Of a stretch of DNA of 37,884 nucleotides, positions 1 to 37,884 are shown in pieces. The DNA is from a virus (taxonomy: Duplodnaviria > Heunggongvirae > Uroviricota > Caudoviricetes). Positions within the stretch are counted from its first letter, which is position 1, and each line of letters opens with the position of its first letter. The notes under the pieces were generated by a model that worked only from the letters and a program-made list of their open reading frames with translations, was not told where the DNA came from and did not search any database. Both the position numbers and the translations under genes were made by a program. The stretch is taken from positions 1 to 37,884 of the IMG/VR virus record IMGVR_UViG_2537562092_000002; one strand, written 5' to 3'.

Positions 1-396
1 GAAATGGACGAACAGTGGGGCTACGTCGGTGCTAAATCACGTCAGCGCTGGCTGTTTTACGCGTATGACAGGATACGGAGGACGGTTGTGGCGCACGTCT
101 TCGGTGAACGCACTCTGGCCACACTGGAGTGTCTTCTGAGCCTGCTGTCGGCCTTTGAGGTCGTGGTATGGATGACGGATGGCTGGCCGCTGTATGAATC
201 CCGCCTGAAGGGAAAGCTGCACGTTATCAGCAAGCGTTACACTCAGCGCATTGAGCGACATAACCTGAATCTGAGACAACATCTGGCAAGGCTGGGACGG
301 AAGTCACTGTCGTTCTCAAAATCGGTGGAGCTGCATGACAAGGTCATCGGGCATTATCTGAACATAAAACACTATCAGTAAGTTGGAGTCATTACC
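1..396 (+). mobile_element. IS1 right-hand end (partial; window starts inside the element)
   Basis: Sequence ends in the characteristic IS1 terminus ...cactatcagtaagttggagtcattacc at about 370..396; contains the insB 3' portion. Confidence 0.85.
4..381 (+). CDS. insB: IS1 transposase InsB, C-terminal part (5' end lies outside window)
   Basis: Translation [22 protein letters not shown]...[12 protein letters not shown] matches the well-known IS1 InsB C-terminus. Confidence 0.9.
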
Positions 397-1059
397 CAAA
401 AACACACCTCAATATAATTGAATTTAAGAAAGCACCATTCAATCACTTACAGGAAGTAATCTGATCTTCACAAAAGTCAGCTATCGAATAGCCACAGGCA
501 ACACCGCTATTGATACCCCACACACCATAAGAAGATTATTCCATACAGAAAAAATTATATTTACCCATACTTATAAACTGTAACGGAGCTATGACGTACG
601 AACTAAAGACACTACACTCTAATAGAGTTCTGGTACCTAACCAGTGTTAAATACGAACCAGACATACATTCTATGGATTAATTTTCTCAATATTACGCTA
701 TGAGTGTAGTAACATAATTTACACCACCACACTGTAGTTAGTATATGGGGAGACATTACGATAAAAAGAGATAAGTTATACCACAGATACCACCACACAA
801 TACCATAACTCCCATTAATAATACTAATTAACCTAAATTATTTATTGAACACGAAAACAATGAAGGCCCCACCTCACCTCAGACTAAAGCCGACAATATC
901 CTGAGCAACAGGATATCCAATAGTAAATAGTGGTTACACCAGTTATATTTACTGACTGACCTGTACCAGAGTTTTCTAATACAACGCTGACATGGTAAAG
1001 GCATTAGTCTCCTCCGCAAGTAGCAGAGGAGACTATATGTTAGTCAACGATTAAGTTGT

Positions 1060-2511
1060 TCAGAGGTCAAAGTTAGGTGCGACACACAACGTTTTTCCCT
1101 CAATAACCGGTACAACTCTGTTTTGTTCATACAGTAAATCCAGTAACCAGTTGATTTTATCCTTTTTCCGGAAACGGTTCGGACCACGCTGTAAAATGTC
1201 ATTTTTTTTCATACAGAGGATCCCCTTCTCAATGCAATAGCTTTTTATCCAGTTGAAAAGTTCAAGCTCCTCTGGAATGAGTCGCACAGGTACGGTCAGG
1301 GCAGGGTTGTCAAAAGTTAACGGATTAGACAACCGCACATACTCATTACCGTACCATATTGCTAATTCTCTCGCCATTTCTGCAATGTAAGGGGAAATCT
1401 CCCCCTCTTCACCGCTCGAATGGTAGATAAGTCCTGCAAGTCTTGCCATATACTCTGCATTTTTAGCAGCATATTCCCGGCAATGTCTTAAAGGCCCAAA
1501 TCCCCCCAGCTTCGATTCCACATCGTTGTAATAATCCGTCCAGATTCTGGCAGCCTGAGGAGAAAAGTGAAGGCAACGTCGTTCACCACTCATCGCCAGA
1601 CTTTCATCAATAAGCTCATTGATCCTCTGTTCAAACAAATCCTGATACTGTGATGAATAATTATCTCCGGTTATTATCCTTGTCCCCTGCGTTGATGTTG
1701 GTTGACACATCAAAAACCTTGCATGATGTCCTGACGTTTTCACAAGTTCTTTTTTTCGCGTACAAAAACCTTTGTGGTAAACATCAGGCTGAATCATCGC
1801 CGACATCGTCAGTCTTGGCTCCTTCAAATTAATTCCGGGAGATGATTTCCTGTCGATGAAAAGAGAACCTCCATCCCACAAAGTGTTAATAATTCCCAGT
1901 TTACTCATGGCCCGGCTGTCAAAAATTACCCCCCCTTCACTGGATACAAGAGCAAAAGAACGATTGCTATCGGAGTAATATTTTAACATTCCCTCTATCG
2001 TTGTCTCATTAAAAATTGTTCGACGTATCTGCGGCGGAACAGGAGACTTATTCAGATGCGTTTCAAGCTCTGATTCTGTTGCCTTGTAATCTTTACCGGC
2101 ACGAATCTCTTTATGAAATTTTGATTCCAGCGCTTTTTGTTTTTGCTCCCATATTTCCTTTTCTGTGCTGTAATTCTCAACCAGTTTCGCGTATTCTTCC
2201 GCCAGGGCTTCATCCCTGAGATAAAATGCTTTCATAAACACTTTATCCACGGTCGTTTTCCTTTCACCAGAATCAGCCAGAATCAGAGAGTAAAGATTAA
2301 CAGGCCCACGTAAATTTCCAGGTCTGCACACGTCAATCTGATTCTGACAGGCAATTGAGATCGCTGTTAATGCGGATGTCGCCACCATAGCCAAAGGTGC
2401 CTGTGTATTTTTTTGAGTTTCAATTATTGCATTTCTCACCAGCGGTGGTAGTGCATATATCGGATAAGGATTTTCTGGTGCAAGTAAGCACATAAAAGCC
2501 TCTCTTTTCAT
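1060..2511 (-). CDS. DUF3987/YfjI-like protein of P4/CP4-type islands (putative primase-helicase-associated)
   Basis: 483-aa ORF immediately downstream of an AlpA-family gene, the typical AlpA-DUF3987 module of integrative islands. Family assignment is from memory, not a search. Confidence 0.45.
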   Translation of the reverse strand: MKREAFMCLLAPENPYPIYALPPLVRNAIIETQKNTQAPLAMVATSALTAISIACQNQIDVCRPGNLRGPVNLYSLILADSGERKTTVDKVFMKAFYLRDEALAEEYAKLVENYSTEKEIWEQKQKALESKFHKEIRAGKDYKATESELETHLNKSPVPPQIRRTIFNETTIEGMLKYYSDSNRSFALVSSEGGVIFDSRAMSKLGIINTLWDGGSLFIDRKSSPGINLKEPRLTMSAMIQPDVYHKGFCTRKKELVKTSGHHARFLMCQPTSTQGTRIITGDNYSSQYQDLFEQRINELIDESLAMSGERRCLHFSPQAARIWTDYYNDVESKLGGFGPLRHCREYAAKNAEYMARLAGLIYHSSGEEGEISPYIAEMARELAIWYGNEYVRLSNPLTFDNPALTVPVRLIPEELELFNWIKSYCIEKGILCMKKNDILQRGPNRFRKKDKINWLLDLLYEQNRVVPVIEGKTLCVAPNFDL

Positions 2512-2741
2512 TAATGGGTTAGTAAAGTAGCAGCAACTCCCGCTATAATAGCGAAATAGCTGCTGTTCAGACCTAATGTTCTGAGAAATACAGAATATCT
2601 GTAGATCTGATGTTTAATAAACCGATAAGGTTAATTCAGTTCATACTGTGTTATTTACCACGAAATATCATTCATGTTTCTCATTCTTAACACCTCCTAA
2701 AATTATTTCACTAACACCTTCCCCCCGATCTTTTTCCTTTC

Positions 2742-2969
2742 TCAGGAATCAGCCAGAACCATAGTGTAAATATTAACGGGCCCACGTAAATTTCCGGGGT
2801 TGCACACGTCAATCTGATTCTGACAGGCAATTGACATCGCTGTTAATAATGATGTTGTAGTCATAGCCAGAAATGCTTTTTCATTGTGTTGAGTTTCAAT
2901 TATTGCATTTCCAGTCATTGATGGTTGCGCATATACTGGATACGGAGTATCCGGTTTGATGTAAGACAT
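2742..2969 (-). pseudogene. Truncated paralog of the DUF3987-like gene (N-terminal ~75 codons only)
   Basis: Translation ...NAIIETQHNEKAFLAMTTTSLLTAMSIACQNQIDVCNPGNLRGPVNIYTMVLADS parallels residues ~20-85 of the 1060..2511 product; the frame stops after ADS while DNA similarity continues a few codons further. Confidence 0.6.
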
Positions 2970-3074
2970 AAATATTTCCTTTTTTCGTAATAACTTTCGG
3001 TTATAGCAGCTATTTCCGCTACAATAGCAACAATAGCTGCTATACAGACTGGATATACTGAAAATACAGACAGT

Positions 3075-3323
3075 TCATCTGGTCTGTATCCAGCAGAGAA
3101 GGTCACTTAACAACCATCCGCAAGATTTCTTTCCGATAGACTTACGTGGTGGAAATGTTCCCTCCCGTTCAAGTTTCCACGCTTGTGTACGAGAAATTGA
3201 CGTGATCTCATATCGTTCCTTTTCACGTACCAGTCTGTCGCATTCAATCCCATAAGCTTTCAAAATGACCAGACGCTGTTCATCTGTTAATGGAAGCCAC
3301 ATACTACCCTCCTGATATATCAA
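3075..3323 (-). CDS. alpA: AlpA-family phage/island transcriptional regulator (HTH)
   Basis: C-terminal ...ITSISRTQAWKLEREGTFPPRKSIGKKSCGWLLSDLLCWI resembles the AlpA/Vis DNA-binding fold; it precedes the DUF3987 fragment. Confidence 0.6.
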   Translation of the reverse strand: MIYQEGSMWLPLTDEQRLVILKAYGIECDRLVREKERYEITSISRTQAWKLEREGTFPPRKSIGKKSCGWLLSDLLCWIQTR

Positions 3324-3992
3324 TACTTTTTATTTCCGGCATGAGCATGAAATGACTAAGTTTCCCGGATAAACAATGAGTGAAAGTCACTATCATTCAT
3401 CCAGTCAACACCTTACAAATAAAATGTAATACTATGATTTTTATAGGTCAAAATACTGAATTGAAATGTTAAAATGGCTTTTAATAGAAAAAATAAAGAC
3501 ATATAGAACCAAATAAAAACAAGCCGCGACCAATAAAAACAAAAATTAATATTAAAAATCCATTATGACGATTTTTGTTGACTAAAATTAGGTTGGGATA
3601 TATAAATAAATCCATGTAAAATTCAAACAAAGCATGGAGGAGTCGCAGGAAGGTGAAATATTTCCATCTAATTTGTGATAATCATCACAAAAATAAGCTA
3701 CAACAAGCGGAGGAAAAGACAATCTGTTGCTGAACAGACAGAAGCAGGCTACGAATGATCGGAAAATGAAGCAAATACGCTTATACAGAAGACGCAGAGG
3801 TAACTGACGGAGACAATCACAATCAGGAGAAAATTATCGTAAATAATGTATAAAATCTCAGGATATAAACAAATGTACACAAGCTATCCACGTAATCAGC
3901 GGCTGGCTCAGGATTAACGTTTCATTTCAGTGGACAACATCGATTCTGTCTGACAGCGGACCAATATGTAGCAAGCAGAAACTTCTGACATC

Positions 3993-5612
3993 ATGGTAAC
4001 TCGGACAATGCAACAAAAGTATCAGTATGATCGTGTTTTATCCGGCGAACTCCACCCATTCCCTGGCATATACGAGGCGGTTTCCGAACAAATCCTTTTG
4101 CTCATTTTTAAAGCACGTCAACTATATCAGGATCCAGAATATCGCCCCTGGTTTGAAGAACAGCACAGAGTACTCTCTGCATTACGTGCCAATACAGAGC
4201 TCCTGAGAATCTTTAGAGAACAAAGAAGCGCTGAAGAACCAAAGCTTACTATTGAAGAGTCTACCTCTCCCCAACCCACTCCTTCTGCTCTTACAGATGC
4301 GCTTAATGTGATGTGCCATTTATACAATGGTTTTGATGAAGGAAATATCAGTCTGAAAACCTGGGGGGCGATGCAAGAGGTACAGACAACATCAACCTTT
4401 ATCAGCCCAGGACCGAGAACCTGGAAAACACCTGAACTGGCAAAGTTTGTAGGAGATGATTTATTTAATATTCTGACTGAATGTAAAGCTTGGAGTTCAC
4501 CAATTCCAGCAGAAGCCCGGCAGGGGTATTGCCATCAGGATCTGTCTGTTGCGCACTCCTGCACCTCAGAGTTGCTGGCACACCTGAAGCAGTATCATGA
4601 AATAGATGAATCAACAATACTTGCCATAACCATTGGTCTGGCGGTTAACGAATTCTACCAGAATAAGCAAAATATTCCAGAATGGCTTTCCTGTTTTGAG
4701 AATAAGAACAAATGGCCCTGGGACTGCAGGAAGTCAGATACTGAAGATGTGCACAGACTGAGAGAACGACTATCGATAATCGGATGTACAGAATTCGTAA
4801 AAAATATGTTTTCAGTCGCCAGTCAGCGTGAAATACAGACAATGTACAATATTTATGTCCATATTTATGCAGCTGAAATCTGTGGTTGGGTAAAAACAAG
4901 CATGGCGTATTTTAAACCAACAGATTTCATCCAGTACACATGGAAATTCGCAACAGTTACTCCGGATAAAGATGAAAAAACCGAGAATACGACCGCATGG
5001 GAAAGGGATTATTGTCAGATAACCATACAACGAGATGAACTCCTTAGATTGATTCGCACTAATACTCTGCAGGATGCCGCAATTCATCTTTCAGGCTGCC
5101 TGCAATATGCATATCTGGAGTCAGTAAAGCATGATATTGACTATCCAGGAATAGCCCCTAATGCTGAAGAAAAGAAAATGAAACACACAGATTCTATTGA
5201 ATTTTCTGGAATTCGGAATAACATCATAAATGCAGTAAAACGGCTGGAATCATTTGAAAAATGGTATGAAACTAATAAAGTTTTGTTGGTAAGTAATAAA
5301 AAAATACGAACAGAGAAGATTGACGTTGTTGTACGACTTGCGGGACTGAAAGCCTATGATTTGCAGGAAGGGGTTCCGGATGGTCTGAAATGGAAAGTTA
5401 AAGATGGCATAAATGAACGCATCAAAACCGATACCAGTTTATGCCTGCCTCAGGATATCAGTGATACATCGCTAAACCGTTATCGTCACGCTGTGACGCG
5501 CATTGTCAACAACGAAATCGACACATTACTGATGGAACAGAAGAAAAAAATAAAAGATTCCCCTACAGCAAAGATCGACATGCGATCCAACCTTTATGGA
5601 GCAAATGTTTGA
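3993..5612 (+). CDS. Hypothetical protein, 539 aa, AT-rich cargo gene
   Basis: Long uninterrupted ORF preceded by a ~670-bp AT-rich intergenic region; no motif recognised by eye. Confidence 0.5.
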   Translation: MVTRTMQQKYQYDRVLSGELHPFPGIYEAVSEQILLLIFKARQLYQDPEYRPWFEEQHRVLSALRANTELLRIFREQRSAEEPKLTIEESTSPQPTPSALTDALNVMCHLYNGFDEGNISLKTWGAMQEVQTTSTFISPGPRTWKTPELAKFVGDDLFNILTECKAWSSPIPAEARQGYCHQDLSVAHSCTSELLAHLKQYHEIDESTILAITIGLAVNEFYQNKQNIPEWLSCFENKNKWPWDCRKSDTEDVHRLRERLSIIGCTEFVKNMFSVASQREIQTMYNIYVHIYAAEICGWVKTSMAYFKPTDFIQYTWKFATVTPDKDEKTENTTAWERDYCQITIQRDELLRLIRTNTLQDAAIHLSGCLQYAYLESVKHDIDYPGIAPNAEEKKMKHTDSIEFSGIRNNIINAVKRLESFEKWYETNKVLLVSNKKIRTEKIDVVVRLAGLKAYDLQEGVPDGLKWKVKDGINERIKTDTSLCLPQDISDTSLNRYRHAVTRIVNNEIDTLLMEQKKKIKDSPTAKIDMRSNLYGANV

Positions 5613-5715
5613 TCGAGCAGTAGAGTACTGAGGGGATAACCGTTCTGTTATCCCCTGTTTATTCTGCCAACTCTCAGGTCTGTCAGAGTTCCAAGAACAC
5701 GATGCGGCTGGCAAA

Positions 5716-6312
5716 TTATGCGGCTTTTCCATTAACAGATTCGGCCACAAGAACAACACCGTGTTTATTTCGATCAGGATGTTCACTCCAGATTTCTGAT
5801 TCAGGAATACTTTCCCCGTCATAGCAGATCCGATCGCCATCAAACGGATAATACCGTGCGGAATCAGTATCTAAAATAAACACTTTCAGATTCGTTGAAC
5901 GACGCGCTATATGCTGCCAGAGAGCTTTACCTCCTTCATATTGCTCGTTATCACTTAATAGTATAACGCCCGCTTTTGTGGCTATCGTTTCATATACAAA
6001 CGTCGCAAGGCCAACATCACGTACAGCACCATCAACAACAATCCCTTCAATCTGGGCAACGTCCTGCTCTTCCCAGAATTTCCGGACAAACACCCCTTCA
6101 AGCTGTGAGCGACGCTGAAGCTCCAGAGTGGCAACAACTTTATGGCGAATATCACCATCAATAACAGAAGGTGCAGCTTCGATTACCGCAGCGAACGGAG
6201 TCTTTGGATCCCAGATGATCTGGTAAAGCACGCCCTGAATAGTTACTCCATCCAGTATCGAAAAACGACGAGCTACAGTAGCAGGGGAGTAAGGCATTGG
6301 AATGACAGCCAT
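5716..6312 (-). CDS. Hypothetical protein, 198 aa
   Basis: ORF convergent with the 539-aa gene, located between the island remnant and attL; no recognised motif. Confidence 0.4.
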   Translation of the reverse strand: MAVIPMPYSPATVARRFSILDGVTIQGVLYQIIWDPKTPFAAVIEAAPSVIDGDIRHKVVATLELQRRSQLEGVFVRKFWEEQDVAQIEGIVVDGAVRDVGLATFVYETIATKAGVILLSDNEQYEGGKALWQHIARRSTNLKVFILDTDSARYYPFDGDRICYDGESIPESEIWSEHPDRNKHGVVLVAESVNGKAA

Positions 6313-6605
6313 TTTATGGCCTAAAATTTGAAAACATCAGTATCAATACTGACCTCATCAGTCTGAGCATATATTGATAAAGTTTTTATGTTTACACTCA
6401 ATAAATACCTTACCAAACAACTAATAGCGATGTCTACATTGCCATTCGACATGCTTACAATTTTTGTCAACAAGAAAGTGAATTTATATCAACGGTAAGA
6501 AGTAAACACGAGGACACCAAAACCAAATGTACACACTTTTGTGCTTTGTGTCCCCTGTGTGTACCCAAATGACAAACTGCAAGAAAATCTAGGCACACAC
6601 TTATC

Positions 6606-6668
6606 TAACTTATTGATTTAAATGGTGCCGATAATAGGAGTCGAACCTACGACCTTCGCATTACGAAT
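6606..6668. repeat. Prophage attL: 63-bp direct repeat containing the 3' 46 nt of thrW
   Basis: taacttattgatttaaatggtgccgataataggagtcgaacctacgaccttcgcattacgaat is identical at 36424..36486. Confidence 0.85.
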
Positions 6669-7315
6669 TATAAGAATCCGCTTCTAATTCAAAGCATTAC
6701 CCTATCAACACTGCGCTCACAAGTCCCACCACATCAAAACATGTAAAGCCTTGCAAGCCATTGCTAGGCCTTATGTGTCTCAGTTTTGTCCCACTACGAC
6801 CCGCATAACCAATAAGAAGATTGCAGTGATGTCAAACGACACAGCAGCCTTCTTTTCCTTCATACTTTCCCCACCCAGCATGCATATCTTCTACCATAAC
6901 TGTAGTGAATGTCTGTTATGAGCGAAGAGCGGACTTGAGACTATTGTAAATGAAAACCATATAATTTTAACCGGCAGAAACACATGAGTAATTTTAAGGC
7001 TAATTAGTTATCTGGGAGATGAGGGGCAAAGCACGATATCGTACACCAATGGAATAACCTTATGATTAATATAAATATAAAAGGCAGAAAGTCTTCCTCA
7101 AAATGGCTTGAATCGGGTGCATCTGTCTGCGAAACGATTTTTTAGACGTTTTTATCGCTTTCAGTTCAGTTTTCCCCTCGAATCCAAGTGACAAAGCCGA
7201 TTTAGTTTTCACACATCCGTACAATGTGCATCCCTCGATGAGCCTTTTCAGGCAAAGTTACGGGGATGCTTGATTCATTTAAACTGAGTTAGTACAACTT
7301 AATTAATAATATCAT

Positions 7316-8362
7316 TTATGCTAGAGTTGAATATTCTCCATTTCCTCGGTCGGTGAGTGTTAATTCGCGGCCATTTTCTGTAAATGTAATGGCATCCAGC
7401 AGGCTTTTTCCTGTTACAGCTATACCATATCCAAGGTTATCAATCTTTGAACTGTCCTCAGATGATATTGGTATTTGTACAAGCATACCAACAACAAGGC
7501 CGTATTTGTTAATTATAGGGCCACCGCTATTCCCCCCCTTAACCCTAGCATTGAATAATAAAAAGTCTTGTGAATCTAAGTAAGAGTGACCAGAACCAAC
7601 AATTCGCCCCTTTGACAGTCGGACAAACGAATTTATATGCGAAACGTCATATAACTTTAATGCATCAAATCCTGGAATGGGTGGAAATCCTATTGATAAA
7701 ATTTCATCCAGTACCGAGGCTTTGGTTGAGACCTTAAGTGGTTGAATATTATCTTCATTCGGAATGGTTGTGAAAACTAAAGCGATATCAATACGTTCAT
7801 CGTTAGATACAAAGATTTTATGTATTGGTAAAGCCTCACCACCAGCTCTAAGTATCCTGATACTCTTCATGTCTTCAATAACATGTCTGGCTGTAAATAT
7901 CGTGTGGTTATTCCCAACAATAAAACTAGTACCAAGATCATGTGAACCATCACTTTTTTCAACAACAACAGGTAAAACGGAAGGACTAAGGCGGTCTATG
8001 ATTGACTCAAATCCATCAGCTATAAAATCATACTTTCCATATTTCGCATCTGATTCATTGAAATTCGGTGCGAAATAGCAACGGTCAAAAAGAGTATGTC
8101 CTGAAGACAATTCCATTAAAATACCTTCAGTTGCTAGCTTTTCACAATTGCGTATTAACTTCATCATATCGAGAGTATTTTCCCACTCAGGTTTGAGACG
8201 GGTCAGGCTCTCAATTGTTTTTCTCTCTTTTACGTTATCGTTTTCCGGTTTGTCATAAAAATATTTCACTATTTCTGTTGGTGTTACATATGTTTTTTTT
8301 ATAGTCATTTTTGTACCCGCGATGACGTTATTCCATATATTTTTCTTTGTAGAAAATATCAC
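7316..8362 (-). CDS. Cytoplasmic trypsin-like (S1/chymotrypsin-fold) serine protease domain protein with ~130-aa N-terminal domain of unknown function
   Basis: His/Asp/Ser triad motifs in canonical order: TARHVIED, DIALVF, GGNSGGPI (GDSGGP-like). No signal peptide. Lies in AT-rich cargo between attL and the invertase. Confidence 0.55.
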   Translation of the reverse strand: MIFSTKKNIWNNVIAGTKMTIKKTYVTPTEIVKYFYDKPENDNVKERKTIESLTRLKPEWENTLDMMKLIRNCEKLATEGILMELSSGHTLFDRCYFAPNFNESDAKYGKYDFIADGFESIIDRLSPSVLPVVVEKSDGSHDLGTSFIVGNNHTIFTARHVIEDMKSIRILRAGGEALPIHKIFVSNDERIDIALVFTTIPNEDNIQPLKVSTKASVLDEILSIGFPPIPGFDALKLYDVSHINSFVRLSKGRIVGSGHSYLDSQDFLLFNARVKGGNSGGPIINKYGLVVGMLVQIPISSEDSSKIDNLGYGIAVTGKSLLDAITFTENGRELTLTDRGNGEYSTLA

Positions 8363-8771
8363 TATTGCTGGTAAATGTTAAGTTCAGTGCTCGCACTAAA
8401 GCTGGATGATCAACGTCGCCCTCGTATGGAAATCAGGTAAGATTCATGTCTACTTGGGGTCTAGGGTAGACAGCATAAAAACGTACGATAGCGTTCGATT
8501 GGCTCTCACCCCCGCCTATAAACCATGAGGTTGATAGGGTAGTATCGTTAGGCAATAGTATACATGTAAGTATCCAACCTAATTGGTCTTGAGATTTCTA
8601 ACTAACGTGTCGTTATGTCCGCTTTTGGCACATAGCAGCCCCAGAGACAGTGGTGTAAAGTCATGGAGGGTCGGTGGGAGGATATTCAGTTTCATTCATG
8701 CCGAAATACGGTAAAATCTATAATAGATGGAAATCATTCAATACTCGCACTATCGAAAGTCCACCAGCCAG

Positions 8772-8808
8772 CCACAGCACGTTCTTGCATACAACGTGCC
8801 TGCGGTTT
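8772..8808. repeat. Hairpin-forming repeat, copy 1 (upstream of the GIY-YIG gene)
   Basis: ccacagcacgttcttgcatacaacgtgcctgcggttt; about 33/37 identical to 9793..9829; inner stem gcacgtt/aacgtgc. Confidence 0.6.
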
Positions 8809-8900
8809 TTGAGACCGGTCCGATCATCAAACGAAACATAAAATTAGCTCACACTATGAGGAAAAGTATCTTTTTTTACTATGTAAATTCAAAGGATTAG

Positions 8901-9770
<870 letters not shown>

Positions 9771-9792
9771 GTCTTTAAGTGATAAGCATAAA

Positions 9793-9829
9793 CCGCAGCA
9801 CGATCTTGCATACGACGAGCCTGCGGTTT
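9793..9829. repeat. Hairpin-forming repeat, copy 2 (between the convergent GIY-YIG and invertase genes; possible bidirectional terminator)
   Basis: ccgcagcacgatcttgcatacgacgagcctgcggttt; outer stem aaccgcag/ctgcggtt; direct repeat of 8772..8808. Confidence 0.55.
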
Positions 9830-10419
9830 CATTTATCTCCGACCGGAAACATCTTATACAGTGTCGATACACCAACATCATAGATGATCGCTACCTTCTG
9901 GCGAGGAATTCCTGCTGCAATTAATCGTCCGGCCTGCTCCCATTGTTCTGGTGTAAGTTTGGGGCGACGTCCACCAATTCGTCCCTGTGCGCGAGCAGCT
10001 TCCAGTCCAGCTTTTGTTCGTTCAACAATCAGTTCACGCTCCATTTCAGCCAGGGCACCCATCACATGAAAGAAAAAGCGCCCCATTGGGGTACTGGTAT
10101 CAATTGAATCCGTCAGACTACGAAAGTTGATGCCTCGTTCGCGCAACTCCTCCACCAGCACGACAAGATGCCGCATACTGCGCTCCAGCCGGTCCAGTTT
10201 CCAGGCCACCAGCGTGTCACCTGCCGATAATGTCCTGAGCAGTTTTTTCAGTCCCGGCCTTTCGGACTTTGTACCGCTTATCTTGTCTTCAAAAATCAGC
10301 TCGCATCCTGCACAGTTCAGCGCATTACGTTGTAGATCTGTGTTCTGGTCATTTGTTGATACACGTACATAGCCAATAAGCATGTTAAATCCCCCTGGTA
10401 AAAGCAGGAATGATGCCAT
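9829..10419 (-). CDS. Serine-recombinase DNA invertase (Pin/Gin/Hin/Cin family); likely true start at MLIGYVRVST (~10383)
   Basis: MLIGYVRVSTNDQNTDLQ...GRRPKLTPEQWEQAGRLIAAG is the classic resolvase/invertase catalytic domain plus C-terminal HTH; adjacent to an invertible tail-fibre segment. Confidence 0.85.
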   Translation of the reverse strand: MASFLLLPGGFNMLIGYVRVSTNDQNTDLQRNALNCAGCELIFEDKISGTKSERPGLKKLLRTLSAGDTLVAWKLDRLERSMRHLVVLVEELRERGINFRSLTDSIDTSTPMGRFFFHVMGALAEMERELIVERTKAGLEAARAQGRIGGRRPKLTPEQWEQAGRLIAAGIPRQKVAIIYDVGVSTLYKMFPVGDK

Positions 10420-10907
10420 TTGCTTGTTATTTCTTCATTTTCATAAACGTTGGTTTGGGAGAAGGTGCTCCAGCTATTGGCGTTCCGTTCTTCTGGCCGT
10501 CCGCTGCAATGCCAAATACTGTAATCGACAGCTGGTCCAGTATGGTGTTTTTGAAGTTCAACGGGGCGAAATTTTCTGCCTCTGATTACCCTGTGCTGGC
10601 AGAAGTGTTTCCTTCGCTGGTATTACCTGAAGCCCGCGGTGATTTCATTCGTATCTGGGATGACGGGCGAGGTGCCGATGGTGGTCGCGAATTATTAAGC
10701 TGGCAGGAAGCTACAAACTTTTCTCAGTTTGCCGGGAATATAGGCGGAGGTGCGGGACACGCAATTAACTTTCATGATGGCATCGCCGGAAATCAGCCAG
10801 GGTTTTCACGATTTAATTTCACCAGTAACTCTGTGGGTGATGGTGTGAATTTTGTTGCTGTCAGACCGCGAAATATTGCATTTAACTTTCTTGTGAGGGC
10901 TAAATAA
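10410..10907 (+). CDS. Alternative tail-fibre C-terminal variable segment (Sv'), promoterless in this orientation
   Basis: Frame runs through the gix site (..NVGLGEGAPAIGVPFFWPS..); PFFWPS-type motif typical of Mu/P1/P2 fibre tips; no independent start expected. Confidence 0.55.
   Translation: MMPFACYFFIFINVGLGEGAPAIGVPFFWPSAAMPNTVIDSWSSMVFLKFNGAKFSASDYPVLAEVFPSLVLPEARGDFIRIWDDGRGADGGRELLSWQEATNFSQFAGNIGGGAGHAINFHDGIAGNQPGFSRFNFTSNSVGDGVNFVAVRPRNIAFNFLVRAK
10438..10463. other. Invertase crossover site (gix/hix-like), left boundary of invertible segment
   Basis: ttttcataaacgttggtttgggagaa fits the TTnTCnnAAACCnnGGTTTnnGAnAA pattern of hix/gix sites and is an inverted repeat of 12260..12285 (about 20/26). 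Confidence 0.65.
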
Positions 10908-11500
10908 TGAAACCTGTTTTTGATGAAAATGGGCTGGCGACAGTGCCGGGCGATATGCGTTGTTTTTATTATGATGCAGTAACGAATGAATATACTGGCT
11001 GGTCTGATGAATATATTAATACTGGCGTAAGTATGCCCGCCTGTTCCACTGGTATTGACCCGGGCGAATACATTCCGGGGAAAGTGGCAGTATTTACGGG
11101 TAAGGGATGGAGCCATGAAGAAGACCACCGCAATGAGACTGTTTACTCAATCGAAAATGGCGCAGCTGTTACAGTGGATTATATCGGTGCCATCAAAGAC
11201 GGTTATGTCACGCTTTCACCGTTAACGCCATACGATAAATGGGATGGTGAGAAATGGGTGACAGATACTGAGGCACAGCATAGTGCCGCAGTAGACGCAG
11301 CAGAAGCACAGCGCCAGTCGCTGATTGATGCTGCAATGGCTTCCATCAGTCTGATTCAACTGAAATTACAGGCCGGACGGAAGCTGACGCAGGCAGAAAC
11401 AACCCGACTTAACGCCGTGCTGGATTACATTGACGCGGTGACGGTAACAGATACCAGCACCGCGCCGGATGTCATCTGGCCTGAACTGCCGGAGGCGTAG
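10907..11500 (+). CDS. Alternative tail-fibre assembly chaperone (U'-like)
   Basis: Immediately follows Sv' with ATGA overlap; size and position match a Tfa/U-family chaperone inside the invertible segment. Confidence 0.55.
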   Translation: MKPVFDENGLATVPGDMRCFYYDAVTNEYTGWSDEYINTGVSMPACSTGIDPGEYIPGKVAVFTGKGWSHEEDHRNETVYSIENGAAVTVDYIGAIKDGYVTLSPLTPYDKWDGEKWVTDTEAQHSAAVDAAEAQRQSLIDAAMASISLIQLKLQAGRKLTQAETTRLNAVLDYIDAVTVTDTSTAPDVIWPELPEA

Positions 11501-11912
11501 GCCATTCAATATCTGGCGCACCGGAAGTATCGACCAGTTCCAGTGTGTCCAGATAATCCAGCCACAAATTATATTGCGCCAGTTCCTCACCTTTCAGGCG
11601 ACCAATCGCCGCTTTACCAGGCCATTGCTTACTGTTTATGTATTCGTTGACCTGATTAATCAATTGCTGCTTTTCCAGTTCGGCTGCGGCAATTTGTTCC
11701 TCATGAGTTGGCGGTGGAATATCAATCCATGCAGGCATTCCGTCGATGACGCCTCTGTATTTTCCTTCTGGTGCTTCCTTCATAAATTCGGCGGCAACAG
11801 TGTCGTCAATTTCGATTCCATCATCGGGCCATTCGCCGGATTCCTGATAAGCGATTTTAAGCTCCACAGGGAAAAACGCATTTTTATCGGCGCTGAAAAT
11901 ATATTTCTGCAT
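11472..11912 (-). CDS. Tail-fibre assembly chaperone (U-like), expressed orientation
   Basis: Follows the tail-fibre gene on the minus strand; its C-terminus overlaps the 3' end of the U' gene in convergent arrangement, as in the Mu G segment. Confidence 0.55.
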   Translation of the reverse strand: MQKYIFSADKNAFFPVELKIAYQESGEWPDDGIEIDDTVAAEFMKEAPEGKYRGVIDGMPAWIDIPPPTHEEQIAAAELEKQQLINQVNEYINSKQWPGKAAIGRLKGEELAQYNLWLDYLDTLELVDTSGAPDIEWPTPPAVQAR

Positions 11913-11914
11913 TT

Positions 11915-12628
11915 CTACCGTCCTATCGAAATATAACTGAATCTGTATTGCTGTGAGATATCACTGGTTGCCACATGCCACGCTGAATTACTGATATGTT
12001 CAAAATTTACAGACAAAACCTGCGGGGCAGGATTCGACGGGTCTGACTGAACGGCATCAGACATAACACTGACTGAAACCATCGGCTGATTAGGGAATGG
12101 TATAGGGAAGTGTCCACTGATAAAGCGGGTCGTGTTTCCTGAAAAAGTGCCAAACTGAACAATATATCCACCTGGTAGCCCGAACCATCCCGAACCAGAA
12201 GCGAATGCTCCCATATCCGGTATCTGATTATCTCCTGTGCCCACATCCCTTTTCGCCGCTTCTCCTAAACCAAGGTTTTCGAGAGCCGTTTTCACCGTGC
12301 CATCCGATTTGATATCGCCAAACGGATTCTTGCGGCTCAGGTATTCAACAGCAAACCCCGATCCCAGCAATTCAACAAAACCGGGCAGATCACCATTATC
12401 AAGCACATCCCGTTGCGTTTTATCACTTACAAACTGGGCCAGAGCTGCAGCAATAAAGCTGGCCTGCCGAATAACCTTATTGACTTGCGCACTGGATGCT
12501 TTCCCTGCTGTAAATCCGGATATAAGCGCAGGCAACGCTTCCCATTCCTCCTGCGACATAACATTGGCATTTCGATCAGTTGCAAACGCTTTAAAGTCAT
12601 TTTTCGCCATCAGAGTAATACTCCCCAT
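11915..12628 (-). CDS. Tail fibre (S-like): constant N-terminal part plus variable C-terminal part inside the invertible segment
   Basis: The gix site at 12260..12285 lies in-frame (..[13 protein letters not shown]..), so the C-terminal ~115 aa are exchangeable on inversion; follows a gp48-like gene. Confidence 0.6.
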
Positions 12629-13290
12629 GCCCCTACATCAAAACCACTGATGAATTCGTTATCCATATCAAAACCAAAAAATTTAGAGCCTTCCGATGGA
12701 GTTTCCACCGAAGGTGTTTCAATGCCCCCCGCCCATACCCCGGCGGCTTTTACTGTTAGATACCCCTGTTTAATTGCCGCAATTAACTCACGCGATACAT
12801 CTGAAATATCAGTATCAGGAAAGACCCAGACCGATATCGTCATGTCCTGGTTATCGACTATCTGCATTCGCAGCCCGGATCCTGCTGTTGCCGCGTCAAG
12901 AATTGCCGGAAGCGAATCATTCCGTCCGTCCCAGTTATTAATCGCAATCTTCGCTTTAAGAATGACACGATAAGTTTCATCGCTGAGATACATGTATCCT
13001 GAATCAGGATCGTATGGTCCCTGCCATACCCCCTGATCATATCCAAGCCCGTCGGTATCCCAGCTGAAATAGACACCTGAGATAGGCTGGCTGACAACAC
13101 GGCTACGTCCGATCCACAATCCAAGAATGTCAAGTTGCACACCAACCGCAGAGTCAATATCAAATGCAGTAATCAGCCCTCTGGTGGCAGCCGCAACATC
13201 AATAAGTGGCCGGGTCATCAGATCAACATGCGCAAGAAATTTAGGTTTGGTGGCGTGGTAGTTCGTGATTAGTTCGGTGTATTTGCTCAT
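12610..13290 (-). CDS. Phage tail/baseplate protein (Mu gp48 / P2 gpI-like)
   Basis: Position between the baseplate J-like gene and the tail fibre; 226 aa. Confidence 0.5.
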
Positions 13291-14486
13291 GACTCCACCG
13301 TTATAACGATATTTTCCGGGGTACAGGACGTAGATTCGTTGTATCTGATATCAATGTTTGATGACGACAAAGCCCCCGGGGATTTCCCAATCGTCAGTTC
13401 CTGAATATCGTAATAGCGTGCATTCCCGCCACTCACCACGCCAAGATTCGCCGGTGAGTAAATGCGACTTAAAAGGACCGAATCACCAATCATCAGACTA
13501 TTGATATAGTCGGAAATAGCCTGCTGGATCTGCTGCCCTATCTGTGAGGTATAACCCGTAAAAACTTTTAATTTAATCCGGGCGTAAACAGGCACATCAC
13601 TGGAACGCGAGAATTTGATTACATGGGGATTGCCGTATTTATCCGGAACCGTAACGGATGTTGTACCGTGAGTGGCTGTCCCCTGGCCTTTATTTCCTCT
13701 GATAGCCTGAGCAATATCCGTCACATCACCGCCATCCACAATTACAGCAACAGAGTGTGGCGGTAACCCGTTACCGTCCTCCGAACCAGTATCGTTTTCA
13801 TAGAGTTTGTGGCGGGTTACACCGGTAACATTAGAAACAGCACCATCCAGTGCTTCAAATGGGGTTATTGATGGCAACGCAACACTTTGCGACTGGCGGA
13901 TACGTAACTCCGCATCAGTTTCTGCTGGAGTGCCTACAGTAGCTGCAGCAGGATTGGTTACCGAAACCCAGCCACGGGTTGGCGTATTAATTTCAGTGAT
14001 AGTTCCAGCCAGCGCCGCCACTGCACCACTGACAGAACATTTTGCGGTCACCATCACTGTACCATCCACGCCGACCACCACTGAAGCAGGCAAACGCCAT
14101 ATCACATTATTACTGTCTTTCACGCTGCCATTAATGATGGTTGTTCCGGCAGTTCCTGTAAGAAGCAAATCAACCGTAGAATTCGTCGCGCCTTTACGTG
14201 AAATACCATTTATTTTCACGTTACTGGTCAGTGCAGCCCCATAGCCGGTTGCCGGTGAAAAACAGTTGTAGACAGTTATCGCCATATTATTGGCATCATG
14301 AATCGCCAGCGCCATCAGAGCCACCATCTGGCCGTCTTTGCTGTCCGGTTCGAGGTAGGCATCACTGCCATAAATCTGCTGAAAATAGCTAATCAGGGTG
14401 CTGAGTATCGTCTGATAATCAGGCGCACTGATCCCCTCCGCGGTTACCTTTGCAGATAAACCGAGAGAATCAAGGTTCAGAGCCAT
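13287..14486 (-). CDS. Baseplate J-like protein (Mu gp47 / P2 gpJ family)
   Basis: 399-aa ORF in conserved baseplate gene order, overlapping neighbours by 4 nt. Confidence 0.55.
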   Translation of the reverse strand: MALNLDSLGLSAKVTAEGISAPDYQTILSTLISYFQQIYGSDAYLEPDSKDGQMVALMALAIHDANNMAITVYNCFSPATGYGAALTSNVKINGISRKGATNSTVDLLLTGTAGTTIINGSVKDSNNVIWRLPASVVVGVDGTVMVTAKCSVSGAVAALAGTITEINTPTRGWVSVTNPAAATVGTPAETDAELRIRQSQSVALPSITPFEALDGAVSNVTGVTRHKLYENDTGSEDGNGLPPHSVAVIVDGGDVTDIAQAIRGNKGQGTATHGTTSVTVPDKYGNPHVIKFSRSSDVPVYARIKLKVFTGYTSQIGQQIQQAISDYINSLMIGDSVLLSRIYSPANLGVVSGGNARYYDIQELTIGKSPGALSSSNIDIRYNESTSCTPENIVITVES

Positions 14487-14839
14487 TACGCCTCCGATGT
14501 AACAGTCGTTATTCCATAGAGAGTGTCGATTTCAGCGGAAAACATGACACGTCGGGTCGTGGTATCCACCGTCGTATTGAAAGAGAGGATTGATTTAACG
14601 CCCTGCGTTTCCAGAATGCGTTTTCTGATCGCTAGGTTGTAAGTTTCCGGTTTTTGCCTGCCCAGCACAGACTGGAACCACGGAGTCCCTTCGGTAGTGT
14701 CGAGAAACCATTGCCCATACCACAATTCGAATCGCGTTTTCACAGCCTGTGCCACGGCCTCAGGCGAGTTAATCAGCCAGGTGTCATCACCGCTGCCAAA
14801 GGTGTAATCGCCATCGGCGTCTTCACGTCTGTATCGCAT
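14486..14839 (-). CDS. Baseplate wedge protein (Mu gp46 / P2 gpW / T4 gp25-like)
   Basis: 117-aa ORF translationally coupled between the spike and J-like genes. Confidence 0.5.
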   Translation of the reverse strand: MRYRREDADGDYTFGSGDDTWLINSPEAVAQAVKTRFELWYGQWFLDTTEGTPWFQSVLGRQKPETYNLAIRKRILETQGVKSILSFNTTVDTTTRRVMFSAEIDTLYGITTVTSEA

Positions 14840-15591
14840 CAGTTTACCCCGTCGGTACTGCTTCCACCGCGCTGAACACCGCCATGAGTGTGCGTATCAT
14901 CGATTGGCTTGCCGTTAGCCTTAACGCTCCCCAAGAACTCAACAGCACCAGTGATTTTTGAAGCCACGCCAGAAACAACAGACCCCACCATGCCTCCCAT
15001 CCAGGTTAACAGGCCATGAATGGTTACTTTCTCAGAAAAATCAGCCAGAGGGGCAACCACATCAAGGCCCCCCGGAGCGACAATTTTAATTTTCCTGGTA
15101 TCAGGATTAAGCTCAAAATAGGTGCTGCCGTCATCACTACGCAACTGTGTGGCACTGGTATTAATACCGCTAATCTTCCTTGCCTGCGACTGGGGACCGA
15201 CAATACAAAACGCATCCGATAAATCATGCATTCTGTCATCGACCGGCTCCTGTATCCCGCCACTCTGCCACCAGAAATCAATACAACGATCGGCAAAAAT
15301 CACCAAACATTCATCACCGGCTTTAACTGGAAACGTTAGCGTACAGCCTCCGCCACGCGGGAATACCACTGGCACATCCACCAGCAATGGGTAATTTTTG
15401 GTAATGCGGTTGCCGTCGTTATCAATTTCAACGTAACGGATAGCAGGCTGTACAACCGCCGTCACCGCATCAGGAGCGAATGACTGAACAATGCCAGGCA
15501 AGGCGACACGGATCTGGTTCTTTGTTGTTTCCCGTTCAGATTTAAATGTTTCGGCAAGGTCGCCGCTGCGGGTCTGGTCAGATACTGCCAT
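14839..15591 (-). CDS. Baseplate spike/assembly protein (Mu gp45 / P2 gpV-like)
   Basis: 250-aa ORF at the gpV position upstream of gp46/gp47-like genes. Confidence 0.5.
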   Translation of the reverse strand: MAVSDQTRSGDLAETFKSERETTKNQIRVALPGIVQSFAPDAVTAVVQPAIRYVEIDNDGNRITKNYPLLVDVPVVFPRGGGCTLTFPVKAGDECLVIFADRCIDFWWQSGGIQEPVDDRMHDLSDAFCIVGPQSQARKISGINTSATQLRSDDGSTYFELNPDTRKIKIVAPGGLDVVAPLADFSEKVTIHGLLTWMGGMVGSVVSGVASKITGAVEFLGSVKANGKPIDDTHTHGGVQRGGSSTDGVN

Positions 15592-15610
15592 TTAGTAGGC
15601 TCCAGAAAGC

Positions 15611-15636
15611 AAAAAACCCGCCAAGTGGCGGGTTTG
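15611..15636 (-). terminator. Rho-independent terminator (bidirectional-looking) after the inserted cassette
   Basis: aaaaaacccgccaagtggcgggttt: 6-bp GC stem cccgcc/ggcggg with 4-nt loop, flanked by A6 and T3, between the 142-aa gene stop and the spike gene start. Confidence 0.7.
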
Positions 15637-15655
15637 AATTTTGAGAAATTTCAGC

Positions 15656-16084
15656 TTATGCAGTTAACGAGTCATCACCAATCTTCAGTAATTGATTAAC
15701 GATTGCATCGACCTCTTCCGCATCCAGAATTACACTTCTCGCGGTAATCCGGTTGATTTTCCGCTCAAGCTTGTAATCAGAATTAACACGTTGGGCATGC
15801 GTCATTTTCAGTTTAACGCCGATTTTCTTTACTGCGTTAACATCAACATCGTTAAGTGCAGCTGCCTCACCACTACAAAAGGCCGTATAGACTCGCATGT
15901 GAACTCCACCTTTTAGTTTTTCACCATCTTGTGTAGCGGTCGGTACCAGATTGTTGGTGATCCGTAAGGCGGAATGGTACATACCATAGTATGCTCGGCT
16001 AATAGCATTTCTCGTCCACATCTCACCGTTTAGAGCCAGGGAATGCTTAGCCAATTCAAGAAAACAGGTATGCTCAACCGACAT
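15656..16084 (-). CDS. Hypothetical protein, 142 aa; possibly HEPN-like; downstream gene of a two-gene cassette
   Basis: ATGA start/stop overlap with the upstream 243-aa gene; N-terminal ...RNAISRAYYGMYHSAL... resembles HEPN-type helices (R-x6-H); followed by a terminator. Confidence 0.45.
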   Translation of the reverse strand: MSVEHTCFLELAKHSLALNGEMWTRNAISRAYYGMYHSALRITNNLVPTATQDGEKLKGGVHMRVYTAFCSGEAAALNDVDVNAVKKIGVKLKMTHAQRVNSDYKLERKINRITARSVILDAEEVDAIVNQLLKIGDDSLTA

Positions 16085-16815
16085 TAGAGTTCCCCGGCTT
16101 CAAAGCATCCGACGCATTCTGAATCCGCAAGCCCCGCAATAATAATCTCATCAGCCAAGGCATTATTCATCTGCGAAAGAAGCACTGGATCGTCTGTTTT
16201 GACTTCAACGAACAGCGTATCAAGTTCTGACATTACATAAAAAACATGAGCGCCAGCAAGACGAGCGCGGTACTTTTCTGCAACGTTCATCATGAGCCGC
16301 CCAATAGTTTTTAGCTCCTGAGCATGATCTTTTTGGGTATGCAGATAATTGAGCGTGTCATACCATTTGCCCATATCTTCAGGGCGCGGTACTTCCATTG
16401 CAGTTAGCATCGGCATCACCTTTTCAAGCAAATCGATATCAACCCAGTATGCAGAAATTGTAGCAACCTCAGCCAATATCGTTGGATTAAGTGAATCAGA
16501 TGCTTTCTGAATCATCACATACTGGCGAGCATGCAAACCTAAGTTACGCAGCGCAATCGTATAGTTACAAAAAGAAACTGGATCGTTAGGCGCTATTCTC
16601 AACCCCCGCTCACAGAGTGAACATCCTTCATCTATTTCACCAAGAACAAGCTTAGCTAAGCCTTCAATTGATAGCCCCTGATAACGTTCAGGTAGTTTCT
16701 TCGCTTCACGAATGATTCGATGGATTTCAAACTCACTCAGAAGGTTTTCACCCTTAGTTAATGAAGGAGTCAGAAGATCTAACAGTTCTCCTGATTTTGG
16801 CTGCGCTAAACTCAT
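16084..16815 (-). CDS. Hypothetical protein, 243 aa; upstream gene of the two-gene cassette
   Basis: ORF preceded by a ~150-bp non-coding gap inside an otherwise tightly packed tail operon; no recognised motif. Confidence 0.45.
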   Translation of the reverse strand: MSLAQPKSGELLDLLTPSLTKGENLLSEFEIHRIIREAKKLPERYQGLSIEGLAKLVLGEIDEGCSLCERGLRIAPNDPVSFCNYTIALRNLGLHARQYVMIQKASDSLNPTILAEVATISAYWVDIDLLEKVMPMLTAMEVPRPEDMGKWYDTLNYLHTQKDHAQELKTIGRLMMNVAEKYRARLAGAHVFYVMSELDTLFVEVKTDDPVLLSQMNNALADEIIIAGLADSECVGCFEAGEL

Positions 16816-16964
16816 GTTTTAGTTATTCCTGGCTTTAATGAAGTAGCATATCGATGGCAATCCACCATCAAAAAGTCAGTGCAGTGTAATCGCTCGTCTC
16901 AAAAAACAACAGTTTTTAGAGCACATTTTGTTGTTTTTCAGGCGTTACGAATTTCAGGTTACCT

Positions 16965-17297
16965 TCACCCAGCCACTTTTTTACAAGGGAAAGATCCTAT
17001 GATTTTCGGCGCATCCATGCTGTTCTGCAGAAGCTGGACATTCAGGAAAGCTTTTCCGTTACGTTTCACAAACTCAAAGCCGTAATTGTTACCATCACGG
17101 GAAGGCATCAGGCCCATGTCCATTTTTATGTTTGAATAGTCACCATCTTTTCCCAGAAATTTTATCTTCTGTGATGTGACAGTTTCACCGTTAATAACAG
17201 TCATTCCGTCACCGGTCATCGTGTAGTTGCCGCACTGAATTGCAGCCATCGCCGGAGCAGTAACCATCATAACTAACGCCAAACATAACCGTTTCAT
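16965..17297 (-). CDS. Small secreted (signal-peptide) protein, ~110 aa
   Basis: Start MKRLCLALVMMVTAPAMAA is a typical Sec signal peptide; TAATG overlap with the stop of the baseplate-hub gene. Confidence 0.5.
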   Translation of the reverse strand: MKRLCLALVMMVTAPAMAAIQCGNYTMTGDGMTVINGETVTSQKIKFLGKDGDYSNIKMDMGLMPSRDGNNYGFEFVKRNGKAFLNVQLLQNSMDAPKIIGSFPCKKVAG

Positions 17298-18361
17298 TAA
17301 AGCCCTCTTTCCCTCGCTGATGAGGAAACAAGATCCGCCGCGCCACGCGCTTCGCACATCATATCCATGTACCACGCCTGGCCCCTTGTATCGCCAGTGT
17401 ACATAATCCCGCGCACAATATAAACGCCATCCGTTGCGATGCTGGCAGGTTGTGCTGTGGTGCCGCTGAGTGTGATATTTCCGTCCGTGTTCTGGTCGGT
17501 GCTCTGCCCACCAGCCATCGCAATATCATTGTTCGACAGCGCGGTGCGGTACACGGAAGCCTGATCCAGCTGAATAAGCCCGTTAACCCGGATGTTCGGA
17601 TTAATAAGCGCGCGGACGTTTACGCCGTTACCGATAGTCTGCTGCGGCATGCCAATAAGCCCGGTAGCGCTGTTGAGCACAATCGCTTCATGAACATATT
17701 CGTTATTCGCCACCATCTGGCGCTGACCGTCCACGAATTGCCATGTTGCGCCACATTGCCCGGCTACGTTATCCATTAGATGCCGCGTCATGCCAAAGAG
17801 TACCCGCCCCCGGGGGAATACAGTAGCAGGCATTTCAGGCGTCAGGCCTTCGGTCGCGCCTTTGGCCTCAAAGTCTTTCATCAGCGCACGGTTTACATCA
17901 GCGACCGTGTAACCGGCAGCCAGCGTCTGTGAGGTTATACTGGTGGCAAAAGCCAGATCAGTATCGGCTGCCTGAATCAGGACGTAGGAATCAACCGGGC
18001 TGTCTTTTCCTGTGACCGAGTAGCGAATTTCACCGCTGAAAATCAGTCCGTAGTTGCGGCCATCACTCTGGCCCACGTCCGCCGCATCAACCTCCCGCAC
18101 GGTCCCGACATCGCTTGCCGACACCTCCGGCGCGATACCGTCGTAACCCGCAATCAGACGCACTTTCGAAAACTCCTGCCCGGTAATTCGGTTCACAGTA
18201 TCTGCCGAGAGGTTATAAATTTTGATAGTCCCTACCCGGGACGCGCTGCTGATGTTGAACCAGTCGATCGTAAAGGTGACTTTGAAATCACTTAGCTCAA
18301 TTCCCTGACCGTTCCCGTCCACAAGCTGCAGCTCGAAATGTCTCATCCAGTTCTGTGTCAT
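17297..18361 (-). CDS. Baseplate hub / tail protein (Mu gp44 / P2 gpD-like)
   Basis: 354-aa ORF at the conserved position between the tape-measure-proximal genes and the baseplate spike. Confidence 0.5.
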   Translation of the reverse strand: MTQNWMRHFELQLVDGNGQGIELSDFKVTFTIDWFNISSASRVGTIKIYNLSADTVNRITGQEFSKVRLIAGYDGIAPEVSASDVGTVREVDAADVGQSDGRNYGLIFSGEIRYSVTGKDSPVDSYVLIQAADTDLAFATSITSQTLAAGYTVADVNRALMKDFEAKGATEGLTPEMPATVFPRGRVLFGMTRHLMDNVAGQCGATWQFVDGQRQMVANNEYVHEAIVLNSATGLIGMPQQTIGNGVNVRALINPNIRVNGLIQLDQASVYRTALSNNDIAMAGGQSTDQNTDGNITLSGTTAQPASIATDGVYIVRGIMYTGDTRGQAWYMDMMCEARGAADLVSSSARERGL

Positions 18362-18363
18362 GC

Positions 18364-18666
18364 TTACTCCGTTGATACCAGTAAATGACTGCGCCCGCCC
18401 AGGTCAGTTTTCGTGGGATAATCCTGTGTGTTGTCATCGCAGACCACCAACAGCTTAAAACCAAGTCCCATACAGGCGTACTGCGCCAGCAGGTCGGCAC
18501 CAGTGACGAGAGGAATACCGGAGATTACCGGCTCCCCTCTGTCGTTCTGCAGGTCCATAATCCAGTACAGATCGCGCCATATGATGCTAATCCGCCAGGT
18601 AACACCACCTAAGACGATGCTGAACTGCTGGTTGTCCGCTGTCAGCGGAATTTCCTGAATTGTCAT
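18364..18666 (-). CDS. Phage tail protein, 100 aa
   Basis: Tightly coupled ORF in the tail operon. Confidence 0.35.
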   Translation of the reverse strand: MTIQEIPLTADNQQFSIVLGGVTWRISIIWRDLYWIMDLQNDRGEPVISGIPLVTGADLLAQYACMGLGFKLLVVCDDNTQDYPTKTDLGGRSHLLVSTE

Positions 18667-19253
18667 TAGCCGCCCCCCAGTAATGACGCCACGTTACCCG
18701 TGATGCTTTTCAGCAGTGAAGTATCTGGAGGCTTTGTGGTTTTGTTGCCGCTATTCTGTACCGCCGACGTGCTGGCCCCTTCCTTCATGTTGGTTTTATC
18801 CGCGACGGTAATCTGCTGTGTCCGGGAGATAAGGACCTCCCTCAGGGTGAGGACGGCAGACAGGACGTTTTCGGTTGTCTTGTCCGTCGTCACTTCCAGC
18901 GCCCGGATCAACATGTTGCTGTACAGTCGTTTACCGGTTACCACATCGAAGGGGATACGGCTTTCCTGCAGATCCAGTAGCTCCTGATACGTCTGCTGAG
19001 GACTCAGGCCGAGCAGGCTGGTAGCCGTCAGATTACTGGCAAAATCCAGCAATGCGCCGCCACCGGCGAAACCAACCTCCATCACCACTTCTGACGGTTT
19101 TTTATAGGCATGATCAGCGACAGCGGCCCCAACCTCTACCGGATGCTCTGTTATTTCAAGCATATCTGTATGCTTCTCTGAAATAACAACACTGGGAACA
19201 ATCATTCCTATTTTTCTGCTCTGCTGATGAAAAAGTGTAGAGAGAATATCCAC
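18666..19253 (-). CDS. Phage tail/baseplate assembly protein, 195 aa
   Basis: Tightly coupled ORF directly downstream of the tape measure gene. Confidence 0.35.
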   Translation of the reverse strand: MDILSTLFHQQSRKIGMIVPSVVISEKHTDMLEITEHPVEVGAAVADHAYKKPSEVVMEVGFAGGGALLDFASNLTATSLLGLSPQQTYQELLDLQESRIPFDVVTGKRLYSNMLIRALEVTTDKTTENVLSAVLTLREVLISRTQQITVADKTNMKEGASTSAVQNSGNKTTKPPDTSLLKSITGNVASLLGGG

Positions 19254-21262
19254 TAACCCACCCTCACCTGATTACTTCGCATGACCTGAGCATTTGCAGA
19301 CTGTTGCCGACGTGCAACCTCATTACCGACAGCGTGCGGATCTCCGCCACCGTAAATGTGGTAGGTATTTTGCTGGTTAACCTCTGTCACTTTGCCACTA
19401 ATTCCCGCCACGGCAGCCTTATTAATCAGCTCTCGAGAATAGATATTTCTTCCATTCTCATGCTGGATAATGCTGCTCATCAATGCTGACATGGTTTGCG
19501 GATCGCTCATATTCAGGGCAGCCCGGGGATCCACTCCCAGTCGTTGCGATACAGCCCTGATATACGCAGTTGTGTTGTTATTATCAGACGCAGGTGCCCA
19601 GGTAGAGATAATTTTCTCCACACTGTTTATTCCCCGTCCGGCGTACAGCATTAACTGACGAGCAAGAGCCCGTAATCCATCAAAGGCAGTTTCAAATCTG
19701 GCAAATCGCCCGCCCGGGCGTTCAAGAGAAGCCCCTGCCTGACCAGCAAAATTAAGGTTTCCCGGATTGTTATTCCGTTCTCCTCGTTTCGTAGCCTGTG
19801 CATGTTGTTCCGGCTCATCATCACCAAACCAGCCGCGTACCGTCCGGCCCACACTGCGGGGATCAAATCCCCAGTGCTCTTTAATCCAGTCGGCAGTACT
19901 GTTAGCGCTGTCTGTAACCATCGGCATCGCTGACGGATTTTCGCTGCCCTGATTAAGTATCTGTTTGCCGATGCTGACGGCATCAGCCCAGCGGCCATCT
20001 TTGATAGCGTTGAGCAGGTCGGCGATCATGTTCAGCATTTTGCTGAATTCGCCCATCTGGTCGATGAAGTTGCTGAAATCCCACTTCAGGGACCATGATT
20101 TGGGGTCAATATTGAGCAGTTTCGCCAGCGCTTTCACCAGGTCGTTAACGGTCGTTTTAAGGTCACGAACCATCTTCAGCGCGGCATCAACCTCCGGTTT
20201 CCACTTGCCCCAGTCAATCAGGCTGTCGCCGCCTTCCTTCCAGGTCTGATAGTCCTCCCACAGGAGGGCAATCCCCGCCGCCAGCGCGGTAATGAGGCCA
20301 ATCGGCGACATCCAGAACGTACTGTTCAGAATGCGCAGCGCAATCGTCAGTGCGCCAAACAGCGAGATCAACTCCCGCGTTTGCTTATCCAGCGATTGCC
20401 ACCAGGTGATGAGGCCTGATGTCCCCTCAATCAGTCTGAAGAACAGCCGCCCGATAATATCCCCGAGCGCCAGAATGCCTTTTATGGCTTTCGTCAGGGT
20501 CTGCTCGATACGCGGGAAGTTGTCCAGGATATGGCGGCGCAGTGTGTCCAGCGAACCCGCAAGCCCACCCGCAAGATTAGAGCCGATTTTGTCACGGGCC
20601 ATGCCTGCCATCGCGCCAAACTCACGCAGGGAGGTCATAAATTTGTTGGAGCTTCTGGCCGCCTCGTCAGCATTGAAGCCGATAGCTTTCGCCATTGCGC
20701 TGTACTGCCCGGAGAAGCCACCCACACCGCGACGCATAGCCAACAGGGTATTTTCGTCAATGCCCAGCATCTGCGCATACTGGTTAGCACGGTAATACGG
20801 CATGTCGCTGAGCTTCTGGCCTACCCCTGTAAAAATAGCGGCCATGTCACGCATGTTACCGCTGGCATCCCGTGTCTGTACCCCCAGACGATTCAGAAAT
20901 CCCTCCGCCCCGGGATTATTACGAATAAACCGGGAGAGGTTTTCCAGAGAAGATCGCGCAGCGTCCACGCTGCCGCCAACCTGCGAAACCGCATAGCCAA
21001 TAGACTGAATTCCCTGGACTGTCGCGCCGGTGCGCTGTGACGCCCAGTAAAGATTATCCAGGCCGGAGGCGATCTTAGCCGTGAAGGCCACCACGGACAG
21101 CGCCGCTCCTTCGACGGCCAGCCCCATTTTGATGACATTTGCAGTTGTACCGGCGAGGACAGAACCGAATTTTTTCGCTCCTGCATCATCCACACTGAAG
21201 CCAAGCGAGACAAGGAAATCTTTAATAGTCTCGGCGTTCATTATCCTCTCTCCATTTCTCAA
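19253..21262 (-). CDS. Tail tape measure protein, possibly with a C-terminal muralytic domain
   Basis: 669-aa protein with Ala/Gly-rich, helix-prone repeats; the largest gene in the tail cluster, downstream of the tube and chaperone genes. Confidence 0.6.
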   Translation of the reverse strand: MRNGERIMNAETIKDFLVSLGFSVDDAGAKKFGSVLAGTTANVIKMGLAVEGAALSVVAFTAKIASGLDNLYWASQRTGATVQGIQSIGYAVSQVGGSVDAARSSLENLSRFIRNNPGAEGFLNRLGVQTRDASGNMRDMAAIFTGVGQKLSDMPYYRANQYAQMLGIDENTLLAMRRGVGGFSGQYSAMAKAIGFNADEAARSSNKFMTSLREFGAMAGMARDKIGSNLAGGLAGSLDTLRRHILDNFPRIEQTLTKAIKGILALGDIIGRLFFRLIEGTSGLITWWQSLDKQTRELISLFGALTIALRILNSTFWMSPIGLITALAAGIALLWEDYQTWKEGGDSLIDWGKWKPEVDAALKMVRDLKTTVNDLVKALAKLLNIDPKSWSLKWDFSNFIDQMGEFSKMLNMIADLLNAIKDGRWADAVSIGKQILNQGSENPSAMPMVTDSANSTADWIKEHWGFDPRSVGRTVRGWFGDDEPEQHAQATKRGERNNNPGNLNFAGQAGASLERPGGRFARFETAFDGLRALARQLMLYAGRGINSVEKIISTWAPASDNNNTTAYIRAVSQRLGVDPRAALNMSDPQTMSALMSSIIQHENGRNIYSRELINKAAVAGISGKVTEVNQQNTYHIYGGGDPHAVGNEVARRQQSANAQVMRSNQVRVG

Positions 21263-21418
21263 TGCGCCGCTGGTTATCCGCTTTTACCGCCAGATGGTCA
21301 TTCAAGAGAGCAATGTCGTACAAATCGACAGAGCCATCTTTAAGTGCTGTATAAGGAATTAACCCGGCGTCAACCGGATTGAGAAGGTAGGACAGCCCGT
21401 CCGGCAGGCTGTTAAACG

Positions 21419-21871
21419 TCAGCCCTGTTGCAGGCTCTGCGTCGTGCTGGTAAGGGGTGTAGGCAAAAAATTTCCCAGCGAATCGGCGACCACCCGCGCC
21501 ACCAGCTGCAGCATGACCAGCAGGTCAATATCATCAAACATCAGTTCGCCCTGGGTAAATACCGGCACCCATCCGTCCATATGACGCCGCGATACCACCG
21601 CAAGACAGGGATGAATAATCGCATCGGTGTCATCTTCGGTCAGGGAAGACAGTTCCTCAGCGATACGCGGGAGCATGGTTTCAAACACCGGTTTTAACTG
21701 CTCGAATTTCACGGTGTCGATTTTGCCGTCAGCAGGCAAACGGGAGCGAATGCTCCCGAAATCTGACATCATTCCCGCCAGTACCGGCAGAAGTTTGCGG
21801 GTCACTTTCAGCTGGTCAAAAACGCTGAGTTTTGCCACGCGATATTTCACGCCTTTGATTTCGAATTCCAT
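21419..21871 (-). CDS. Tail assembly chaperone
   Basis: 150-aa ORF between the tube and tape measure genes, followed by a 156-bp apparent gap. Confidence 0.4.
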   Translation of the reverse strand: MEFEIKGVKYRVAKLSVFDQLKVTRKLLPVLAGMMSDFGSIRSRLPADGKIDTVKFEQLKPVFETMLPRIAEELSSLTEDDTDAIIHPCLAVVSRRHMDGWVPVFTQGELMFDDIDLLVMLQLVARVVADSLGNFLPTPLTSTTQSLQQG

Positions 21872-21874
21872 GTA

Positions 21875-22315
21875 TTAAAACTCCCCGAGAACCTGGTCAA
21901 TCTTGCCGCAGTCAAACACCCACGGCATCGTATTACCGGTTTTAGCGTTGGCATTATCCGGTTGTTTCTGGAACGCAACACTGCGTGCCGTGATGATGTC
22001 GCCGCTGACCTTGTTGCGGATCACGATAACGTTATTCCCCCATGTGGCAGAAGACTGGCTCTGTGCGTTATACGCCAGCGACAATTTTTTATTTGTCGGT
22101 GATGTCTTCAGAAGGTTAACGGTAATCGTCCCGCTTTTATCTGCATGGAGGCTGTGCATCACTTCACCATCAGCACCGATGGTCATGGTGTTTTTAGGAC
22201 CGCCCATCGCAACCACAATCCCCTCTTCAGAACTTGCAGAACCGTACCCGAGGTCAATCGAACCGGTCGGGCCGGTCAGCGTCGCAGTGACATCCATAAA
22301 AGAATAGGTAGACAT
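21875..22315 (-). CDS. Tail tube protein
   Basis: 146-aa ORF immediately downstream of the sheath gene. Confidence 0.5.
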   Translation of the reverse strand: MSTYSFMDVTATLTGPTGSIDLGYGSASSEEGIVVAMGGPKNTMTIGADGEVMHSLHADKSGTITVNLLKTSPTNKKLSLAYNAQSQSSATWGNNVIVIRNKVSGDIITARSVAFQKQPDNANAKTGNTMPWVFDCGKIDQVLGEF

Positions 22316-22325
22316 TCACTTCCCC

Positions 22326-23471
22326 TTAGCGAACAACGTTAATCTGTACGTCAGCGTAATGAACCGCGCCTGCAAGTTTTATTGCAGCCTGAATCACCGG
22401 AGCCTTACGGGCTTCACGTTCTGATTGTGCCTGTTCATCCAGCGGCTGGGCGTATACGTAATAACCTTTGGGCAGTGTGTCACCTGATGACAACTGACCA
22501 AGGTCGCCCCCGTTCCATACGCCCGGAGCAATCAGTCCATTCTGAACGGCCTGATCCAGTGATTTTTCAACATTTGATAACAGTCGGGTAATACCGGCTT
22601 CAGTCTGGGGAACTTTCGTGGTGCTGGTATAAAGCAGGTTATAGAGGTTGGTCTGCACATAATTCTGTAACCAGTCCAGGCCGTGGCGTTCATCAAAGAA
22701 ATCGCCGTTAGCCATCACTCCCTGCTGGAGGATAGCCGTATCATTCTGGTAGTACACGAATACATTGCAGTTTTTTGCATCAAGTGCCGATGCCTGGCTG
22801 ACTGTCAGTGTTTCATACCCGACACCCGGCTCCTGCTTAAACTTGAGCGTAATCGCGGTATTACTGCCATTGAAATTAACCGTGAATACCCGGCCAAATG
22901 CAGATAACGCAGCGTATTTATTACCCGATGAATACTGAATAAAACTGCGTGAATATCCGGCGGTTTTCAGTTTTGATGCCAAATCATCGCTGGATGCAGT
23001 CTGCAGGCATTTATCATCGCTTGTCGTAATCGCCAGAATACGGCTTACAGAAGAGGATTCGATCGCCGCAGCCACTTTCAGCCAGTCTGCATCCGGAATA
23101 TCTTCATCGTCTGCAATCCCCAGCCCATACCATGAAGTATAATCGAGCATGGCATTCACAGCCTGCTCCAGCGTCTCAGGCGTGGCCTGTTCGCTGTCAC
23201 CCTTCGTTTTCACCCAACGACCAACAAAAACCTCCTGAGGTTTCGGTGATTGTGAGAAAAACACCTGCGCAGCCTTATATTCTGGTGATTCCACGCCAAA
23301 ATCTTTTCCAATATCTTCCGCGGCAGAATAACGGCGAATGCGCTCACTTACCGGAATGATTGTGGACGGGCCGAGAATGAGTAATGCACCAAAATTTCGC
23401 CCTGATGCTGCACGCGGCGACATGATCACATCAACATTAACAACGTTTGATACAGGCAAGCCCTGTGCCAT
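22326..23471 (-). CDS. Contractile tail sheath protein
   Basis: 381-aa ORF heading the tail cluster, followed by tube, chaperone and tape measure. Confidence 0.55.
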
Positions 23472-23474
23472 AGC

Positions 23475-24755
23475 TTAATCTCCGAAAAAGATGACTGGTG
23501 CTTCCACCAGCGATTTAATACCGTACTCGCGCACAACCTTCCGGCGCAGGCGCACCGTCATATCGTAGCGGCGGACCCATTGCTGATTAATAAATTCAGG
23601 GAAGGGGGTCAGACCTGTGTAATCGCCAAGAGACAGCCCCAGCGCATTCAGTGCTGCATTGTTCTGCGGTACAGATATACCGTCACGAAACCGGGACGCA
23701 TACACCATCCCCGCCGGACCATAAAACGAAGCCATACACTCAATCGTTTCATGCCGCCAGAGCTTAGAGCCATCATCGGTCTGTCTGGTGAATGCCGGAC
23801 TGTCATCACCTGACCATCCGATACCCAGTTTGATATGCGCATCAACGGCAGCCTGTACCCATTCGGATGGAATCAGGACGCCTTCCGCTGATGCGCTGTA
23901 GTTCAGATCAAGTTCCTGTGCCACCACCACCGGATTATCGATTTTCTCGCATTCCCTGCGATACCACTCTTCATCCTTGCGAGGATCATCCCGCCAGTGG
24001 AATGTGAATACCGGTATCTTCCCGCCATGACGCTTCTGAGCGAACGGGTTAGCCATGCCGTTAACTGAACTCAGGTCGATACGGCAACGCGTCGTTTGTG
24101 ACAACGCCGCATCAATCAGCAGAGGACGCTGAAGGAATGCAGCCTCATCAACCAGATAAAGCGTGGTACGGTCACCACGACCAATATTATCGCCAGCCTC
24201 GCCTTTGATAACGGCACCAGTTTCAGGAAACTCAACACGCATATATGGCGCGTGCTTCTTCTCACTCCACGAACCGCGAAACTCTACAGGTAGCGTTTCC
24301 ACGAACTTGCGCGCCTTCCAGAACAATGCTTTCGGGTCACCAGTGCTGTCGACGTATTCCTCTTTACGGGAGCCAAAACCGATAACCATTTCTTTGTTGA
24401 AGAGACAAAGCGAGCATGCCAGTCCGATCGCGGTCCAACTGAGCCCCATTTCACGGGATTTTTCGGTAATACCATTCTCCCGATTGCTCCAGCGTTCCAT
24501 AATCCAGTGGATCCACTCCTCCTGCTTAGGGAAGAGTAAAAACGGAATGGTCACCGGCAGGCCATAATCAATATTACGCGGGTCCGTTGTCATGCCCCAG
24601 TCGATGATGAACTGAGCCGGATTGGTTCGGTAAAACTGTTTTAGTGCAGGCAATATTTCAGGATTCTGGCGAATGCGCTGTAGGCGTTCCATCCGCCATT
24701 CAAAAACCATCTGGTAATCAGGATGTTTAAAATCGAAGGGGAATGGTAACGGCAT
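23475..24755 (-). CDS. Terminase large subunit (TerL), possibly C-terminally truncated or fused
   Basis: Deviant Walker A-like [11 protein letters not shown] and Walker B-like [10 protein letters not shown]; follows terS. Only ~220 aa remain after Walker B, and the next gene is the tail sheath rather than a portal. Confidence 0.6.
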
Positions 24756-24757
24756 AC

Positions 24758-25309
24758 TTAGCCCATCATTTTTCTATACGCTTCTGCAACCTGCTCCGGC
24801 GTTAAGTTGGTAATTTCTGTTCTGACTGGTCCTCCGTCAGCACCAGTCACTTCATTTTTGACATTGTCTTTAAACGCCTGAACAGAAACATGACGCCCGA
24901 GCAACTCAAGGTTTTTAACCTTATCAGGCCATTTGATTTTCTTCAGAAGTGCGGCGCTATCTGCGGATGCCATCTCCACGACATCCATTCCTGATAACGT
25001 TGTGCGCCATACCTTAGGCCAGTCTTTAATGGGTTTTAGCTCACCGTTTTGCAGGAGAATGTCAAGCACATCCATCTGGTCGATTTCAATAAGGCGATTA
25101 AGTACATATTCTGCATTAATACCAACAAGATCATTGCGTTGCGCTTTCAGTTCGGCGATTCTTAACTTGATGTCAGGTTTTGACAGGTTTTCGGATGCGG
25201 TACGGTTGGCTGTTTTTGCGCTGTACCCCGCCCGAATAGCCGCTTGCGTGGCGTTTAAATCGATGAGGTACTCGCGACAGAACATCTCTTGCTTGTCTGT
25301 GAGTGCCAT
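24758..25309 (-). CDS. Terminase small subunit (TerS)
   Basis: N-terminal [34 protein letters not shown] is typical of phage small terminase HTH regions; directly upstream of terL. Confidence 0.65.
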
Positions 25310-25761
25310 TTTTTCTCAAAGGTGAATTTATGAGCTCATTAACGTTTATCGGATTGTCACAGTTACTTTCTAGGAAAGGTGAGTTATTACAGCAAAATAC
25401 GAATGATTTATTAGAACGTGTTAACACCGCATGGAATAACAAACGAGACCTTAATAAGCAAATTTCCATAGAGCTAAATGATGGAGAGCTTGAGGTTTCA
25501 ATTCCACAGCTACGCTTTAAGTGTTTTACAGAAAGTAAGCTTTCACTTCACGAAGGCTCATTAATTGGGGTTATTACTTTTTACACATCGCGAGATGGAA
25601 AAAAACAGGAGTTTCATAAAATTTTTCTTGATTGGAACAATTGCATGCATTTTGGGGCGCTTGACTCAACAGCTCCAATAGACATCGACTATACCGAAGA
25701 TGTTGAGTATCTCTTTATGAACGCTCTAATCGATTCTGCTTATCGAAATAATTTAATCTAA
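25303..25761 (+). CDS. Hypothetical moron protein (likely start MSSLTFIG near 25330), opposite strand to late genes
   Basis: AT-rich ORF between the lysis cassette and terS, at the position and orientation of lambda bor; no lipoprotein signal; no recognised motif. Confidence 0.45.
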   Translation: MPFFLKGEFMSSLTFIGLSQLLSRKGELLQQNTNDLLERVNTAWNNKRDLNKQISIELNDGELEVSIPQLRFKCFTESKLSLHEGSLIGVITFYTSRDGKKQEFHKIFLDWNNCMHFGALDSTAPIDIDYTEDVEYLFMNALIDSAYRNNLI

Positions 25762-26203
25762 TTGATGTTGGTGGTGAACTTTTGCCACCCAGTTAATCAC
25801 TCTTAGCAGGATATAAGCCATTGTCGAGACCACTCATTGAATGGTCTCTGCAATAACCGATGTCTTTCCATCAGTCCGCCACCACAAAGAATCTTTTTTG
25901 CCATAAGGCTGGATGTTCATCTTTCAGTGGCTGCCAGTGTTATTTCCCCACTTACTGGCTTGGGTTGTTTCGCTGTACTGCCGTAACTGGTTGCCCAGAA
26001 TAAATTCCGGTTTCATTATCAAGCCCACCCGTAGATAGGCTTTGTAATGAACTGGCTCTTATCTCAACGCAGCCCCTTACCGCGCGCCAGATGCTCAACT
26101 TCAAGCATCAGCAATGAGATGTTTAATCTGGATTCACTCCAGAAGTGATCACCACCCTGTCTACAGAGCCAGATGTGAAGGATGATGAGTAAAATTATCG
26201 CTA

Positions 26204-26674
26204 TCATCGAAGGCATTGCGTCCTGATGTATTCCTGCAAGTAGTTAACCTGCGCGGTTATCCTGTCGATTCCACTTCGGAGACGGTAATAATTGAGTTCA
26301 GCATCTGCTGTAAGTCTTGGGCTTTCTCCATCGCCCATGCTGCTGGCTCCGGTCGTTGACTTTGCACAGGTGGCGGCGACTTGCAGGCGCTTACGCCCAG
26401 CAGAAACATCAGCACGGAGACTTTCGATAGTCGCGTTAGCATCAGCAAGCTCCTTTGTGTATCTTGCGTCGAGTTCTGCTACATCACGTTGACGCTTCCG
26501 CATGTCAGCGATGGTGGCGTTCGCCTTCTCCAGTTCACTGGCCTTGTTATCGCGCTGCTCTTTGTAGGCGATTGCGTTATCACGGTAATGATTAACAGCC
26601 AATGACAGGCAGACGATGATGCAGATAACCAGAGCGGAGATAATCGCGGTTACTCTACTCATTGTTGCCCCCAC
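26204..26674 (-). CDS. Rz: Spanin inner-membrane subunit Rz (i-spanin)
   Basis: [38 protein letters not shown]... closely resembles lambda Rz; follows the endolysin. Confidence 0.85.
26257..26448 (-). CDS. Rz1: Spanin outer-membrane lipoprotein Rz1 (o-spanin), embedded in Rz in another frame
   Basis: [29 protein letters not shown]... has a lipobox (LGVSAC) and Pro-rich segment, wholly inside Rz. Confidence 0.7.
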
Positions 26675-27156
26675 AAACAGACTTCACGCTCAATCTCACG
26701 GCGAGTCATCAGCCCTTTCCATTGCTTACCGCCAGCGTATGTCCAGCGCCGTAGCTGATCACATGCGCCTTTGATATCGCCCTGGTTTATTTTGCGAAGA
26801 AGCGTCGATGTTCTGAAATTTCCAGCACCAACGTTGTAAACGAACGAGTAAAGAGCGCCGCGCGTTGTTTCCGGTATATCGACTTTGATGTACGGGTTAA
26901 TTTGTCTGGCGACAGTGGCAAGGTCTTTATTCAGGAGGGCTTTGCATTCTGCTTCGGTATACGTTTTACCGAGCATAATGTCTTTTCCGGTATGCCCGTA
27001 ACATACAGTCCATACACCAACGATATCTTTATATGGTATGTAGCTGACGCCTTCCAGACCATCGTTACCACTTGGGCCAGTGATTAACACAGATGCTATA
27101 GCAATAGCCCCGCCACCAATAGCCGCAGCAACGGCTTTTCGTAATGATGGAGGCAT
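26659..27156 (-). CDS. R: SAR endolysin (lysozyme, phage 21 R-type)
   Basis: N-terminal signal-anchor-release segment [20 protein letters not shown] followed by a lysozyme domain; matches phage 21 R as recalled. Confidence 0.85.
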
Positions 27157-27371
27157 TATTCACCTCTCGCAGCCTTTCTTCTGTCTTCTCTGATTTTGAA
27201 GTACAGATTTGTCAGATAGGTGAGAAAGCCCAACACAAGGCTTCCAAGCACCCCAATCGCAGCCCACTGTGATGGACTGACCTGATCCAACCACTGCAAA
27301 AACCAGTATCCCGCACTACCAGCGGATGTTCCGTAGGCAATGCCAGTTGAGATTTTGTCCATTGATTTCAT
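27156..27371 (-). CDS. S: Pinholin (phage 21 S-type), dual-start holin/antiholin
   Basis: [71 protein letters not shown] matches S21 (71/68-aa forms from M1/M4). Confidence 0.85.
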
Positions 27372-27489
27372 AGCAACGCCTCCGCCAGTAACGGATTGCG
27401 TAGTTCTTATATTGGGAAGGGAGAAAAAGAAGACCGCAGCATAACTATCACTGATGAATTCAGGACATCCAGTGGCTACGGCTCAGTTA

Positions 27490-27565
27490 TGGTGCTGGTT
27501 AACGGACTTGAACCGCTACCCATTCGCTTACAAGGCGACCGCTCTACCATTGGAGCTAAACCAGC
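27490..27565 (-). tRNA. Phage-encoded tRNA, anticodon UGU (Thr) by manual folding
   Basis: Reverse complement GCTGGTTTAGCTCCAATGGTAGAGCGGTCGCCTTGTAAGCGAATGGGTAGCGGTTCAAGTCCGTTAACCAGCACCA folds as a cloverleaf (7-bp acceptor, GGTTCAAGTCC T-arm, loop CUUGUAA). Confidence 0.6.
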
Positions 27566-27570
27566 ATATT

Positions 27571-27645
27571 TGGCGGGACAGCGTGGACTCGAACCACGAT
27601 AAGAAGGTTAACAGCCTTCCGTAATGACCTTTATACGACTGACCC
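27571..27645 (-). tRNA. Phage-encoded tRNA, anticodon GUU (Asn) by manual folding; slightly degenerate D-arm
   Basis: Reverse complement GGGTCAGTCGTATAAAGGTCATTACGGAAGGCTGTTAACCTTCTTATCGTGGTTCGAGTCCACGCTGTCCCGCCA: perfect anticodon and T stems, loop CUGUUAA, one acceptor mismatch. Confidence 0.5.
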
Positions 27646-27649
27646 AAAT

Positions 27650-27691
27650 AAAAAAAGCCACCGTTGCAACTTAAGAGTCACTAACGGCAGC
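27650..27691 (-). terminator. tR-prime-like terminator downstream of Q (late-promoter leader region)
   Basis: Minus strand gctgccgtt(17-nt loop)aacggtggc followed by T7; located between Q and the tRNA/lysis genes as in lambdoid PR-prime/qut/tR-prime units. Confidence 0.45.
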
Positions 27692-27736
27692 TTATGCGAA
27701 TAGTGTTGCTCATTTGCTCAATGATGTCAACACGTT

Positions 27737-28282
27737 CTATGCTACATGTTTAATTTTCTCTACACGTTTCCGGTTTTTAAACGCACTATCCAGAACCGGG
27801 TAAATCATAAACAACGAGGCATTGAGGATTTCGTCAACTTCCCGTCGACAGGTTGCGAGCGATGGTTTTTGAATGCGCCCGCCGCCCCGGCATAACATCT
27901 TGCGAGGTCTTGCGACGCGATGATAGTAAGATGCAATGGCGTGCTTGGAAGAGCCGTGGGCGTAGTAGCTGAGGAGGATGCCAAAGGCTTTCTTGTCAAT
28001 GTACATGACGGAATCGACGACCTGAGAAATCAACATTCCATCATCATCATTACACATTGGCCTTGTCATAACTCTTCCCGGCTCTACGCTCTCCATGAAC
28101 TTAGCTATTACGCTGCTCATGCGCTTTTCCAGACGACCTGAATAAACCCATGCGCCCCACAGTTCAAGCCAGCCATTCAGCCACTCGTGCTGTTCTTTGG
28201 TGAGGTTTAGTTCTCTTATGCCCATGCGCCTTCTCCCTTGTGATCTGGAATGGTTTTTACTGAGAACGTCATGCGGCCTCAC
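27737..28282 (-). CDS. Q: Late-gene antiterminator Q (phage 21/82-type); start may be MGIRELNL at ~28225
   Basis: ...[27 protein letters not shown]... and Cys-rich C-terminal region resemble lambdoid Q proteins; sits upstream of the late terminator and lysis genes. Confidence 0.75.
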
Positions 28283-28790
28283 TTCTGCTGTTTCGCAGGT
28301 CTTTGAGTTTCTGCTGATACTCCGCCTTGATGGCCCTGCACTCTTCGACAGTCCAGCGATGGCGGTTATGGTTTGATTCGATTTCGTCTACTGCTTCCTG
28401 CCCGATGCGGCTAATCAGTTCGACGCGATACGGAACGAGATTTCCGCTTTTGTGCTGGTTGCACACCACGCATTGCTTGTGAATATTGCGTTCATCAAAT
28501 CGGAGTTGAGGTGCCGCAGCAGTTGTCCGGTAATGTCCGGCATCCCACTGAGCAGACGTGAGCGTTCCGCAAGAGATACATGGTAAGTCGCGGTCTCTTT
28601 CTCTGATGAAGGCGTTTACGGCTTGTTGGGCTTGTTTAATCCAGTAACTGCGGGGCTTTAAGGCGAGTTTTCTAATCTTAAGTTTATCTTTCTGTTCCTT
28701 CCACTGAGAGACTGCTGCATCGCTAATGCCTAACGCTTTAGCTACCGCACGCTGGGTTCCGAAGTGGTCGATAACATCTTTCTTGTACAT
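28269..28790 (-). CDS. In-frame fusion: P22-type Cro N-terminus (~31 aa) joined to lambda NinG/Rap C-terminal ~140 aa (deletion product)
   Basis: [32 protein letters not shown] matches P22 Cro; [43 protein letters not shown]...NSRSEAA matches the lambda NinG C-terminus. Confidence 0.75.
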
Positions 28791-28870
28791 AGACTCGCTC
28801 CGAAATTAAAGAACACTTAAATTATCTATCAAAGGAATCTTAAGTCAAGTTTATTTAAGATGTCTTAACT
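28791..28870. promoter_or_regulatory. Immunity region OR/PR/PRM with P22-type operators
   Basis: Divergent c2/cro intergenic region with three near-palindromic TTAAG(N)CTTAA-type operators (e.g. atttaagatgtcttaa, ttaaagaacacttaa, atcttaagtcaag). Confidence 0.65.
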
Positions 28871-29521
28871 ATGAATACACAACTGATGGGTGAGCGTATT
28901 CGCGCTCGCAGAAAAGAACTTAAGATTAGGCAGGCTGCCCTTGGCAAGATGGTTGGCGTGTCTAATGTTGCTATTTCCCAATGGGAGCGTTCTGAAACTG
29001 AGCCCAATGGCGAAAACCTATTGGCTTTAGCCAAGGCTTTACAGTGCTCCCCTGATTACTTGTTGAAAGGAGAAGATAGTCTTTCAAACATTGCCTATCA
29101 CAGCAGGCATGATCCAAGAGGTTCGTATCCTCTAATTAGTTGGGTAAGCGCAGGATGTTGGATGGAAGCTGTAGAGCCATATCATAAGCGTGCAATAGAT
29201 AACTGGTACGATACAACCGTAGATTGTTCAGAAGATTCGTTTTGGCTGGACGTAAAGGGTGATTCGATGACGGCTCCAGCCGGTCTTAGCATCCCGGAAG
29301 GGATGATAATACTAGTCGATCCTGAAGTAGAACCTCGTAATGGGAAGCTGGTAGTGGCAAAGCTCGAAGGAGAAAACGAGGCAACTTTCAAGAAGTTAGT
29401 TATTGATGCTGGCAGAAGGTTTCTAAAACCACTTAACCCACAATATCCGATGATTGAGATCAACGGGAACTGCAAAATCATCGGTGTAGTTGTCGATGCA
29501 AAAATAGCAAACCTTCCATAA
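28871..29521 (+). CDS. c2: Prophage repressor C2 (CI-like; HTH plus LexA-type S24 autopeptidase domain)
   Basis: MNTQLMGERIRARRKELKIRQAALGKMVGVSNVAISQWERSE... matches P22 C2; C-terminal domain carries GDSM and a Lys-containing dyad region. Confidence 0.9.
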   Translation: MNTQLMGERIRARRKELKIRQAALGKMVGVSNVAISQWERSETEPNGENLLALAKALQCSPDYLLKGEDSLSNIAYHSRHDPRGSYPLISWVSAGCWMEAVEPYHKRAIDNWYDTTVDCSEDSFWLDVKGDSMTAPAGLSIPEGMIILVDPEVEPRNGKLVVAKLEGENEATFKKLVIDAGRRFLKPLNPQYPMIEINGNCKIIGVVVDAKIANLP

Positions 29522-29543
29522 GGGGCATTCGCCCCTTTTTTTC
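29522..29543 (+). terminator. Rho-independent terminator after c2
   Basis: ggggcattcgcccc followed by a T-run immediately after the c2 stop. Confidence 0.7.
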
Positions 29544-29599
29544 TTTCCTTTAAAAATCAAAGCAAAACTTAAGCTTCGCAACAAAATTTAAGTTTTCTT

Positions 29600-29645
29600 C
29601 AAAAACGCTCTTGACCAATAGTTAAAGAAATCTTAAATTTAAGTC
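29600..29645 (+). promoter_or_regulatory. PL-like promoter with OL operators
   Basis: ttgacc-17nt-taaatt at 29611..29639, overlapped by TTAAG-containing operator-like repeats (aaatttaagtt, atcttaaatttaagtc). Confidence 0.5.
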
Positions 29646-29685
29646 ATCGGCAGGACGCTGGTAGCCAAACGGAACAGATTGGCAG

Positions 29686-29726
29686 GCTCTTTAACATTGA
29701 TGGGATTGTCCCGCCGAAATGCGGGA
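29686..29726 (+). promoter_or_regulatory. nutL-like site (boxA plus boxB hairpin)
   Basis: boxA-like gctctttaaca followed by hairpin ccgccgaaatgcggg, upstream of the N-like gene. Confidence 0.5.
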
Positions 29727-29833
29727 ACCAAAGAGTAGTTGGCTTTGGGGTGACGTGAAGTGCAGCTGCACGACGGCAACCGGAAGATAAGCACCCGGCG
29801 CGTCACCGCCAAAGTCAATCATCGGAGGTCAAC

Positions 29834-30106
29834 ATGGCAGTAGTCATTACATATCTGGCTGACGATAACGCCAGAAATCGCCGCAGAGCACGCAGACAGG
29901 CTCAACGTGAGCAGGCAATGCAAGAACAGCGACTGGCGCGAAAAATTGCGCTAAAGCTCTCTGGTTGCGTCAGAGCAGACAAAGCAGCATCACTCGGAAG
30001 CCTTCGCTGCAAGAAGGCAGATGAATGCAGTGGAAGTATTTGCCTGCCAAACGTAGCCATTTACGCGGCAGGCTACCGGAAATCAAAACAACTGACGGCG
30101 AGATGA
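29834..30106 (+). CDS. N: N-type transcription antiterminator (P22 gene 24-like)
   Basis: Arg-rich motif NARNRRRARRQAQREQ near the N-terminus; C-terminus LPNVAIYAAGYRKSKQLTAR resembles P22 gp24. Confidence 0.75.
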   Translation: MAVVITYLADDNARNRRRARRQAQREQAMQEQRLARKIALKLSGCVRADKAASLGSLRCKKADECSGSICLPNVAIYAAGYRKSKQLTAR

Positions 30107-30122
30107 TAAATTAATTTGCTAA

Positions 30123-30704
30123 TTACTTGTTTTTGCCATGCTTATCCTGAGCGATAAGTTCATCCATAAGACTGTCTTTCTTCCCAGCAAACCTAATGTA
30201 GCACTCATTTCTATAGCGTTCCGGGATAACAAAACGGTCGATTTCAGGATATCCAGTAGCAGAAGGTACCCGAATAAGAAGCCCTTTTTCGAGCAATGAG
30301 ATTGCTTCAGGGCTTCCCTTTTCTGTCTTTAGCTGGTTATTAGCGGCTACAGCGAATGCCAAATACGCTCTTTCTCCAAGAGTTAACGAATCAAACAAAT
30401 CTTGCACGTATTTCTCTTCTTTAGATTTGCGCTTCTGAGCAGCGAATATCTCAATTCTTTCAGTCACAGCGTGATAAGCGGAATTAACAACGCCGTTAAG
30501 CACATAGCTAACGCAAAACAACAGGATGTAATACATCCAGTAATGAGGAAGGATTTCTGGATTATGCAGGTTTATCCATTCTTTTACGCTTACAGGCATA
30601 ACAATAATCAATATGATTAGGATGATTAGCATATGAATCAACTGTTTAAGTGTCATTCCTTGCAGGAAAAAATGCATTAGTTCCTGCCACCATGAGTTGT
30701 TCAT
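30123..30704 (-). CDS. sieB: Superinfection exclusion protein B-like membrane protein (SieB-like)
   Basis: Two N-terminal transmembrane helices (LIHMLIILIILIIVMPV, YWMYYILLFCVSYVLNGVV) plus soluble C-terminal domain, ~190 aa, located next to N in the immunity region. Confidence 0.5.
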   Translation of the reverse strand: MNNSWWQELMHFFLQGMTLKQLIHMLIILIILIIVMPVSVKEWINLHNPEILPHYWMYYILLFCVSYVLNGVVNSAYHAVTERIEIFAAQKRKSKEEKYVQDLFDSLTLGERAYLAFAVAANNQLKTEKGSPEAISLLEKGLLIRVPSATGYPEIDRFVIPERYRNECYIRFAGKKDSLMDELIAQDKHGKNK

Positions 30705-30918
30705 CGGCGTTTCTCTTTTGCTCTCTGTAGGGGTGAATAGAGTTTATCCGATTTCTCGCTGTAGGGGTACACGAGAACCACCGAGCCTGATGTGGTTAAA
30801 AGACAGGCATACTAATAAACACTGCACTGTGTATTCATTCCAACGAGTGAATACACTGAGCAATGTCGCTCGTAACTAAACAGGAGCCGACTTGTTCTGA
30901 TTATTGGAAATCTTCTTT

Positions 30919-30944
30919 GCCCTCCAATGTGAGGGCGATTTTTT
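30919..30944 (+). terminator. Rho-independent terminator in the PL operon (tL-like)
   Basis: gccctccaatgtgagggc followed by gatttttt. Confidence 0.6.
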
Positions 30945-30964
30945 ATCTGTGAGGATATGAATAG

Positions 30965-31333
30965 ATGTCAAACATCAAAAAATACATCATTGATTACGAC
31001 TGGAAAGCATCAATAGAAATTGAAATCGACCATGACGTAATGACAGAGGAAAAACTTCACCAGATTAATAATTTCTGGTCAGACTCTGAATACCGACTCA
31101 ATAAACACGGCTCTGTATTAAATGCTGTATTAATCATGCTGGCGCAACATGCTCTGCTTATAGCAATTTCAAGCGACTTAAATGCATATGGTGTTGTGTG
31201 TGAGTTCGACTGGAATGATGGAAATGGTCAGGAAGGATGGCCTCCAATGGATGGTAGCGAAGGAATAAGAATTACCGATATCGATACATCAGGAATATTT
31301 GATTCAGATGATATGACTATCAAAGCCGCCTGA
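30965..31333 (+). CDS. Hypothetical acidic protein, 122 aa, at the lambda ea10 position
   Basis: ORF between N/sieB and cIII; acidic C-terminal half (DWNDGNGQEGWPPMDGSEG...DSDDMTI). Confidence 0.45.
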   Translation: MSNIKKYIIDYDWKASIEIEIDHDVMTEEKLHQINNFWSDSEYRLNKHGSVLNAVLIMLAQHALLIAISSDLNAYGVVCEFDWNDGNGQEGWPPMDGSEGIRITDIDTSGIFDSDDMTIKAA

Positions 31334-31405
31334 GCGCGGCGTTACCGCATACCAATAACGCTTCACTCGAGGCGTTTTTCGTTATGTATAAATAAGGAGC
31401 ACACC

Positions 31406-31570
31406 ATGCAATATGCCATTGCAGGGTGGCCTGTTGCTGGCTGCCCTTCCGAATCTTTACTTGAACGAATCACCCGTAAATTACGTGACGGATGGAAACG
31501 CCTTATCGACATACTTAATCAGCCAGGAGTCCCAAAAAATGGATCAAACACTTATGGCTATCCAGACTAA
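31406..31570 (+). CDS. cIII: CIII (FtsH inhibitor stabilising CII)
   Basis: Translates to [54 protein letters not shown], matching lambda CIII; below the ORF-track length cutoff. Confidence 0.85.
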   Translation: MQYAIAGWPVAGCPSESLLERITRKLRDGWKRLIDILNQPGVPKNGSNTYGYPD

Positions 31571-31682
31571 ATTCACTATCGCCACTTTTATTGGCGATGA
31601 AAAGATGTTTCGTGAGGCCGTCGACGCTTATAAAAAATGGATATTAATACTGAAACTGAGATCAAGCAAAAGCATTCACTAA
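31539..31682 (+). CDS. kil: Kil (host cell-division/FtsZ inhibitor)
   Basis: [47 protein letters not shown] matches lambda Kil; the ORF-track entry 31413..31682 is the same frame extended upstream. Confidence 0.85.
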
Positions 31683-32053
31683 CCCCCTTTCCTGTTTTCC
31701 TAATCAGCCCGGCATTTCGCGGGCGATATTTTCACAGCTATTTCAGGAGTTCAGCCATGAACGCTTATTACATTCAGGATCGTCTTGAGGCTCAGAGCTG
31801 GACGCGTCACTACCAGCAGATCGCCCGTGAAGAGAAAGAGGCAGAACTGGCAGACGACATGGAAAAAGGCCTGCCCCAGCACCTGTTTGAATCGCTATGC
31901 TTCGATCATTTGCAACGCCACGGGGCCAGCAAAAAAGCCATTACCCGTGCGTTTGATGACGATGTTGAGTTTCAGGAGCGCATGGCAGAACACATCCGGT
32001 ACATGGTTGAAACCATTGCTCACCACCAGGTTGATATTGATTCAGAGGTATAA
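31637..32053 (+). CDS. gam: Gam (RecBCD inhibitor)
   Basis: [36 protein letters not shown]...[10 protein letters not shown] matches lambda Gam. Confidence 0.9.
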
Positions 32054-32058
32054 AACGG

Positions 32059-32844
32059 ATGAGTACAGCACTCGCAACGCTGGCAGGGAAGCTGGCTGAA
32101 CGTGTCGGCATGGATTCTGTCGACCCACAGGAACTGATCACCACTCTTCGCCAGACGGCATTTAAAGGCGATGCCAGCGATGCGCAGTTCATCGCATTGC
32201 TGATCGTCGCCAACCAGTACGGCCTTAATCCGTGGACGAAAGAAATTTACGCCTTTCCTGACAAGCAGAACGGCATCGTTCCGGTGGTGGGCGTTGATGG
32301 CTGGTCCCGCATCATCAATGAAAACCAGCAGTTTGATGGCATGGACTTTGAGCAGGACAATGAATCCTGTACATGCCGGATTTACCGCAAGGACCGCAAT
32401 CATCCGATCTGCGTTACCGAATGGATGGATGAATGCCGCCGCGAACCATTCAAAACCCGCGAAGGCAGAGAAATCACGGGGCCGTGGCAGTCGCATCCCA
32501 AACGGATGTTACGGCATAAAGCCATGATTCAGTGTGCCCGTCTCGCCTTCGGATTTGCTGGTATCTATGACAAGGATGAAGCCGAGCGCATTGTCGAAAA
32601 TACCGCATACACTGCAGAACGTCAGCCGGAACGCGACATCACTCCGGTTAACGATGAAACCATGCAGGAGATTAACACTCTGCTGATCGCCCTGGATAAA
32701 ACATGGGATGACGACTTATTGCCGCTCTGTTCCCAGATATTTCGCCGCGACATTCGAGCATCGTCAGAACTGACACAAGCCGAAGCAGTGAAAGCTCTTG
32801 GATTCCTGAAACAGAAAGCCACTGAGCAGAAGGTGGCAGCATGA
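32059..32844 (+). CDS. bet: Bet (Red-beta single-strand annealing recombinase)
   Basis: [66 protein letters not shown]... matches lambda Bet. Confidence 0.9.
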
Positions 32845-33521
32845 CACCGGACATTATCCTGCAGCGTACCGGGATCGACGTGAGAGCTGTCGAACAGGGG
32901 GATGATGCATGGCACAAATTACGGCTCGGCGTCATCACAGCTTCAGAAGTTCATAACGTAATAGCAAAACCCCGCTCCGGAAAAAAGTGGCCTGACATGA
33001 AAATGTCCTACTTCCACACCCTGCTTGCTGAGGTTTGCACCGGTGTGGCTCCGGAAGTTAACGCTAAAGCGCTGGCCTGGGGAAAACAGTACGAGAACGA
33101 CGCCAGAGCCCTGTTTGAGTTCACTTCCGGCGTGAATGTTACTGAATCACCGATCATCTATCGCGACGAAAGTATGCGTACCGCCTGCTCTCCCGATGGT
33201 TTATGCAGTGACGGCAACGGCCTTGAACTGAAATGCCCGTTTACCTCCCGGGATTTCATGAAGTTCCGGCTCGGTGGTTTCGAGGCCATAAAATCGGCTT
33301 ACATGGCCCAGGTGCAGTACAGCATGTGGGTGGCACGAAAAGATGCCTGGTACTTTGCCAACTATGACCCGCGTATGAAGCGTGAAGGCCTGCATTATGT
33401 CGTGGTTGAGCGGGATGAAAAGTACATGGCGAGTTTTGACGAGATGGTGCCGGAGTTCATCGAAAAAATGGACGAGGCACTGGCTGAAATTGGTTTTGTA
33501 TTTGGGGAGCAATGGCGATGA
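32841..33521 (+). CDS. exo: Exo (Red-alpha 5'-3' exonuclease)
   Basis: [43 protein letters not shown]... matches lambda Exo; ATGA overlap with bet. Confidence 0.9.
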
Positions 33522-33700
33522 AGCATCCTCACGATAATATCCGGGTAGGCGCGATCACTTTCGTCTACTCCGTTACAAAGCGAGGCTGGGTATTTCCCGG
33601 CCTTTCTGTTACCCAAAATCCCCTGAAAGCACAGCGGCTGGCTGAGGAGATAAATAATAAACGGGGAGCTGTATGCACAAAGCATCTCCTGTTGAGTTAA
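33512..33700 (+). CDS. Lambda orf60a-like hypothetical protein
   Basis: 62-aa ORF immediately after exo in conserved gene order. Confidence 0.45.
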
Positions 33701-33864
33701 GAACGAGCATTGAGATGGCACATAGCCTCGCTCAAATTGGAGTCAGGTTTGTGCCAATACCAGTAGAAACAGACGAAGAATTTCATACGTTAGCCGCATC
33801 CCTTTCACAAAAGCTGGAAATGATGGTGGCGAAAGCAGAAGCAGATGAGAGAGACCAGGTATGA
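33673..33864 (+). CDS. Lambda orf63-like protein
   Basis: [46 protein letters not shown]... resembles lambda Orf63. Confidence 0.6.
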   Translation: MHKASPVELRTSIEMAHSLAQIGVRFVPIPVETDEEFHTLAASLSQKLEMMVAKAEADERDQV

Positions 33865-33874
33865 CAACCACTGA

Positions 33875-34156
33875 ATGCATTTTTCTGGCAGCGGGCTTCA
33901 TATTCTGTGTGCTTATGCTTGCCGACATGGGGCTTGTTCAGTGACACCTCAGCAGGAAAACGCCCTTCGCAGCATTGCCCGTCAGGCTAATTCTGAAATC
34001 AAAAAAGCCAGACAGCAGTTTCCGGATAAAAACGTCGATGACATTTGCCGTAGCGTACTGAAGAAGCACCGCGAAACGGTAACGCTGATGGGATTCACAC
34101 CGACTCATTTAAGTCTGGCAATCGGTATGTTAAACGGCGCCTTTAAGGAACGGTGA
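33875..34156 (+). CDS. Lambda orf61-like protein (likely initiating at GTG ~33942: VTPQQENALRSIARQ...)
   Basis: Conserved position after orf63; C-terminal 71 aa resemble lambda Orf61. Confidence 0.5.
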   Translation: MHFSGSGLHILCAYACRHGACSVTPQQENALRSIARQANSEIKKARQQFPDKNVDDICRSVLKKHRETVTLMGFTPTHLSLAIGMLNGAFKER

Positions 34157-34254
34157 ACATGAAAAGCAAAATCCTCAGGGAGCTACAGGCTCCTTTTTTA
34201 TTGTTCGCATTCACCCTCAAGCGTATTAACCAACAATTCAGGGATTAATGGAAG

Positions 34255-34476
34255 ATGGCAGACATCATTGATTCAGCATCAGAAATAGAAGAATTACAGC
34301 GCAACACAGCAATAAAAATGCGCCGCCTGAACCACCTGGCTGTATCTGCCACTCATTGTTGTGAGTGTGGTGATCCGATAGATGAACGAAGACGCCTAGC
34401 CGTTCAGGGTTGTCGAACTTGCGCCAGTTGCCAGCAAGATCTGGAGCTTATCCGCAAACAAAGGGGGATTAAGTGA
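34255..34476 (+). CDS. TraR/DksA-family C4 zinc-finger protein (lambda Orf73-like)
   Basis: CxxC...CxxC zinc ribbon (CCECGDPIDERRRLAVQGCRTCASCQ). Confidence 0.65.
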   Translation: MADIIDSASEIEELQRNTAIKMRRLNHLAVSATHCCECGDPIDERRRLAVQGCRTCASCQQDLELIRKQRGIK

Positions 34477-34808
34477 TGGCTAACCTGCAACTTCCTGTTA
34501 AAAGTGAATTTTTCGATGCCATGATTCGCGGAGAGAAAACGGAGGAGTATCGCCTGTGTAATGACTATTGGAATAAGCGAATTATGTTCCGGGAGTATGA
34601 CCGCCTGATTATCACAAAGGGATATCCGAAGCGCGACGATTCCAGTCGCAGAATTGATGTTCCGTATGACGGATATGAAGTGAAGACAATCACACATCCA
34701 CACTTTGGCGATAAACCGGTAAAGGTGTTCGCTATAAAGGTGAATATCAGCACTGAATATCAATCCGCACAACACAAGGTCAAGAATGTTCAGAGTGATT
34801 TACCCTAA
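34473..34808 (+). CDS. DUF3850/ASCH-like small protein
   Basis: LQLPVKSEFFDAMIRGEKTEEYRLCNDYW resembles the DUF3850 N-terminal motif; assignment from memory. Confidence 0.4.
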   Translation: MMANLQLPVKSEFFDAMIRGEKTEEYRLCNDYWNKRIMFREYDRLIITKGYPKRDDSSRRIDVPYDGYEVKTITHPHFGDKPVKVFAIKVNISTEYQSAQHKVKNVQSDLP

Positions 34809-35064
34809 CACCTGGTACGTCGACCACCACGGCACTCCCTGCAAAATCCTGCGTTCTACCCACAACAAAGTTCACTACATCCGAAAAGGCAGAACATGTA
34901 TCGCCAGCATGTTCCGCTTTAATCATGACTTTGAACCTGTGAATAAAGCTGATGCAGATCGGATAGCAGAAGAGATCGAAACGGCAGAACACATTAAGAA
35001 GTTACGTGACATGCGTTCAAAAAGCAGAGGTAACCATGGAATCATACAGCCTCACACTCGATGA
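34786..35064 (+). CDS. Hypothetical protein, 92 aa
   Basis: ORF in the PL operon upstream of xis. Confidence 0.35.
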   Translation: MFRVIYPNTWYVDHHGTPCKILRSTHNKVHYIRKGRTCIASMFRFNHDFEPVNKADADRIAEEIETAEHIKKLRDMRSKSRGNHGIIQPHTR

Positions 35065-35386
35065 GGCCTGTCAGTTTCTTAAGATATCCAGACCAACCGC
35101 CACCAACTGGATACGAACAGGCCGCCTACAGGCAACACGTAAAGATCCAACCAAGCCAAAATCTCCTTACCTCACAACACGGCAAGCCTGCATTGCGGCG
35201 CTTCAGTCTCCGCTGCATACTGTCCAGGTGAGCGCGGGTGATGGCATAACAGAGGAAAGAAAATGTCACTCTTCCGCAGAAGTGAAATATGGTACGCCAG
35301 TTTCACATTGCCGAACGGTAAAAGATTTAAACAGTCTCTTGGAACAAAGGACAAAAGGCAGGCGACAGAGCTCCATGACAAGCTAA
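35036..35386 (+). CDS. xis: Excisionase (P22 Xis-like)
   Basis: [45 protein letters not shown]... is an HTH excisionase whose 3' end overlaps the int start, as in P22. Confidence 0.7.
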
Positions 35387-36426
35387 AGGCTGAAGCATGG
35401 CGGGTCAGCAAACTTGGTGAAATACCTGATATGACGTTTGAGGAAGCGTGTGTCAGGTGGCTCGAAGAGAAAGCACATAAGAAATCACTGGACGATGACA
35501 AAAGCCGGATCGGATTCTGGCTTCAACATTTCGCAGGGATGCAACTAAGAGACATCACTGAATCAAAAATTTATTCAGCGATGCAGAAAATGACAAACCG
35601 GCGTCATGAGGAAAACTGGAAACTCAGGGCAGAAGCATGCAGAAAAAAAGGGAAACCTGTTCCAGAATACACGCCAAAACCAGCGTCCGTTGCAACGAAG
35701 GCTACGCATCTTTCATTTATAAAGGCCCTGCTAAGAGCCGCAGAGCGTGAATGGAAAATGCTGGATAAGGCACCAATTATTAAAGTGCCTCAACCAAAGA
35801 ATAAACGGATCCGCTGGCTGGAGCCCCATGAAGCACAAAGGCTGATTGATGAATGTCCGGAGCCATTAAAGTCTGTTGTTGAATTTGCACTGGCAACAGG
35901 CTTAAGACGCTCGAACATCATCAACCTTGAATGGCAACAAATAGATATGCAGCGCCGGGTGGCATGGATAAACCCGGAAGAGAGTAAATCAAACCGCGCA
36001 ATCGGCGTTGCGCTGAATGATACTGCATGTCGCGTATTGAAAAAACAAATCGGGAATCATCACCGTTGGGTATTTGTGTACAAGGAAAGCTGTACCAAAC
36101 CAGACGGAACGAAAGCGCCAACAGTAAGGAAGATGCGGTATGACGCAAACACAGCCTGGAAAGCGGCGCTGAGACGGGCTGGTATTGATGATTTCAGATT
36201 TCACGACTTGAGACACACCTGGGCAAGTTGGCTGGTTCAAGCCGGAGTCCCGTTGTCAGTGTTACAGGAAATGGGAGGCTGGGAGTCTATCGAAATGGTT
36301 CGTCGATATGCTCACCTTGCACCTAATCACCTTACCGAACACGCACGGCAAATAGACTCGATCCTGAACCCATCGGTCCCAAATTTGTCCCAGTCAAAAA
36401 ATAAGGAAGGTACTAATGATGTGTAA
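35263..36426 (+). CDS. int: Tyrosine integrase (P22 Int-like), thrW-specific
   Basis: [48 protein letters not shown]... with C-terminal R...HxxR...Y catalytic region ([15 protein letters not shown]); its stop codon abuts the att repeat next to thrW. Confidence 0.9.
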
Positions 36427-36486
36427 CTTATTGATTTAAATGGTGCCGATAATAGGAGTCGAACCTACGACCTTCGCATTACGAAT
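36424..36486. repeat. Prophage attR: 63-bp direct repeat overlapping the 3' part of intact thrW
   Basis: Identical to 6606..6668. Confidence 0.85.
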
Positions 36487-36516
36487 GCGCTGCTCTACCA
36501 ACTGAGCTATATCGGC
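36441..36516 (-). tRNA. thrW: tRNA-Thr (anticodon CGU), thrW
   Basis: Reverse complement GCCGATATAGCTCAGTTGGTAGAGCAGCGCATTCGTAATGCGAAGGTCGTAGGTTCGACTCCTATTATCGGCACCA is a canonical 76-nt cloverleaf with CGT anticodon, adjacent to proA as in E. coli. Confidence 0.9.
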
Positions 36517-36630
36517 CCTGAAAGGACATGTTCACGAACGTGAATCACGGTGGACAAGGTTAAAACTAACCGGGCGATGCGTCAATGGCCTTGTGAATCA
36601 AATGGCTACTTTTGCATCACCCGGTTTTAT

Positions 36631-37884
36631 TTACGCACGAATGGTGTAATCACCAATGCCGATCCACTTGTAAGTGGTCAGTGCTTCCAGCCCCATTGGG
36701 CCACGCGCGTGGAGTTTTTGTGTGCTTACCGCCACTTCCGCACCCAGACCAAACTGGCCGCCGTCGGTAAAACGCGTAGAGGCGTTAACGTAAACAGCGG
36801 ACGAATCCACTTCGTTAACAAAACGCTGGGCGTTGCGCATATCGCGGGTCAGGATCGCATCGGAGTGTTGTGTGCCGTGTTCACGAATATGGGCGATGGC
36901 ATCGTCAAGATCGCTGACGATTTTGACGTTCAAATCTAATGACAGAAACTCATCGTCATACTCTTCGGCTTTAACAGCAACCACCTTCGCAGGGCCTGCC
37001 TGCAACTGCGCCAGTGCAGCTGCATCTGCGTGTAATGTCACGCCGCTTTCCGCCATTTGTTTGCTTAATGCGGGCAGGAAGCTATCGGCGATGTTTTTAT
37101 TCACCAGCAACGTTTCAACCGTATTACATGTGCTCGGACGCTGAGTTTTCGCGTTGACGATCACTTTTAATGCTTCAGCGATCTCTACACTTTCATCAAC
37201 GTAAATATGGCATACGCCTATACCACCTGTGATCACCGGGATTGTCGACTGTTCACGGCACAGTTTATGCAAACCAGCGCCACCACGCGGGATCAGCATG
37301 TCGATGTATTTATCCATACGCAGCATTTCACTGACCAGCGCACGGTCAGGATTATCAATCGCCTGCACGGCACCCGCCGGTAAGCCGCAGGATTTCAGGG
37401 CGTCCTGAATCACCGCCACCGTTGCAGCGTTAGTGCGACACGTTTCTTTGCCACCGCGCAGGATCACCGCATTACCGGTTTTCAGGCACAGCGAAGCGAC
37501 ATCAACCGTCACGTTCGGGCGCGCTTCATAAATCACGCCAATAACCCCCAGCGGTACGCGACGACGCTCAAGACGCAGGCCGCTGTCCAGTACGCTGCCA
37601 TCGATTACCTGCCCCACCGGATCGGCGAGGTTACACACCTGGCGCACATCATCGGCAATGCCTTTCAGCCGTGCGGGCGTCAGTGCCAGACGGTCAAGCA
37701 TCGCTTCGCCAAGGCCATTGGCACGCGCGTCAGCAACATCCTGGGCGTTAGCGTTGAGGATGATTTCGCTTTGTGCTTCCAGTTCATCGGCGATTTTTTC
37801 CAGCACGCGATTTTTTTCGCGGCTGGAGAGTTGCGCTAATTTATACGAGGCTTGCTTCGCGGCAATGCCCATTTGTTCCAGCAT
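36631..37884 (-). CDS. proA: Gamma-glutamyl phosphate reductase ProA
   Basis: 417-aa [40 protein letters not shown]... matches enterobacterial ProA; located next to thrW. Confidence 0.95.

Follow-up and report, generated by a model that had tools for sequence, protein, structure and literature searches.

A winged-helix, HtrA-like protease in a prophage defence hotspot as a candidate one-protein anti-phage system

Trypsin-like proteases and one-gene cargo

Cytoplasmic proteases of the Trypsin_2 type occur in an anti-phage context in Avs2, Hachiman, LmuA of Lamassu and retron type XI, as well as in the protease-MBL, protease-Pepco, protease-EACC1 and protease-alpha/beta hydrolase modules. The defence proteases described elsewhere are fused to a large sensor (a STAND ATPase, Hachiman, a reverse transcriptase or pAgo, among others) and license an adjacent zymogen effector (10.1101/2025.11.14.688446; PMC12799240), and the current view is that immunity proteases are middlemen, switched on by the sensor and cutting the neighbouring zymogen. 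In vertebrates, on the other hand, FAM111A is an intracellular PF13365 protease with N-terminal non-catalytic domains that serves as a virus restriction factor and whose activity needs restraint (PMC9798293); here the protease is itself the antiviral effector.

A similar fold is found in the quality-control proteases DegP, DegQ and DegS of the HtrA family (MEROPS S1C), which combine the chymotrypsin fold, a His-Asp-Ser triad and the GNSGGP motif with a fused non-catalytic domain, the PDZ domain gating activity in DegS. Finally, prophages carry single-gene cargo, such as mcrA of e14, and the one-gene defence cargo represented by PD-T4-3/CMoRE, DUF4238 and the retron Ec67 RT-endonuclease consists of low-GC, self-promoted cassettes placed between the invertase/tail-fibre end and the att site. 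The protease gene described here, found in a 37,884-nucleotide stretch of Caudoviricetes DNA (the window), sits in a cassette of this kind; unlike those genes, which encode nucleases or retrons of demonstrated activity, it is a candidate, encodes a protease and matches no named system.

The protease domain and its N-terminal winged helix

The open reading frame list of the window contains a minus-strand frame (7316..8362) that carries the motifs TARHVIED, DIALVF and KGGNSGGPI. Its GTG start at 8362, giving 348 aa, was replaced by the ATG at 8308, which fits RefSeq, phrog_18002 and the N-termini of the homologues. The coding sequence (7316..8308, minus strand; stop codon 7316-7318, ATG 8306-8308) specifies 330 aa, as in RefSeq WP_000152898.1 "S1 family peptidase", matches phrog_18002 full length over positions 1-330 (E=9e-234) and agrees with the 78 homologues found, most of which are ~330 aa long. 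A sub-threshold Pfam match (E=0.0039) to CTD12 of ABC-3C systems was discarded, being located partly in the non-coding extension of the 348-aa frame. The dN/dS of the coding sequence is 0.10-0.15, with a value of ~0.1 in both domains, and the gene is thus under purifying selection.

Residues 116-330 (7319..7963, minus strand) form the protease domain, which matches the entire Pfam Trypsin_2 profile (PF13365; positions 1-144 of 144, E=1.7e-17, 64.9 bits versus a cut-off of 27.6). The catalytic residues, in 330-aa numbering, are His142 (codon 7883-7885), Asp174 (7787-7789) and Ser261 (7526-7528), the last within GGNSGGP; all three are invariant in an alignment of 41 family members, and their order, together with the GxSGG nucleophile motif, is that of the S1 family and the PA clan. 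Going by this invariance, the catalytic site is intact. The AF2 model (pLDDT 84.7, pTM 0.84) gives the domain the double beta-barrel of the chymotrypsin fold, and Foldseek aligns it with the protease domains of DegS, DegQ and DegP with probability 1.00 and E ~1e-13 over ~225 columns at 20-22% identity.

The likeness to HtrA proteases, which provide the top structural matches, does not extend beyond this domain. Pfam (E<=1) finds no PDZ domain, the chain stopping ~45 residues past the last protease strand, and neither a signal peptide nor a membrane segment or anchor is detected by hydropathy, in the query or across the family (Kyte-Doolittle(9) maximum of 0.49 over the first 35 sliding-window starts; Kyte-Doolittle(19) maximum of 1.26 over the whole protein), so that the protease is predicted to be cytoplasmic. 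Furthermore, unlike HtrA, its accessory domain is an N-terminal winged helix and its gene belongs to a prophage cargo cassette, not to the core genome.

This N-terminal domain (~residues 1-83; 8060..8308, minus strand) is confidently modelled as a winged-helix fold, with helices at 10-17, 32-36 and 48-60 followed by a beta-hairpin (65-68/77-80). It is joined to the protease by a helical linker (~residues 84-115; 7964..8059, minus strand), whose helices between 85 and 110 have pLDDT >90 and in which the alignments reveal the family motif YGxYDFxxxGF, Y90, Y93, G99 and F100 being near-invariant. An exhaustive HMM search found the domain in 167 clusters among 1.84 billion representatives, always in the winged-helix plus Trypsin_2 architecture and in no other; a word-indexed search for other architectures returned two fragments only. 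The longer HMM matches (P0116, P0138, P0178 and P0107) have extra N-terminal sequence with no further Pfam domain, and P0202 was rejected as a carrier, its match being a spurious one to an FG-GAP repeat. In most members the domain is acidic to neutral by charge, which lends no support to a DNA-binding role, and its omega of 0.09-0.23 does not reveal diversifying selection.

The sequence-only reading of this DNA had anticipated a good part of this picture: the complete triad in S1 order, the lack of a signal peptide and the cytoplasmic location are all upheld by the data above. The N-terminal domain that it postulated does exist; on the other hand, its extent was overestimated (~130 aa instead of about 115 aa with the ATG at 8308) and the domain, then held to be unplaceable, can be assigned to the winged-helix fold.

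If the closest structural relatives are HtrA proteases, could the protein be an ordinary cytoplasmic housekeeping or quality-control enzyme, or else a protease that is secreted or serves as a type III effector, and simply travel on mobile DNA? The HtrA family also supplies the best NCBIfam matches, and some homologues are located amid housekeeping genes, as in Nitrospina and Algibacter. However, the NCBIfam HtrA models score 20-46 bits versus cut-offs of 400-800 (at best 45.9 versus 416, TIGR02037), PDZ and signal peptide are lacking and the gene is rare and patchy, being present in 41 of 5426 E. coli genomes and at 41 loci in 185,579 species genomes, in addition to the small number of clusters given above. 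As to a type III effector, a distance of ~2.6 kb separates Pseudomonas copies from hrpL-hrpJ, a type III secretion cluster; an effector role for these copies is spoken against by the absence of an hrp box upstream of the gene, the sole hrp box of the locus being at hrpJ, and an identical Pseudomonas protein is also encoded between AbiU2 and DUF4238 in a satellite-like element. Taken as a whole, we regard an explanation in these terms as very improbable.

A self-contained cassette in a variable slot

The prophage is bounded by a perfect 63-bp direct repeat, the copies of which (6606..6668 and 36424-36486) are ~29.8 kb apart. The second copy overlaps thrW, a tRNA-Thr(CGU) gene identified by ARAGORN at 36441-36516 (repeat and gene together 36424..36516, minus strand), and marks the integrase-side end; the first copy comprises 46 nt from the 3' end of thrW and a further 17 nt and is separated from the protease gene by 648 bp. 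On the opposite side the cargo region has its inner boundary at a pinE-type DNA invertase (9829..10383, minus strand), identified from its open reading frame, from the pinE annotation of matching genomes and from its 82-92% identity to phage invertases of the P2 type and others, with which the tail-fibre module ends. The gene next to the protease (8994..9770, plus strand) stands, presumably, in the place that mcrA occupies in e14. Its product matches PADLOC PD-T4-3 full length (E=7e-140), PDB 9U75 (E=7.5e-172) and Pfam LEM-3_GIY-YIG and corresponds to PD-T4-3/CMoRE, a validated defence gene encoding a type IV restriction enzyme (PMC12923530); it lies outside the protease unit, yet its presence characterises the site as a defence locus.

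Comparison with strain EP91B places the BLAST breakpoints of the variable cassette at 6943..8617, the segment being exchanged in other E. coli strains for other cargo between conserved flanks; a two-piece pattern of 50% coverage, consistent with these breakpoints, is seen in more than 30 genomes. The cassette has a GC content of 37.7% versus 48.6% in the prophage body. Between these flanks, other E. coli strains carry retron Ec67, retron Ec48, AriA/GajA/OLD-like ATPase-nucleases, an HNH nuclease or a RelA/SpoT-type synthetase (GTP pyrophosphokinase), while further occupants (a lipase, a FlxA-like protein and hypothetical proteins) have no known defence role. The slot is a prophage defence hotspot. 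The earlier placement of the gene as prophage cargo, in AT-rich DNA between an att repeat and the invertase, is thus fully borne out.

Within the cassette, a consensus scan located a sigma-70 promoter-like element (8353..8381, minus strand) ~45 nt upstream of the ATG, consisting of TTAACA, a 17-nt spacer and TATTTT with the TG of an extended -10. Three orthologous cassettes, only ~80% identical overall, share this block without change while their sequence diverges around it, and the DNA homology between orthologous cassettes of different species is confined to the promoter and the coding sequence. By this comparison, the mobile unit is a segment of ~1.1 kb made up of the conserved extended -10 promoter and the protease coding sequence. 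The open reading frame list and the cassette comparison yield no second conserved frame, no Rfam RNA is matched within 6500-9100, the scan revealed no terminator-like site and any given Pfam family is found in at most three of the 122 nearest neighbours at 31 loci; judged by gene content, the protease is stand-alone, as the sequence-only reading had it, with no partner gene. The Pseudomonas copies are preceded by a 66-aa open reading frame, the counterpart of which is absent from the window.

That the cassette stands alone, moves horizontally, has a low GC content and brings a promoter of its own could also be the signature of an addiction module, in which a deregulated protease is toxic and stabilises the element and has no specific anti-phage role. 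HipA and AbiEii, which are components of toxin-antitoxin systems, are among the neighbours of the family in other genomes, and IetS-type serine proteases are cited in PMC13069673 as plasmid-stabilising toxins. On the other hand, no antitoxin candidate emerges, be it a second conserved frame, an Rfam RNA or a family-wide neighbour, and the explanation overlaps with defence, of which it is partly a sub-case. On this evidence, we consider addiction decidedly unlikely.

Alternatively, the protease might serve the element itself, by cleaving a repressor or anti-repressor in the manner of ImmA/IrrE, by processing tail-fibre or host-range proteins, or by degrading host immunity proteins in an anti-defence role. 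Indeed, the winged helix could dock on DNA-bound or winged-helix regulators; the gene adjoins a BRO-N/HTH/ImmA-IrrE module in A22 and EC02, two other strains, and in two phage types it is found beside the invertase/tail-fibre module, one homologue (P0005) being flanked by a tail-fibre gene and the cognate assembly chaperone. Against this, the window contains no BRO-N/HTH/ImmA module, many homologues reside outside prophages, no close homologue is present among 50,697 INPHARED records and an intact copy persists in a decayed prophage remnant from which the structural and regulatory genes are gone. Furthermore, since the slot is variable and holds retrons or nucleases in sibling prophages, the phage life cycle does not depend on the protease. 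A role of this type thus seems unlikely. Nor is the enzyme a maturation protease: its homology is restricted to Trypsin_2/HtrA, without similarity of the S49, S78, U9 or U35 prohead protease types, and the gene lies beyond the invertase, outside the structural (head) module, in a slot of variable content.

Defence neighbours and a possible mode of action

The family spans Proteobacteria, Bacteroidota, Cyanobacteria and Nitrospinota, and a number of its members lie near defence genes. One homologue belongs to a P2-like prophage that also has GAPS4 and another adjoins a reverse transcriptase and a SNF2 helicase; the HEPN_AbiU2 and DUF4238 genes flank the Pseudomonas copy in its satellite-like element, DUF4238 being a validated defence gene (PMC9122126). 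In other phyla, the raw neighbour listing includes as direct neighbours AbiEii (E=2e-81), pAgo plus TIR (E=2e-187), retron RT VII-A2 plus DUF3800, RT III-A, type II restriction-modification and the candidates PDC-S73, PDC-S01 and PDC-S03.

The relationship with the known defence proteases is confined to the catalytic domain. PADLOC gives no full-length match and only partial, domain-level ones to defence fusions (RT-Protease_XI, E=6e-13; LmuA, 4e-10; HamA1, 2e-7), and the BFVD matches are likewise limited to the protease domain. The PADLOC score of 46.6 bits is at the level of the NCBIfam Do/HtrA (DegP-type) score of 45.9 bits, so that sequence similarity alone places the protein no nearer to the defence proteases than to HtrA. 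The single-gene candidate PDC-S45 of PADLOC is matched over 52 residues only (E=7.6e-4). Retron type XI does not apply: there is no RVT Pfam match, no Rfam ncRNA within 6500-9100 and only the stretch 340-486 of the RT-Protease_XI profile is covered. Unlike the defence trypsin modules, moreover, the protein has 330 aa and no large sensor, the 115-aa winged-helix region being its only additional part, and no adjacent co-evolving effector gene was found among the cassette frames or the 122 neighbours in 31 loci. As far as profile comparisons go, the full-length protease has no counterpart among the known defence families and is uncharacterised; the literature search returned no paper mentioning WP_000152898, a single, unrelated one naming PDC-S45 and, for single-gene trypsin-like defence, multi-component systems only.

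What, then, could be the function of such a protein? The occupants of the slot and the adjacent PD-T4-3/CMoRE support the premise that it is a defence candidate, and from this context we infer that the protease is, on balance, probably a one-protein anti-phage defence acting by abortive infection or exclusion. As a self-contained moron of the prophage integrated at thrW, its gene would be transcribed in the lysogen from the promoter of the cassette, and the enzyme would remain latent in uninfected cells. The winged helix and the linker might constitute the regulatory or recognition module, either binding a phage protein or a nucleic-acid cue or controlling oligomerisation, in a manner that can be likened to the control exerted by the PDZ domains in HtrA proteases. 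With neither an adjacent effector gene nor a large sensor, the protease, if defensive, must itself be the effector; once triggered, it would cut essential host or phage proteins and thereby block phage production. Against this reading count the mechanism of autoinhibition that a constitutive, unregulated protease having no antitoxin would need, the homologues located amid housekeeping genes and the slot occupants that have no known defence role.

A more far-reaching proposal, which we consider quite possible if somewhat doubtful, is that the family represents a new one-protein immune system that spreads horizontally as a 1.1-kb cassette of promoter and gene. Neither a STAND, RT or pAgo sensor nor a zymogen partner would take part in it; the HtrA-like protease, gated by the family-specific winged helix, would do the killing or excluding on its own. 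Its logic would resemble that of FAM111A; this is an analogy only, based on the shared Pfam domain, since FAM111A is eukaryotic and its N-terminal PIP box and UBL domains are unrelated to the winged helix. If this were true, a protein of 330 aa that both senses and executes would amount to minimal protease-based immunity, and two questions would follow: what is its substrate, and what keeps an HtrA-like enzyme silent in the cytoplasm without PDZ domain or antitoxin?

The order of the elements that define the hotspot is thrW att repeat, variable slot, PD-T4-3/CMoRE and pinE, and those occupants of the slot that are uncharacterised, namely the lipase, the two-gene hypothetical sets and the RelA/SpoT-type enzyme, constitute further candidates.

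Gene model and catalytic domain of the protease

The open reading frame recognized in the sequence-only reading (7316..8362, minus strand; present in the ORF list) is real, but its extension to a GTG at 8362 is dismissed, since four lines of evidence concur in indicating the ATG at 8308 as the predicted start: RefSeq contains the identical 993-bp gene (WP_000152898.1, "S1 family peptidase"), the full 330 positions of PHROG 18002 align beginning at residue 19 of the long ORF (E=9e-234), the N-termini of the homologues coincide with this ATG in the family alignment, and the ATG context is kept in orthologous cassettes. The His-Asp-Ser triad is complete, as had been claimed; TARHVIED, DIALVF and KGGNSGGPI are all present and, in the numbering of the 330-aa protein, His142, Asp174 and Ser261 are invariant in an alignment of 41 sequences with identities down to 27%. 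Pfam Trypsin_2 scores 64.9 bits (cut-off 27.6). In an AlphaFold2 model having the family alignment as input (pLDDT 84.7, pTM 0.84) residues 116-330 adopt a chymotrypsin fold whose closest solved structures in Foldseek, the check originally proposed, are the protease domains of DegS, DegQ, DegP and MucD (E about 1e-13, 20-22% identity, about 225 aligned columns), and sequence searches of the PDB are concordant. Comparison of the gene with two orthologues (about 80% nucleotide identity) yields a dN/dS of 0.10-0.15 for the whole gene, 0.09-0.23 for the N-domain and 0.09-0.11 for the protease domain, values pointing to purifying selection on both parts.

By hydropathy, neither the query nor its family possesses an N-terminal hydrophobic segment, in keeping with the absence of a signal peptide noted earlier, and a transmembrane-level value is approached nowhere in these proteins, so that a cytoplasmic location is predicted. 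Membership of the HtrA family was considered and rejected because Pfam detects no PDZ domain, an export signal is lacking and the NCBIfam HtrA models remain below threshold (20-46 bits vs cut-offs of 400-800). A housekeeping or secreted role is likewise difficult to reconcile with these two absences, with the rarity of the family and with the finding that no hrp box precedes the Pseudomonas copies.

The known trypsin-like immune proteases (those of Avs2, Hachiman-trypsin, Lamassu, retron XI and protease-MBL/-Pepco/-EACC1) are joined to a large sensor and switch on a zymogen encoded next door (PMC12799240); the key difference here is that the protease itself would be the effector. The PADLOC matches to those systems are confined to the protease domain, with scores no better than that of NCBIfam Do/HtrA (DegP-type). 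In function the nearest analogy, and no more than an analogy, is vertebrate FAM111A, a Trypsin_2 protease that acts inside cells to restrict viruses (PMC9798293); neither PADLOC nor the literature yielded a publication or named system covering the present family.

N-terminal domain and extent of the cassette

The N-terminal domain had been regarded as impossible to place; this is superseded by the predicted structure, in which the domain appears as a winged helix. An exhaustive profile search of 1.84 billion representative proteins returned only 167 clusters, nearly all of 310-370 aa with the domain N-terminal, and Trypsin_2 was present in every complete match checked; the domain is therefore private to this protease family and not a modular sensor common to other effectors. 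Since it is acidic to neutral in most members, no conserved DNA-binding surface is evident.

Nucleotide similarity between E. coli and two orthologous cassettes of different genomic context (L022 and L023) is limited to window positions 8391..7229, a stretch that starts some 80 bp before the ATG and ends 40-90 bp beyond the stop codon. A sigma-70-like element (8381-8353, minus strand; TTAACA, 17-nt spacer, TG + TATTTT) is invariant there while its surroundings diverge, and the cassette holds no second conserved ORF, Rfam family or terminator-like site. Of the 122 proteins encoded by the two nearest ORFs per side at 31 loci in other phyla, at most three share any one Pfam family. The gene has no conserved partner and, the shared DNA being promoter region plus coding sequence, deserves its description as stand-alone. 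A toxin or addiction role for the protease is disfavored by the lack of any antitoxin candidate.

The protease is intact, predicted to be cytoplasmic, under purifying selection, served by its own putative promoter, devoid of partners and endowed with a private, presumptive winged-helix domain. Winged helix and linker might keep the protease inactive until an infection cue is sensed, the triggered protease then acting as effector. The cassette represents a cheap, well-defined target for experiments.

The variable slot and PD-T4-3/CMoRE

The prophage spans about 29.8 kb between two copies of a perfect 63-bp direct repeat (6606-6668 and 36424-36486) comprising the 3′ 46 nt of thrW plus 17 nt; its integrase adjoins thrW and its layout matches that of strain DX6, with lambdoid regulatory genes and a myovirus-type tail followed by tail fibres and a pinE-type invertase. 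The protease gene lies, as initially proposed, in AT-rich DNA (cassette 37.7% GC, prophage body 48.6%) between att site and invertase, 648 bp from the repeat and with the invertase (9829-10383, minus strand) on its other side. Comparison with strain EP91B, which carries the retron Ec67 RT/endonuclease between identical flanks, places the breakpoints at 6943 and 8617. Judged from DX6, two tRNA genes of the prophage, tRNA-Thr(UGU) and tRNA-Asn(GUU) (27490-27645, minus strand), are located between the gene for antiterminator Q and the lysis cassette.

When both flanks were searched against complete E. coli genomes, the best 60 records examined were found to hold in the slot the protease, retron Ec67 (five records), retron Ec48, an "ATP-dependent nuclease" and an "AAA family ATPase" (each matching PADLOC AriA/GajA/Old), an HNH endonuclease, a GTP pyrophosphokinase, a lipase, FlxA-like proteins and several hypothetical-protein sets. 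The slot (flanks 6606-6943 and 8617-8994; L003, L012-L018) is a variable hotspot of one to two genes extending from the thrW att repeat to PD-T4-3. Uncharacterised occupants in other strains, among them a 338-aa lipase-family protein, a 488-aa plus 129-aa hypothetical pair, a 314-aa hypothetical protein and a 424-aa GTP pyrophosphokinase that weakly matches PDC-S33, mostly lack a PADLOC match and offer further defence candidates.

The site had been likened to that of mcrA in e14, which we take to lie between pinE and the att site, and the analogy is apt because a type IV restriction enzyme, CMoRE, is encoded immediately inward of the slot. Its gene (8994-9770, plus strand), which carries the annotation "LEM-3-like GIY-YIG domain-containing protein", belongs to the constant backbone of this prophage end between slot and pinE, and its product matches PADLOC PD-T4-3 over its full length (E=7e-140) and is the protein of the solved CMoRE structures (9U75, E=7.5e-172). 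CMoRE has been characterised experimentally as targeting hydroxymethyl-/glucosyl-hydroxymethyl-cytosine DNA (PMC12923530) and is active also in a native host (10.1101/2024.12.20.629700). The slot is a defence hotspot in which the protease stands beside a validated defence gene; this context supports the protease as a candidate single-gene defence or toxin module, and we infer that it is itself an anti-phage gene.

In strains A22 and EC02 protease and PD-T4-3 are separated by an additional module, about 2.6 kb long, that comprises a BRO-N protein, an HTH protein, an ImmA/IrrE metallopeptidase and two small ORFs and is bordered by 78-bp direct repeats (L001 13413-13490 and 16083-16160). The window has a single repeat copy (8728-8805) and no module, which is consistent with repeat-mediated deletion or insertion.

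Distribution of the family and neighbouring elements

Of 5426 complete E. coli genomes, 41 carry the protease, in each case as one chromosomal copy with no less than 99% identity; in CP66-6 it is intact although only fragments of the prophage survive. The family is rare, with a patchy distribution: Enterobacteria and Pseudomonas and, among 185,579 species genomes, 41 loci, mostly in Bacteroidota, plus Nostoc/Microcoleus, Nitrospinaceae and Opitutia. A role serving the phage, be it regulator cleavage, tail-fibre processing or anti-defence, is less likely because the slot is dispensable and homologues exist outside prophages.

Neighbours of the homologues comprise HEPN_AbiU2 and a DUF4238 protein flanking one copy in a satellite-like element, DUF4238 being a validated defence gene of the P2 hotspot (PMC9122126); RT and SNF2 helicase; TPR-CHAT protein, kinase and SMC-like ATPase; and, in a P2-like prophage, invertase and tail fibre with GAPS4 nearby. 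The Nitrospina and Algibacter homologues have housekeeping-gene surroundings. Strong PADLOC matches among the 122 nearest neighbours include AbiEii (2e-81), pAgo with a TIR partner (2e-187), retron RT VII-A2 with DUF3800 (6.5e-135), RT III-A, a type II methyltransferase and restriction enzyme, and candidates PDC-S73, PDC-S01 and PDC-S03, to which Pfam adds HipA_C, Mrr_cat and nSTAND3; this enrichment in defence genes is qualitative only.

In the P2-like prophage, which has the GAPS4 defence pair, the 82% identical homologue P0005 (region L023 7704-11599) lies in opposite orientation between a tail-fibre gene and that of the cognate assembly chaperone, by a resolvase/invertase, and looks as if inserted into, or replacing part of, an invertible tail-fibre segment. 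In CP66-6 (region L019 13197-15401) the protease gene has as neighbours DUF4236 and DUF2971 proteins and a hypothetical protein of 288 aa, and a P4-like remnant close by bears an RNA-directed DNA polymerase; the locus is a dense patch of possible defence cargo.

Positions 1-6605 belong to a separate CP4-6-like island, a second thrW-associated element in tandem with the prophage. It encodes a YfjI/DUF3987 protein (1060-2511; Pfam E=2e-83) among other CP4-6-like genes and varies in related strains, where it carries IS elements, inovirus Gp2-like proteins and primase genes of the TOTE system. At its end, just outside the att repeat, lie ORFs of 539 aa (3993-5612, plus strand) and 198 aa (5716-6312, minus strand) that match nothing in Pfam or PADLOC; other strains conserve the pair, both members being annotated as hypothetical in EC02 and EP91B.

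Follow-up and report, generated by a model that had tools for sequence, protein, structure and literature searches.

A Pin-type invertible tail-fiber segment in a head-less Escherichia coli prophage

Results

Organization of the locus

The stretch of DNA analyzed here, called the window, is a viral record of 37,884 nucleotides (IMGVR_UViG_2537562092_000002); at positions 10451 to 12272 it carries an invertible segment of about 1.82 kb. Its length is 1,822 bp from site center to site center and 1,848 bp from outer edge to outer edge. The expressed fiber frame (11915-12610, minus strand) begins outside the segment with a constant N-terminal part of about 113 aa (12273 to 12610), residues 1-120 of the fiber matching the PHROG tail-fiber families phrog_1396 and phrog_11303. 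It continues inside the segment with tip A (11915 to 12259), comprising 114 aa after LGLGE and carrying a gp53-like C-terminal domain (Pfam Gp53-like_C, 1.1e-07; C terminus of phrog_2557). Tail-fiber assembly chaperone A (11472 to 11912, minus strand, 146 aa; Pfam Caudo_TAP, 2e-34) is co-oriented with tip A, and exactly the same protein is widespread in Enterobacteriaceae. On the plus strand lies the currently silent cassette, composed of tip B (10464 to 10907), which adds 147 aa after GLGE in a frame open from 10410 and belongs to a collar-type fiber family, and the co-oriented chaperone B (10907 to 11500, 197 aa; Pfam Caudo_TAP, 1.3e-26; phrog_105), the 3' end of which overlaps chaperone A by 29 nt. 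When joined to the constant part as a 264-aa fusion, tip B matches phrog_3100 at 7.7e-78 and also phrog_523, "tail collar fiber." The predicted convergent tip/chaperone pairs are therefore present, but the expected tip length of about 115 aa fits the expressed tip and not the longer silent one.

A baseplate wedge gene (12610 to 13290, minus strand; Pfam DUF2612, 3.8e-47) lies directly upstream of the fiber, in the gene order of PEC399 and ON470588, and this position makes the fiber the last gene of the late tail operon. The ATGA overlap of the two genes matches the PEC399 annotation, and the fiber most likely starts at 12610, judging from relatives in which it is annotated as a 231-aa protein, rather than at 12628.

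Two recombination sites related to those of e14

The two 26-bp sites are the invertase-proximal L site (10438-10463), TTTTCATAAACG TT GGTTTGGGAGAA, in which we place the crossover at the central TT (10450-10451), and the fiber-proximal R site (12260-12285), TTCTCCTAAACC AA GGTTTTCGAGAG, which lies inside the fiber coding frame at the codons for ENLGLGE. Their half-sites fit TTCTCNNAAACC around centers of TT and AA, and the sites are imperfectly palindromic; aligned as an inverted repeat, they agree at 20 of 26 positions and have the central dinucleotide in common. Because the longest exact run common to both is 7 nt, the pair is absent from the list of a default repeat search with a 9-nt seed, whereas with a 7-nt seed it is the top inverted repeat of the window (20 nt, 90% complementary). 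When the P-segment sites of the K-12 prophage e14 (from NC_000913) were used as queries, they matched the window at the L and R coordinates only, L being identical to the pinE-proximal site (26/26) and R differing from the stfP-side site by one mismatch (25/26); matches to shuffled sequence occurred in 0 of 100 shuffles. The L site also contains the repeat TTGGTTTGGGAGAAGG reported for e14 (PMC12529663). These results confirm the pair of inverted sites put forward in the original prediction, as well as their Din-type character, although the alignment with Mu gix is limited to 17 to 19 of 26 positions. Likewise, LGLGE had been predicted at the junction of both frames; ENLGLGE is indeed encoded in the expressed frame, but the silent one has NVGLGE, leaving GLGE common to the two, and LGLGE is restored after exchange. 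No third recombination site was found in the window, which rules out a multi-site shufflon of the kind present in p15B or EPEC P2-like prophages.

Both orientations occur in public genomes

When the segment was inverted in silico at the central dinucleotides, the product matched an E. coli assembly (GCA_030324865.1, here L012) in one piece at 2900 of 2901 bases, while the native order matched the contig L009 at 2901/2901 bases. The fiber-proximal site of L012 is the predicted hybrid, CTCTCGAAAACC TT GGTTTGGGAGAA, and this hybrid brackets the crossover to a 7-bp interval (10450-10456). The 264-aa fiber expressed in L012 and in ON470588 is the tip B fusion. Thus, the proposed swap of fiber tip and chaperone is supported by a natural inverted isomer in which exchange took place within the sites. 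Among complete E. coli genomes, counting matches that cover at least 80% of the query, 102 records have the native order and 150 the inverted one; contigs encoding the exact invertase of the window fall into three native (L009 to L011) and four inverted (L012 to L015). Two further contigs with this invertase, L016 and L017, stop within the left site, which is what a mixed population would produce, and two pairs of sister strains, RIVM_C036204 versus RIVM_C029670 and BH100 versus BH100N, differ only in orientation. The P segment of e14 is known to flip in culture (PMC4272514; PMC12529663). We rejected the occurrence of both orientations beside the exact invertase as proof of its activity, because segments beside dead invertases are also found both ways.

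A Pin-type invertase with a substitution in its active-site motif

The gene adjoining the segment (9829 to 10383, minus strand) encodes a Pin-type serine DNA invertase of 184 aa with a Resolvase domain (Pfam, 5.6e-50) and an HTH_7 domain (1.5e-14), as had been predicted. It has 95.0% DNA identity to K-12 pinE over 638 nt, its relatives are annotated pinE in RefSeq, and the protein aligns with Mu Gin (3UJ3) over residues 1-181 with an E value of 1.7e-92 and about 75% identity. The nucleophile Ser9 is present within MLIGYVRVSTNDQ. Q150, R153, and L154 (in WEQAGRL, residues 148-154) correspond to Q151, R154, and L155, the residues of Hin that contact Fis (PMC3798978). From K-12 PinE the protein differs by seven amino acids, V60A and G67E among them. 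The latter alters the active-site motif DRLGR, in which D64, R65, and R68 are kept and the Gly between the two catalytic arginines is replaced by Glu. Glu67 was found in none of 117 close homologues, all of which have Gly, and in none of 147 diverse representatives (Gly in 118, Ala in 18, Ser in 6); over these roughly 264 homologues, position 67 is Gly, Ala, or Ser in about 97%. The first 200 nt of the gene, which carry G67E, differ at a single base from a pin pseudogene that is frameshifted and belongs to a decayed prophage, and they look imported from it.

Inside the 5' end of pin, we found a candidate Fis-dependent recombinational enhancer (10299 to 10361), made up of two putative 15-bp cores (10347-10361 and 10299-10313), the centers of which are 48 bp apart, with about 97 bp to the nearer recombination site. 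The pin gene of the window, the pinE genes of K-12 and PEC399, and Mu gin all have matches to the Fis consensus, KNNYRNNWNNYRNNM, centered at nt +30 and +78 of the coding sequence; a comparable pair within the first 120 nt arose in 0.66% of dinucleotide shuffles. The enhancer sought in the invertase 5' coding region therefore has a candidate, at positions matching those of Mu gin. A scan for sigma-70 promoters and terminators around pin and the silent open reading frame (ORF) gave no excess over chance.

Inversion in cis or in trans

G67E lies in a near-invariant motif and the 5' end of the gene apparently derives from a pseudogene; therefore, inversion may depend on invertases acting in trans. 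According to this alternative, to which we assign slightly less than even odds, G67E, alone or together with V60A, has crippled the resident enzyme, and inversion requires a second Din-family invertase in the same cell, such as a PinE, PinQ/PinR, Gin, or Cin homologue, to act on the sites in trans, so that a host devoid of one keeps the present orientation. The absence of Glu67 from the homologues and the match of the allele to that of the frameshifted pseudogene favor this reading. That trans action is plausible is suggested by four remnant loci with the same frameshifts and differing orientation, by an ST38-type prophage whose invertase is truncated to 104 aa and which occurs in both orientations (3 and 18 complete genomes), and by inversion of the e14 segment by PinQ of prophage Qin (PMC12529663). 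However, the gene is otherwise intact and full length, and because at least 25 contigs of independent assemblies encode the exact protein, it is not a gene in rapid decay. Relatives tolerate Ala and Ser at position 67, and neither mutants of the equivalent Gly (resolvase G70) nor other experimental data on this residue were found in the literature searched.

A head-less carrier prophage

The prophage, integrated beside proA, combines a SEN34-like myovirus tail module with a lambdoid left arm, and the right end of the window holds a 417-aa ORF whose product is a proA-like member of the aldehyde dehydrogenase family. No portal, capsid, or other head genes are present in the prophage. TerS is kept, and next to it is encoded a 426-aa protein in which an N-terminal part of TerL is fused in frame to the C-terminal 115 aa of the neck terminator; the sheath, the tube, and the complete tail and baseplate module come after it. 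Also retained are the lysis cassette, the Q antiterminator, and an integrase. Twenty-two contigs of independent samples encode the exact fusion protein, downstream of one or the other of two lysis cassettes, while its junction was found in 0 of 5,426 complete E. coli genomes.

This gene content fits an R-type tailocin apart from the retained TerS and TerL fragment. If the element were such a head-less, tail-producing unit, inversion would toggle a killing spectrum rather than virion host range. A complete tail and baseplate module lacking portal and capsid genes, the retained lysis, antitermination, and integration functions, and the recurrence of the exact fusion with either of two lysis cassettes speak for this possibility, as does the precedent of carotovoricin Er, taken from a reference cited in PMC4272514. 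Nonetheless, we consider it unlikely: the junction is missing from every complete genome searched, the neck/tail terminator is 67 aa shorter and fused to foreign sequence, which may prevent completion of the tail, and a single deletion in a decaying prophage accounts for the same facts. An extended version, in which the carrier is a circulating, lysis-competent, contractile-tail E. coli tailocin whose targets are toggled by P-type inversion, driven in trans because its own Pin is disabled by G67E, is very unlikely.

Highly improbable is the remaining alternative, that inversion serves the host as an anti-phage defense, as proposed for e14, with a short chimera from the promoter-distal copy (a 17-aa leader, MMPFACYFFIFINVGLGE, plus the tip) blocking a phage receptor: the reading frame that opens with an ATG at 10410 crosses the site and enters the silent tip, like stfE in K-12, the known defense gene PD-T4-3 directly adjoins pin, and the e14 chimera StfE2 is reported to block T2 adsorption (Kirigo et al. 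2025, PMC12529663), but our scan found no promoter-like site upstream of the 10410 ORF, the tips are unlike those of K-12 (39% identity for one, none for the other), and the proposal is based on one recent study of another allele.

Discussion

We conclude with a probability of roughly 0.9 that the locus is a two-state invertible tail-fiber segment of the Pin/P-segment kind, with an invertase of the Hin-Gin-Cin-Pin family. By analogy with that family, each 26-bp site would be bound by a serine invertase dimer, and the two sites would meet at an enhancer, bound by Fis, within the 5' end of pin, whereupon Ser9 would cut all four strands at the central TT/AA, one half of the tetramer would rotate by 180 degrees, and the ends would be rejoined. 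The 1.82-kb segment would in this way be turned around. With the fiber as last gene of the tail operon and its first 113 or so codons outside the segment, the constant stem would be fused either to tip A, together with chaperone A, or to tip B, together with chaperone B, and particles would bear either of the two tips for receptor binding. Fis dependence, subunit rotation, and an effect on receptor specificity are expected here from what is known of the family.

The invertase had been proposed to complete a host-range switch. It does adjoin the segment, but a switch of virion host range is not secure for this copy, given G67E in the active-site motif, and is doubtful in a prophage that lacks head genes, where selection may act on something other than virion host range.

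Inversion of the P segment by Pin has been known since the 1980s. The switch described here is an ordinary, textbook-type switch of an E. coli prophage and a close relative of the e14 system; it adds nothing new to the principle, and its only unusual points are the G67E substitution and the head-less carrier. For annotation, a "partial phage tail protein" beside pinE is to be read as an alternative fiber tip rather than a pseudogene, and differences in orientation between assemblies are biological rather than assembly errors. The natural Gly-to-Glu change in a serine-recombinase active-site motif, apparently pseudogene derived, would provide an inexpensive way to compare invertase action in cis and in trans, and the head-less tail, lysis, and regulatory element recurring in many samples may represent an E. 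coli tailocin whose specificity can be switched.

Comparison with known systems

The closest known system is the P segment of e14 with PinE (stfP-tfaP/tfaE-stfE-pinE), the gene order of which is identical. Measured in the same way, the center-to-center length is 1,822 bp here and 1,827 bp in K-12 e14; the C-terminal halves of both chaperones, including the 29-nt overlap, have 90% DNA identity to K-12 tfaP/tfaE, a 34-aa stretch around the crossover has 82% identity to StfP, and a defense gene lies beyond pin in both, PD-T4-3 here and mcrA in e14. The tips, in contrast, are other alleles, tip B having 39% identity to StfE and tip A no relation to the tip of StfP; the constant part of the fiber upstream of the last 34 aa is unrelated to e14, and V60A and G67E set the invertase apart from PinE. 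The backbones and integration sites, beside proA here and icd for e14, also differ. The window is not e14 in icd, because e14 matches only pin/P-segment pieces and one 33-nt stretch and the right-end ORF is proA-like.

The locus had originally been likened to the G segment of Mu. The two do belong to the same class of switch, with a constant fiber part, alternative cassettes (Sv-U/Sv'-U' in Mu), and an invertase gene outside the segment, and they have in common the 67 bp from invertase start codon to site center and the coding positions of the Fis-consensus matches. The e14 P segment is nevertheless the nearer relative, because its sites are identical or nearly so, its pin has 95% DNA identity, and the fiber has no significant similarity to Mu S by BLASTP; homology of the constant part to Mu Sc was rejected on the same BLASTP result, despite the match to the 504-aa phrog_1396. 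In addition, the Mu segment is about 3 kb rather than 1.8 kb, and the central dinucleotide of gix is TC/GA rather than TT/AA.

The Salmonella Hin/hix system has 26-bp sites with an AA/TT center, as here, and its Fis-contact residues are conserved in the invertase of the window. The Hin enhancer spans about 65 bp; it has Fis sites at both ends, and the nearer recombination site is about 100 bp away (PMC3798978). Hin, however, flips a promoter of flagellin genes, whereas the switch in the window fuses coding regions, and hin lies inside its own segment while pin lies outside. Finally, carotovoricin Er of Pectobacterium (cited in PMC4272514; PMC13195805) combines a head-less contractile tail module with Din-type fiber inversion; its tail is P2-like, it comes from another genus, and its tail production and killing have been demonstrated, features that the element in the window may or may not possess.

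Two recombination sites flank a two-state fibre switch

The predicted pair of inverted 26-bp sites was confirmed. The left site, on the invertase side, reads TTTTCATAAACG-TT-GGTTTGGGAGAA (10438-10463), and the right site, on the fibre side, reads TTCTCCTAAACC-AA-GGTTTTCGAGAG (12260-12285); aligned as an inverted repeat, the two share 20 of 26 bases, the central dinucleotide among them. A default repeat search of the window did not report the pair because the longest exact run common to both is 7 nt, and a search with 7-nt seeds ranked it first among the region's inverted repeats (20 nt at 90% complementarity). In a test independent of the window, both recombination sites of the e14 P segment, the known fibre switch of K-12, were taken from NC_000913 and searched against the window; one matched exactly and the other with a single mismatch, at these coordinates only, and 100 shuffled controls yielded no match. 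The e14 P-segment repeat TTGGTTTGGGAGAAGG, as given by Kirigo et al. (PMC12529663), was found verbatim. No third recombination site was found within the window, so the switch has two states, and a shufflon was ruled out.

The tail operon runs leftwards on the minus strand through genes assigned by Pfam to Baseplate_J (13287-14486) and a DUF2612 wedge (12610-13290) to the fibre gene, which comes last. Its most likely start is 12610, so that it overlaps the stop codon of the wedge gene, an arrangement also seen in annotated relatives. The fibre frame continues through the right site. As predicted, convergent fibre-tip/chaperone pairs lie within the segment: tip A (114 aa, gp53-like C-terminal domain) and chaperone A (146 aa, Caudo_TAP) form the cassette expressed in the window's orientation, opposed by the silent chaperone B (197 aa, Caudo_TAP) and tip B (147 aa, collar-type fibre family). 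At the junction the silent frame reads FINVGLGEGAPAIG, and exchange at the central TT would yield the fusion ENLGLGEGAPAIG. The fibres predicted for the two states are 231 aa and 264 aa long, the latter being a called gene in the natural inverted isomers L012, an E. coli contig, and ON470588. Two details of the original prediction needed amendment: both frames do read through the site, but the only stretch common to them is GLGE, not LGLGE, and a swapped end of ~115 aa suits tip A but not tip B.

Both orientations occur in public genomes

To represent the inverted isomer, 10450-12273 was turned round in silico, and both forms were searched against complete E. coli genomes. Rather than the single orientation (with an invertase lesion) named in the original prediction as counter-evidence, these held a mixture: among records matching at least 80% of the query, 102 had the native order of the window and 150 the inverted order. 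In related strains, both forms gave equal-score, single-piece matches at one chromosomal locus (H4-H6 versus H31-H48). Orientation was the only difference between the sister strains RIVM_C036204 and C040753 versus RIVM_C029670 and C040348, and likewise between BH100 and BH100N.

A second comparison set comprised contigs encoding exactly the invertase of the window. Here L009 (GCA_000242035.1) was identical to the window (2901/2901) and is the probable source of it, and L010 and L011 had the native order; L012 matched the inverted construct at 2900 of 2901 bases, and L013-L015 had the inverted order. Two further contigs, L016 and L017, break off at window 10448, within the left site, an ending typical of assemblies in which both continuations coexist. 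The fibre-side site of L012 is CTCTCGAAAACC TT GGTTTGGGAGAA, i.e., the outer half of the right site joined to the inner half of the left, which brackets the exchange to 10450-10456, central dinucleotide included. Because of this hybrid site and the presence of both isomers in genomes, the predicted inversion and its breakpoints are demonstrated, beyond inference.

The invertase carries an unusual substitution

The adjacent Pin/Gin-type invertase was also correctly foreseen: a 184-aa serine recombinase with Resolvase and HTH_7 domains is encoded outside the segment (9829-10383, minus strand) and matches Mu Gin (PDB 3UJ3) over residues 1-181 (E = 1.7e-92, ~75% identity). This exact protein is encoded on at least 25 contigs. 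V60A and G67E (codons 60 and 67, ~10183-10206) separate it from K-12 PinE, Gin, and its nearest relatives. G67 is the glycine of D-R-L-G-R, flanked by two catalytic arginines; the residue is Gly in 117 of 117 scorable close homologues, and 147 aligned diverse representatives have Gly (118), Ala (18), or Ser (6) there, with Glu in none. The pin DNA is a mosaic of two sources. Nucleotides 1 to ~200 are one base from identity with a frameshifted, truncated pin pseudogene that a decayed prophage carries next to paoCD in four complete genomes (L004-L007: E. coli ET358, L9, 160-11H1, and EC-07), and the 46-mer containing GAG is present in 4 of 5,426 complete genomes, all with this remnant; from nucleotide ~200 to 555 the sequence equals that of an intact pinE (L003). 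The mosaic suggests that a remnant resident at the same locus of the chromosome supplied the 5' part, through gene conversion or recombination.

Finding both orientations does not prove that the resident invertase is active, because loci with dead or truncated invertases also vary in orientation: the four remnant loci share frameshifts and differ in orientation, and the ST38-type prophage (ON470588; H4-H6 versus H31-H48), with a 104-aa invertase stump, occurs in both. The simplest reading is that invertases of other prophages act in trans, in agreement with e14, on whose segment PinQ acts (PMC12529663). That the window's own invertase is crippled and its segment flips only in trans we place a little short of even odds.

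Hin-family invertases require an enhancer of ~65 bp with a Fis site at either end, ~100 bp from the nearer recombination site, and Hin touches Fis through Q151, R154, and L155 (PMC3798978). The search for such an enhancer in the 5' coding region yielded a candidate: matches to the degenerate Fis consensus KNNYRNNWNNYRNNM lie at coding +30 and +78, a 48-bp spacing, in the window, K-12 pinE, Mu gin, and the pinE of PEC399, an intact prophage relative. A pair so spaced within the first 120 nt arose in 0.66% of dinucleotide shuffles; the proximal core lies 97 bp from the left-site centre, identity to Mu gin rises from 70% over the whole gene to 79% in this region, and the Hin contacts have counterparts in Q150, R153, and L154. 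These features are consistent with 10299-10361 being a Fis enhancer.

The carrier is a head-less element

Between the small terminase (24758-25309) and sheath (22326-23471) genes, no portal, scaffold, or capsid gene is found, leaving a prophage without head genes. The sole ORF there (426 aa, 23475-24755, minus strand) is an in-frame fusion (context 22326-28790): a lambdoid TerL contributes its N-terminal part as the first ~311 aa, and the final 115 aa share 98% identity with the neck terminator of the intact relative (residues 68-182). Lysis genes, Q, NinG, and an integrase adjoining a proA-like gene are kept. The TerL/neck-terminator junction occurs in 0 of 5,426 complete E. coli genomes, yet 22 contigs of independent origin, isolates and metagenomes, encode exactly this fusion protein, preceded by two different lysis cassettes; the head-less element is thus real and transmitted. 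It is either a defective prophage or, with lower probability, a tailocin; for an invertible fibre in a tailocin, carotovoricin Er (cited in PMC4272514) provides the precedent.

Directly past pin, a GIY-YIG (LEM-3-like) gene (8946-9770, plus strand) matches the anti-phage defence gene PD-T4-3 over its full length (PADLOC, 8e-140); in e14, mcrA occupies this position. A trypsin-like peptidase gene (Trypsin_2; 7316-8362, minus strand) weakly matches the defence-system protease modules RT-Protease_XI, LmuA, and HamA and the ABC-3C C-terminal domain, and accompanies pin and PD-T4-3 on most contigs. Positions 1-6500 form a separate low-GC block (0.37-0.43) with an IS1 transposase fragment (4-381), a DUF3987 protein (1060-2511), and ORFs at 3993-5612 and 5716-6312 without family matches; this block may represent a further island, lying between the chromosome and the end of the prophage. 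In the baseplate region (15656-16815, minus strand), two ORFs of 142 and 243 aa lack Pfam matches; the corresponding place in PEC399 is taken by two hypothetical genes of smaller size (366 and 345 nt), and module replacement or insertion may account for this.

Relation to known fibre switches

Both the observation and the interpretation in the original prediction hold. Among known systems, e14 Pin is closer than Mu Gin, and the window fibre has no significant similarity to Mu S. Likeness to e14 covers pin with the left site (9828-10465, 95.0% DNA identity), the C-terminal halves of both chaperones (11219-11627, 90.5%), and the right-site region (12251-12337, 93.1%), with only one 33-nt stretch in common beyond these, and the gene order is that of stfP-tfaP / tfaE-stfE-pinE. 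In contrast, the tips are other alleles, tip B being 39% identical to StfE, and resemblance of the fibre to StfP is confined to 34 aa around the crossover. The backbone also differs: the tail module shares 97% identity with prophage-derived records (vB_EcoM-611R5, for example) and ~81% with Salmonella phage SEN34, and it is collinear with PEC399. Because the P-region pieces match e14 while the backbone differs, the sequence comparison indicates a P-segment/Pin cassette housed in another prophage. Modular exchange of such invertible cassettes is known. On one contig (L008; GCA_965257645.1, CBDGPK010000057.1), the same pin allele, tip B, and chaperone B sit on a P2-like baseplate (Tail_P2_I) with a 447-aa fibre, so the pin/tip cassette is passed among tail modules of unrelated kinds. 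The e14 segment is already known from publications to invert in cultures (PMC4272514; PMC12529663), relatives already carry a pinE annotation, and the switch is of a textbook kind, its remaining curiosities being the G67E mosaic invertase and the head-less carrier.

What the first reader, a model, noticed from the sequence alone, without database searches (positions are those of the whole stretch)
10438..28790. Streamlined repressor-Q-lysis-tail circuit resembles a domesticated tailocin
Deletions have removed replication genes (cro fused to ninG) and head genes, yet the SOS-cleavable C2-type repressor, PR, Q, the late terminator, a complete lysis cassette and a full contractile tail with fibre switching and chaperones all appear intact. 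After repressor cleavage, PR transcription would run through the short cro-ninG fusion straight into Q, triggering tail production and lysis without DNA replication or packaging. This is the functional logic of R-type pyocin-like tailocins. It remains possible that this is simply a recently decayed prophage.
Basis: inference. Interest (0 to 1): 0.6.

Follow-up and report, generated by a model that had tools for sequence, protein, structure and literature searches.

The report
Recently decayed prophage, not a tailocin
This is a lambda-like prophage in one E. coli clone that recently lost its replication and head genes; it keeps its damage-inducible switch, lysis genes and most tail genes, but the head deletion also broke the cap protein that every contractile tail needs, so it looks like ordinary prophage decay and not a domesticated killing device.

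Summary
The window is E. coli H494. It holds a ~30 kb prophage at thrW (6606-36516). Relatives are intact ~43 kb lambdoid myophages with an E217/Pam3-type tail.

**Confirmed**
- There are two microhomology deletions: 4.47 kb (cro codon ~32 to ninG) and 7.37 kb (TerL codon ~312 to the tail terminator).
- The imm21/P22-C2-type repressor, PR with its operators, Q, a hairpin terminator after Q, and the pinholin/SAR-endolysin/Rz/Rz1 cassette are intact.
- The sheath-to-fibre genes and a Pin-type invertible fibre segment with two chaperones are also intact.
- The cro-ninG deletion removed the tR2-like terminator, so PR should read straight into Q.

**Not confirmed**
- The tail is not complete. The head deletion ends inside the tail terminator gene.
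- That deletion removes about 65 N-terminal residues, including invariant ones, a helix and two strands. The remainder is fused to 312 aa of TerL.
- Pyocin R2, diffocin and monocin all keep this cap or collar fold.

**Population evidence**
- Both junctions are absent from 5,426 complete E. coli genomes.
- About 20 contigs carry each junction, and those read are 99.8-100% identical to the window, so this is one recent clone.
- There is no post-deletion divergence on which selection could be measured.

**Verdict:** a recently decayed, probably still lysis-competent prophage. A functional incipient tailocin is possible but unlikely (~0.1).

The parts
6606..6668 (.). Distal att copy (duplicated 3' part of thrW); left end of the prophage
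   Evidence: 98.4% match to the thrW-proximal att region of L001 and to window 36423-36486
7316..8362 (-). Cargo: S1/trypsin-like peptidase with a weak ABC-3C CTD12-like N-terminus
   Evidence: Pfam Trypsin_2 E 1.7e-17; weak PADLOC matches
8946..9770 (+). Cargo: PD-T4-3 anti-phage defence gene homologue (GIY-YIG)
   Evidence: PADLOC PD-T4-3 E 8e-140; Pfam LEM-3_GIY-YIG
9829..10383 (-). Pin/Gin-type serine DNA invertase
   Evidence: Pfam Resolvase plus HTH_7; corresponds to pinE of L001
10438..12285 (.). Invertible fibre segment bounded by 26-bp pix-like sites (10438-10463 and 12260-12285). It holds the alternative fibre C-terminus (10464-10907, +), the alternative chaperone (10907-11500, +), the active chaperone (11472-11912, -) and the active fibre C-terminus.
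   Evidence: 21/26 matching inverted sites; both reading frames pass through N(L/V)GLGE; Caudo_TAP in both chaperones
11915..12628 (-). Tail fibre (constant N-terminus plus currently joined gp53-like C-terminus)
   Evidence: Pfam Gp53-like_C
12610..15591 (-). Baseplate genes: DUF2612 (12610-13290), baseplate J (13287-14486), gp25-like sheath initiator (14486-14839), spike (14839-15591)
   Evidence: Pfam; same lengths as in L001
15656..17297 (-). Three-gene low-GC moron block inside the baseplate operon: 142 aa (weak HEPN), 243 aa, and a 110-aa protein with a signal peptide
   Evidence: No Pfam hit; HEPN_IX E 0.0094; GC 0.43; no synonymous differences from L001 in the 142-aa and 243-aa genes; the 110-aa gene was not compared
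17297..21395 (-). Hub (E217 gp41-like, 17297-18361), Pam3 gp18-like (18364-18666), Dit-like (18666-19253), tape measure with lytic transglycosylase (19253-21241), DUF6889 (21222-21395)
   Evidence: Pfam; L001 annotation and gene lengths
21419..23471 (-). Tail assembly chaperone (21419-21871), tube (21875-22315), sheath (22326-23471)
   Evidence: Pfam Phage_TAC_15, Phage_Tube_PhiTE, E217_gp31_N
23475..24755 (-). In-frame fusion of TerL residues 1-~312 to tail terminator residues ~66-182; deletion junction at 23820-23826 (GATA microhomology)
   Evidence: blastn versus L001; PF23961 profile positions 36-150 of 153 retained; lost N-terminal conserved residues
24758..25309 (-). Terminase small subunit, intact
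   Evidence: Pfam Terminase_2; identical to L001
26204..27371 (-). Lysis cassette: Rz (26204-26662) with embedded Rz1 (26257-26442), SAR endolysin (26659-27156), class II holin (27156-27371)
   Evidence: Pfam Phage_lysis, Rz1, Phage_lysozyme, Phage_holin_2_1; holin and endolysin identical to L001
27490..27645 (-). tRNA-Thr(TGT) and tRNA-Asn(GTT) in the late leader
   Evidence: ARAGORN
27648..27730 (-). Late promoter region (TTGACA at 27730-27725) and tR'-like hairpin 27693-27655 followed by U7
   Evidence: Sequence; RNA fold -31.6 kcal/mol, z -3.58
27737..28225 (-). Lambda-type antiterminator Q, intact
   Evidence: Pfam Phage_antitermQ; identical to L001
28269..28790 (-). cro'-'ninG fusion (Cro residues 1-32 including the HTH, joined to NinG lacking ~61 N-terminal residues); junction at 28695-28699 (TTCCT microhomology)
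   Evidence: Pfam P22_Cro plus NinG
28791..28870 (.). OR/PR/PRM region with P22/21-type 18-bp operators; PR -35 at 28848 and -10 at 28821
   Evidence: Sequence; promoter scan 10/12
28871..29521 (+). imm21/P22 C2-type LexA-like repressor (Ala94-Gly95, Ser132, Lys174/175)
   Evidence: 98.6% identical to phage 21 / DE3 C2; HTH_3 plus Peptidase_S24
29834..36426 (+). PL operon: N (29834-30106), cIII, kil, gam, bet, exo and others, xis-like HTH gene, integrase (35263-36426); sieB (30123-30704) on the opposite strand
   Evidence: Pfam listing; L001 annotation
36441..36516 (-). thrW tRNA-Thr(CGT), the integration site, next to proA
   Evidence: ARAGORN; L001 annotation

Best explanation
This is a defective prophage of the SEN34 / vB_EcoM-611R5 type: lambdoid regulation with an E217/Pam3-type contractile tail. 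It sits at thrW in the E. coli H494 clone. Two independent microhomology-mediated deletions disabled it very recently.

**Predicted behaviour on DNA damage** (inferred from intact parts; nothing here is experimentally shown)
1. RecA-stimulated self-cleavage of the imm21-type repressor opens PR and PL.
2. The PR transcript crosses only the 173-codon cro'-'ninG fusion before Q. The nutR/tR1 interval and the tR2-like terminator are deleted, so Q expression should be N-independent, as in lambda nin5.
3. Q lets RNA polymerase read through the tR' hairpin into two tRNAs, then the pinholin / SAR-endolysin / Rz-Rz1 genes, terS, the TerL-terminator fusion and the tail operon.
4. The cell lyses without replicating the element or making capsids.
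5. Baseplate, tube and sheath proteins are made. The hexameric terminator that caps the tube and anchors the last sheath ring has lost its conserved N-terminal third and carries a 312-residue TerL domain.
6. The expected products are therefore uncapped, unstable or mechanically uncoupled tails, not bactericidal particles.

**Why it persists:** recency is sufficient. The benefit of immunity (CI, SieB) and defence cargo (PD-T4-3) may add to it. Selection for tail particles is not needed to explain retention.
For: **Deletions and fusions**
- They were mapped against an intact relative.
- The microhomologies (GATA; TTCCT) indicate illegitimate recombination.

**Terminator identity**
- Pfam PF23961.
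- A profile hit to the Pam3 terminator, E 1.9e-4.
- The AlphaFold2 model (pLDDT 83) matches the phiTE, XM1, Pam3 and E217 terminator/gateway proteins. It also matches the pyocin R2, diffocin and monocin collar/cap proteins.

**Terminator damage**
- Profile positions 1-35 are lost.
- Invariant S11, G15, P19, W37 and W53 are lost.
- Helix 27-42, strand 49-51 and most of strand 67-77 are lost.

**Why the terminator matters**
- In E217 the gateway is the only sheath-tube link after contraction (PMC10329688).
- In phiTE the terminator donates strands to the top sheath rings (PMC11972413).
- Loss of the AlgoCIS cap module gives aberrant particles (PMC8894135).

**Recency and clonality**
- The junctions occur in 0 of 5,426 complete genomes.
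- None of the 457 genomes carrying this sheath/terminase type has the sheath within 2 kb of terS.
- The head junction is absent from JGI metagenome contigs and from GTDB species representatives.
- Sixteen loci fetched with the carriers are 99.8-100% identical to the window; one of them is the window's own H494 record, and L003 matches only over 11.6 kb.

**Regulatory and lysis parts** are intact.
Against: - No late gene other than the terminator is interrupted.
- The TerL-terminator fusion is in frame. It keeps the C-terminal extension that, in E217, binds the sheath, so residual cap function cannot be excluded by sequence alone.
- The element is not confined to one isolate. It appears in H494, a second NCBI assembly and at least 15 gut-metagenome or SRA assemblies.
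- One contig (L003) shows the same head deletion joined to a different Q/lysis module. If real, the head-less state survived a recombination event.
- Engineered head-less temperate phages do yield killing particles (PMC10670071).
Confidence: 0.72

Rival explanations
1. Incipient functional tailocin. SOS induction gives Q-driven synthesis of DNA-free contractile tails and lysis. The particles kill competing E. coli, with host range switched by the Pin invertase. The TerL-terminator fusion, or a terminator supplied by another prophage, caps the tails.
For: - The repressor, PR, Q, tR', lysis and sheath-to-fibre set is complete and uninterrupted.
- The terminators between PR and Q are removed.
- Replication and capsid genes are absent.
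- The fusion is in frame and keeps the sheath-binding C-terminus.
- Deleting head genes from temperate phages suffices to make tailocins in the laboratory (PMC10670071).
- The clone is seen in many gut samples.
Against: - The cap/terminator fold, kept intact in pyocin R2, diffocin, monocin and PVC, has lost its conserved N-terminal third here.
- There is no conservation outside one clone.
- There is no post-deletion divergence, so there is no evidence of selection.
- pN/pS of 0.077 against an intact phage reflects the phage-phase history, not the time since the deletion.
- Integrase, xis, recombination genes, TerS and a TerL fragment remain, unlike established tailocin loci.
Confidence: 0.12
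2. The element is kept for its host-beneficial cargo and for the SOS-inducible lysis module: immunity and exclusion (CI, SieB), the PD-T4-3 defence gene, the S1 peptidase, and lysis-mediated release of vesicles or public goods. On this view the tail genes are passengers awaiting decay.
For: - The PD-T4-3 match is strong, E 8e-140.
- SieB and the imm21 repressor are intact.
- The same slot in the relative L001 holds other defence-like genes.
- Lysis modules of cryptic prophages such as DLP12 are reported to affect OMV production (title and abstract of PMC7918800).
Against: - There is no evidence that selection has acted at all, since all copies are identical.
- Intact relatives carry comparable cargo, so cargo does not explain the specific deletions.
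- This reading is compatible with the best explanation and is not exclusive of it.
Confidence: 0.1
3. Helper-dependent element. A co-resident intact phage of the same family supplies TerL, capsid, neck and terminator in trans. The element's intact TerS and tail/fibre genes would then allow its packaging or the formation of mixed particles.
For: - TerS is intact and identical to that of intact relatives.
- Some E. coli genomes carry two copies of this phage type, with up to 4 places per genome.
- The Red recombination genes are intact.
Against: - No second prophage of this type can be seen in the window, and the rest of the H494 genome was not examined.
- The element cannot replicate, because O and P are deleted.
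- No satellite-type hijacking genes were found.
- Its imm21 repressor would not be lifted by a heteroimmune helper.
Confidence: 0.04

Closest known systems
Defective/cryptic lambdoid prophages of E. coli (e.g. DLP12, Rac and Qin in K-12; the defective prophage pool of O157 Sakai, PMC2669165)
   Same: - Integrated at a tRNA site with int and att retained.
- Internal deletions have removed essential replication or morphogenesis genes.
- The Q/lysis and immunity modules are often left functional.
   Different: - Decay here is much younger than in the K-12 cryptic prophages: only two deletions, and every remaining gene is still full length.
- The tail module is a contractile E217/Pam3-type tail, not a lambda-type siphovirus tail.
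Intact temperate lambdoid myophages: Escherichia phages vB_EcoM-611R5/606R2, the SM107 thrW prophage, Yersinia phage YP3, Salmonella phage SEN34
   Same: - The tail module is 97% identical in DNA to vB_EcoM-611R5 and about 80% to SEN34.
- Gene order is the same from terS to the invertase.
- The thrW site is the same as in SM107.
   Different: - Missing here: cII, O, P, ren and ninB-F.
- Also missing: the TerL C-terminal half, portal, head morphogenesis, scaffold, cement, the major capsid gene and four neck genes.
- Also missing: the terminator N-terminus.
R-type pyocins and other R-tailocins (pyocin R2, diffocin, carotovoricin Er)
   Same: - It works like one on paper: a LexA-like cleavable repressor, a positive late regulator, a lysis cassette and a contractile tail without a head or replication.
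- As in carotovoricin Er, a DNA invertase switches the fibre C-terminus (Nguyen 2001, cited in PMC10598620).
   Different: - The late regulator is an antiterminator (Q), not an activator such as PrtN (own knowledge).
- The collar/cap protein, intact in solved tailocin structures, is truncated here.
- The locus is not conserved across the species.
- It still has int/xis, Red genes, terS and a terL fragment.
[quoted passage not shown]
   Same: An inducible prophage lacking head function that releases tail particles on induction.
   Different: - The engineered deletions remove only the capsid or portal gene and leave replication intact.
- Here the deletion runs into the terminator gene, and replication is also lost.
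Lambda nin5 deletion (N-independent Q expression; own knowledge)
   Same: Removal of the terminators between PR and Q makes late gene expression independent of N.
   Different: Here the deletion is larger. It also removes cro function, cII and the O and P replication genes.

Membership tests
R-type tailocin (phage tail-like bacteriocin) | Complete set of contractile-tail structural genes (sheath, tube, tape measure, baseplate, spike, fibres, chaperones) | tested here: met
   All are present and uninterrupted; 11 of 16 match the L001 gene length exactly and 5 differ by 1-8 residues.
R-type tailocin (phage tail-like bacteriocin) | Intact tube/sheath terminator (collar or cap) that closes the tail and couples sheath to tube | tested here: not met
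   The PF23961 terminator has lost profile positions 1-35, five invariant residues, one helix and about two strands. It is fused to TerL residues 1-312. The same fold forms the collar/cap of pyocin R2, diffocin and monocin.
R-type tailocin (phage tail-like bacteriocin) | No capsid, portal or genome-replication genes | tested here: met
   The 7.37-kb and 4.47-kb deletions remove them. terS and a terL 5' fragment remain.
R-type tailocin (phage tail-like bacteriocin) | Stress-inducible regulator plus a dedicated lysis cassette in the same cluster | tested here: met
   imm21-type CI with a cleavage site and catalytic dyad, PR, Q, tR', holin, SAR endolysin and Rz/Rz1. This rests on sequence only.
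R-type tailocin (phage tail-like bacteriocin) | Locus conserved and vertically inherited across strains, with purifying selection since loss of the head | tested here: not met
   The junctions are absent from 5,426 complete E. coli genomes, JGI metagenome contigs and GTDB species representatives. Carriers are 99.8-100% identical, so there is no post-deletion divergence.
R-type tailocin (phage tail-like bacteriocin) | Production of DNA-free bactericidal particles | not testable with these tools
   This needs induction, EM and killing assays.
Defective (cryptic) lambdoid prophage | Integrated at an att site with an integrase and duplicated att core | tested here: met
   thrW at 36441-36516, int at 35263-36426, second att copy at 6606-6668.
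Defective (cryptic) lambdoid prophage | Collinear homology to viable phages, with essential genes missing or broken | tested here: met
   97-99.9% identical to L001 or vB_EcoM-611R5 on either side of the two deletions. O, P, TerL, portal, the major capsid gene and the terminator are lost or truncated.
SEN34 / vB_EcoM-611R5-like lambdoid myophages (E217/Pam3-type simple contractile tail) | Sheath E217_gp31, tube PhiTE-type, Pam3 gp18-like, Dit-like and PF23961 terminator genes, under lambdoid Q/lysis control | tested here: met
   Pfam assignments and DNA identity to these phages.

The most novel reading that the evidence does not exclude
The element is a tailocin caught within evolutionary moments of its birth. 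Two random deletions instantly rewired a temperate myophage into an SOS, Q, lysis and head-less-tail circuit. The in-frame TerL-terminator fusion, or a terminator from another prophage, still caps the tails, so the H494 clone releases invertase-switchable killing particles. That would provide a natural first step in the prophage-to-tailocin route. A recent review says there is still little knowledge of that route (PMC10598620).
Probability: 0.1. Interest if true: 0.6.

Novelty: new member of a known kind. Interest (0 to 1): 0.2.

Why it matters
As it stands, this is an ordinary example of early prophage decay. It is useful mainly as a caution: a prophage with head and replication genes deleted and the tail apparently intact is not evidence of a tailocin. 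The cap gene sits at the head-tail boundary and is easily clipped by the deletion that removes the head.

If induction of H494 nevertheless produced killing particles, the element would be a rare natural snapshot of the first step of tailocin domestication. It would also be an E. coli R-type tailocin based on an E217/Pam3-type tail under lambdoid Q control.

Tried and rejected
1. **Repressor truncation.** I took the gene table of L009/L011 (repressor called as 119 aa, traR gene not called) to mean a truncated repressor in some carriers. That would have implied a non-lethal circuit. Direct comparison showed these loci are 100% identical to the window, so the difference is only gene calling.
2. 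**dN/dS of tail genes.** Against the intact relative, pN/pS is 0.077. I rejected this as a test of domestication. The 5% synonymous divergence predates the deletions, and the carriers show no substitutions.
3. **Single-sequence PDB search with the terminator.** It gave spurious WD40 matches. A profile and a fold search were needed.
4. **AlphaFold model of the fusion protein.** I considered it and did not run it. The only alignment available forces terminator N-termini onto unrelated TerL residues, which would bias the model. AF2 also does not report destabilisation.
5. **Default inverted-repeat search.** It missed the recombination sites. A targeted 26-mer comparison found them.
6. **Empty thrW site.** E. 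coli F8 did not provide one; it carries another island there.
7. **Exact-match scans for the head junction.** Scans of JGI metagenome contigs and GTDB species representatives found nothing.

Full report
**Origin and extent.** The two fusion proteins are recorded from Escherichia coli H494 (GCA_000242035.1, scaffold JH590606.1), and locus L002 from that record is 100% identical to the window. The element is a prophage integrated at thrW next to proA. tRNA-Thr(CGT) lies at 36441-36516 and the integrase at 35263-36426. A second copy of the att core lies at 6606-6668. The prophage therefore spans about 6606-36516 (~30 kb), which is wider than the coordinates given. To the left is an unrelated CP4-like island with an IS1 end and a YfjI/DUF3987 gene.

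**What the intact relative looks like.** The best complete-genome matches cover the query only when about 12 kb of extra DNA is allowed. The SM107 prophage (L001) sits at the same thrW site and is a ~43 kb lambdoid phage with this gene order:
- int, xis, exo, bet, gam, kil, cIII, N, cI
- cro, cII, O, P, ren, ninB-G, Q
- two tRNAs, holin, endolysin, Rz
- terS, terL, portal, head morphogenesis, scaffold, cement, major capsid
- four neck genes, tail terminator, sheath, tube, chaperone, tape measure, baseplate, fibre
- invertible segment, pin, cargo

Named phages with the same tail module are Escherichia phages vB_EcoM-611R5/606R2 (97%), Yersinia phage YP3 (82%) and Salmonella phage SEN34 (80%). 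Pfam places the tail in the E217/Pam3/phiTE group of simple contractile tails.

**The two deletions (observation confirmed).** blastn against L001 gives two clean breakpoints.
- *Replication deletion.* Window 28695/28696 joins L001 34402 (inside ninG) to 38870 (inside cro), a 4,467-bp deletion. It produces ORF 28269-28790(-). This carries Cro residues 1-32, including the helix-turn-helix, fused to NinG lacking about 61 N-terminal residues. Pfam finds P22_Cro plus NinG.
- *Head deletion.* Window 23820-23826 joins L001 21632 (inside the terminator gene) to 29003 (inside terL), a 7,370-bp deletion. It produces the in-frame ORF 23475-24755(-), 426 aa.
- *Junction microhomology.* Both junctions have only 4-5 bp of microhomology (GATA; TTCCT). 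That is the signature of illegitimate recombination.

**The regulatory circuit (confirmed at sequence level).**
- The repressor (28871-29521) is 98.6% identical to the phage 21 / lambda imm21 / DE3 "C2" repressor. It has HTH_3 and Peptidase_S24 domains and, read directly from the sequence, Ala94-Gly95, Ser132 and Lys174/175.
- The 80-bp interval to the cro start holds 18-bp P22/21-type operators and a 10/12 promoter, TTGACT-16-GATAAT.
- No minus-strand terminator is predicted between PR and Q.
- In L001 the deleted interval contains a strong tR2-like terminator (36422-36399) and the cro-cII interval.
- It follows by inference from lambda nin5 biology (own knowledge) that Q expression should be N-independent here.
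- Q (27737-28225) is identical to that of L001.
- Directly after its stop come a TTGACA hexamer (27730-27725) and a 39-nt hairpin followed by U7 (27693-27648; -31.6 kcal/mol, z -3.6).
- Then follow tRNA-Asn and tRNA-Thr, a class II holin, an endolysin whose hydrophobic N-terminus reads as a SAR (signal-anchor-release) domain of the phage 21 type (read from the sequence), and Rz with embedded Rz1. All are full length.

**The tail (mostly, but not wholly, intact).** From sheath to fibre no gene is interrupted. Eleven of the sixteen have exactly the L001 length; the fibre, hub, secreted moron, DUF6889 and assembly chaperone differ by 1-8 residues.
- The invertible segment is real. Its 26-bp pix-like sites at 10438-10463 and 12260-12285 match in 21 of 26 positions.
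- Both reading frames run through N(L/V)GLGE. Inversion would therefore fuse the constant fibre N-terminus in frame to the alternative C-terminus.
- Each fibre C-terminus is followed by its own Caudo_TAP chaperone, and the serine invertase is intact.

**The decisive flaw.** The head deletion does not stop at the head. It ends inside the gene immediately upstream of the sheath gene. That gene is the tail terminator:
- Pfam assigns it to PF23961, Phage_tail_terminator_9.
- A profile of 31 homologues hits the Pam3 terminator (E 1.9e-4).
- An AlphaFold2 model of the intact protein has mean pLDDT 83.
- That model matches the terminator or gateway proteins of phiTE, XM1, Pam3, Sf14, Bas63, Pa193 and E217.
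- It also matches the cap or collar proteins of monocin, pyocin R2, diffocin and PVC, and lambda gpU.

The fusion keeps only profile positions 36-150 of 153. It loses:
- the invariant residues S11, G15, P19, W37 and W53, and many near-invariant ones;
- helix 27-42, strand 49-51 and most of strand 67-77 of the model.

In place of these it carries 312 residues of TerL.

The published structures show why this matters:
- In E217 the gateway/terminator sits on the last tube ring. Its C-terminal strand is the only sheath-tube connection after contraction (PMC10329688).
- In phiTE the terminator donates strands to the top sheath rings, and tails are completed before joining heads (PMC11972413).
- Removing the cap adaptor of AlgoCIS gives particles without cap and distal sheath ring, bare tube-baseplate complexes and jammed contracted particles (PMC8894135).

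The statement "full contractile tail intact" is therefore not correct. The missing part is one that all solved tailocins retain.

**Is the architecture conserved?** It is not.
- Neither junction occurs in any of 5,426 complete E. coli genomes. In contrast, 364-1,404 of those genomes carry the separate halves.
- Of 457 complete genomes with this sheath/terminator or terL/terS, none has the sheath within 2 kb of terS.
- The head junction is absent from JGI metagenome contigs and from GTDB species representatives.
- Exact-protein look-ups find the TerL-terminator fusion on 22 contigs and the cro-ninG fusion on 18. These come from H494, one other NCBI assembly, and human-gut metagenome and SRA-run assemblies.
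- Sixteen of the seventeen loci fetched with these carriers (one being the window's own H494 record) are 99.8-100% identical to the window: none or one difference in the tail region over 11-21 kb. The exceptions are a 13-SNP patch in the endolysin/Rz region of one metagenome contig, and contig-end noise.
- This is one recent clone, not a conserved locus.
- No substitutions have accumulated since the deletions, so selection on the tail genes after head loss cannot be measured. The low pN/pS (0.077) against the intact SM107 phage reflects earlier phage history.

**One loose end.** Contig L003 has the identical head deletion and 11.6 kb of identical tail DNA. Left of window 25991 it continues into a different Q (PF03589), holin and pRha module. 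Position 25991 is also a mosaic boundary between the window and L001. L003 may therefore be a true recombinant or a chimeric low-coverage metagenome assembly. I could not decide between these.

**Most likely working.** The steps below are inferred from intact parts. None is experimentally shown.
1. DNA damage triggers repressor self-cleavage.
2. PR is derepressed.
3. Q is expressed without needing N.
4. RNA polymerase reads through tR'.
5. The lysis and tail proteins are made.
6. The cell lyses without replication, excision-dependent amplification or capsids.
7. Tails assemble up to the tape-measure length but lack a proper cap.

I therefore expect unstable or mechanically uncoupled tails, not killing particles. 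Retention needs no special explanation at this age. Immunity, SieB and the PD-T4-3 defence gene (E 8e-140) may add a benefit.

**Comparison with known systems.** The element works, on paper, like an R-type tailocin: a cleavable repressor, a positive late regulator, lysis genes and a head-less contractile tail. It even has carotovoricin-like fibre inversion. It fails two membership criteria tested here, an intact cap and conservation with selection, and particle production cannot be tested with these tools. It meets every criterion of a young defective lambdoid prophage of the SEN34 / vB_EcoM-611R5 type. Engineered capsid or portal deletions of temperate phages do give tailocins (PMC10670071). 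This particular deletion simply went one gene too far.

**Verdict.**
- Novelty: a new member of a known kind.
- Interest: low (0.2).
- The most novel reading still open is a just-born functional tailocin whose TerL-terminator fusion still caps the tail, with probability about 0.1.

Noticed in passing
window 6669-9770: The prophage arm between the distal att copy and the invertase is a variable cargo slot. Here it holds a strong PD-T4-3 defence homologue (8946-9770, PADLOC E 8e-140). It also holds an S1/trypsin-like peptidase with a weak ABC-3C CTD12-like N-terminus (7316-8362). In the relative SM107 the same slot holds FRG-domain, AAA ATPase and HNH genes.
   Followed up: partly
window 15656-17297 (- strand): A three-gene, low-GC (0.43) moron block is inserted in the baseplate operon. 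It encodes a 110-aa protein with a signal peptide, a 243-aa protein with no family hit, and a 142-aa weakly HEPN-like protein. The 243-aa and 142-aa genes have zero synonymous differences from SM107, while the flanking spike and gp25-like genes have pS 0.11-0.19. This suggests a recent horizontal sweep of the cassette among these phages.
   Followed up: partly
L003 1-4570 (ENA ERZ1755928): An identical head-deletion junction and tail DNA are joined to a different late-control module: NinH, a Ser/Thr phosphatase, a PF03589-type Q, a holin_3 holin and pRha. This is either a real recombinant of the head-less element or a chimeric metagenome assembly at a shared terS-proximal mosaic boundary.
   Followed up: partly
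window 27490-27645 (- strand): tRNA-Asn(GTT) and tRNA-Thr(TGT) sit in the late leader between the tR' hairpin and the holin gene. The intact relative has the same arrangement.
   Followed up: no
window 28269-28790 (- strand): The cro'-'ninG fusion retains the whole helix-turn-helix of the P22/21-type Cro (residues 1-32). A residual operator-binding or dominant-negative activity is conceivable but was not tested.
   Followed up: no
window 1-6605: A CP4-like island lies next to the prophage: an IS1 end at 1-381, a YfjI/DUF3987 protein at 1060-2511, and unknown 539-aa and 198-aa proteins. It is 99.9% identical to E. coli F8, so thrW carries tandem integrated elements.
   Followed up: partly
window 25986-26211: The KilA-N domain gene found between Rz and the plus-strand ORF in SM107 (769 bp) is replaced here by an unrelated 225-bp stretch. 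This is a third structural difference from the intact relative, at a mosaic boundary.
   Followed up: no

What the first reader, a model, noticed from the sequence alone, without database searches (positions are those of the whole stretch)
15611..17297. Three-gene insertion inside the baseplate operon: secreted protein plus an overlapping two-gene cassette with its own terminator
Between the baseplate hub and spike genes, which are normally adjacent in Mu/P2-type tails, lie a small signal-peptide protein (coupled to the hub stop by TAATG), a ~150-bp non-coding gap, then overlapping 243-aa and 142-aa genes ended by a strong hairpin terminator just before the spike gene. The 142-aa product has an N-terminal RAYYGMYHSAL segment reminiscent of HEPN helices. 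Promoter-gene-terminator morons embedded in late operons are a classic home for lysogen-expressed exclusion, toxin-antitoxin or abortive-infection systems; I cannot assign this pair to any named system, making it the best candidate for an undescribed module in the window.
Basis: partly seen in the sequence, partly recalled or inferred. Interest (0 to 1): 0.65.

Follow-up and report, generated by a model that had tools for sequence, protein, structure and literature searches.

The report
Swappable HEPN–TPR gene pair in prophage tail
A two-gene cassette sits in a cargo slot of an E. coli prophage's baseplate operon: a tetratricopeptide-repeat protein plus a small HEPN-fold putative RNase, most likely an uncharacterised toxin–antitoxin or abortive-infection module.

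Summary

Two corrections:
- The insertion is two genes, not three. The small signal-peptide gene follows the hub in every SEN34/E217-like relative, with or without the cassette.
- The terminator is a fixed right boundary of the slot. It is shared by all cargo types.

The variable cargo is gene A (243 aa) plus gene B (142 aa).
- A has two sequence-detectable TPR motifs within a longer helical-repeat region, plus a small C-terminal α/β domain. It is acidic and shows no catalytic signature. It is not an MNT nucleotidyltransferase.

A and B are adjacent in every A-bearing locus examined (49 in the first survey, plus four found later). This holds down to about 18% identity, across four prophage contexts, under purifying selection.

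In other E. coli the same slot holds other HEPN pairs, a YafO-toxin pair, DUF4282 and more. No Pfam, NCBIfam or PADLOC family, and no paper I found, names the pair.

Best reading: a moron-type toxin–antitoxin/abortive-infection module in which a TPR protein replaces MNT as regulator of a HEPN RNase. Function is inferred, not shown.

The parts
16084..16815 (-). Gene A: 243-aa acidic protein (pI 4.84). Residues ~7-181 are helical repeats, with two sequence-detectable TPR motifs at ~44-110. Residues ~186-240 form a small C-terminal β-β-α-β domain. Proposed regulator, antitoxin or sensor.
15656..16084 (-). Gene B: 142-aa basic protein (pI 8.55) with a HEPN fold of the AF0298/UPF0332 'HEPN-T' type. 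R99-x3-D103-Y104 lies in the last-but-one helix. Invariant H62 lies in the insert between helices 2 and 3. Proposed RNase effector or toxin.
16816..16964 (-). 149-bp AT-rich gap upstream of A (GC 0.376). It contains a conserved block ATTACACTGCA, with a candidate -10 TACACT at 16883-16888, and a short inverted repeat GATGG-N-CCATC before the RBS.
   Evidence: The TACACT block is shared with cassette-bearing loci in E. coli, Salmonella and others. The consensus scan found no σ70 promoter here. The fold is not significant, z -0.84.
15614..15635 (-). Intrinsic-terminator hairpin (AAACCCGCC-ACTT-GGCGGGTTT, then TTTGCTTTCT) immediately upstream of the spike RBS. It forms the right boundary of the cargo slot.
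   Evidence: z -2.47. The same hairpin precedes the spike gene for every cargo type in relatives. A-B cassettes in other phage contexts also end in a GC hairpin plus T-run.
16965..17297 (-). Small secreted protein (110 aa; signal peptide MKRLCLALVMMVTAPAMA|A; two conserved Cys). NOT part of the cassette: it is a conserved backbone gene that forms the left boundary of the slot.
   Evidence: phrog_3443 E 2.4e-53. Present after the hub in all relatives with or without A-B. Its identity varies independently of A-B.
17297..18361 (-). Baseplate hub gene (left flank).
   Evidence: phrog_196 E 6e-89; PF22759 weak.
14839..15591 (-). Membrane-puncturing spike gene (right flank).
   Evidence: PF18352 E 3.6e-43, Apex motif. 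Named as a membrane-puncturing spike protein in RefSeq.

Best explanation
**Proposal.** Genes A and B form one horizontally mobile two-gene cassette (a 'moron'). It occupies a cargo hotspot of SEN34/E217-type myovirus prophages, between the conserved small secreted-protein gene and the spike gene. B is a HEPN-fold ribonuclease of the AF0298-like subtype and acts as the toxic effector. A is a non-enzymatic TPR scaffold with a small C-terminal α/β domain. A is translated first and coupled to B, binds B and keeps it inactive.

**Mechanism.** A takes the place of the MNT nucleotidyltransferase that normally partners this HEPN subtype. Loss, titration or ligand-binding of A would free B to cut RNA and arrest the cell. 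A protein of an infecting phage captured by the TPR surface could be such a trigger. The outcome would be abortive infection, prophage addiction, or both.

**Expression.** In the lysogen, transcripts would start in the gap upstream of A and stop at the hairpin before the spike gene. During lytic growth, the phage's lambdoid Q antiterminator lets late transcription read through.

**Shown:** gene structure, folds, strict linkage, mobility, hotspot, purifying selection.
**Inferred:** RNase activity, toxicity, A-B binding, trigger, lysogenic expression.
For: **Fold and residues of B**
- R30, Y33, H37, H62, R99, D103, Y104 and N111 are conserved even in partners of A homologues at 18-28% identity.
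- The R…D-Y motif with an alternative His from the helix-2/3 insert is the AF0298/AbiV variant. Anantharaman et al. propose it as an alternative active site.

**Nature of A**
- TPR by sequence and by fold.
- No invariant polar residues across 53 diverse members, which argues for a binder rather than an enzyme.

**Toxin–antitoxin-like layout**
- Acidic upstream gene (pI 4.84), basic downstream gene (pI 8.55), TAATG coupling.

**Linkage**
- B follows A within 0-10 nt in 49 of 49 loci.
- It also does so in L057, L059 and L060.

**Mobility**
- Same pair between hub and spike (E. coli, Salmonella, Ewingella).
- Between tube and tape-measure genes of a Klebsiella siphovirus.
- After a tail-completion-like (Phage_tail_S) gene in an Enterobacter/Serratia prophage tail cluster with a contractile-tail (GPD) hallmark.
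- In a P22-like immI region.
- Cassette alleles recombine independently of their flanks.

**Hotspot**
- 353 E. coli genomes carry the tail block, but only 32 carry this cassette.
- Other cargos: a 258-aa protein plus a HEPN, a 257-aa protein plus an unannotated HEPN, a 190-aa protein plus a YafO toxin, DUF4282, thioredoxin-domain and DUF2335 proteins.

**Other support**
- Low GC and dN/dS 0.05-0.14.
- A Q antiterminator homologue lies in the window.
- Precedents: prophage HEPN abortive-infection proteins HepS and Tha.
Against: - No experiment or direct computation shows RNase activity, toxicity or an A-B complex. Both structure-prediction jobs went on the monomers.
- The canonical Rx4-6H histidine is absent from B. 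The alternative active site of AF0298-like HEPN domains is a published prediction. I found no biochemical demonstration of it in the papers I searched.
- A has no DNA-binding domain of the kind most type II antitoxins have.
- No consensus promoter was found in the window's gap. The well-formed promoter with a palindrome occurs only in other contexts.
- Yersinia phage YP3 carries a distant A-like gene alone, without a HEPN gene. A-type proteins can therefore function without B.
- PADLOC gives only a marginal HEPN_IX hit, E 0.009.
- Every instance found lies in or next to tail or late modules, in the late-gene orientation. This could mean a role in the phage's own cycle.
Confidence: 0.55

Rival explanations
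1. Pure addiction or selfish toxin–antitoxin module. A and B work as toxin and antitoxin, but only stabilise the cassette or prophage through post-segregational killing. There is no phage-sensing role.
For: Same toxin–antitoxin-like layout. A YafO-type toxin–antitoxin pair occupies the same slot in other strains. HEPN-MNT modules are classical toxin–antitoxin systems.
Against: A TPR scaffold of about 180 residues is larger than a simple neutralising antitoxin needs. Toxin–antitoxin and abortive-infection roles are not mutually exclusive. Nothing here separates the two.
Confidence: 0.2
2. Phage-benefit module acting in the phage's own lytic cycle. A, with or without B, would counter host or rival-prophage HEPN or toxin defences, or modulate host RNA late in infection. 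It would be expressed with the late operon.
For: Every instance found lies in or next to tail or late modules, in the late-gene orientation. A solo A-like gene sits at the same slot in Yersinia phage YP3. Fold relatives of A occur in uncultured siphoviruses.
Against: B keeps a full set of conserved catalytic-type residues. It is strictly linked to A in 49/49 loci plus distant members. The cassette is intact in a prophage that appears to lack head genes, which argues for use in the lysogen. The neighbouring cargo types are toxins.
Confidence: 0.15
3. Structural or assembly factor of the baseplate, for example a TPR chaperone for hub or spike assembly with a HEPN-fold adaptor.
For: Position between hub and spike. 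TPR proteins often act as assembly chaperones.
Against: Absent from most phages with near-identical hub and spike genes: 321 of 353 E. coli copies, plus phages 689R2, SEN34 and YP3. Replaced by unrelated genes at the same slot. Found in a siphovirus and in an immI region. Low GC.
Confidence: 0.03
4. B is a catalytically inert HEPN domain that binds a nucleotide or RNA ligand. The pair would then be a regulatory or sensor module of unknown output, not a toxin.
For: The canonical His of Rx4-6H is missing. Anantharaman et al. note that some HEPN domains are non-catalytic binders.
Against: There is a dense set of invariant Arg, His, Asp and Tyr residues, including the alternative His62 predicted to complete the active site in this very subtype.
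Confidence: 0.07

Closest known systems
HEPN–MNT (HepT/MntA) type VII toxin–antitoxin modules, especially the AF0298-like 'HEPN-T'/UPF0332 subgroup
   Different: The partner is not a minimal nucleotidyltransferase. A is a 243-aa TPR protein with an α/β domain, no NTase match and no conserved catalytic residues. Neutralisation by AMPylation is therefore unlikely. The RX4HXY motif of HepT is absent.
Prophage-encoded HEPN abortive-infection proteins HepS (Gifsy-1) and Tha
   Same: Both are prophage accessory genes encoding HEPN RNases that protect the lysogen. Both are triggered by phage structural (tail) proteins.
   Different: HepS is a single protein with a canonical R100-x4-H105 motif that auto-inhibits as a tetramer. 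Here there are two genes, a non-canonical motif and a separate TPR partner. I made no direct sequence comparison with HepS or Tha. No trigger is known.
Moron and defence hotspots of temperate phages (HK97/λ morons; P2/P4 hotspots of Rousset et al. 2022)
   Same: Variable cargo lies between conserved phage genes. GC is lower than in the flanks. A terminator bounds the slot. Toxin-type and defence-type genes alternate at one locus.
   Different: The slot is inside the baseplate operon of SEN34/E217-like myoviruses, between a small secreted-protein gene and the spike. I found no description of this hotspot. None of the named P2/P4 systems matched.
DefensePredictor DS-28 ('ANEX'): an E. coli two-gene system of a 163-aa HEPN nuclease plus a 252-aa hypothetical protein
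   Same: A two-gene E. coli system of similar sizes with a HEPN effector, validated as anti-phage.
   Different: The gene order is reversed (HEPN first). It has a canonical RNSVAH motif. By eye, the printed sequences show no resemblance to A or B; no alignment was run.
HEPN families associated with TPR proteins in Anantharaman et al. 2013 (LA2681, C6orf70/DUF4209)
   Same: A HEPN domain functionally linked to TPR repeats, either fused or in one operon.
   Different: Those families keep the canonical Rx4-6H motif and are different HEPN clades. Membership was not tested by sequence here.

Membership tests
HEPN superfamily (gene B) | Four-helix up-down HEPN fold | tested here: met
HEPN superfamily (gene B) | Canonical Rx4-6H catalytic motif at the start of the last core helix | tested here: not met
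   The motif reads R99-V-N-S-D103-Y104, with no His at R+5 to R+7. An R30-x6-H37 pattern exists, but in helix 2. That is the UPF0332 signature helix, not the catalytic position.
AF0298-like HEPN-T / UPF0332 subgroup (gene B) | Arg kept, His replaced (typically by Asp), plus an alternative conserved His from the insert between helices 2 and 3 | tested here: met
   R99, D103 and H62 (GGxH in the 44-60 insert) are invariant in 23 sequences. They are kept in distant partners L059 and L060. Description in PMC3710099. JGI labels several homologues UPF0332.
HEPN–MNT / HepT–MntA type VII toxin–antitoxin | Partner is a minimal nucleotidyltransferase (GS…DxD) that AMPylates the toxin | tested here: not met
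HEPN–MNT / HepT–MntA type VII toxin–antitoxin | RX4HXY motif with the AMPylated Tyr | tested here: not met
   B has R99-x4-Y104. Tyr is invariant, but the spacing differs and there is no His.
Type II-like toxin–antitoxin module (generic) | Two small co-oriented, translationally coupled genes; acidic antitoxin and basic toxin; strict co-occurrence | tested here: met
   TAATG overlap; pI 4.84 and 8.55. Linkage in 49/49 loci plus distant members.
Type II-like toxin–antitoxin module (generic) | Antitoxin with a DNA-binding domain that autoregulates a palindromic operator | tested here: inconclusive
   No HTH or RHH domain was detected in A. A conserved TTGAAA-N17-TACACT promoter with the palindrome TTACC-N5-GGTAA precedes A in the Klebsiella, Enterobacter and Ewingella contexts. 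The E. coli gap keeps only TACACT.
Type II-like toxin–antitoxin module (generic) | Toxicity of B neutralised by A | not testable with these tools
   Needs cloning and induction.
Moron (promoter–gene–terminator insertion in a late operon) | Absent from close relatives, different base composition, terminator downstream | tested here: met
   absence; GC 0.44 against 0.55 and 0.51; terminator, though it is shared by all cargos at the slot.
Moron (promoter–gene–terminator insertion in a late operon) | Own promoter active in the lysogen | tested here: inconclusive
   The consensus scan was negative in the gap. There is a conserved -10-like TACACT. Expression data are needed.
Named anti-phage systems (PADLOC-DB v2.0.0) | Significant match of either protein to a system model | tested here: not met
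   Only HEPN_IX at E 0.0094 for B and PDC-M71B at E 0.037 for A, the latter over the TPR stretch.
TPR repeat proteins (gene A) | Tandem 34-residue helix-turn-helix repeats | tested here: met

The most novel reading that the evidence does not exclude
The A–B pair defines an undescribed family of prophage-borne two-component HEPN immune or toxin modules. In it a TPR scaffold has replaced the MNT nucleotidyltransferase as keeper of an AF0298-type HEPN RNase, which has a non-canonical active site. The TPR surface would sense a protein of an infecting phage. Related versions (258 aa + 123 aa; 257 aa + an unannotated HEPN; 252 aa + 143 aa) and unrelated toxins (YafO) swap at a previously unrecognised defence hotspot inside the baseplate operon of SEN34/E217-like prophages. 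Solo A-like genes in phages such as YP3 would then be orphan antitoxins used as counter-defence.
Probability: 0.35. Interest if true: 0.65.

Novelty: new variant of a known kind. Interest (0 to 1): 0.55.

Why it matters
If the mechanism holds, three things follow.

- **A different control logic for a common toxin fold.** HEPN RNases of the MNT-associated clade could be controlled by a protein-binding TPR scaffold instead of AMPylation.
- **An active-site test case.** The pair is an E. coli-tractable system for the alternative HEPN active site (Arg/Asp plus a displaced His). That site was predicted in 2013, and I found no biochemical test of it in the papers I searched.
- **A new mining site.** A cargo hotspot in the baseplate operon of a prophage tail type carried by about 6.5% of complete E. 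coli genomes (353 of 5426) could be searched for further toxin or defence cassettes. Current tools report nothing there: both proteins are 'hypothetical' in RefSeq, of unknown function in PHROGs, and unmatched in PADLOC.

If it does not hold, the finding is still a clean example of modular cargo exchange inside a late operon.

Tried and rejected
**Family and sequence searches that gave nothing useful**
- Pfam, NCBIfam and PADLOC on A, B and the small protein gave no significant family. PHROGs gave only unknown-function families.
- Single-sequence searches against PDB found nothing for B and only a marginal TPR hit for A.

**C-terminal domain of A**
- I considered a decayed MNT/NTase domain and rejected it. 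The topology is a β-hairpin then α then β, and there is no GS…DxD motif or any invariant acidic residue.

**Searches that failed or returned little**
- The AFDB50 library was unavailable.
- BFVD gave two unannotated full-length fold matches only.
- The genome-contig scan with the diverse alignment A3 failed for lack of conserved stretches. With A1 it returned a single species representative, Citrobacter braakii.

**Literature**
- DefensePredictor DS-28 looked similar on paper but its sequences look unrelated by eye; no alignment was run.
- The RefSeq accessions WP_000110002 and WP_000050470 appear in no searched paper.

**Other**
- Folding the gap RNA gave no significant structure.
- A structural-protein interpretation was rejected on distribution.
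Full report
**1. What is in the sequence**

All genes of the region lie on the minus strand. In the direction of transcription they are:
- the baseplate hub (17297-18361, 354 aa; phrog_196 E 6e-89, weak PF22759 E217_GP41);
- a 110-aa protein (16965-17297) whose ATG overlaps the hub stop as TAATG;
- a 149-bp gap (16816-16964);
- gene A (16084-16815, 243 aa);
- gene B (15656-16084, 142 aa), overlapping the A stop as TAATG;
- a hairpin at 15614-15635 (9-bp stem, 6 G-C pairs, 4-nt loop, then a T-run);
- the spike gene (14839-15591; PF18352 E 3.6e-43 plus the Apex motif).

GC falls from 0.55 (hub) to 0.44 (small gene, A, B) and 0.38 (gap), then rises to 0.51 in the spike.

**2. Where the window comes from**

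The block is 98% identical to an E. coli chromosome (strain T28R), where A and B are annotated as hypothetical proteins WP_000050470 and WP_000110002. The tail genes are of the SEN34 (Brunovirus)/E217 type: E217-type sheath, PhiTE-type tube, plug, hub, spike, sheath initiator and baseplate J.

The window also holds:
- an integrase (35263-36426);
- a CI-like repressor (28871-29521);
- a lambdoid NinG–Q–S–R–Rz block at about 26378-28699, 98% identical to phage SfI.

The late operon is therefore presumably under Q antitermination.

**3. Two genes are cargo, not three**

Megablast of 14800-18400 finds the tail block in 353 of 5426 complete E. coli genomes. Only 32 of them cover ≥80% of the query.

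The following relatives all keep hub, small gene and spike, but carry something else, or a diverged version, between the small gene and the spike:
- phage vB_EcoM-689R2;
- Salmonella phage SEN34;
- Yersinia phage YP3;
- E. coli loci L054-L058.

The small gene is present in every one of them. It always has a signal peptide and two conserved cysteines. Its identity to the window copy varies independently of the cassette. For example, it is 56% identical in loci where A-B is 99-100% identical, and 97-98% identical in loci where A-B is only 68-88% identical. It is therefore backbone, or a separately diversifying gene, and forms the left edge of the slot.

The hairpin and T-run upstream of the spike RBS are also present whatever the cargo, in L002, L003 and L054-L058 but not in YP3. 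The terminator is therefore the right edge of the slot and not private to A-B.

**4. The slot is a cargo hotspot rich in toxin-type genes**

Cargos seen at the slot:
- the A-B pair;
- a diverged A-B allele of 243 + 140 aa (L057; hhalign probability 100% for both genes);
- a 258-aa protein plus a 123-aa protein that RefSeq names 'HEPN domain-containing' (L054). That HEPN is B-like, with hhalign 97.3% and E 1.7e-11;
- a 257-aa protein followed by a 441-bp unannotated stretch that encodes a B-like HEPN ORF (L056, frame 1);
- a 190-aa hypothetical protein plus a YafO-family toxin (L055);
- a 79-aa DUF4282 membrane protein (L058);
- thioredoxin-domain and DUF2335 proteins;
- in phage 689R2, a 170-aa protein containing RNNLFHGGKY, a canonical HEPN-type Rx4H motif. 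This rests on the motif alone; no family hit was found.

The 258-aa and 257-aa partners align weakly but colinearly with A (E 0.03-0.06). They share its C-terminal motif N-x-[DE]-L…L…C…F. YP3 carries a solo distant A-like gene of 266 aa (hhalign E 3.6e-5 over 218 columns) with no room for a HEPN gene.

**5. A and B are one mobile unit**

In all 49 fetched loci that encode an A homologue (38-100% identity), a B homologue follows within 0-10 nt. The same holds for two much more distant A-family members, P0072 at 28% identity and P0109 at about 18%. Their downstream genes are B-like at hhalign 100% and 97.9%.

The pair occurs in four contexts:
- between the small gene and the spike in SEN34-like prophages of E. 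coli, Salmonella (very common: indexed in 1139 blocks of the collection), Ewingella, Citrobacter and others;
- between tail-tube/YdaY genes and the tape-measure gene of a Klebsiella variicola siphovirus-type prophage;
- after a tail-completion-like (Phage_tail_S) gene in Enterobacter ludwigii and Serratia prophages whose tail cluster carries a contractile-tail (GPD) hallmark;
- in a P22-like immI region, in the order pRha, A, B, Arc, Arc, Ant.

In every context the cassette ends in a GC-rich hairpin plus a T-run. In the Klebsiella, Enterobacter and Ewingella versions, A is preceded by a conserved TTGAA(A/G)-N17-TACACT element. Its spacer holds the palindrome TTACC-N5-GGTAA. This reads as a σ70 promoter with an operator. 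The E. coli and Salmonella versions, including the window, keep only the block ATTACACTGCA (TACACT at 16883-16888) behind a poor -35. The generic promoter scan found nothing in the gap.

Both genes are under purifying selection, with dN/dS 0.10-0.14 for A and about 0.05 for B in unsaturated comparisons.

**6. What the proteins are**

The family invariants are R25, S29, R30, Y32, Y33, Y36, H37, R41, G59, G60, H62, R64, H96, R99, D103, Y104, K109 and N111. A profile search aligns SRAYYGMYHSAL to STAYYAMFHAAK of AF0298, and R99…D103-Y104 to its R…D-Y.

Anantharaman et al. 2013 describe this subtype exactly. In AF0298-like HEPN-T proteins and in AbiV, the His of Rx4-6H is missing, often replaced by Asp. 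A second conserved His from the insert between helices 2 and 3 is proposed to rebuild the active site. H62 sits in that insert. H62, R99, D103 and Y104 persist in the most distant partners.

Across that alignment only N84 (a TPR framework position) and F238 are ≥90% conserved. No catalytic signature exists, and no NTase, HTH or RHH domain is detectable. A is acidic (pI 4.84) and B is basic (pI 8.55). Two uncultured siphovirus proteins share the whole fold, with TM 0.71 and 0.66, and are unannotated.

**7. Mechanism proposed**

*Shown:*
- a strictly linked, translationally coupled, mobile pair;
- an acidic TPR scaffold upstream and a basic HEPN with conserved catalytic-type residues downstream;
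- residence in a slot where other HEPN pairs and a YafO toxin pair alternate;
- terminator-bounded, low-GC cargo in a Q-regulated late operon.

*Inferred:*
- B is an RNase toxin or effector.
- A binds and restrains it, taking the role that MNT plays for this HEPN clade. It would do so by binding rather than AMPylation, since it has no enzyme signature.
- The TPR surface may sense a phage protein or be the labile element.
- Release of B arrests the cell, giving abortive infection, addiction, or both.
- In lysogens, transcription starts in the gap and stops at the hairpin. In lytic growth, Q-modified polymerase reads through. This is classic moron logic, from established knowledge of lambdoid phages.

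The precedents for prophage HEPN abortive-infection proteins triggered by phage tail proteins are HepS and Tha.

I put 0.55 on this family of mechanisms. I put about 0.95 on the statement 'two-gene mobile cargo in a hotspot, not structural'.

**8. Against, and open points**

- There are no functional data.
- The alternative active site is only a published prediction. I found no biochemical test of it in the papers I searched.
- The window's gap has no convincing promoter.
- The solo A-like gene in YP3 shows that A-type proteins can work without B.
- Every instance found lies in or next to a tail or late module, in the late-gene orientation. That leaves room for a role in the phage's own cycle, such as counter-defence.
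- I could not predict the A-B complex.

**9. Novelty**

Neither protein matches a Pfam, NCBIfam or PADLOC family. PHROGs lists both as unknown. RefSeq calls them hypothetical. Their accessions appear in no searched paper, and the superficially similar DefensePredictor DS-28 looks unrelated by eye, without a formal alignment.

The components (HEPN, TPR, moron, toxin–antitoxin logic) are all known kinds. What is new:
- the pairing of an MNT-clade HEPN with a TPR partner;
- the hotspot inside the baseplate operon.

I therefore class it as a new variant of a known kind, of moderate interest.

Noticed in passing
window 16965-17297 (-); L002, L003, L004, L008, L011, L054, L058: The small gene after the hub encodes a secreted protein family (phrog_3443; probably the 'STY1065/STY2022 family' that RefSeq names). 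It has a cleavable signal peptide and two conserved Cys (…QCG… and …FPCKK…). It sits at this position in all SEN34-like tails. It comes in sharply different alleles (32-99% identity) that recombine independently of hub and cargo. In phage E217, the gene between hub gp41 and tip gp43 is not among the virion proteins described. Function unknown.
   Followed up: partly
window ~24755-28870: Lambdoid NinG–Q–S–R–Rz genes (98% identical to phage SfI) are followed almost directly by neck and tail genes. No ORF of terminase, portal or capsid size lies between them. The prophage therefore looks head-less and defective, yet it keeps intact tail genes and the A-B cassette.
   Followed up: partly
window 23475-24755 (-): A 426-aa ORF whose last ~115 residues match the neck terminator family PF23961. 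Relatives have a 187-aa terminator protein. The ~310-aa N-terminal extension may be a fusion created by the head-module deletion.
   Followed up: no
window 9829-11936: A Gin/Cin-type serine invertase (9829-10419, Resolvase + HTH_7) lies next to two tail-fibre assembly (Caudo_TAP) genes in opposite orientations (10907-11500 on +, 11472-11912 on -). This indicates an invertible host-range segment.
   Followed up: no
window 7316-9770: A trypsin-like peptidase gene (7316-8362, -) and a LEM-3-like GIY-YIG nuclease gene (8946-9770, +) sit just beyond the invertase, at the tail-fibre end of the prophage. They may be further accessory or defence cargo.
   Followed up: no
L056 793-1233 (E. coli BH100N, NZ_CP025703.1): A stretch annotated as intergenic, between a 257-aa A-like gene and the spike gene, encodes a B-like HEPN ORF (…ISRAYYSMLH…RDARNEADYDL…). 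RefSeq missed it.
   Followed up: partly
L002 2353-2865 (phage vB_EcoM-689R2): The alternative single-gene cargo at the same slot is a 170-aa protein with the motif RNNLFHGGKY, a canonical HEPN Rx4H signature. It has no Pfam or PADLOC hit. It is overlapped with, and presumably coupled to, the small secreted-protein gene.
   Followed up: partly
L004 2420-3220 (Yersinia phage YP3): A solo 266-aa distant homologue of gene A (hhalign E 3.6e-5, 218 columns) sits at the hub–spike slot with no HEPN partner. This locus also lacks the terminator hairpin found upstream of the spike gene in the other relatives.
   Followed up: partly
L059 ~2870-4280: In a P22-like immI region, the A-B cassette is bracketed on both sides by a shared hairpin core (AGCCCACTCAGGTGGG). 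This suggests that terminator hairpins serve as recombination joints for cassette exchange.
   Followed up: no
L055 838-1828 (E. coli BY63): The YafO-family toxin at the slot is preceded by a 190-aa hypothetical protein and not by a YafN-type antitoxin. This may be another non-canonical toxin partner.
   Followed up: no

Follow-up and report, generated by a model that had tools for sequence, protein, structure and literature searches.

The window examined here is the whole of a 37,884-nucleotide stretch of viral DNA (record IMGVR_UViG_2537562092_000002), and the region of interest within it is an E. coli prophage locus in which every gene lies on the minus strand. The genes run in the order sheath, tube, tail assembly chaperone (TAC), gap, tape measure. 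The TAC ORF matches Pfam Phage_TAC_15 (PF21822, E=2e-31) and PHROG 1688 'tail assembly chaperone' (E=2e-65), and the gene beyond the gap matches PHROG 2276 'tail length tape measure protein' (E=1.5e-282). The features discussed below are as follows, in window positions.

22326-23471, minus strand: sheath gene (DUF3383 / E217_gp31_N).
21875..22315, minus strand: tail tube gene, directly upstream of TAC (Pfam KPP10_Orf10 / Phage_Tube_PhiTE, E=9e-61).
21419..21871, minus strand: TAC, short isoform in the 0 frame, 150 aa, ending at TGA 21421-21419.
21490..21495, minus strand: GGGTGG, a weak Shine-Dalgarno-like hexamer, situated 13 nt ahead of G_GGA_AAT and 19 nt ahead of T_TTT_TTG.
21476-21464, minus strand: 13-nt motif GGGAAATTTTTTG, containing three in-phase slippery heptamers.
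21471..21476, minus strand: GGGAAA, directly 5' of the core heptamer, adding in-phase G_GGA_AAT and A_AAT_TTT.
21464..21470, minus strand: core heptamer T_TTT_TTG, which has the phase of the TAC frame and where the -1 shift is proposed to occur.
21222..21470, minus strand: extension in the -1 frame, beginning at the heptamer and closed by TAA 21224-21222.
21240..21356, minus strand: DUF6889 domain (Pfam PF21829), residues 173-211 of the conceptual long isoform.
19253..21241, minus strand: tape measure gene, 662 aa counted from ATG 21241 (PHROG 2276).

The original prediction had suspected that the space between TAC and the tape measure gene conceals a chaperone form extended by a -1 frameshift. 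The gap of 156 nt that it gave (21263-21418) holds for the tape-measure ORF as called, which opens with TTG 21262. The in-frame ATG 21241, preceded by GGAGAGAGG, is the more plausible start, and it is the one PGAP takes in a record identical over window positions 21100-22000; the gap then measures 177 nt. The view that no ORF is called in this space was approximately right, except that the ORF list holds a 33-aa TTG ORF (21323..21222, minus strand), corresponding to the last part of the -1 frame, together with plus-strand ORFs that are not conserved.

The prophage in the window has lost its head genes and is therefore defective, and the frameshift signal in this head-less copy may no longer be selected or used. 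Colinearity of the whole window with NZ_CP158426.1 was rejected on tRNA positions and BLAST, by which only parts match, 17354-23826 among them; the bio/ybhB context is a feature of NZ_CP158426.1 and not of the window, and annotation was carried over for the local match alone. The prophage also carries a tRNA-Asn(GTT) alongside the AAT codon in the 13-nt motif, a coincidence for which no linking evidence was found.

Inspection of the TAC 3' end revealed both a slippery site and an overlapping -1 frame ORF, at 21476-21464 and 21524-21222, respectively. The in-phase heptamers of the site, G_GGA_AAT, A_AAT_TTT and T_TTT_TTG, lie 49-55 nt upstream of the TAC stop. With 12 copies of TTTTTTG in the window, where 13 ± 3 are expected, the heptamer by itself is within chance; the features beyond chance are its phase and position, its invariance among relatives, synonymous sites included, and the conserved open -1 frame. 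Conservation was assessed in 76 related loci with TAC identities of 46-98%, drawn from at least 20 enterobacterial genera and phages. T_TTT_TTN is in phase in all 76, 40-61 nt (mostly 49) ahead of the TAC stop, and the exact 13-mer recurs in 62 of the 76 diverse loci and in 79 of 80 close viral contigs. GGGAAA appears to be accessory, because some lineages drop it yet keep T_TTT_TTN. In one related locus (L151), a -1-frame TGA directly precedes the heptamer, and the shift must therefore happen at the heptamer itself.

The codons of the site are frozen. N134 is AAT in 70/70 sequences, F135 is TTT in 74/74 and L136 is TTG in 68/68, while the other Phe columns use TTC and TTT at about 55:45. Among 50 conserved degenerate columns, these three alone have zero codon entropy (median normalised value 0.745), followed by G133, L132 and V127 as the next lowest; GGA at G133 (69/74) and CTG at L132 (65/74) are near-fixed. 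Synonymous variation is also reduced around GGGTGG, with R126 encoded by CGG in 50/67 and V127 by GTG in 67/74, the normalised entropy of V127 being 0.27 compared with 0.68-0.96 in other Val columns. On this pattern, GGGTGG might speculatively be regarded as a candidate upstream stimulator.

No stop interrupts the -1 frame over 100 codons, between 21524 (about 21525) and 21222, and the +1 frame is shut after 7 nt. Thus the outcome that would have spoken against the prediction, a gap with stop codons in all frames and no slippery site, is not what the locus holds: the site is present and the -1 frame is open. The putative product runs through the gap as foreseen, but it begins inside TAC, 49-55 nt before the stop, and ends at 21222 rather than 21262, its last 20 nt overlapping the tape-measure start at ATG 21241. 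Joining TAC residues 1-135/136 to the extension gives a conceptual long isoform of 216 aa, in which TAC_15 (109.7 bits, cutoff 22) covers residues 6-136 and DUF6889 follows at residues 173-211, both above the gathering cutoff. The DUF6889 match (E=9e-20, 70.6 bits where the cutoff is 23.9) is nearly full length, taking in positions 2-40 of the 40 in the model, and the extension also matches PHROG 4364 (E=2e-23).

The extension is 78-80 aa long in 70 of 75 relatives and reaches 182-197 nt beyond the TAC stop in 74 of 76; the -1 frame alone is stop-free across the gap, in 74/75 loci; and conservation of the peptide sets in with its very first residues (FFARTPRQRD...), before the TAC stop is reached. 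Selection changes frame at the heptamer. Upstream of it, mean column entropy by codon position is 1.19/0.58/0.39, with the 0-frame third position the most variable, and directly downstream it is 0.99/0.82/1.38, with the -1-frame third position the most variable. The switch falls exactly at the heptamer and is seen even within the 42 nt that lie open in both frames.

These data bear directly on the idea that no protein is encoded in the gap, which would serve as a spacer or have a regulatory role (as terminator, promoter or RNA element) and have its -1 frame open fortuitously. One terminator-like hairpin, at 21380-21361, points that way, but it has a poor T-tail and sits inside conserved coding sequence, and such sites are no more frequent than chance predicts (3 found, 1.5 ± 1.3 expected). 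No promoter was found in the gap, Rfam gave no match at E<=1, and RNAalifold on 32 sequences detected no conserved downstream structure (-0.4 kcal/mol, no covarying pairs); single-sequence folding gave z of about -1, with the first local hairpin starting ~20 nt past the heptamer. With a Pfam match above the gathering score and a frame open in 74/75 loci, the non-coding reading is effectively refuted by the conservation data and retains next to no probability.

Automatic annotation favors yet another reading, an independent small gene with its own start codon, labelled 'DUF6889 family protein' or 'NTP pyrophosphohydrolase'. PGAP calls a 57-aa CDS (21395..21222) in the locally identical record, and many stand-alone entries of 46-78 aa exist in databases. 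However, the PGAP start is a CTG at 21395, and the -1 frame in the window has no ATG or GTG; the sole candidates, TTG 21323 and TTG 21305, both lie within the conserved peptide and inside the conserved domain. No start is conserved among relatives, and its position varies between genomes. Peptide conservation and -1 codon periodicity instead set in at the heptamer, ~75 nt upstream of the annotated start and within TAC; a promoter was not found in the gap; and DUF6889 is fused to the TAC domain in distant homologues. We consider a separate gene very improbable.

The fused homologues are seven distant proteins (30-41% identity, 191-210 aa) that carry TAC_15 and DUF6889 in a single ORF and align without gaps across the junction; DUF6889 scores above cutoff in 7/7 and TAC_15 in 5/7. 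In the contigs that were read for two of them (P0268 and P0209; L162-L164), the fused ORF is directly preceded by a separate gene for a short TAC. The codons equivalent to the junction are the non-slippery TTC CTG in L163/L164 and TTT TTC in L162. These two-gene relatives would make the same pair of products from short and long TAC genes without recoding, their N-domains being diverged paralogues, whereas the window has one gene and a frameshift. Separate short and long TAC genes have been reported for T4-like phages (PMC10885494). A further single-ORF fusion, P0001 (L012; 98% identical), has T7 in place of T6 in one Logan assembly; as direct support it was given little weight, the T7 being perhaps a homopolymer error in that assembly.

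P0001 nevertheless served as a near-identical fusion for structure prediction. In its AF2 model, obtained with an alignment of diverse representatives (pLDDT 70.4) and taken for domain layout only, residues 1-100 are predicted at pLDDT 79-89, with myovirus TACs as the best BFVD fold matches (E=1e-7); a low-confidence linker would span residues 136-163, followed by short helices in the DUF6889 region. An earlier run on an alignment of close homologues (pLDDT 40.8) was discarded.

The same T-run could in principle yield the long isoform by transcriptional slippage, in which RNA polymerase adds one U on T6 and standard translation then gives ...SLGNFFAYT.... The conserved core is indeed a homopolymer, T6 or T7 in 76/76 loci, and the T7 DNA variant of L012/P0001 gives exactly that in-frame fusion, so that insertion of a single U suffices; the sequence by itself does not separate ribosomal from RNA-polymerase slippage on T6. 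However, productive bacterial cases have been described at runs of ~9 A or T (PMC5009743), compared with 6 and at most 7 here, and in no lineage has the run expanded; its shortness throughout the 76 loci lowers the likelihood of this reading. The run is also always in X_XXY_YYZ phase, the GGGAAA flank extends a ribosomal slippery pattern rather than a homopolymer and yet is synonymously frozen, and the same heptamer in P2 is annotated and described as a site of translational frameshifting. Transcriptional slippage is therefore unlikely, though better placed than a separate small gene.

We thus favor, with a probability of roughly 0.85, a myovirus-type arrangement in which two TAC isoforms come from one start codon and the long one arises by a -1 ribosomal slip at the U-rich motif. 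The frameshifted chaperone form originally suspected in the gap is supported by the in-phase slippery motif, the open -1 frame, the DUF6889 match, the conservation, the frame switch and the single-ORF homologues. Most ribosomes would stay in the 0 frame and stop at 21419, producing the 150-aa short TAC, and a minority would move 1 nt back on GGGAAAUUUUUUG (21476-21464), with U_UUU_UUG as the core, and continue in the -1 frame to 21222. The resulting 216-aa long isoform would consist of the TAC_15 domain, a flexible linker of ~28 residues and the C-terminal DUF6889, to which we provisionally assign the function of C-terminal domain of the long tail-assembly-chaperone isoform; a literature search on 'DUF6889' found no papers. 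The determinant would be tRNA re-pairing on the heptamer, with no requirement for RNA structure, as at the identical P2 E/E+E' heptamer.

Which of the three heptamers serves as the shift site would be reflected in the junction peptide of the long isoform, expected to be …SLGNFLAYTPYQ… or …SLGNFFAYTPYQ…. A ribosomal slip at U_UUU_UUG is predicted to give ...SLGNFLAYTPYQHDAEPATGLTFNSLPDGLSYLLNPVDAGLIPYTALK. The junction ...GNFFAYT... would come from a slip at an upstream heptamer or from transcriptional slippage, and only ribosomal slippage at U_UUU_UUG could give the Leu-containing ...GNFLAYT.... It is conceivable, if on balance doubtful, that G_GGA_AAU, A_AAU_UUU and U_UUU_UUG, perhaps with the SD-like GGGUGG, form a composite, structure-free 'slippery runway', in which several chances to shift per ribosome set the isoform ratio and two long products arise with Phe or Leu at residue 136. 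In a systematic E. coli survey, U_UU.U_UU.G was absent from the most efficient heptamers, the efficient class being H_HH.U_UU.Y. Frameshift efficiency here may be low, because the heptamer lies outside the listed efficient class and no conserved stimulatory structure was found.

The role of the two isoforms in assembly is proposed by analogy with lambda G/GT. Both would coat the tape measure protein through their common TAC domain, and the C-terminal domain of the rare long form would recruit the tube protein (the 21875..22315 product), so that tube and then sheath polymerise around the tape measure; neither isoform would be kept in the virion. For lambda gpG/gpGT, the proposed division of labor assigns tape-measure binding to the common domain and tube-protein binding to the extension (PMC5009743), and the same split, with DUF6889 as the tube-recruiting part, may apply in the window.

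The locus appears to be an ordinary and overlooked member of the conserved tail-chaperone -1 frameshift class represented by lambda G/GT and P2 E/E+E' (Xu, Hendrix & Duda 2004). As in that class, two overlapping frames lie between the tube gene and the tape measure gene, slippery heptamers are in phase near the TAC stop (the core in 76/76 loci), the downstream frame has no conserved start and its protein is conserved from the shift site on, and synonymous conservation at the shift site exceeds what the protein needs. Two products that share an N-terminus, are made in a fixed ratio, are needed for assembly and are missing from virions have been demonstrated for lambda and P2 only. Lambda itself is a siphovirus that shifts at G_GGA_AAG, and its protein family is unrelated in sequence to the window's; the ~30:1 ratio and the protein interactions are lambda measurements.

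The closest parallel is P2 gpE/gpE+E', a -1 frameshift in the FETUD tail operon, also from a myovirus with the order tube, chaperone, tape measure. P2 has the same in-phase T_TTT_TTG without a downstream structure, its extension likewise ends within the tape-measure gene (by 8 nt, compared with 20 nt in the window), and each of the two extensions finishes with a small C-terminal domain of ~37-40 residues. The protein families nevertheless differ. P2 E is PF10109 (Phage_TAC_7) and E' is PF06528 (Phage_P2_GpE), whereas the window has only PF21822 and PF21829, and hhalign of the extension alignment found no homology between DUF6889 and P2 E' (probability 0.4%). The window's chaperone is also longer (150 aa compared with 91), as is the distance from heptamer to stop (49 nt compared with 25 nt), and the window heptamer, unlike that of P2, is preceded by GGGAAA, which creates two more in-phase heptamers. 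The window system thus works like that of P2 yet lies outside the P2 protein family.

Among annotated genomes, Klebsiella phage Mulock (MN098327, 68% nucleotide identity) carries a joined CDS, 'tape measure chaperone frameshift product', at the homologous site, with an identical GGGAAATTTTTTG and a homologous -1 extension; the join is the depositors' annotation only, and the genome announcement neither mentions nor tests the frameshift. RefSeq/PGAP, unlike Mulock's depositors, splits off a 'DUF6889 family protein' on E. coli prophages. Pseudomonas phage Adele and other Vandenendeviridae/Andersonviridae encode TAC-N/TAC-NC pairs with an open, conserved -1 frame and an invariant GTTTTT at the TAC-N 3' end, and the ORF that follows is regularly mislabelled a hypothetical protein (PMC12846349). 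The Adele group resembles the window in having simple contractile tails of the KPP10/E217 type but differs in lineage and hosts. Structure-stimulated sites such as IS3/IS911 and dnaX have a hairpin or pseudoknot 5-9 nt past the heptamer and/or an upstream SD-like element; in the window, GGGTGG is a weak candidate for the latter, and no conserved downstream structure was found.

The main value of these results lies in annotation. The phage recoding mechanism itself is well known and was missed here by automatic annotation. For ~300 complete E. coli genomes and many other Enterobacterales, current records show a chaperone at this locus followed by a very small 'DUF6889 family protein' or 'NTP pyrophosphohydrolase' whose start is improvised, and the chaperone and DUF6889 annotations should become one frameshifted CDS. 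With both frameshift and two-gene arrangements, the TAC_15/DUF6889 family would be a natural place to study why recoding is retained in phages. How phage tails assemble in general is seen no differently after these results, and the P2-type T_TTT_TTG tail-chaperone frameshift is extended to lambdoid prophages with E217/KPP10/Pam3-like contractile tails.

All genes concerned lie on the minus strand, and those around the gap between the tail assembly chaperone (TAC) and the tape measure form a contractile-tail module of the E217/KPP10/Pam3 type, which also contains a Dit-like protein, a Pam3_gp18 plug and a hub.

Features of the TAC locus
22326-23471, minus strand: sheath (DUF3383/E217_gp31_N)
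21875-22315, minus strand: tube (KPP10_Orf10/Phage_Tube_PhiTE)
21871..21419, minus strand: TAC ORF, 150 aa, TGA at 21421-21419 (Pfam Phage_TAC_15, E=2e-31; PHROG 1688, E=2e-65)
21495-21490, minus strand: weak SD-like GGGTGG, 13-19 nt upstream of the slippery motif, with reduced synonymous variation; candidate element
21476-21464, minus strand: three slippery heptamers, 49-55 nt 5' of the TAC stop
21262, minus strand: TTG opening the tape-measure ORF (PHROG 2276, E=1.5e-282)

Counting from TTG 21262, the 156-nt gap of the original prediction is borne out (21263-21418). The tape measure more plausibly starts at the in-frame ATG at 21241, 3' of GGAGAGAGG; PGAP chose this codon in a record 100% identical across window 21100-22000, and it extends the gap to 177 nt. 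Residues ~450-650 of the tape measure (19253-21241, minus strand) match lytic transglycosylase and endolysin PHROGs. Its C-terminal third hits phrog_873 (E=3e-49) and phrog_7182, 'tail injection transglycosylase' (E=1e-26), and its relatives are annotated as 'SLT-domain' proteins, which suggests a tape measure with a putative peptidoglycan-cutting domain.

The gap had been proposed to hide a -1 frameshifted, extended chaperone, and both a slippery heptamer at the TAC 3' end (21476-21464) and an overlapping -1 ORF (open to 21222) are present. Relative to TAC, the -1 frame has 100 open codons, from 21524 (about 21525) to TAA 21224-21222; the +1 frame is closed 7 nt past the TAC stop. The 0-frame sequence CTG GGA AAT TTT TTG contains three in-phase X_XXY_YYZ heptamers, G_GGA_AAT, A_AAT_TTT and T_TTT_TTG. 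Read directly from the sequence, a slip at either upstream heptamer yields ...SLGNF-FAYTPYQ... and a slip at T_TTT_TTG yields ...SLGNFL-AYTPYQ..., each within a product of 216 aa. This conceptual product carries Phage_TAC_15 at residues 6-136 and DUF6889 (PF21829) at residues 173-211 (E=9e-20, 70.6 bits against a cutoff of 23.9), and the -1 extension by itself matches PHROG 4364 (E=2e-23). In an AlphaFold2 model built from a diverse alignment (pLDDT 70.4), the TAC domain is confident (pLDDT 79-89 at residues 1-100) and its last helix runs up to residue 136, which coincides exactly with the shift site; residues 136-163 form a low-confidence linker, followed by short C-terminal helices. The top BFVD matches of the model were myovirus tail assembly chaperones (E=1e-7), and comparison with the PDB gave no informative match.

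Conservation was examined in 10 phage loci (67-98% nucleotide identity) and 66 prophage loci, one genome per species, from Enterobacterales and a few other taxa (TAC 46-86% amino acid identity). An in-phase T_TTT_TTN stands 40-61 nt (mostly 49) 5' of the TAC stop in 76/76 loci; five of them read TTTTTTT, one reads TTTTTTC and most have TTTTTTG. Nine loci have lost G_GGA_AAT and five have lost A_AAT_TTT, so T_TTT_TTN is the essential core; at locus L151 a -1-frame TGA directly precedes TTT TTT and thereby confines the shift to this heptamer. The exact 13-mer occurs in 79 of 80 close IMG/VR relatives. Past the TAC stop, the -1 frame continues for 182-197 nt in 74 of the 76 loci. The exceptions are L141 (Izhakiella australiensis), where it stays open for 725 nt and the sequence diverges after ...DGSVDLAD, and L122, where the extension is only 39 aa long; both loci probably belong to prophages in decay. 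A six-frame stop check across the gap found the sense -1 frame alone stop-free in 74/75 loci; each other frame is open in at most 24/75, which makes the plus-strand ORFs there shadows. Mean column entropy by codon position is 1.19/0.58/0.39 on the 5' side of the heptamer, with the 0-frame third position most variable, and 0.99/0.82/1.38 directly 3' of it, with the -1-frame third position most variable. The latter pattern is already present in the 42 nt open in both frames and persists unchanged across the gap. Conservation of the -1 peptide begins at its first residues (consensus FFARTPRQRDAGP...), and the 0-frame TAC tail 3' of the heptamer is poorly conserved. The heptamers, the DUF6889 match and the 76-locus conservation together support the predicted extended form; judged from sequence, the locus appears to be an ordinary, overlooked case of the -1 frameshift conserved in tail chaperones, for which the comparative support is strong.

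Synonymous sites were analyzed in 74 unique TAC genes at 50 conserved degenerate codon columns (median normalised codon entropy 0.745). Only three columns have zero entropy: N134 (AAT, 70/70), F135 (TTT, 74/74) and L136 (TTG, 68/68). The remaining two Phe columns use TTC and TTT at ~55:45, and CTG is preferred in the remaining Leu columns. Next lowest are G133 (GGA, 69/74), L132 (CTG, 65/74) and V127 (GTG, 67/74). Synonymous suppression reaches past the core heptamer to GGGAAA (21471-21476) and the SD-like GGGTGG (21490-21495), both on the minus strand, and none of the explanations tested accounts for it in full.

No conserved RNA structure was found 3' of the motif (RNAalifold, 32 sequences, -0.4 kcal/mol); single-sequence folds had z-scores near -1. 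The first local hairpin starts ~20 nt 3' of the heptamer. Rfam had no match in the gap, promoter-like sites were absent, and terminator-like hairpins occurred at chance level. For an independent gap gene, no start codon is conserved across relatives, and the only start candidates in the window's -1 frame are two TTG codons, both within the conserved domain. RefSeq/PGAP places a 57-aa 'DUF6889 family protein' at 21222-21395 (minus strand, CTG start 21395), which corresponds to the 3' end of the -1 extension. The DUF6889 entries in databases are short pieces (46-78 aa) whose start varies, and older ones are often named 'NTP pyrophosphohydrolase'; under either name they seem to be annotation artefacts, produced because the frameshift went unrecognised.

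An exhaustive phmmer search that used the TAC/-1 fusion as query recovered seven distant proteins of 191-210 aa at 30-41% identity, and these align without gaps across the junction (...SLARFFTYAP... in P0268 and ...SLARFLAYEP... in P0209, against ...SLGNF[F/L]AYTP... in the window). All seven have an N-terminal TAC_15 and a C-terminal DUF6889 domain. On the P0268 and P0209 contigs, the two read, a short TAC_15 gene (167-170 aa) lies directly 5' of each long gene. Junction-equivalent codons are TTC CTG on contigs L163 and L164 and TTT TTC on L162.

Adjacent short and long chaperone genes
L162: 108-1238
L163: 1989-3130
L164: 577-1718

On L163 the chaperone genes stand after Dit-like and plug genes, a gene order unlike that of the window. 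Given these homologues, the family can reach a short and a long chaperone by two routes, a pair of genes or, among its enterobacterial members, a single gene with a predicted shift; the two-gene alternative has been summarised for T4-like phages (PMC10885494). P0001, from one Logan assembly, is an in-frame fusion (98% identical) due to a T7 run, and shows that a one-U insertion suffices for fusion; its T7 may be a homopolymer error. The long product could also arise by transcriptional slippage on the T6, a source we consider improbable, since bacterial transcriptional slippage has been described on runs of ~9 (PMC5009743).

The frameshift signal is intact, but since the head genes have been deleted, this genome may retain it only as a relic.

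Features bearing on the state of the prophage
23475-24755, minus strand: 426-aa in-frame fusion ORF, terminase large subunit plus tail/neck terminator, junction ~23820-23826
27490-27565 and 27571-27645, minus strand: tRNA-Thr(TGT) and tRNA-Asn(GTT)
36441-36516, minus strand: tRNA-Thr(CGT)

The fusion ORF combines terminase large subunit (PHROG_2, E=1.6e-19, residues 33-333) with Pfam Phage_tail_terminator_9 (residues 311-424). Relative to the related record NZ_CP158426.1, ~7.2 kb with portal, head and connector genes are missing; the tail and lysis modules remain, so the prophage is head-less and defective. Among 5,426 complete E. coli genomes, none has the deletion junction as contiguous sequence. 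The corresponding tRNA pair in NZ_CP158426.1 sits between the Q antiterminator and holin genes, and no link was found between the Asn codon AAT of the slippery motif and tRNA-Asn(GTT). The thrW-like tRNA-Thr(CGT) near the right end adjoins sequence matching integrase/proA-linked prophages, probably the attachment site. Window 1-12400, outside the tail module of NZ_CP158426.1, combines in mosaic fashion IS1, YfjI-family and GIY-YIG genes with genes similar to those of retrons or other defence systems; different E. coli genomes match separate parts of it, none covering 80% or more.

Klebsiella phage Mulock has a homologous locus whose joined frameshift product is already annotated, and a 2025 paper argues likewise for chaperones of Pakpunavirus and Andersonviridae that have a poly-T motif (PMC12846349). 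A systematic E. coli survey places H_HH.U_UU.Y among the efficient heptamers and does not list U_UU.U_UU.G as efficient. The window's middle heptamer, A_AA.U_UU.U, is of the H_HH.U_UU.Y class, and the upstream GGGAAA may therefore matter. In lambda G/GT, tape-measure binding is assigned to the shared domain and recruitment of the tube protein to the extension (PMC5009743); by analogy, the window isoforms would share these assembly roles. P2 E/E+E' and the window have in common an in-phase T_TTT_TTG, the lack of an evident downstream stimulatory structure, and an extension that terminates within the tape-measure gene and bears a small C-terminal domain. In contrast, the proteins belong to different families and homology between the extensions is undetectable. 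The window system would work like that of P2 but stands outside its family.

What the first reader, a model, noticed from the sequence alone, without database searches (positions are those of the whole stretch)
22326..24755. Head morphogenesis module missing: terminase large subunit abuts the tail sheath gene
terS and terL are followed after 3 bp by the sheath gene. No portal, protease/scaffold, major capsid or head-tail connector ORF exists anywhere in the prophage. TerL has only ~220 aa after its Walker B motif, so its C-terminal end may be a fusion formed by the deletion. The prophage therefore cannot make capsids.
Basis: partly seen in the sequence, partly recalled or inferred. Interest (0 to 1): 0.45.

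Follow-up and report, generated by a model that had tools for sequence, protein, structure and literature searches.

The report
Headless defective prophage, terminase–terminator fusion
A 7.2-kb deletion in an E. coli prophage removed every capsid gene and welded the front half of the DNA-packaging enzyme to the back two-thirds of the tail-capping protein, which is ordinary prophage decay mapped to the base.

Summary
The 426-aa ORF at 23475-24755(-) is an in-frame chimera. Residues 1-312 are the ATPase half of a 540-aa TerL. Residues 312-426 are the C-terminal 115 aa of the ~187-aa tail (neck) terminator, the gene that normally sits 3 bp upstream of the sheath gene.

Two intact relatives (phage vB_EcoM-606R2 and the E. 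coli TST3 prophage at the same thrW/proA site) each carry exactly 7,232 bp more. That segment holds the TerL nuclease domain, portal, MuF-like head protein, scaffold, cement protein, major capsid protein, four small head-completion/neck genes and the terminator N-terminus. The junction lies in a 4-bp microhomology (GATA, 23820-23823).

No head gene remains anywhere in the window. A second in-frame deletion (cro'::'ninG, ~4.5 kb) removed cII, O, P, ren and ninB-F.

The same junction is absent from 5,426 complete E. coli genomes. It occurs on 22 near-identical contigs, including E. coli H494, so it is one recent event.

Regulation, lysis and tail genes remain intact, but the terminator is structurally truncated, so tail-only particle production is possible but doubtful. 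Other relatives carry unrelated deletions, which points to random decay.

The parts
6606..6668 (.). attL: 63-bp perfect direct repeat of the 3' end of thrW
   Evidence: Identical 63/63 to 36424-36486. The same repeats flank the TST3 prophage.
36424..36486 (.). attR, overlapping tRNA-Thr(CGT) thrW (36441-36516, minus strand), next to proA (36631-37884)
   Evidence: The element is 29,881 bp, against 44,106 bp in TST3.
24758..25309 (-). terS, intact small terminase subunit (183 aa)
   Evidence: PF03592 E 7e-40; phrog_51. 97.8% identical over the full length to TST3 TerS.
23475..24755 (-). terL'::'terminator in-frame fusion ORF (426 aa)
   Evidence: The exact protein is P0001, 'hypothetical protein ESQG_01080 [E. 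coli H494]'.
23820..24755 (-). TerL ATPase portion (aa 1-312; Walker B LYLVDE at 199-204). The nuclease domain is absent.
   Evidence: 98% identical to TerL 1-316 of TST3. Aligns to L001 24162-25288 and L002 28808-30298. The nuclease domain of a full-length homologue spans aa 293/296-523.
23820..23823 (.). Deletion junction: 4-bp perfect microhomology GATA (TATC on the coding strand). With a 1-nt slip it extends to GATA(A)CCC, through 23826.
   Evidence: Three-way alignment of the window against both parental flanks.
23478..23822 (-). C-terminal 115 aa of the tail/neck terminator (aa 312-426 of the fusion; residues 73-187 of the 187-aa protein)
   Evidence: PF23961 profile positions 36-150 of 153. 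99% identical to TST3 terminator 68-182. Fold of the full-length protein matches PhiTE, Pam3 gp12 and E217 terminators.
22326..23471 (-). Tail sheath (381 aa), intact, with its native GGAG ribosome-binding site inside the terminator 3' end
   Evidence: PF11863 E 7e-101; phrog_205. Sequence context.
21875..22315 (-). Tail tube (146 aa)
   Evidence: PF11681 E 9e-61.
21419..21871 (-). Tail assembly chaperone
   Evidence: PF21822; phrog_1688.
19253..21262 (-). Tape measure protein with a C-terminal lytic domain
   Evidence: phrog_2276 E 9e-283.
17297..19253 (-). Baseplate core: Dit-like tube initiator (18666-19253), plug (18364-18666) and hub (17297-18361)
   Evidence: PF21821, PF22479, phrog_196.
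11915..15591 (-). Spike (14839-15591), sheath initiator (14486-14839), baseplate J (13287-14486), wedge (12610-13290) and tail fibre (11915-12628)
   Evidence: PF18352. PF10934 and PF04865 on the identical genes of L004. TST3 annotation.
26204..27371 (-). Lysis cassette: holin (27156-27371), endolysin (26659-27156) and Rz-type spanin (26204-26674)
   Evidence: PF04971, PF00959 and PF03245 on the identical genes of L004.
27737..28282 (-). Q-family late antiterminator
   Evidence: PF06530 on the identical gene of L004.
28269..28790 (-). Second deletion scar: cro'::'ninG in-frame fusion (173 aa). A pR-like promoter lies at 28848-28821.
   Evidence: P22_Cro profile 2-31 at aa 3-32 plus NinG profile 53-192 at aa 28-167. 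About 4.46 kb is missing relative to SM107. Promoter scan.
28871..29521 (+). CI-type repressor with an S24 (LexA-like) self-cleaving peptidase domain
   Evidence: HTH_3 plus Peptidase_S24 on the identical gene of L004.

Best explanation
The window holds a 29.9-kb defective prophage integrated at thrW next to proA. The sequence is identical to E. coli H494 across the 21.3 kb compared.

Its ancestor was a ~42-44-kb temperate phage with a lambdoid early region and a simple contractile tail of the E217/Pam3/PhiTE type.

One illegitimate recombination event removed 7,232 bp. It occurred between two copies of GATA (GATA-CCC versus GATAACCC), one in terL codons 311-312 and the other in the tail-terminator gene.

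The deletion removed:
- the TerL nuclease domain;
- portal, MuF-like head-morphogenesis protein, scaffold (DUF2213), cement protein and major capsid protein;
- four small head-completion/neck genes;
- the first 72 codons of the tail terminator.

Because the deletion is in frame, translation runs from the TerL ATPase domain into the terminator C-terminus. It stops at the terminator's own stop codon, 3 bp before the sheath gene, so the downstream tail operon keeps its native ribosome-binding site and coupling.

A second in-frame deletion fused cro to ninG and removed cII, O, P, ren and ninB-F.

The element therefore cannot build capsids, cut or package DNA, or replicate. The fusion ORF is most likely a functionless by-product. 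The deletion endpoints, gene losses and frame are shown directly. The slippage or microhomology mechanism and the lack of function are inferred.
For: - **Chimeric ORF.** Pfam neck terminator at aa 311-424; PHROG TerL at aa 33-333; PHROG 1973 at aa 312-426. BLASTP to TST3 TerL (residues 1-316, 98%) and to the TST3 terminator (68-182, 99%).
- **Deletion size.** Collinear alignments to two intact relatives both show a 7,232-bp gap at the same point: L001 16934-24165 and L002 21580-28811.
- **No head genes in the window**.
- **Nuclease domain missing.** It maps to aa 293/296-523 of a full-length homologue; the fusion ends its TerL part at 312.
- **Not an assembly artefact.** The exact fusion protein is on 22 contigs from isolates and metagenomes.
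- **Single recent event.** Carriers are 99.97-100% identical over 3-21 kb, while intact relatives are 93-98% identical. The junction is absent from 5,426 complete E. coli genomes, although 377 of them carry both flanks, mostly as two separate matches. It is also absent from the GTDB species representatives.
- **Second deletion**, co-occurring with the first in several samples.
- **Unrelated deletions elsewhere in the family.** One relative lost sheath and tube (L020). Another lost the tail between the capsid gene and the fibre gene (L021).
Against: - Both deletions in the window are in frame (chance about 1/9). Together they leave precisely the repressor, pR-Q, lysis cassette and a complete set of intact tail ORFs, which is also what selection for a tail-only element would leave.
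- An independent TerL-terminator fusion exists in a different phage lineage (P0090/L011).
- One carrier contig (L005) has a different lysis/early region upstream of the same junction. That could mean the deleted module has persisted through recombination, although the contig is a low-coverage metagenome assembly.
- Only the window was examined, so head genes elsewhere in the host genome are not excluded.
Confidence: 0.82

Rival explanations
1. Nascent R-type tailocin. The doubly deleted element is a working SOS-inducible producer of DNA-free contractile tails. Repressor cleavage would fire pR, Q, the lysis genes and the tail operon. The element would be kept because the tails kill competitors.
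For: All tail ORFs from sheath to fibre are full length and 93-98% identical to those of the compared relatives, 606R2 being a deposited phage genome. The S24 repressor, a pR-like promoter now directly upstream of Q, Q itself, holin, endolysin and spanin are all retained. Head and replication genes were removed cleanly and in frame. Engineered deletion of portal or capsid genes turns Salmonella phages into killing tailocins (PMC10670071). A second, independent terL::terminator fusion exists that keeps a whole terminator domain.
Against: The terminator is truncated. The AlphaFold model of the full-length protein (pLDDT 84) shows the fusion loses the N-terminal loop, helix 27-42, strand 49-51 and half of core strand 67-77. 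All 150 best family representatives carry residues N-terminal to the retained segment (about 65-95 in full-length members), and none is a TerL fusion. Known tailocins (pyocin R2 collar, monocin cap, diffocin collar) keep an intact homologue. In Pam3 this protein stops both tube and sheath growth (PMC9942802). Carriers are nearly identical, so there is no signal of long-term maintenance. Relatives show deletions that destroy tails instead. terS and the TerL ATPase remnant are useless baggage that has not been purged.
Confidence: 0.12
2. Rearrangement rather than loss. The head module was moved elsewhere in the genome by inversion or transposition, or a sibling prophage supplies heads, so the element is still part of a particle-forming system.
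For: Only 37.9 kb of the genome was available. Related prophages are common in E. coli (377-457 of 5,426 genomes), so a co-resident relative is conceivable. terS, and probably a pac site, are retained.
Against: The junction is a simple two-ended fusion of collinear sequences in the same orientation at a microhomology. That is the signature of deletion, not inversion. The replication genes are also deleted. The terminator N-terminal loop, which in Pam3 is the head-joining surface, is missing, so heads could not dock even if supplied.
Confidence: 0.03
3. Assembly or sequencing artefact that collapsed the head region.
For: None specific.
Against: The identical junction was recovered in 22 contigs from different projects, assemblers and sample types: NCBI isolates, ENA metagenomes and Logan assemblies.
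Confidence: 0.01
4. The fusion protein has acquired a function of its own, for example as a dominant-negative TerL ATPase that poisons the packaging motor of superinfecting relatives when their Q protein trans-activates the resident late operon.
For: The ATPase domain and TerS are intact and 98% identical to those of intact relatives, the 606R2 phage record and the TST3 prophage. The ORF is in frame and lies in an expressible operon.
Against: This is purely speculative. There is no conservation beyond one near-clonal group. No such architecture appears among the family representatives.
Confidence: 0.03

Closest known systems
Intact relatives: Escherichia phage vB_EcoM-606R2 (ON470579) and the thrW prophage of E. 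coli TST3 (NZ_CP154406)
   Same: Same gene order, with 93-98% nucleotide identity across the tail module, terS and the 5' part of terL. TST3 uses the same thrW/proA integration site and the same 63-bp att repeat.
   Different: They carry the 7,232-bp terL-3'-to-terminator-5' segment with all head genes. TST3 and SM107 also carry the cII-O-P-ren-nin segment. The window lacks both.
Cryptic or defective prophages of E. coli produced by internal deletions (e.g. DLP12, Rac, Qin, e14, CP4-6 at thrW in K-12; general knowledge, Bobay et al. 2014 PNAS recalled from memory)
   Same: An integrated, att-flanked phage remnant that has lost essential morphogenesis and replication genes while keeping regulatory, lysis and some structural genes.
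   Different: This one is young. It has two clean deletions with mappable junctions, no pseudogenised remainder, and a complete contractile-tail operon.
R-type tailocins (pyocin R2, diffocin, monocin, carotovoricin) and engineered head-gene-deleted phages (PMC10670071)
   Same: A contractile tail gene set plus a lysis cassette under an SOS-type repressor, with no capsid genes. The terminator fold is homologous to the pyocin collar and monocin cap.
   Different: The terminator/collar is truncated and fused to a TerL ATPase domain. terS, integrase and recombination genes are still present. There is no evidence of long-term retention or killing activity.
Tail terminator proteins Pam3 gp12, PhiTE (9cc7_F), XM1 and the E217 gateway protein (Pfam PF23961)
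   Same: The C-terminal 115 aa of the fusion belong to this family (Pfam E 2e-24). The full-length ancestral form folds like them (Foldseek E 3e-10 to 9e-07).
   Different: The first 72 residues are missing: the connector-binding loop, a helix, and about one and a half strands. They are replaced by 312 aa of TerL.

Membership tests
Large terminase subunit (TerL) | N-terminal ASCE ATPase domain with a Walker B motif | tested here: met
   98% identity to TerL residues 1-316 of the TST3 prophage. LYLVDE at 199-204. phrog_2 E 2e-19.
Large terminase subunit (TerL) | C-terminal RNase H-like nuclease domain with catalytic acidic residues | tested here: not met
   In the 540-aa homologue P0007, the solved nuclease-domain constructs (8dkr_B, Sf6 gp2 5c12) align to aa 293/296-523. 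The fusion leaves TerL at aa 312, upstream of the GAMDVAD motif.
Tail/neck terminator (Pfam PF23961) | Complete domain (profile positions ~1-150) in a stand-alone protein of ~175-200 aa | tested here: not met
   Only profile positions 36-150 are present. Full-length P0271 covers 2-150. The 150 best representatives are mostly 175-200 aa, and in full-length members the retained segment always lies at about positions 68-182.
Tail/neck terminator (Pfam PF23961) | Encoded immediately upstream of the sheath gene | tested here: met
   A 3-bp gap to the sheath ATG, identical to TST3.
Defective prophage formed by deletion | att-flanked element with an integrase at a tRNA, collinear with intact relatives except for missing essential modules, and with a simple junction | tested here: met
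   63-bp att repeats at thrW. 7,232-bp and ~4.46-kb gaps relative to L001, L002 and L003. Microhomology junctions.
R-type tailocin | Full contractile-tail gene set, lysis cassette and stress-responsive regulator, with no capsid, portal or packaging genes | tested here: inconclusive
   Tail, lysis, Q and the S24 repressor are present and head genes are absent. However, terS and a TerL ATPase remnant remain.
R-type tailocin | Intact tail terminator/collar capping tube and sheath | tested here: not met
   Loss of residues 1-72, including helix 27-42 and half of strand 67-77 of the modelled fold. Pyocin, monocin and diffocin caps are full-domain homologues.
R-type tailocin | Maintenance under selection in the host lineage | tested here: inconclusive
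   Carriers differ by at most 1 SNP and at most 1 gap per ~11.5 kb, so there is no divergence from which to measure selection.
R-type tailocin | Production of bactericidal tail particles | not testable with these tools
   Requires induction, electron microscopy and killing assays.

The most novel reading that the evidence does not exclude
The element is a snapshot of a phage turning into a tailocin. Two recent in-frame deletions stripped heads and replication but wired pR almost directly to Q, the lysis genes and an intact contractile-tail operon. On this reading the TerL-terminator chimera still caps tails well enough to give SOS-inducible killing particles. An independent TerL::terminator fusion in another lineage (P0090/L011) hints that this route may recur.
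Probability: 0.12. Interest if true: 0.55.

Novelty: new member of a known kind. Interest (0 to 1): 0.2.

Why it matters
It matters mainly for annotation and prophage calling. The ORF is a chimera that databases label 'hypothetical' or 'phage neck terminator protein'. Tools that count 'terminase plus tail genes' would overrate this element as intact.

It is a clean, datable example of microhomology-mediated prophage decay, with both parental flanks known to the base.

If the minority reading were true, it would offer a natural, very young intermediate for studying how tailocins arise from temperate phages, and whether a terminator lacking its head-joining N-terminus still works.

Tried and rejected
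- **Junction in reference collections.** I searched a 401-bp junction probe against 5,426 complete E. coli genomes and a 38-mer against the GTDB species representatives. Neither matched, so prevalence had to come from the exact-protein look-up.
- **Is TerL::terminator a recurrent architecture?** An exhaustive HMMER search with the 115-aa terminator part found none among the top 150 representatives. The long hits were WD-repeat false positives or unrelated extensions. The one independent case (P0090) came from the TerL search and is subject to ascertainment bias.
- **dN/dS among carriers.** Abandoned, because carriers are 99.97-100% identical.
- **Direct PDB sequence search with the fusion.** It gave only weak hits to Pam3 gp12 and Sf6 gp2 (E ~0.15) and spurious WD40 hits. 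Using the full-length homologues and an AlphaFold model plus Foldseek resolved both domains.
Neither name appeared among the listed matches in the phage collection, which were vB_EcoM-606R2-type E. coli phages for the tail side, and SEN34, Omnitron and yong1 for terL.
- **Window 25987-26210 versus SM107.** I considered this a possible third deletion. It looks like module replacement (a KilA-N gene absent), and I did not pursue it.
- **Promoter scan.** It gave a plausible pR but no convincing pR', and counts were no higher than in shuffled sequence.
Full report
**1. What is at the coordinates**

Three consecutive genes lie on the minus strand.
- terS is at 24758-25309 (183 aa; Pfam Terminase_2, E 7e-40).
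- A 426-aa ORF is at 23475-24755.
- A contractile-sheath gene is at 22326-23471 (381 aa; DUF3383/E217 gp31 family, E 7e-101; phrog_205 'tail sheath').

The 426-aa ORF ends 3 bp before the sheath ATG. Its Walker B motif (LYLVDE) is at residues 199-204, and 222 residues follow it.

**2. The 'TerL' ORF is a chimera**

Pfam gives no terminase hit. Instead it places PF23961 (phage neck/tail terminator) on residues 311-424, matching profile positions 36-150 of 153. PHROGs places the terminase large subunit (phrog_2) on residues 33-333 and phrog_1973 on residues 312-426.

I compared the ORF with the proteins of an intact relative, the E. coli TST3 prophage.
- Residues 1-316 equal TerL 1-316 at 98% identity. 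The full TerL is 540 aa.
- Residues 312-426 equal terminator residues 68-182 at 99% identity.

In the full-length homologue P0007, the crystallised nuclease-domain constructs (8dkr_B and the Sf6 gp2 nuclease domain) align to residues 293/296-523. The fusion leaves TerL at residue 312, before the GAMDVAD acidic motif. The nuclease domain is therefore gone.

**3. Mapping the deletion**

The window is collinear with two relatives that carry a full head module:
- Escherichia phage vB_EcoM-606R2 (ON470579; locus L001);
- the TST3 prophage (NZ_CP154406; locus L002), which sits at the same thrW/proA site.

In both, window position 23823 continues on the tail side and window position 23824 on the terL side. 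The interval between them is 7,232 bp in each (L001 16934-24165; L002 21580-28811).

In TST3 that interval encodes:
- the 3' part of terL;
- portal (DUF1073);
- a MuF-like head-morphogenesis protein;
- DUF2213 (scaffold-like, Pa193 gp24 family);
- cement protein Gp24;
- the DUF2184 major capsid protein;
- STY1053, DUF4054 (E217 gp27-like) and two small proteins;
- the first ~72 codons of the terminator.

The crossover lies within a perfect 4-bp repeat, GATA at 23820-23823. With a one-base slip it extends to GATA(A)CCC. This is the usual signature of RecA-independent illegitimate recombination. That mechanism is inferred, not shown.

The deletion is in frame, so the ORF ends at the terminator's own stop codon. 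The sheath gene keeps its native GGAG ribosome-binding site.

**4. No head genes elsewhere in the window**

I ran tblastn with 12 TST3 late proteins. Only TerS, TerL 1-316 and terminator 68-182 were detected.

The element is bounded by perfect 63-bp att repeats at 6606-6668 and 36424-36486. The right-hand repeat overlaps tRNA-Thr(CGT), next to proA. The element is 29,881 bp, against 44,106 bp in TST3.

**5. A second deletion**

ORF 28269-28790(-) combines the first ~32 residues of a P22-type Cro with NinG profile positions 53-192.

Relative to E. coli SM107 (L003), about 4.46 kb is missing. That segment carries cII, O, P, ren, ninB, a PAPS-reductase-like gene, ninD, ninE, ninF and the 5' part of ninG.

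A pR-like promoter (TTGACT-16-GATAAT) sits just upstream. The cro'::'ninG ORF and Q now follow pR directly. The element has therefore also lost its replication genes.

**6. Is it real, and how common is it?**

The exact 426-aa protein exists in public data as 'hypothetical protein ESQG_01080 [Escherichia coli H494]'. It was found on 22 contigs from NCBI isolates, ENA metagenomes and Logan assemblies. That excludes an assembly artefact.

The H494 locus L004 is 100% identical to window 13475-34755. Other carriers are 99.97-100% identical. By contrast, the intact relatives differ by 2-7%.

The junction is absent from 5,426 complete E. coli genomes, although 377 of them carry both flanks, mostly as two separate matches. 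It is also absent from the GTDB species representatives.

The cro'::'ninG fusion is on 18 contigs and co-occurs with the terL fusion.

Together this indicates a single, recent pair of events in one near-clonal lineage. One metagenomic contig (L005) joins the same junction to a different lysis/early region. That could be recombination or a chimeric assembly.

**7. Could it still make tails?**

Several features favour it.
- All tail genes are full length: sheath, tube, chaperone, tape measure, Dit-like initiator, plug, hub, spike, sheath initiator, baseplate J, wedge and fibre, plus an invertible fibre segment with its invertase.
- An S24-type repressor, Q, holin, endolysin and spanin are retained.
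- Deliberately deleting portal or capsid genes converts Salmonella phages into tailocins (PMC10670071).

The terminator argues against it.
- An AlphaFold model of the full-length 187-aa protein (62-sequence alignment, mean pLDDT 84.3) has an N-terminal loop, helix 27-42, strand 49-51 and core strand 67-77, followed by the rest of the sheet.
- The model matches solved terminators by Foldseek: PhiTE 9cc7_F (E 3e-10), Pam3 gp12 (E 4e-09), XM1, Bas63, Sf14, Pa193 and E217. It also matches the pyocin R2 collar, the monocin cap, the diffocin collar and lambda gpU.
- The fusion keeps only residues 73-187. It loses the loop (which in Pam3 is clasped by the head connector), the helix, one short strand and half of a core strand.
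- In Pam3 this single protein stops both tube and sheath growth (PMC9942802).
- All 150 best representatives of the family carry residues N-terminal to the retained segment (about 65-95 in full-length members). None is fused to TerL.

I therefore rate production of functional tail particles as possible but unlikely, at about 0.12.

**8. Context: decay is common in this phage family**

- A relative in SRR31121550 keeps its heads but has a deletion from the terminator into the 3' end of the tube gene, so sheath and tube are lost.
- A 9.6-kb remnant seen in several runs has a truncated terL and its capsid gene joined directly to a tail-fibre gene.
- An independent TerL(1-359)::terminator fusion exists in a different phage lineage: 76% nucleotide identity in terL, a 494-aa sheath, and a complete terminator domain covering profile positions 1-146 (P0090/L011). 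It was found through a search biased toward such fusions, so I do not read it as evidence of selection.

**9. Verdict**

This is a young, doubly deleted, headless and replication-defective prophage. The apparent short TerL is a TerL-ATPase::tail-terminator fusion created by a 7,232-bp microhomology-mediated deletion.

It is a new, precisely mapped member of a well-known kind (defective prophages), so intrinsic interest is low. The only reading that would raise interest is that it is a functioning incipient tailocin. The truncated terminator makes that unlikely, and only induction, electron microscopy and killing experiments can settle it.

Noticed in passing
window 28269-28790 (-): A second in-frame deletion scar. 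The Cro N-terminus (32 aa) is fused to the NinG C-terminus. About 4.46 kb carrying cII, O, P, ren and ninB-F is missing relative to E. coli SM107. The same fusion is present on 18 public contigs.
   Followed up: yes
L011 9754-11322 (Logan SRR1544315), protein P0090: An independent TerL(1-359)::terminator fusion in a different phage lineage, again sitting between terS and a sheath gene. Here the terminator domain is complete (profile positions 1-146 of 153).
   Followed up: partly
L020 8575-9069 (SRR31121550); L021 (SRR23034512): Relatives with different deletions. In L020 the terminator is fused into the tube 3' end, so sheath and tube are lost while heads are kept. L021 is a 9.6-kb remnant with a truncated terL (432 aa) and the capsid gene abutting a tail-fibre gene.
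   Followed up: partly
window 8946-9770 (+): A GIY-YIG protein that matches the PADLOC model PD-T4-3 (anti-phage defence) over its full length (E 8e-140). It lies in the accessory region between attL and the invertase. TST3 carries a retron Ec67 and a DUF262 gene at the equivalent place.
   Followed up: partly
window 7316-8362 (-): A 348-aa trypsin-like serine protease. It has weak matches to the protease modules of defence proteins (RT-Protease_XI, LmuA, HamA) and a faint ABC-3C CTD12 hit. It may be another defence cargo gene.
   Followed up: no
window 9829-12628: Hin/Gin-type DNA invertase (9829-10419) next to an invertible tail-fibre segment. Window 10445-12278 is inverted relative to phage 606R2. 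Alternative fibre C-termini and assembly chaperones lie on both strands, and about 20-bp inverted crossover sites sit at 10445-10464 and 12259-12278.
   Followed up: partly
window 15656-16815 (-): Two genes (243 aa and 142 aa) inserted in the tail operon between the hub-region genes and the spike gene. They have no Pfam or PADLOC hits. TST3 and 606R2 have different small genes at this spot. It may be a moron or defence hot spot.
   Followed up: no
window 27490-27645 (-): Phage-borne tRNA-Thr(TGT) and tRNA-Asn(GTT) between Q and the holin gene, conserved in TST3 and SM107.
   Followed up: no
window 1-6605: A second integrative island sits in tandem at thrW, beyond attL. It carries a DUF3987 protein (1060-2511), and its E. 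coli homologues are annotated with YfjI-family, IS1 and other genes. It is 99.9% identical to E. coli F8 over 6.6 kb.
   Followed up: no
L012 and L013 5270-5629: In two metagenomic carriers of both deletions, the CI-type repressor is called as only 119 aa (S24 domain only, HTH lost). This is either further decay or an assembly error.
   Followed up: no
L005 1-4560 (ENA ERZ1755928): The same terL::terminator junction and tail module are joined to a different Q/lysis region (PF03589 antiterminator, holin_3_1, pRha). This is either recombination after the deletion or a chimeric low-coverage contig.
   Followed up: partly

What the first reader, a model, noticed from the sequence alone, without database searches (positions are those of the whole stretch)
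25303..25761. Opposite-strand moron between the lysis cassette and terS (bor-equivalent position)
An AT-rich ORF (probably starting MSSLTFIG) is transcribed against the late operon, exactly where lambda carries bor. It lacks a lipoprotein signal and has no motif I recognise. It is followed by ~440 bp of non-coding DNA containing a 7-bp-stem hairpin (gagacca...tggtctc near 25836..25857).
Basis: partly seen in the sequence, partly recalled or inferred. Interest (0 to 1): 0.45.

Follow-up and report, generated by a model that had tools for sequence, protein, structure and literature searches.

The report
Backwards cargo gene abutting prophage terS
A real, conserved but uncharacterised 143-residue protein gene sits backwards inside a prophage's late operon, in a swappable cargo slot directly against the small-terminase gene. 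It is most likely a lysogen-expressed accessory ("moron") gene like lambda bor, P22 pid or phi80 tai, and is an untested candidate for phage exclusion.

Summary
The ORF is real. It starts at ATG 25330 (not GTG 25303), ends at 25761 on the + strand, and encodes 143 aa behind an AAGGTG Shine-Dalgarno. Close homologs are all exactly 143 aa and dN/dS is 0.12. It belongs to a small family with no match in Pfam, PHROG, NCBIfam or PADLOC, found in Enterobacterales prophages and in Cronobacter phage ES2.

In every lineage examined it lies head-to-head with a Terminase_2 terS, or a terS 5' remnant, and opposite to the Q-driven late operon. Only 7 of about 227 complete E. coli genomes with this terS carry it. 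The others hold unrelated opposite-strand genes at the same spot, 19-27 nt from the terS ATG. So it occupies a cargo slot, which supports the "moron, bor-equivalent" reading.

The promoter was not identified and expression is untested. The closest functional precedent is phi80 taiEcA (same place, same orientation, a lysogen-expressed defence gene), but it is not homologous.

Two details of the finding are wrong. The "440 bp non-coding" stretch contains a 50-aa conserved gene, and the hairpin is at 25826-25848 in a P22-like remnant outside the gene's module.

The parts
25330..25761 (+). ORF143: 143-aa CDS plus stop. A soluble acidic protein (pI 5.0, GRAVY -0.31) of an uncharacterised family.
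   Evidence: all close homologs 143 aa; WP_000097127.1; dN/dS 0.12; AF2 pLDDT 87.8.
25319..25324 (+). Shine-Dalgarno AAGGTG, 5 nt before the ATG.
   Evidence: Sequence. Every alternative cargo gene in this slot has its own strong SD.
25310..25329 (.). 20-nt head-to-head gap between the terS ATG and the ORF143 ATG. It is also the mosaic junction: homology among prophages that share this terS ends at 25309-25317.
   Evidence: The same 20-nt gap occurs in 8 of 8 IMG/VR loci and in L002, L005, L006 and ES2.
25770..25789 (+). 3' hairpin of the ORF143 module (GGTGGTGA-ACTT-TTGCCACC). It has no U-run and may act as a stabiliser or weak terminator.
   Evidence: -10 kcal/mol centroid, z -1.2. The homologous hairpin is present in the Citrobacter locus. 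The L002 homolog has a true intrinsic terminator (z -5.0). Module homology ends near 25799.
24758..25309 (-). terS, small terminase of the Terminase_2 type. Its first codons must contain, or lie downstream of, the ORF143 promoter.
   Evidence: (PF03592, E 7e-40), (5' end nearly invariant at the nucleotide level).
25808..26049 (.). Remnant of the P22-like late region, the DNA that flanks the Rha/KilA-N cargo in Sf101, E212, CUS-3 and HK620. No gene was assigned here.
   Evidence: No PHROG hit for its small ORFs. No Rfam hit.
25826..25848 (-). It is more stable in the late-transcript orientation.
26064..26216 (-). 50-aa conserved late-operon gene (homolog of Sf6 gene 65) that overlaps the end of Rz.
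   Evidence: (phrog_11822, E 8.6e-38).
26204..26674 (-). Rz-like i-spanin, the last gene of the lysis cassette.
   Evidence: PF03245, E 1e-40; phrog_13.
23475..24755 (-). A truncated terL fused in frame to the C-terminal part of a neck-terminator protein (context: this prophage is defective).

Best explanation
ORF143 is an accessory ('moron') gene nested backwards in the Q-dependent late operon. It occupies a swappable cargo slot that abuts the start codon of a Terminase_2 terS.

Shown:
- It is a real protein-coding gene under purifying selection.
- It has its own ribosome-binding site and a 3' hairpin.
- It is sporadic among prophages that share the same terS.
- Other prophages carry unrelated opposite-strand genes at the same position.

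Inferred:
- The gap to terS is only 20 nt and contains the SD, so its transcript must start inside the terS coding sequence, from a weak or conditional promoter.
- When the prophage is silent, this transcript is made and the protein accumulates.
- When Q turns on late transcription, RNA polymerases run antisense through the gene, which lowers its expression. This is the 'noncontiguous operon' logic demonstrated for phi80 taiEcA and S. aureus tha/ith.
- The protein is a soluble, mildly acidic two-layer alpha/beta sandwich with no conserved polar residue. It therefore most likely acts by binding another protein rather than by catalysis.
- The function I think most likely is protection of the lysogen against other phages (exclusion or immunity). 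Modulation of a host regulator, as with Pid, is the second choice.
For: Gene reality:
- Close homologs are all exactly 143 aa.
- dN/dS is 0.12.
- The chance of such an ORF at this composition is about 2e-5.

Family:
- Roughly 15 clusters of 143-148 aa among 1.84 billion representative proteins.
- It includes Cronobacter phage ES2 AEM24710.1 (hhalign probability 99.85%).

Conserved context:
- It is head-to-head with a Terminase_2 terS, and opposite to the lysis and late genes, in E. coli, Citrobacter, Kosakonia, C. koseri, Pantoea, Cronobacter and IMG/VR contigs.
- This holds even at 22% identity and across non-homologous TerL types.

Accessory nature:
- 7 of 5426 complete E. coli genomes carry it, against about 227 with this terS.
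- Homology among prophages sharing this terS stops at the terS ATG.
- At least six unrelated opposite-strand cargo types sit 19-27 nt from the terS ATG.

Composition: 36-40% GC against 46-54% for terS in all 8 lineages.

No terminator-like site lies on the late strand between Rz and terS, so late transcripts should cross the gene.

Protein:
- AF2 pLDDT 87.8, pTM 0.81.
- No invariant polar residue across 20 diverse members.
- No TM segment or signal peptide.

Precedents:
- phi80 taiEcA sits between rha and cos, opposite to the Q operon. It is expressed in lysogens and reduced by Q (PMC11364771; phi80 map).
- The antisense switch logic is described in PMC11087260.
- P22 pid lies opposite to the late promoter, with a weak promoter and a stabilising 3' loop (PMC8835761).
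Against: - No sigma-70 promoter above chance in the 300 nt upstream. The consensus scan found 0 sites. The best score in my position-weight-matrix (PWM) scan was 9.0, against a shuffle median of 8.2.
- The 3' hairpin in the window is weak and lacks a U-run.
- No match to any PADLOC defence model.
- Not a Tai homolog.
- No expression or phenotype data exist for any family member.
- The strict linkage to terS across deep divergence could instead reflect a role in packaging.
- The fold gives no functional assignment. Foldseek against PDB found nothing better than E 0.28.
Confidence: 0.5

Rival explanations
1. Host-physiology modulator in the manner of P22 Pid. The protein, made in lysogens or carrier cells, binds a host regulator or enzyme and rewires metabolism, with no role in phage exclusion.
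For: - Same region and orientation as pid, a weak promoter and a 3' loop (PMC8835761).
- A small soluble protein without catalytic residues.
Against: - No homology to anything in P22-like genomes (tblastn found nothing in 50,697 phage records).
- No target can be inferred.
- The surface diverges rapidly between lineages (22-27% identity where terS stays at 64-74%). That fits a variable, phage-like target better than a conserved host protein.
Confidence: 0.2
2. A packaging-linked function. The protein acts on TerS or the pac-recognition step, either of its own phage or of competitors and satellites that hijack TerS. That would explain the invariant adjacency to terS.
For: - Every family member is next to a Terminase_2 terS or a terS 5' remnant, whatever the TerL, portal or capsid type.
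Against: - Prophages with 98-99.5% identical terS lack the gene and carry unrelated genes there instead.
- Isolated phages with homologous terS have no such gene at all, for example vB_EcoM-683R1.
- So terS does not need it.
- Orientation against the late operon is the opposite of what a packaging factor would need.
Confidence: 0.1
3. The RNA is what matters. The ORF143 transcript necessarily overlaps the terS translation-initiation region in antisense, and serves to keep terminase silent in lysogens. The protein would be secondary.
For: - The geometry is forced by the 20-nt gap.
- BTP1 STnc6030 is a precedent for a functional prophage antisense RNA (PMC7067206).
Against: - Strong purifying selection on the protein (dN/dS 0.12).
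- Length conserved at about 143-148 aa down to 22% identity.
- A confident compact fold.
- Any cargo gene in the slot would give the same antisense overlap, so this cannot explain this family specifically.
Confidence: 0.08
4. A frataxin/CyaY-like protein that binds IscS or iron and modulates Fe-S cluster or tRNA-thiolation pathways of the host.
For: - The topology is identical: helix, antiparallel sheet, helix.
Against: - Sequence identity 7-15%.
- Foldseek places frataxins at E 0.7-0.9 with TM 0.27-0.37.
- No Pfam Frataxin_Cyay hit in any of 20 members at E up to 1.
- Helix 1 has 4 acidic and 5 basic residues, so it lacks the acidic ridge.
- No conserved polar surface residues.
Confidence: 0.03
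5. A transcriptional regulator, as annotated for the ES2 homolog (AEM24710.1).
For: Only the GenBank product name.
Against: - No HTH or other DNA-binding domain in Pfam or NCBIfam.
- An acidic protein (pI 5.0).
- The fold is not DNA-binding-like.
Confidence: 0.03
6. A spurious ORF, not a gene.
For: No promoter found.
Against: all contradict this.
Confidence: 0.01

Closest known systems
Phage phi80 taiEcA (orf63), the Tai tail-assembly-inhibition immunity gene (PMC11364771)
   Same: - It lies between the lysis/rha genes and the packaging start, and is transcribed opposite to the Q-controlled late operon.
- It is described as a moron locus 'upstream of the packaging module'.
- It is expressed in the lysogen and lowered when Q is expressed.
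   Different: - No homology (hhalign probability 0.4%).
- TaiEcA is 204 aa, ORF143 is 143 aa.
- Tai has a late-strand counter-gene (atiEcA) beside it. No ORF143-specific partner was found.
- phi80 is a cos phage with a lambda-type Nu1, not a Terminase_2 terS.
Lambda bor
   Same: An opposite-strand accessory gene between Rz and the terminase genes, expressed in lysogens (PMC7067206; gene order from general knowledge of lambda).
   Different: - Bor is an outer-membrane lipoprotein. ORF143 has no signal peptide or lipobox.
- No Pfam match of any kind.
- ORF143 is predicted to be cytoplasmic.
P22 pid ORFan locus (PMC8835761, PMC3573128)
   Same: - A late-region gene whose orientation opposes the late promoter.
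- A weak promoter and a 3' stem-loop.
- A small soluble ORFan protein that acts on a host regulator's output.
   Different: - No sequence similarity to any P22-like genome.
- Pid derepresses the dgo operon. No target is known for ORF143.
- pid lies between orf25 and orf80, not against terS.
Cronobacter phage ES2 AEM24710.1 ('transcriptional regulator', JF314845.1)
   Same: - A true family member (hhalign probability 99.85%, E 1e-30).
- 144 aa, with the same 20-nt head-to-head arrangement with terS.
   Different: - Only 19% identical.
- Its product name is unsupported by any domain evidence.
Frataxin/CyaY fold
   Different: - No sequence, profile or motif similarity.
- No acidic ridge.
- A much longer N-terminal helix (35 residues).
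- Foldseek finds the match non-significant.
Burkholderia phage Mana 151-aa protein (UniProt A0A873WDE3; by length, CPT_Mana_015)
   Same: - The only significant structural match among viral models (Foldseek E 4e-5, TM 0.78).
- It is also an unannotated cargo-like gene with its own terminator in a temperate phage, between the P2 S-like and V-like genes.
   Different: - No detectable sequence similarity.
- It is on the same strand as the late genes.
- The phage is P2-like and from Burkholderia.
- Equating the UniProt entry with CPT_Mana_015 rests on length only.

Membership tests
Moron (prophage accessory locus) | Non-universal: present in some and absent from other closely related phages at the same site. 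| tested here: met
   7 of about 227 complete E. coli genomes with this terS carry it. Homology ends at the terS ATG. Alternative cargo genes sit at the same site.
Moron (prophage accessory locus) | Base composition deviates from the surrounding phage genes. | tested here: met
   35.9% GC against 46.4% for terS. The difference is 10-18 points in all 8 lineages.
Moron (prophage accessory locus) | Has its own promoter. | tested here: inconclusive
   No sigma-70 site above chance. The geometry forces the promoter into the terS codons. One weak candidate is TTAAAT 25255-60 / GAACAT 25280-85, which reads TTGAAT/TAACAT in the Kosakonia remnant.
Moron (prophage accessory locus) | Has its own terminator. 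| tested here: inconclusive
   The window has a weak hairpin without a U-run. The L002 homolog has a canonical terminator.
Moron (prophage accessory locus) | Expressed from the repressed prophage. | not testable with these tools
   No transcriptome data available. No paper mentions WP_000097127.
Lambda Bor lipoprotein family | Sequence membership, plus a signal peptide with a lipobox Cys. | tested here: not met
   No Pfam hit above noise. The N-terminus is a predicted amphipathic helix, and the Cys residues are only at 65 and 105.
Tai (tail assembly inhibition) immunity proteins | Homology to TaiEcA or the PICI Tai proteins. | tested here: not met
   hhalign of the family profile against phi80 Orf63 gives probability 0.4%. 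tblastn against all phage records found no match.
Tai (tail assembly inhibition) immunity proteins | [quoted passage not shown] | tested here: met
   PMC11364771.
Tai (tail assembly inhibition) immunity proteins | Blocks tail assembly of incoming phages. | not testable with these tools
   Needs plaque assays and electron microscopy.
Frataxin/CyaY | Match to the Pfam Frataxin_Cyay profile. | tested here: not met
   No hit in any of 20 family members at E up to 1. No PDB sequence hit with the family profile.
Frataxin/CyaY | Acidic ridge on helix 1 and strand 1, and conserved sheet-surface residues. | tested here: not met
   Helix 1 has 4 acidic and 5 basic residues. The family has no conserved polar residue.
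Frataxin/CyaY | Alpha-beta sandwich topology: helix, 5-7 antiparallel strands, helix. | tested here: met
Known anti-phage defence systems (PADLOC-DB 2.0) | Match to any defence protein model. | tested here: not met
   0 families at E up to 10 for the window protein. 0 families at E up to 1 for the ES2 and Kosakonia members.
ORF143 family (unnamed; WP_000097127.1 and AEM24710.1) | About 143-148 aa, N-terminal long helix, six strands, C-terminal helix ending in L-I(-S-x), divergent from a Terminase_2 terS. | tested here: met

The most novel reading that the evidence does not exclude
The 19-27 nt position against the ATG of this Terminase_2 terS may be a general, previously undescribed immunity or cargo hotspot of enterobacterial pac-type lambdoid prophages. 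On this reading, a weak promoter buried in the near-invariant first codons of terS drives whatever gene is dropped there, and Q-dependent late transcription shuts it off. ORF143 would then be the founding member of a new single-gene, non-enzymatic anti-phage (or anti-satellite) family with a frataxin-like sandwich fold.
Probability: 0.2. Interest if true: 0.6.

Novelty: new member of a known kind. Interest (0 to 1): 0.35.

Why it matters
Opposite-strand genes nested in the late operon just upstream of the packaging genes have repeatedly turned out to be lysogen-expressed functions that matter: bor, pid and tai. This locus adds a protein family with no annotation in any library. It also adds a sharply defined slot against terS that holds at least seven unrelated small genes in E. 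coli alone, one of them in E. coli B. If the slot behaves like the phi80 tai locus, it offers a short list of testable candidates for phage defence or host modulation, and a simple genomic rule for finding more. If ORF143 does nothing measurable, it is one more prophage hypothetical protein.

Tried and rejected
- **Family libraries.** Pfam, PHROGs, NCBIfam and PADLOC scans of ORF143 and of 20 family members gave nothing above noise.
- **tblastn against 50,697 phage records.** The window protein found no match. The ES2 homolog was found only through the terS neighbourhood.
- **PDB sequence search with the family profile.** Nothing.
- **Foldseek against PDB.** Nothing significant. The afdb50 library was unavailable.
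- **Frataxin reading.** Rejected as family membership.
- **Tai homology.** Rejected.
- **Genome-contig scan with the family alignment.** The A1 alignment matched 41 pattern stretches but none was confirmed.
- **Promoter search.** The consensus scan and my own PWM scan over eight lineages found no conserved site above the shuffle level.
- **Nucleotide constraint on terS.** I tested whether the first codons of terS carry extra nucleotide-level constraint linked to cargo. Synonymous identity is only modestly raised (0.62-0.70 against about 0.33-0.57), and Morganella, which has no opposite cargo, is not clearly different. This gives no support.
- **A partner gene.** I looked for an ORF143-specific partner. 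The 64-aa convergent gene in L002, L025 and L026 is phrog_6581 and also occurs in phages without ORF143. The window lacks it.
- **Upstream extension of terS into the ORF.** Excluded, because an in-frame TGA lies 9 nt upstream of the terS ATG.
- **The antisense 98-aa ORF at 25173-25469.** It is in a different frame from terS and was treated as spurious.
- **Rfam scan of 24700-27800.** Only the two tRNAs.

Full report
**What is at the coordinates**

The window is a lambdoid prophage whose late operon runs on the - strand.
- The late genes are Q (27737-28282), two tRNAs (27493-27645), holin (27156-27371), lysozyme (26659-27156), Rz (26204-26674), a 50-aa gene (26064-26216), terS (24758-25309) and terL (from 24755 downwards).
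- On the + strand, the ORF listing gives an ORF at 25303-25761.
- The real start is the ATG at 25330, five bases after AAGGTG. All 15 close homologs in a 5.8-billion-protein collection are exactly 143 aa and begin MS.LTF. RefSeq annotates the same 432-nt CDS as WP_000097127.1.
- The ORF is AT-rich: 35.9% GC against 46.4% for terS and 46.7% for the window (profile).
- At that composition, a run of 143 stop-free codons has a probability of about 2e-5.
- Against the Citrobacter homolog, dN/dS is 0.12 at dS 0.61.

**Corrections to the observation**

- The "~440 bp of non-coding DNA" is not all non-coding. Positions 26064-26216 encode a 50-aa protein that matches phrog_11822 end to end (E 8.6e-38). 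It is Sf6 gene 65 and is annotated in RefSeq.
- The remaining DNA from 25808 to 26049 is 96-98% identical to P22-like phages (Sf101, E212, CUS-3, HK620 and others). In those phages it flanks a Rha or KilA-N gene that this prophage lacks.
- The hairpin is at 25826-25848, not 25836-25857.
- It is more stable in the late-transcript orientation (z -4.1) than on the + strand (z -2.3). It has no U-run on either strand.
- It lies outside the ORF's own module. Homology to the Citrobacter loci ends near 25799.
- The ORF's own 3' element is a weaker hairpin at 25770-25789. The more distant L002 homolog has a canonical intrinsic terminator at the same position.

**The protein family**

- ORF143 has no match in Pfam, PHROGs, NCBIfam or PADLOC. 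Scanning 20 diverse members individually gave no match either.
- An exhaustive HMMER search of 1.84 billion cluster representatives found 21 hits. About 15 are 143-148-aa proteins. The rest are fragments or repeat proteins that match only in short stretches.
- Named sources are E. coli, Citrobacter, Enterobacter, Klebsiella, Kosakonia and Pantoea.
- tblastn of the window protein against 50,697 phage records found nothing.
- Following terS homologs led to Cronobacter phage ES2. Its 144-aa "transcriptional regulator" AEM24710.1 is a clear member (hhalign probability 99.85%, E 1e-30). It is the only member in that collection.
- Across 20 members the only invariant or near-invariant residues are hydrophobic or Pro (M1, L20, P59, F63, F84, A137, I143).

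**Structure**

- With a 19-sequence alignment, AlphaFold2 gives pLDDT 87.8 and pTM 0.81, and all five models agree. A shallower alignment had given 78.5.
- The fold is a 35-residue N-terminal helix, six antiparallel strands and a C-terminal helix.
- Foldseek against the whole PDB finds nothing better than E 0.28.
- Among viral models, only a 151-aa protein of Burkholderia phage Mana matches (TM 0.78, E 4e-5). By length this is CPT_Mana_015, a cargo-like gene with its own terminator between P2-type tail genes. It has no sequence similarity to the family.
- Features that define frataxin were tested and not met: no profile hit and no acidic ridge.
- I read the protein as a soluble, mildly acidic (pI 5.0), non-enzymatic binding module.

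**Genomic context, the most informative result**

- In every lineage examined, the family gene lies on the strand opposite to the lysis and late genes, head-to-head with a Terminase_2 terS.
  - E. coli SCU-301.
  - An unnamed 5.7-Mb genome.
  - Citrobacter, with two different TerL and portal types.
  - Kosakonia, C. koseri and Pantoea.
  - Eight IMG/VR contigs.
  - Phage ES2.
- The gap is exactly 20 nt in most of them.
- In Kosakonia and C. koseri the functional terS is a different, longer gene. Even so, a remnant of the [14 protein letters not shown] terS 5' end still sits immediately upstream of the family gene.
- TerS stays 64-74% identical between Pantoea and the other lineages, while the ORF143-family proteins fall to 24-27%.

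**It is cargo, not core**

- About 227 of 5426 complete E. coli genomes carry this terS 5' half. Only 7 carry ORF143.
- Prophages with 98-99.5% identical terL and terS lose homology exactly at the terS start codon, at window 25309-25317.
- At that point they carry unrelated + strand genes, each 19-27 nt from the terS ATG, each with its own strong SD, and each AT-rich at 36-44% GC (junction sequences):
  - a 182-aa protein in RM8082, T28R and E. coli B;
  - a 78-aa protein;
  - a 72-aa protein, which is also present but unannotated in phage phiES15;
  - YodC plus DUF6953;
  - a 111-aa protein.
- Some relatives have nothing there (vB_EcoM-683R1) or a same-strand HNH gene.
- The family's low GC is maintained in all eight lineages, 10-18 points below terS.

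**How it most likely works**

Shown:
- the gene, its RBS and its 3' hairpin;
- its accessory distribution;
- its antisense nesting in the late operon;
- the absence of a terminator-like site on the late strand between Rz and terS.

Inferred:
- The 20-nt gap holds the SD, so transcription must start within the terS coding sequence.
- No sigma-70 site above chance was found there by a consensus scan or by a PWM scan across eight lineages (best 9.0 against a shuffle median of 8.2).
- The only lead is TTAAAT (25255-60) / GAACAT (25280-85). In the Kosakonia remnant, which is free of coding constraint, it reads TTGAAT / TAACAT. This is weak.
- A test for extra synonymous constraint in the first terS codons was only suggestive and not clearly linked to cargo.

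A weak promoter would match P22 pid. That gene is also opposed to the late promoter, has a weak promoter, and has a 3' loop that stabilises the transcript (PMC8835761).

The best functional precedent is phi80 taiEcA. It lies between rha and cos on the strand opposite to the Q operon. It is expressed in the lysogen, lowered when Q is expressed, and confers immunity by blocking tail assembly. [quoted passage not shown] The reciprocal antisense switch is described as a noncontiguous operon (PMC11087260).

ORF143 is not a Tai homolog and matches no PADLOC model. The claim is therefore "works like", not "is a member of".

I put 0.5 on the reading [quoted passage not shown]. Smaller weights go to a Pid-like host modulator, a packaging-linked role, an RNA-only role, a frataxin-like role and the ES2 "regulator" label.

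**Novelty and score**

This is a new member of a known kind: an opposite-strand moron in the lysis-to-packaging interval. The protein family is unannotated in every library searched, and no paper in the searched library mentions WP_000097127. The sharply bounded slot against terS is a useful observation. However, the class, the place and the regulatory logic are already established by bor, pid and tai, and no function could be assigned. Interest 0.35.

Noticed in passing
window 23475-24755 (-), junction near 23820: The 'terL' ORF is an in-frame fusion. About 310 N-terminal TerL residues (97.9% nt identity to the intact SCU-301 prophage down to 23820) are joined to the C-terminal part of a neck-terminator protein (PF23961, E 2e-24). 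The portal, MuF, scaffold and capsid genes are deleted, so this prophage cannot make heads. No complete E. coli genome in the collection has this junction.
   Followed up: partly
L031 4010-4558 (E. coli RM8082); the same protein WP_000762846.1 in T28R and E. coli B (L034, L035): The commonest alternative cargo sampled in the same slot is a 182-aa protein with no family hit. By eye it has an R / S-T / ExE-like pattern (YRG ... CWTTD ... GENEF) reminiscent of ADP-ribosyltransferases. This is unverified: there are no hits in Pfam, NCBIfam or PDB, and the only PADLOC match is a noise-level one (RT_UG26, E 0.024).
   Followed up: partly
L028 2261-2479 (-) (Cronobacter phage phiES15, JQ780327.1): An unannotated 72-aa ORF lies head-to-head with terS (21-nt gap, SD AAGGA). 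It is homologous to an annotated 72-aa protein in the same slot of E. coli TUM12357.
   Followed up: partly
L014 7967-7985 (C. koseri prophage): A run of about 15 C lies between the terS 5' remnant and the SD of the family gene. It could act as a slipped-strand switch on expression.
   Followed up: no
L014 7908-7966 and L012 about 7930-8000: Remnants of the [14 protein letters not shown] terS 5' end persist upstream of the family gene although the functional terS there is a different gene of 324 or 343 aa. The C. koseri remnant is 95% identical to the window over 59 nt, while the adjacent proteins are only 22% identical.
   Followed up: partly
window 25826-25848, - strand: A stable hairpin in the late-transcript orientation (z -4.1), without a U-run, inside a segment shared at 96-98% identity with many P22-like phages. 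Its role (RNA processing or stability site?) is unknown.
   Followed up: partly
L002 8483-8680, L025 and L026 5483-5677 (- strand): A 64-65-aa late-strand gene (phrog_6581, unknown function) converges on the 3' end of the family gene in three lineages. It also occurs just upstream of the packaging genes in Enterobacter, Erwinia and Cronobacter phages that lack ORF143, so it is not a specific partner.
   Followed up: yes
L030 2046-2480 (Cronobacter phage ES2, AEM24710.1): The GenBank product name 'transcriptional regulator' for this family member has no support from any domain or fold evidence.
   Followed up: yes
window 27493-27565 and 27574-27645 (-): Two tRNA genes lie between Q and the holin, in the same place as the tRNA-Thr and tRNA-Asn pair of Sf6 and the SCU-301 prophage.
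   Followed up: no
L018 9269-9724 (Burkholderia phage Mana, CPT_Mana_015): The only significant structural neighbour of ORF143 among viral models is, by length, this 151-aa hypothetical protein. It is followed by an annotated terminator and sits between the S-like and V-like tail genes of a P2-like phage, which is a cargo-like position.
   Followed up: partly
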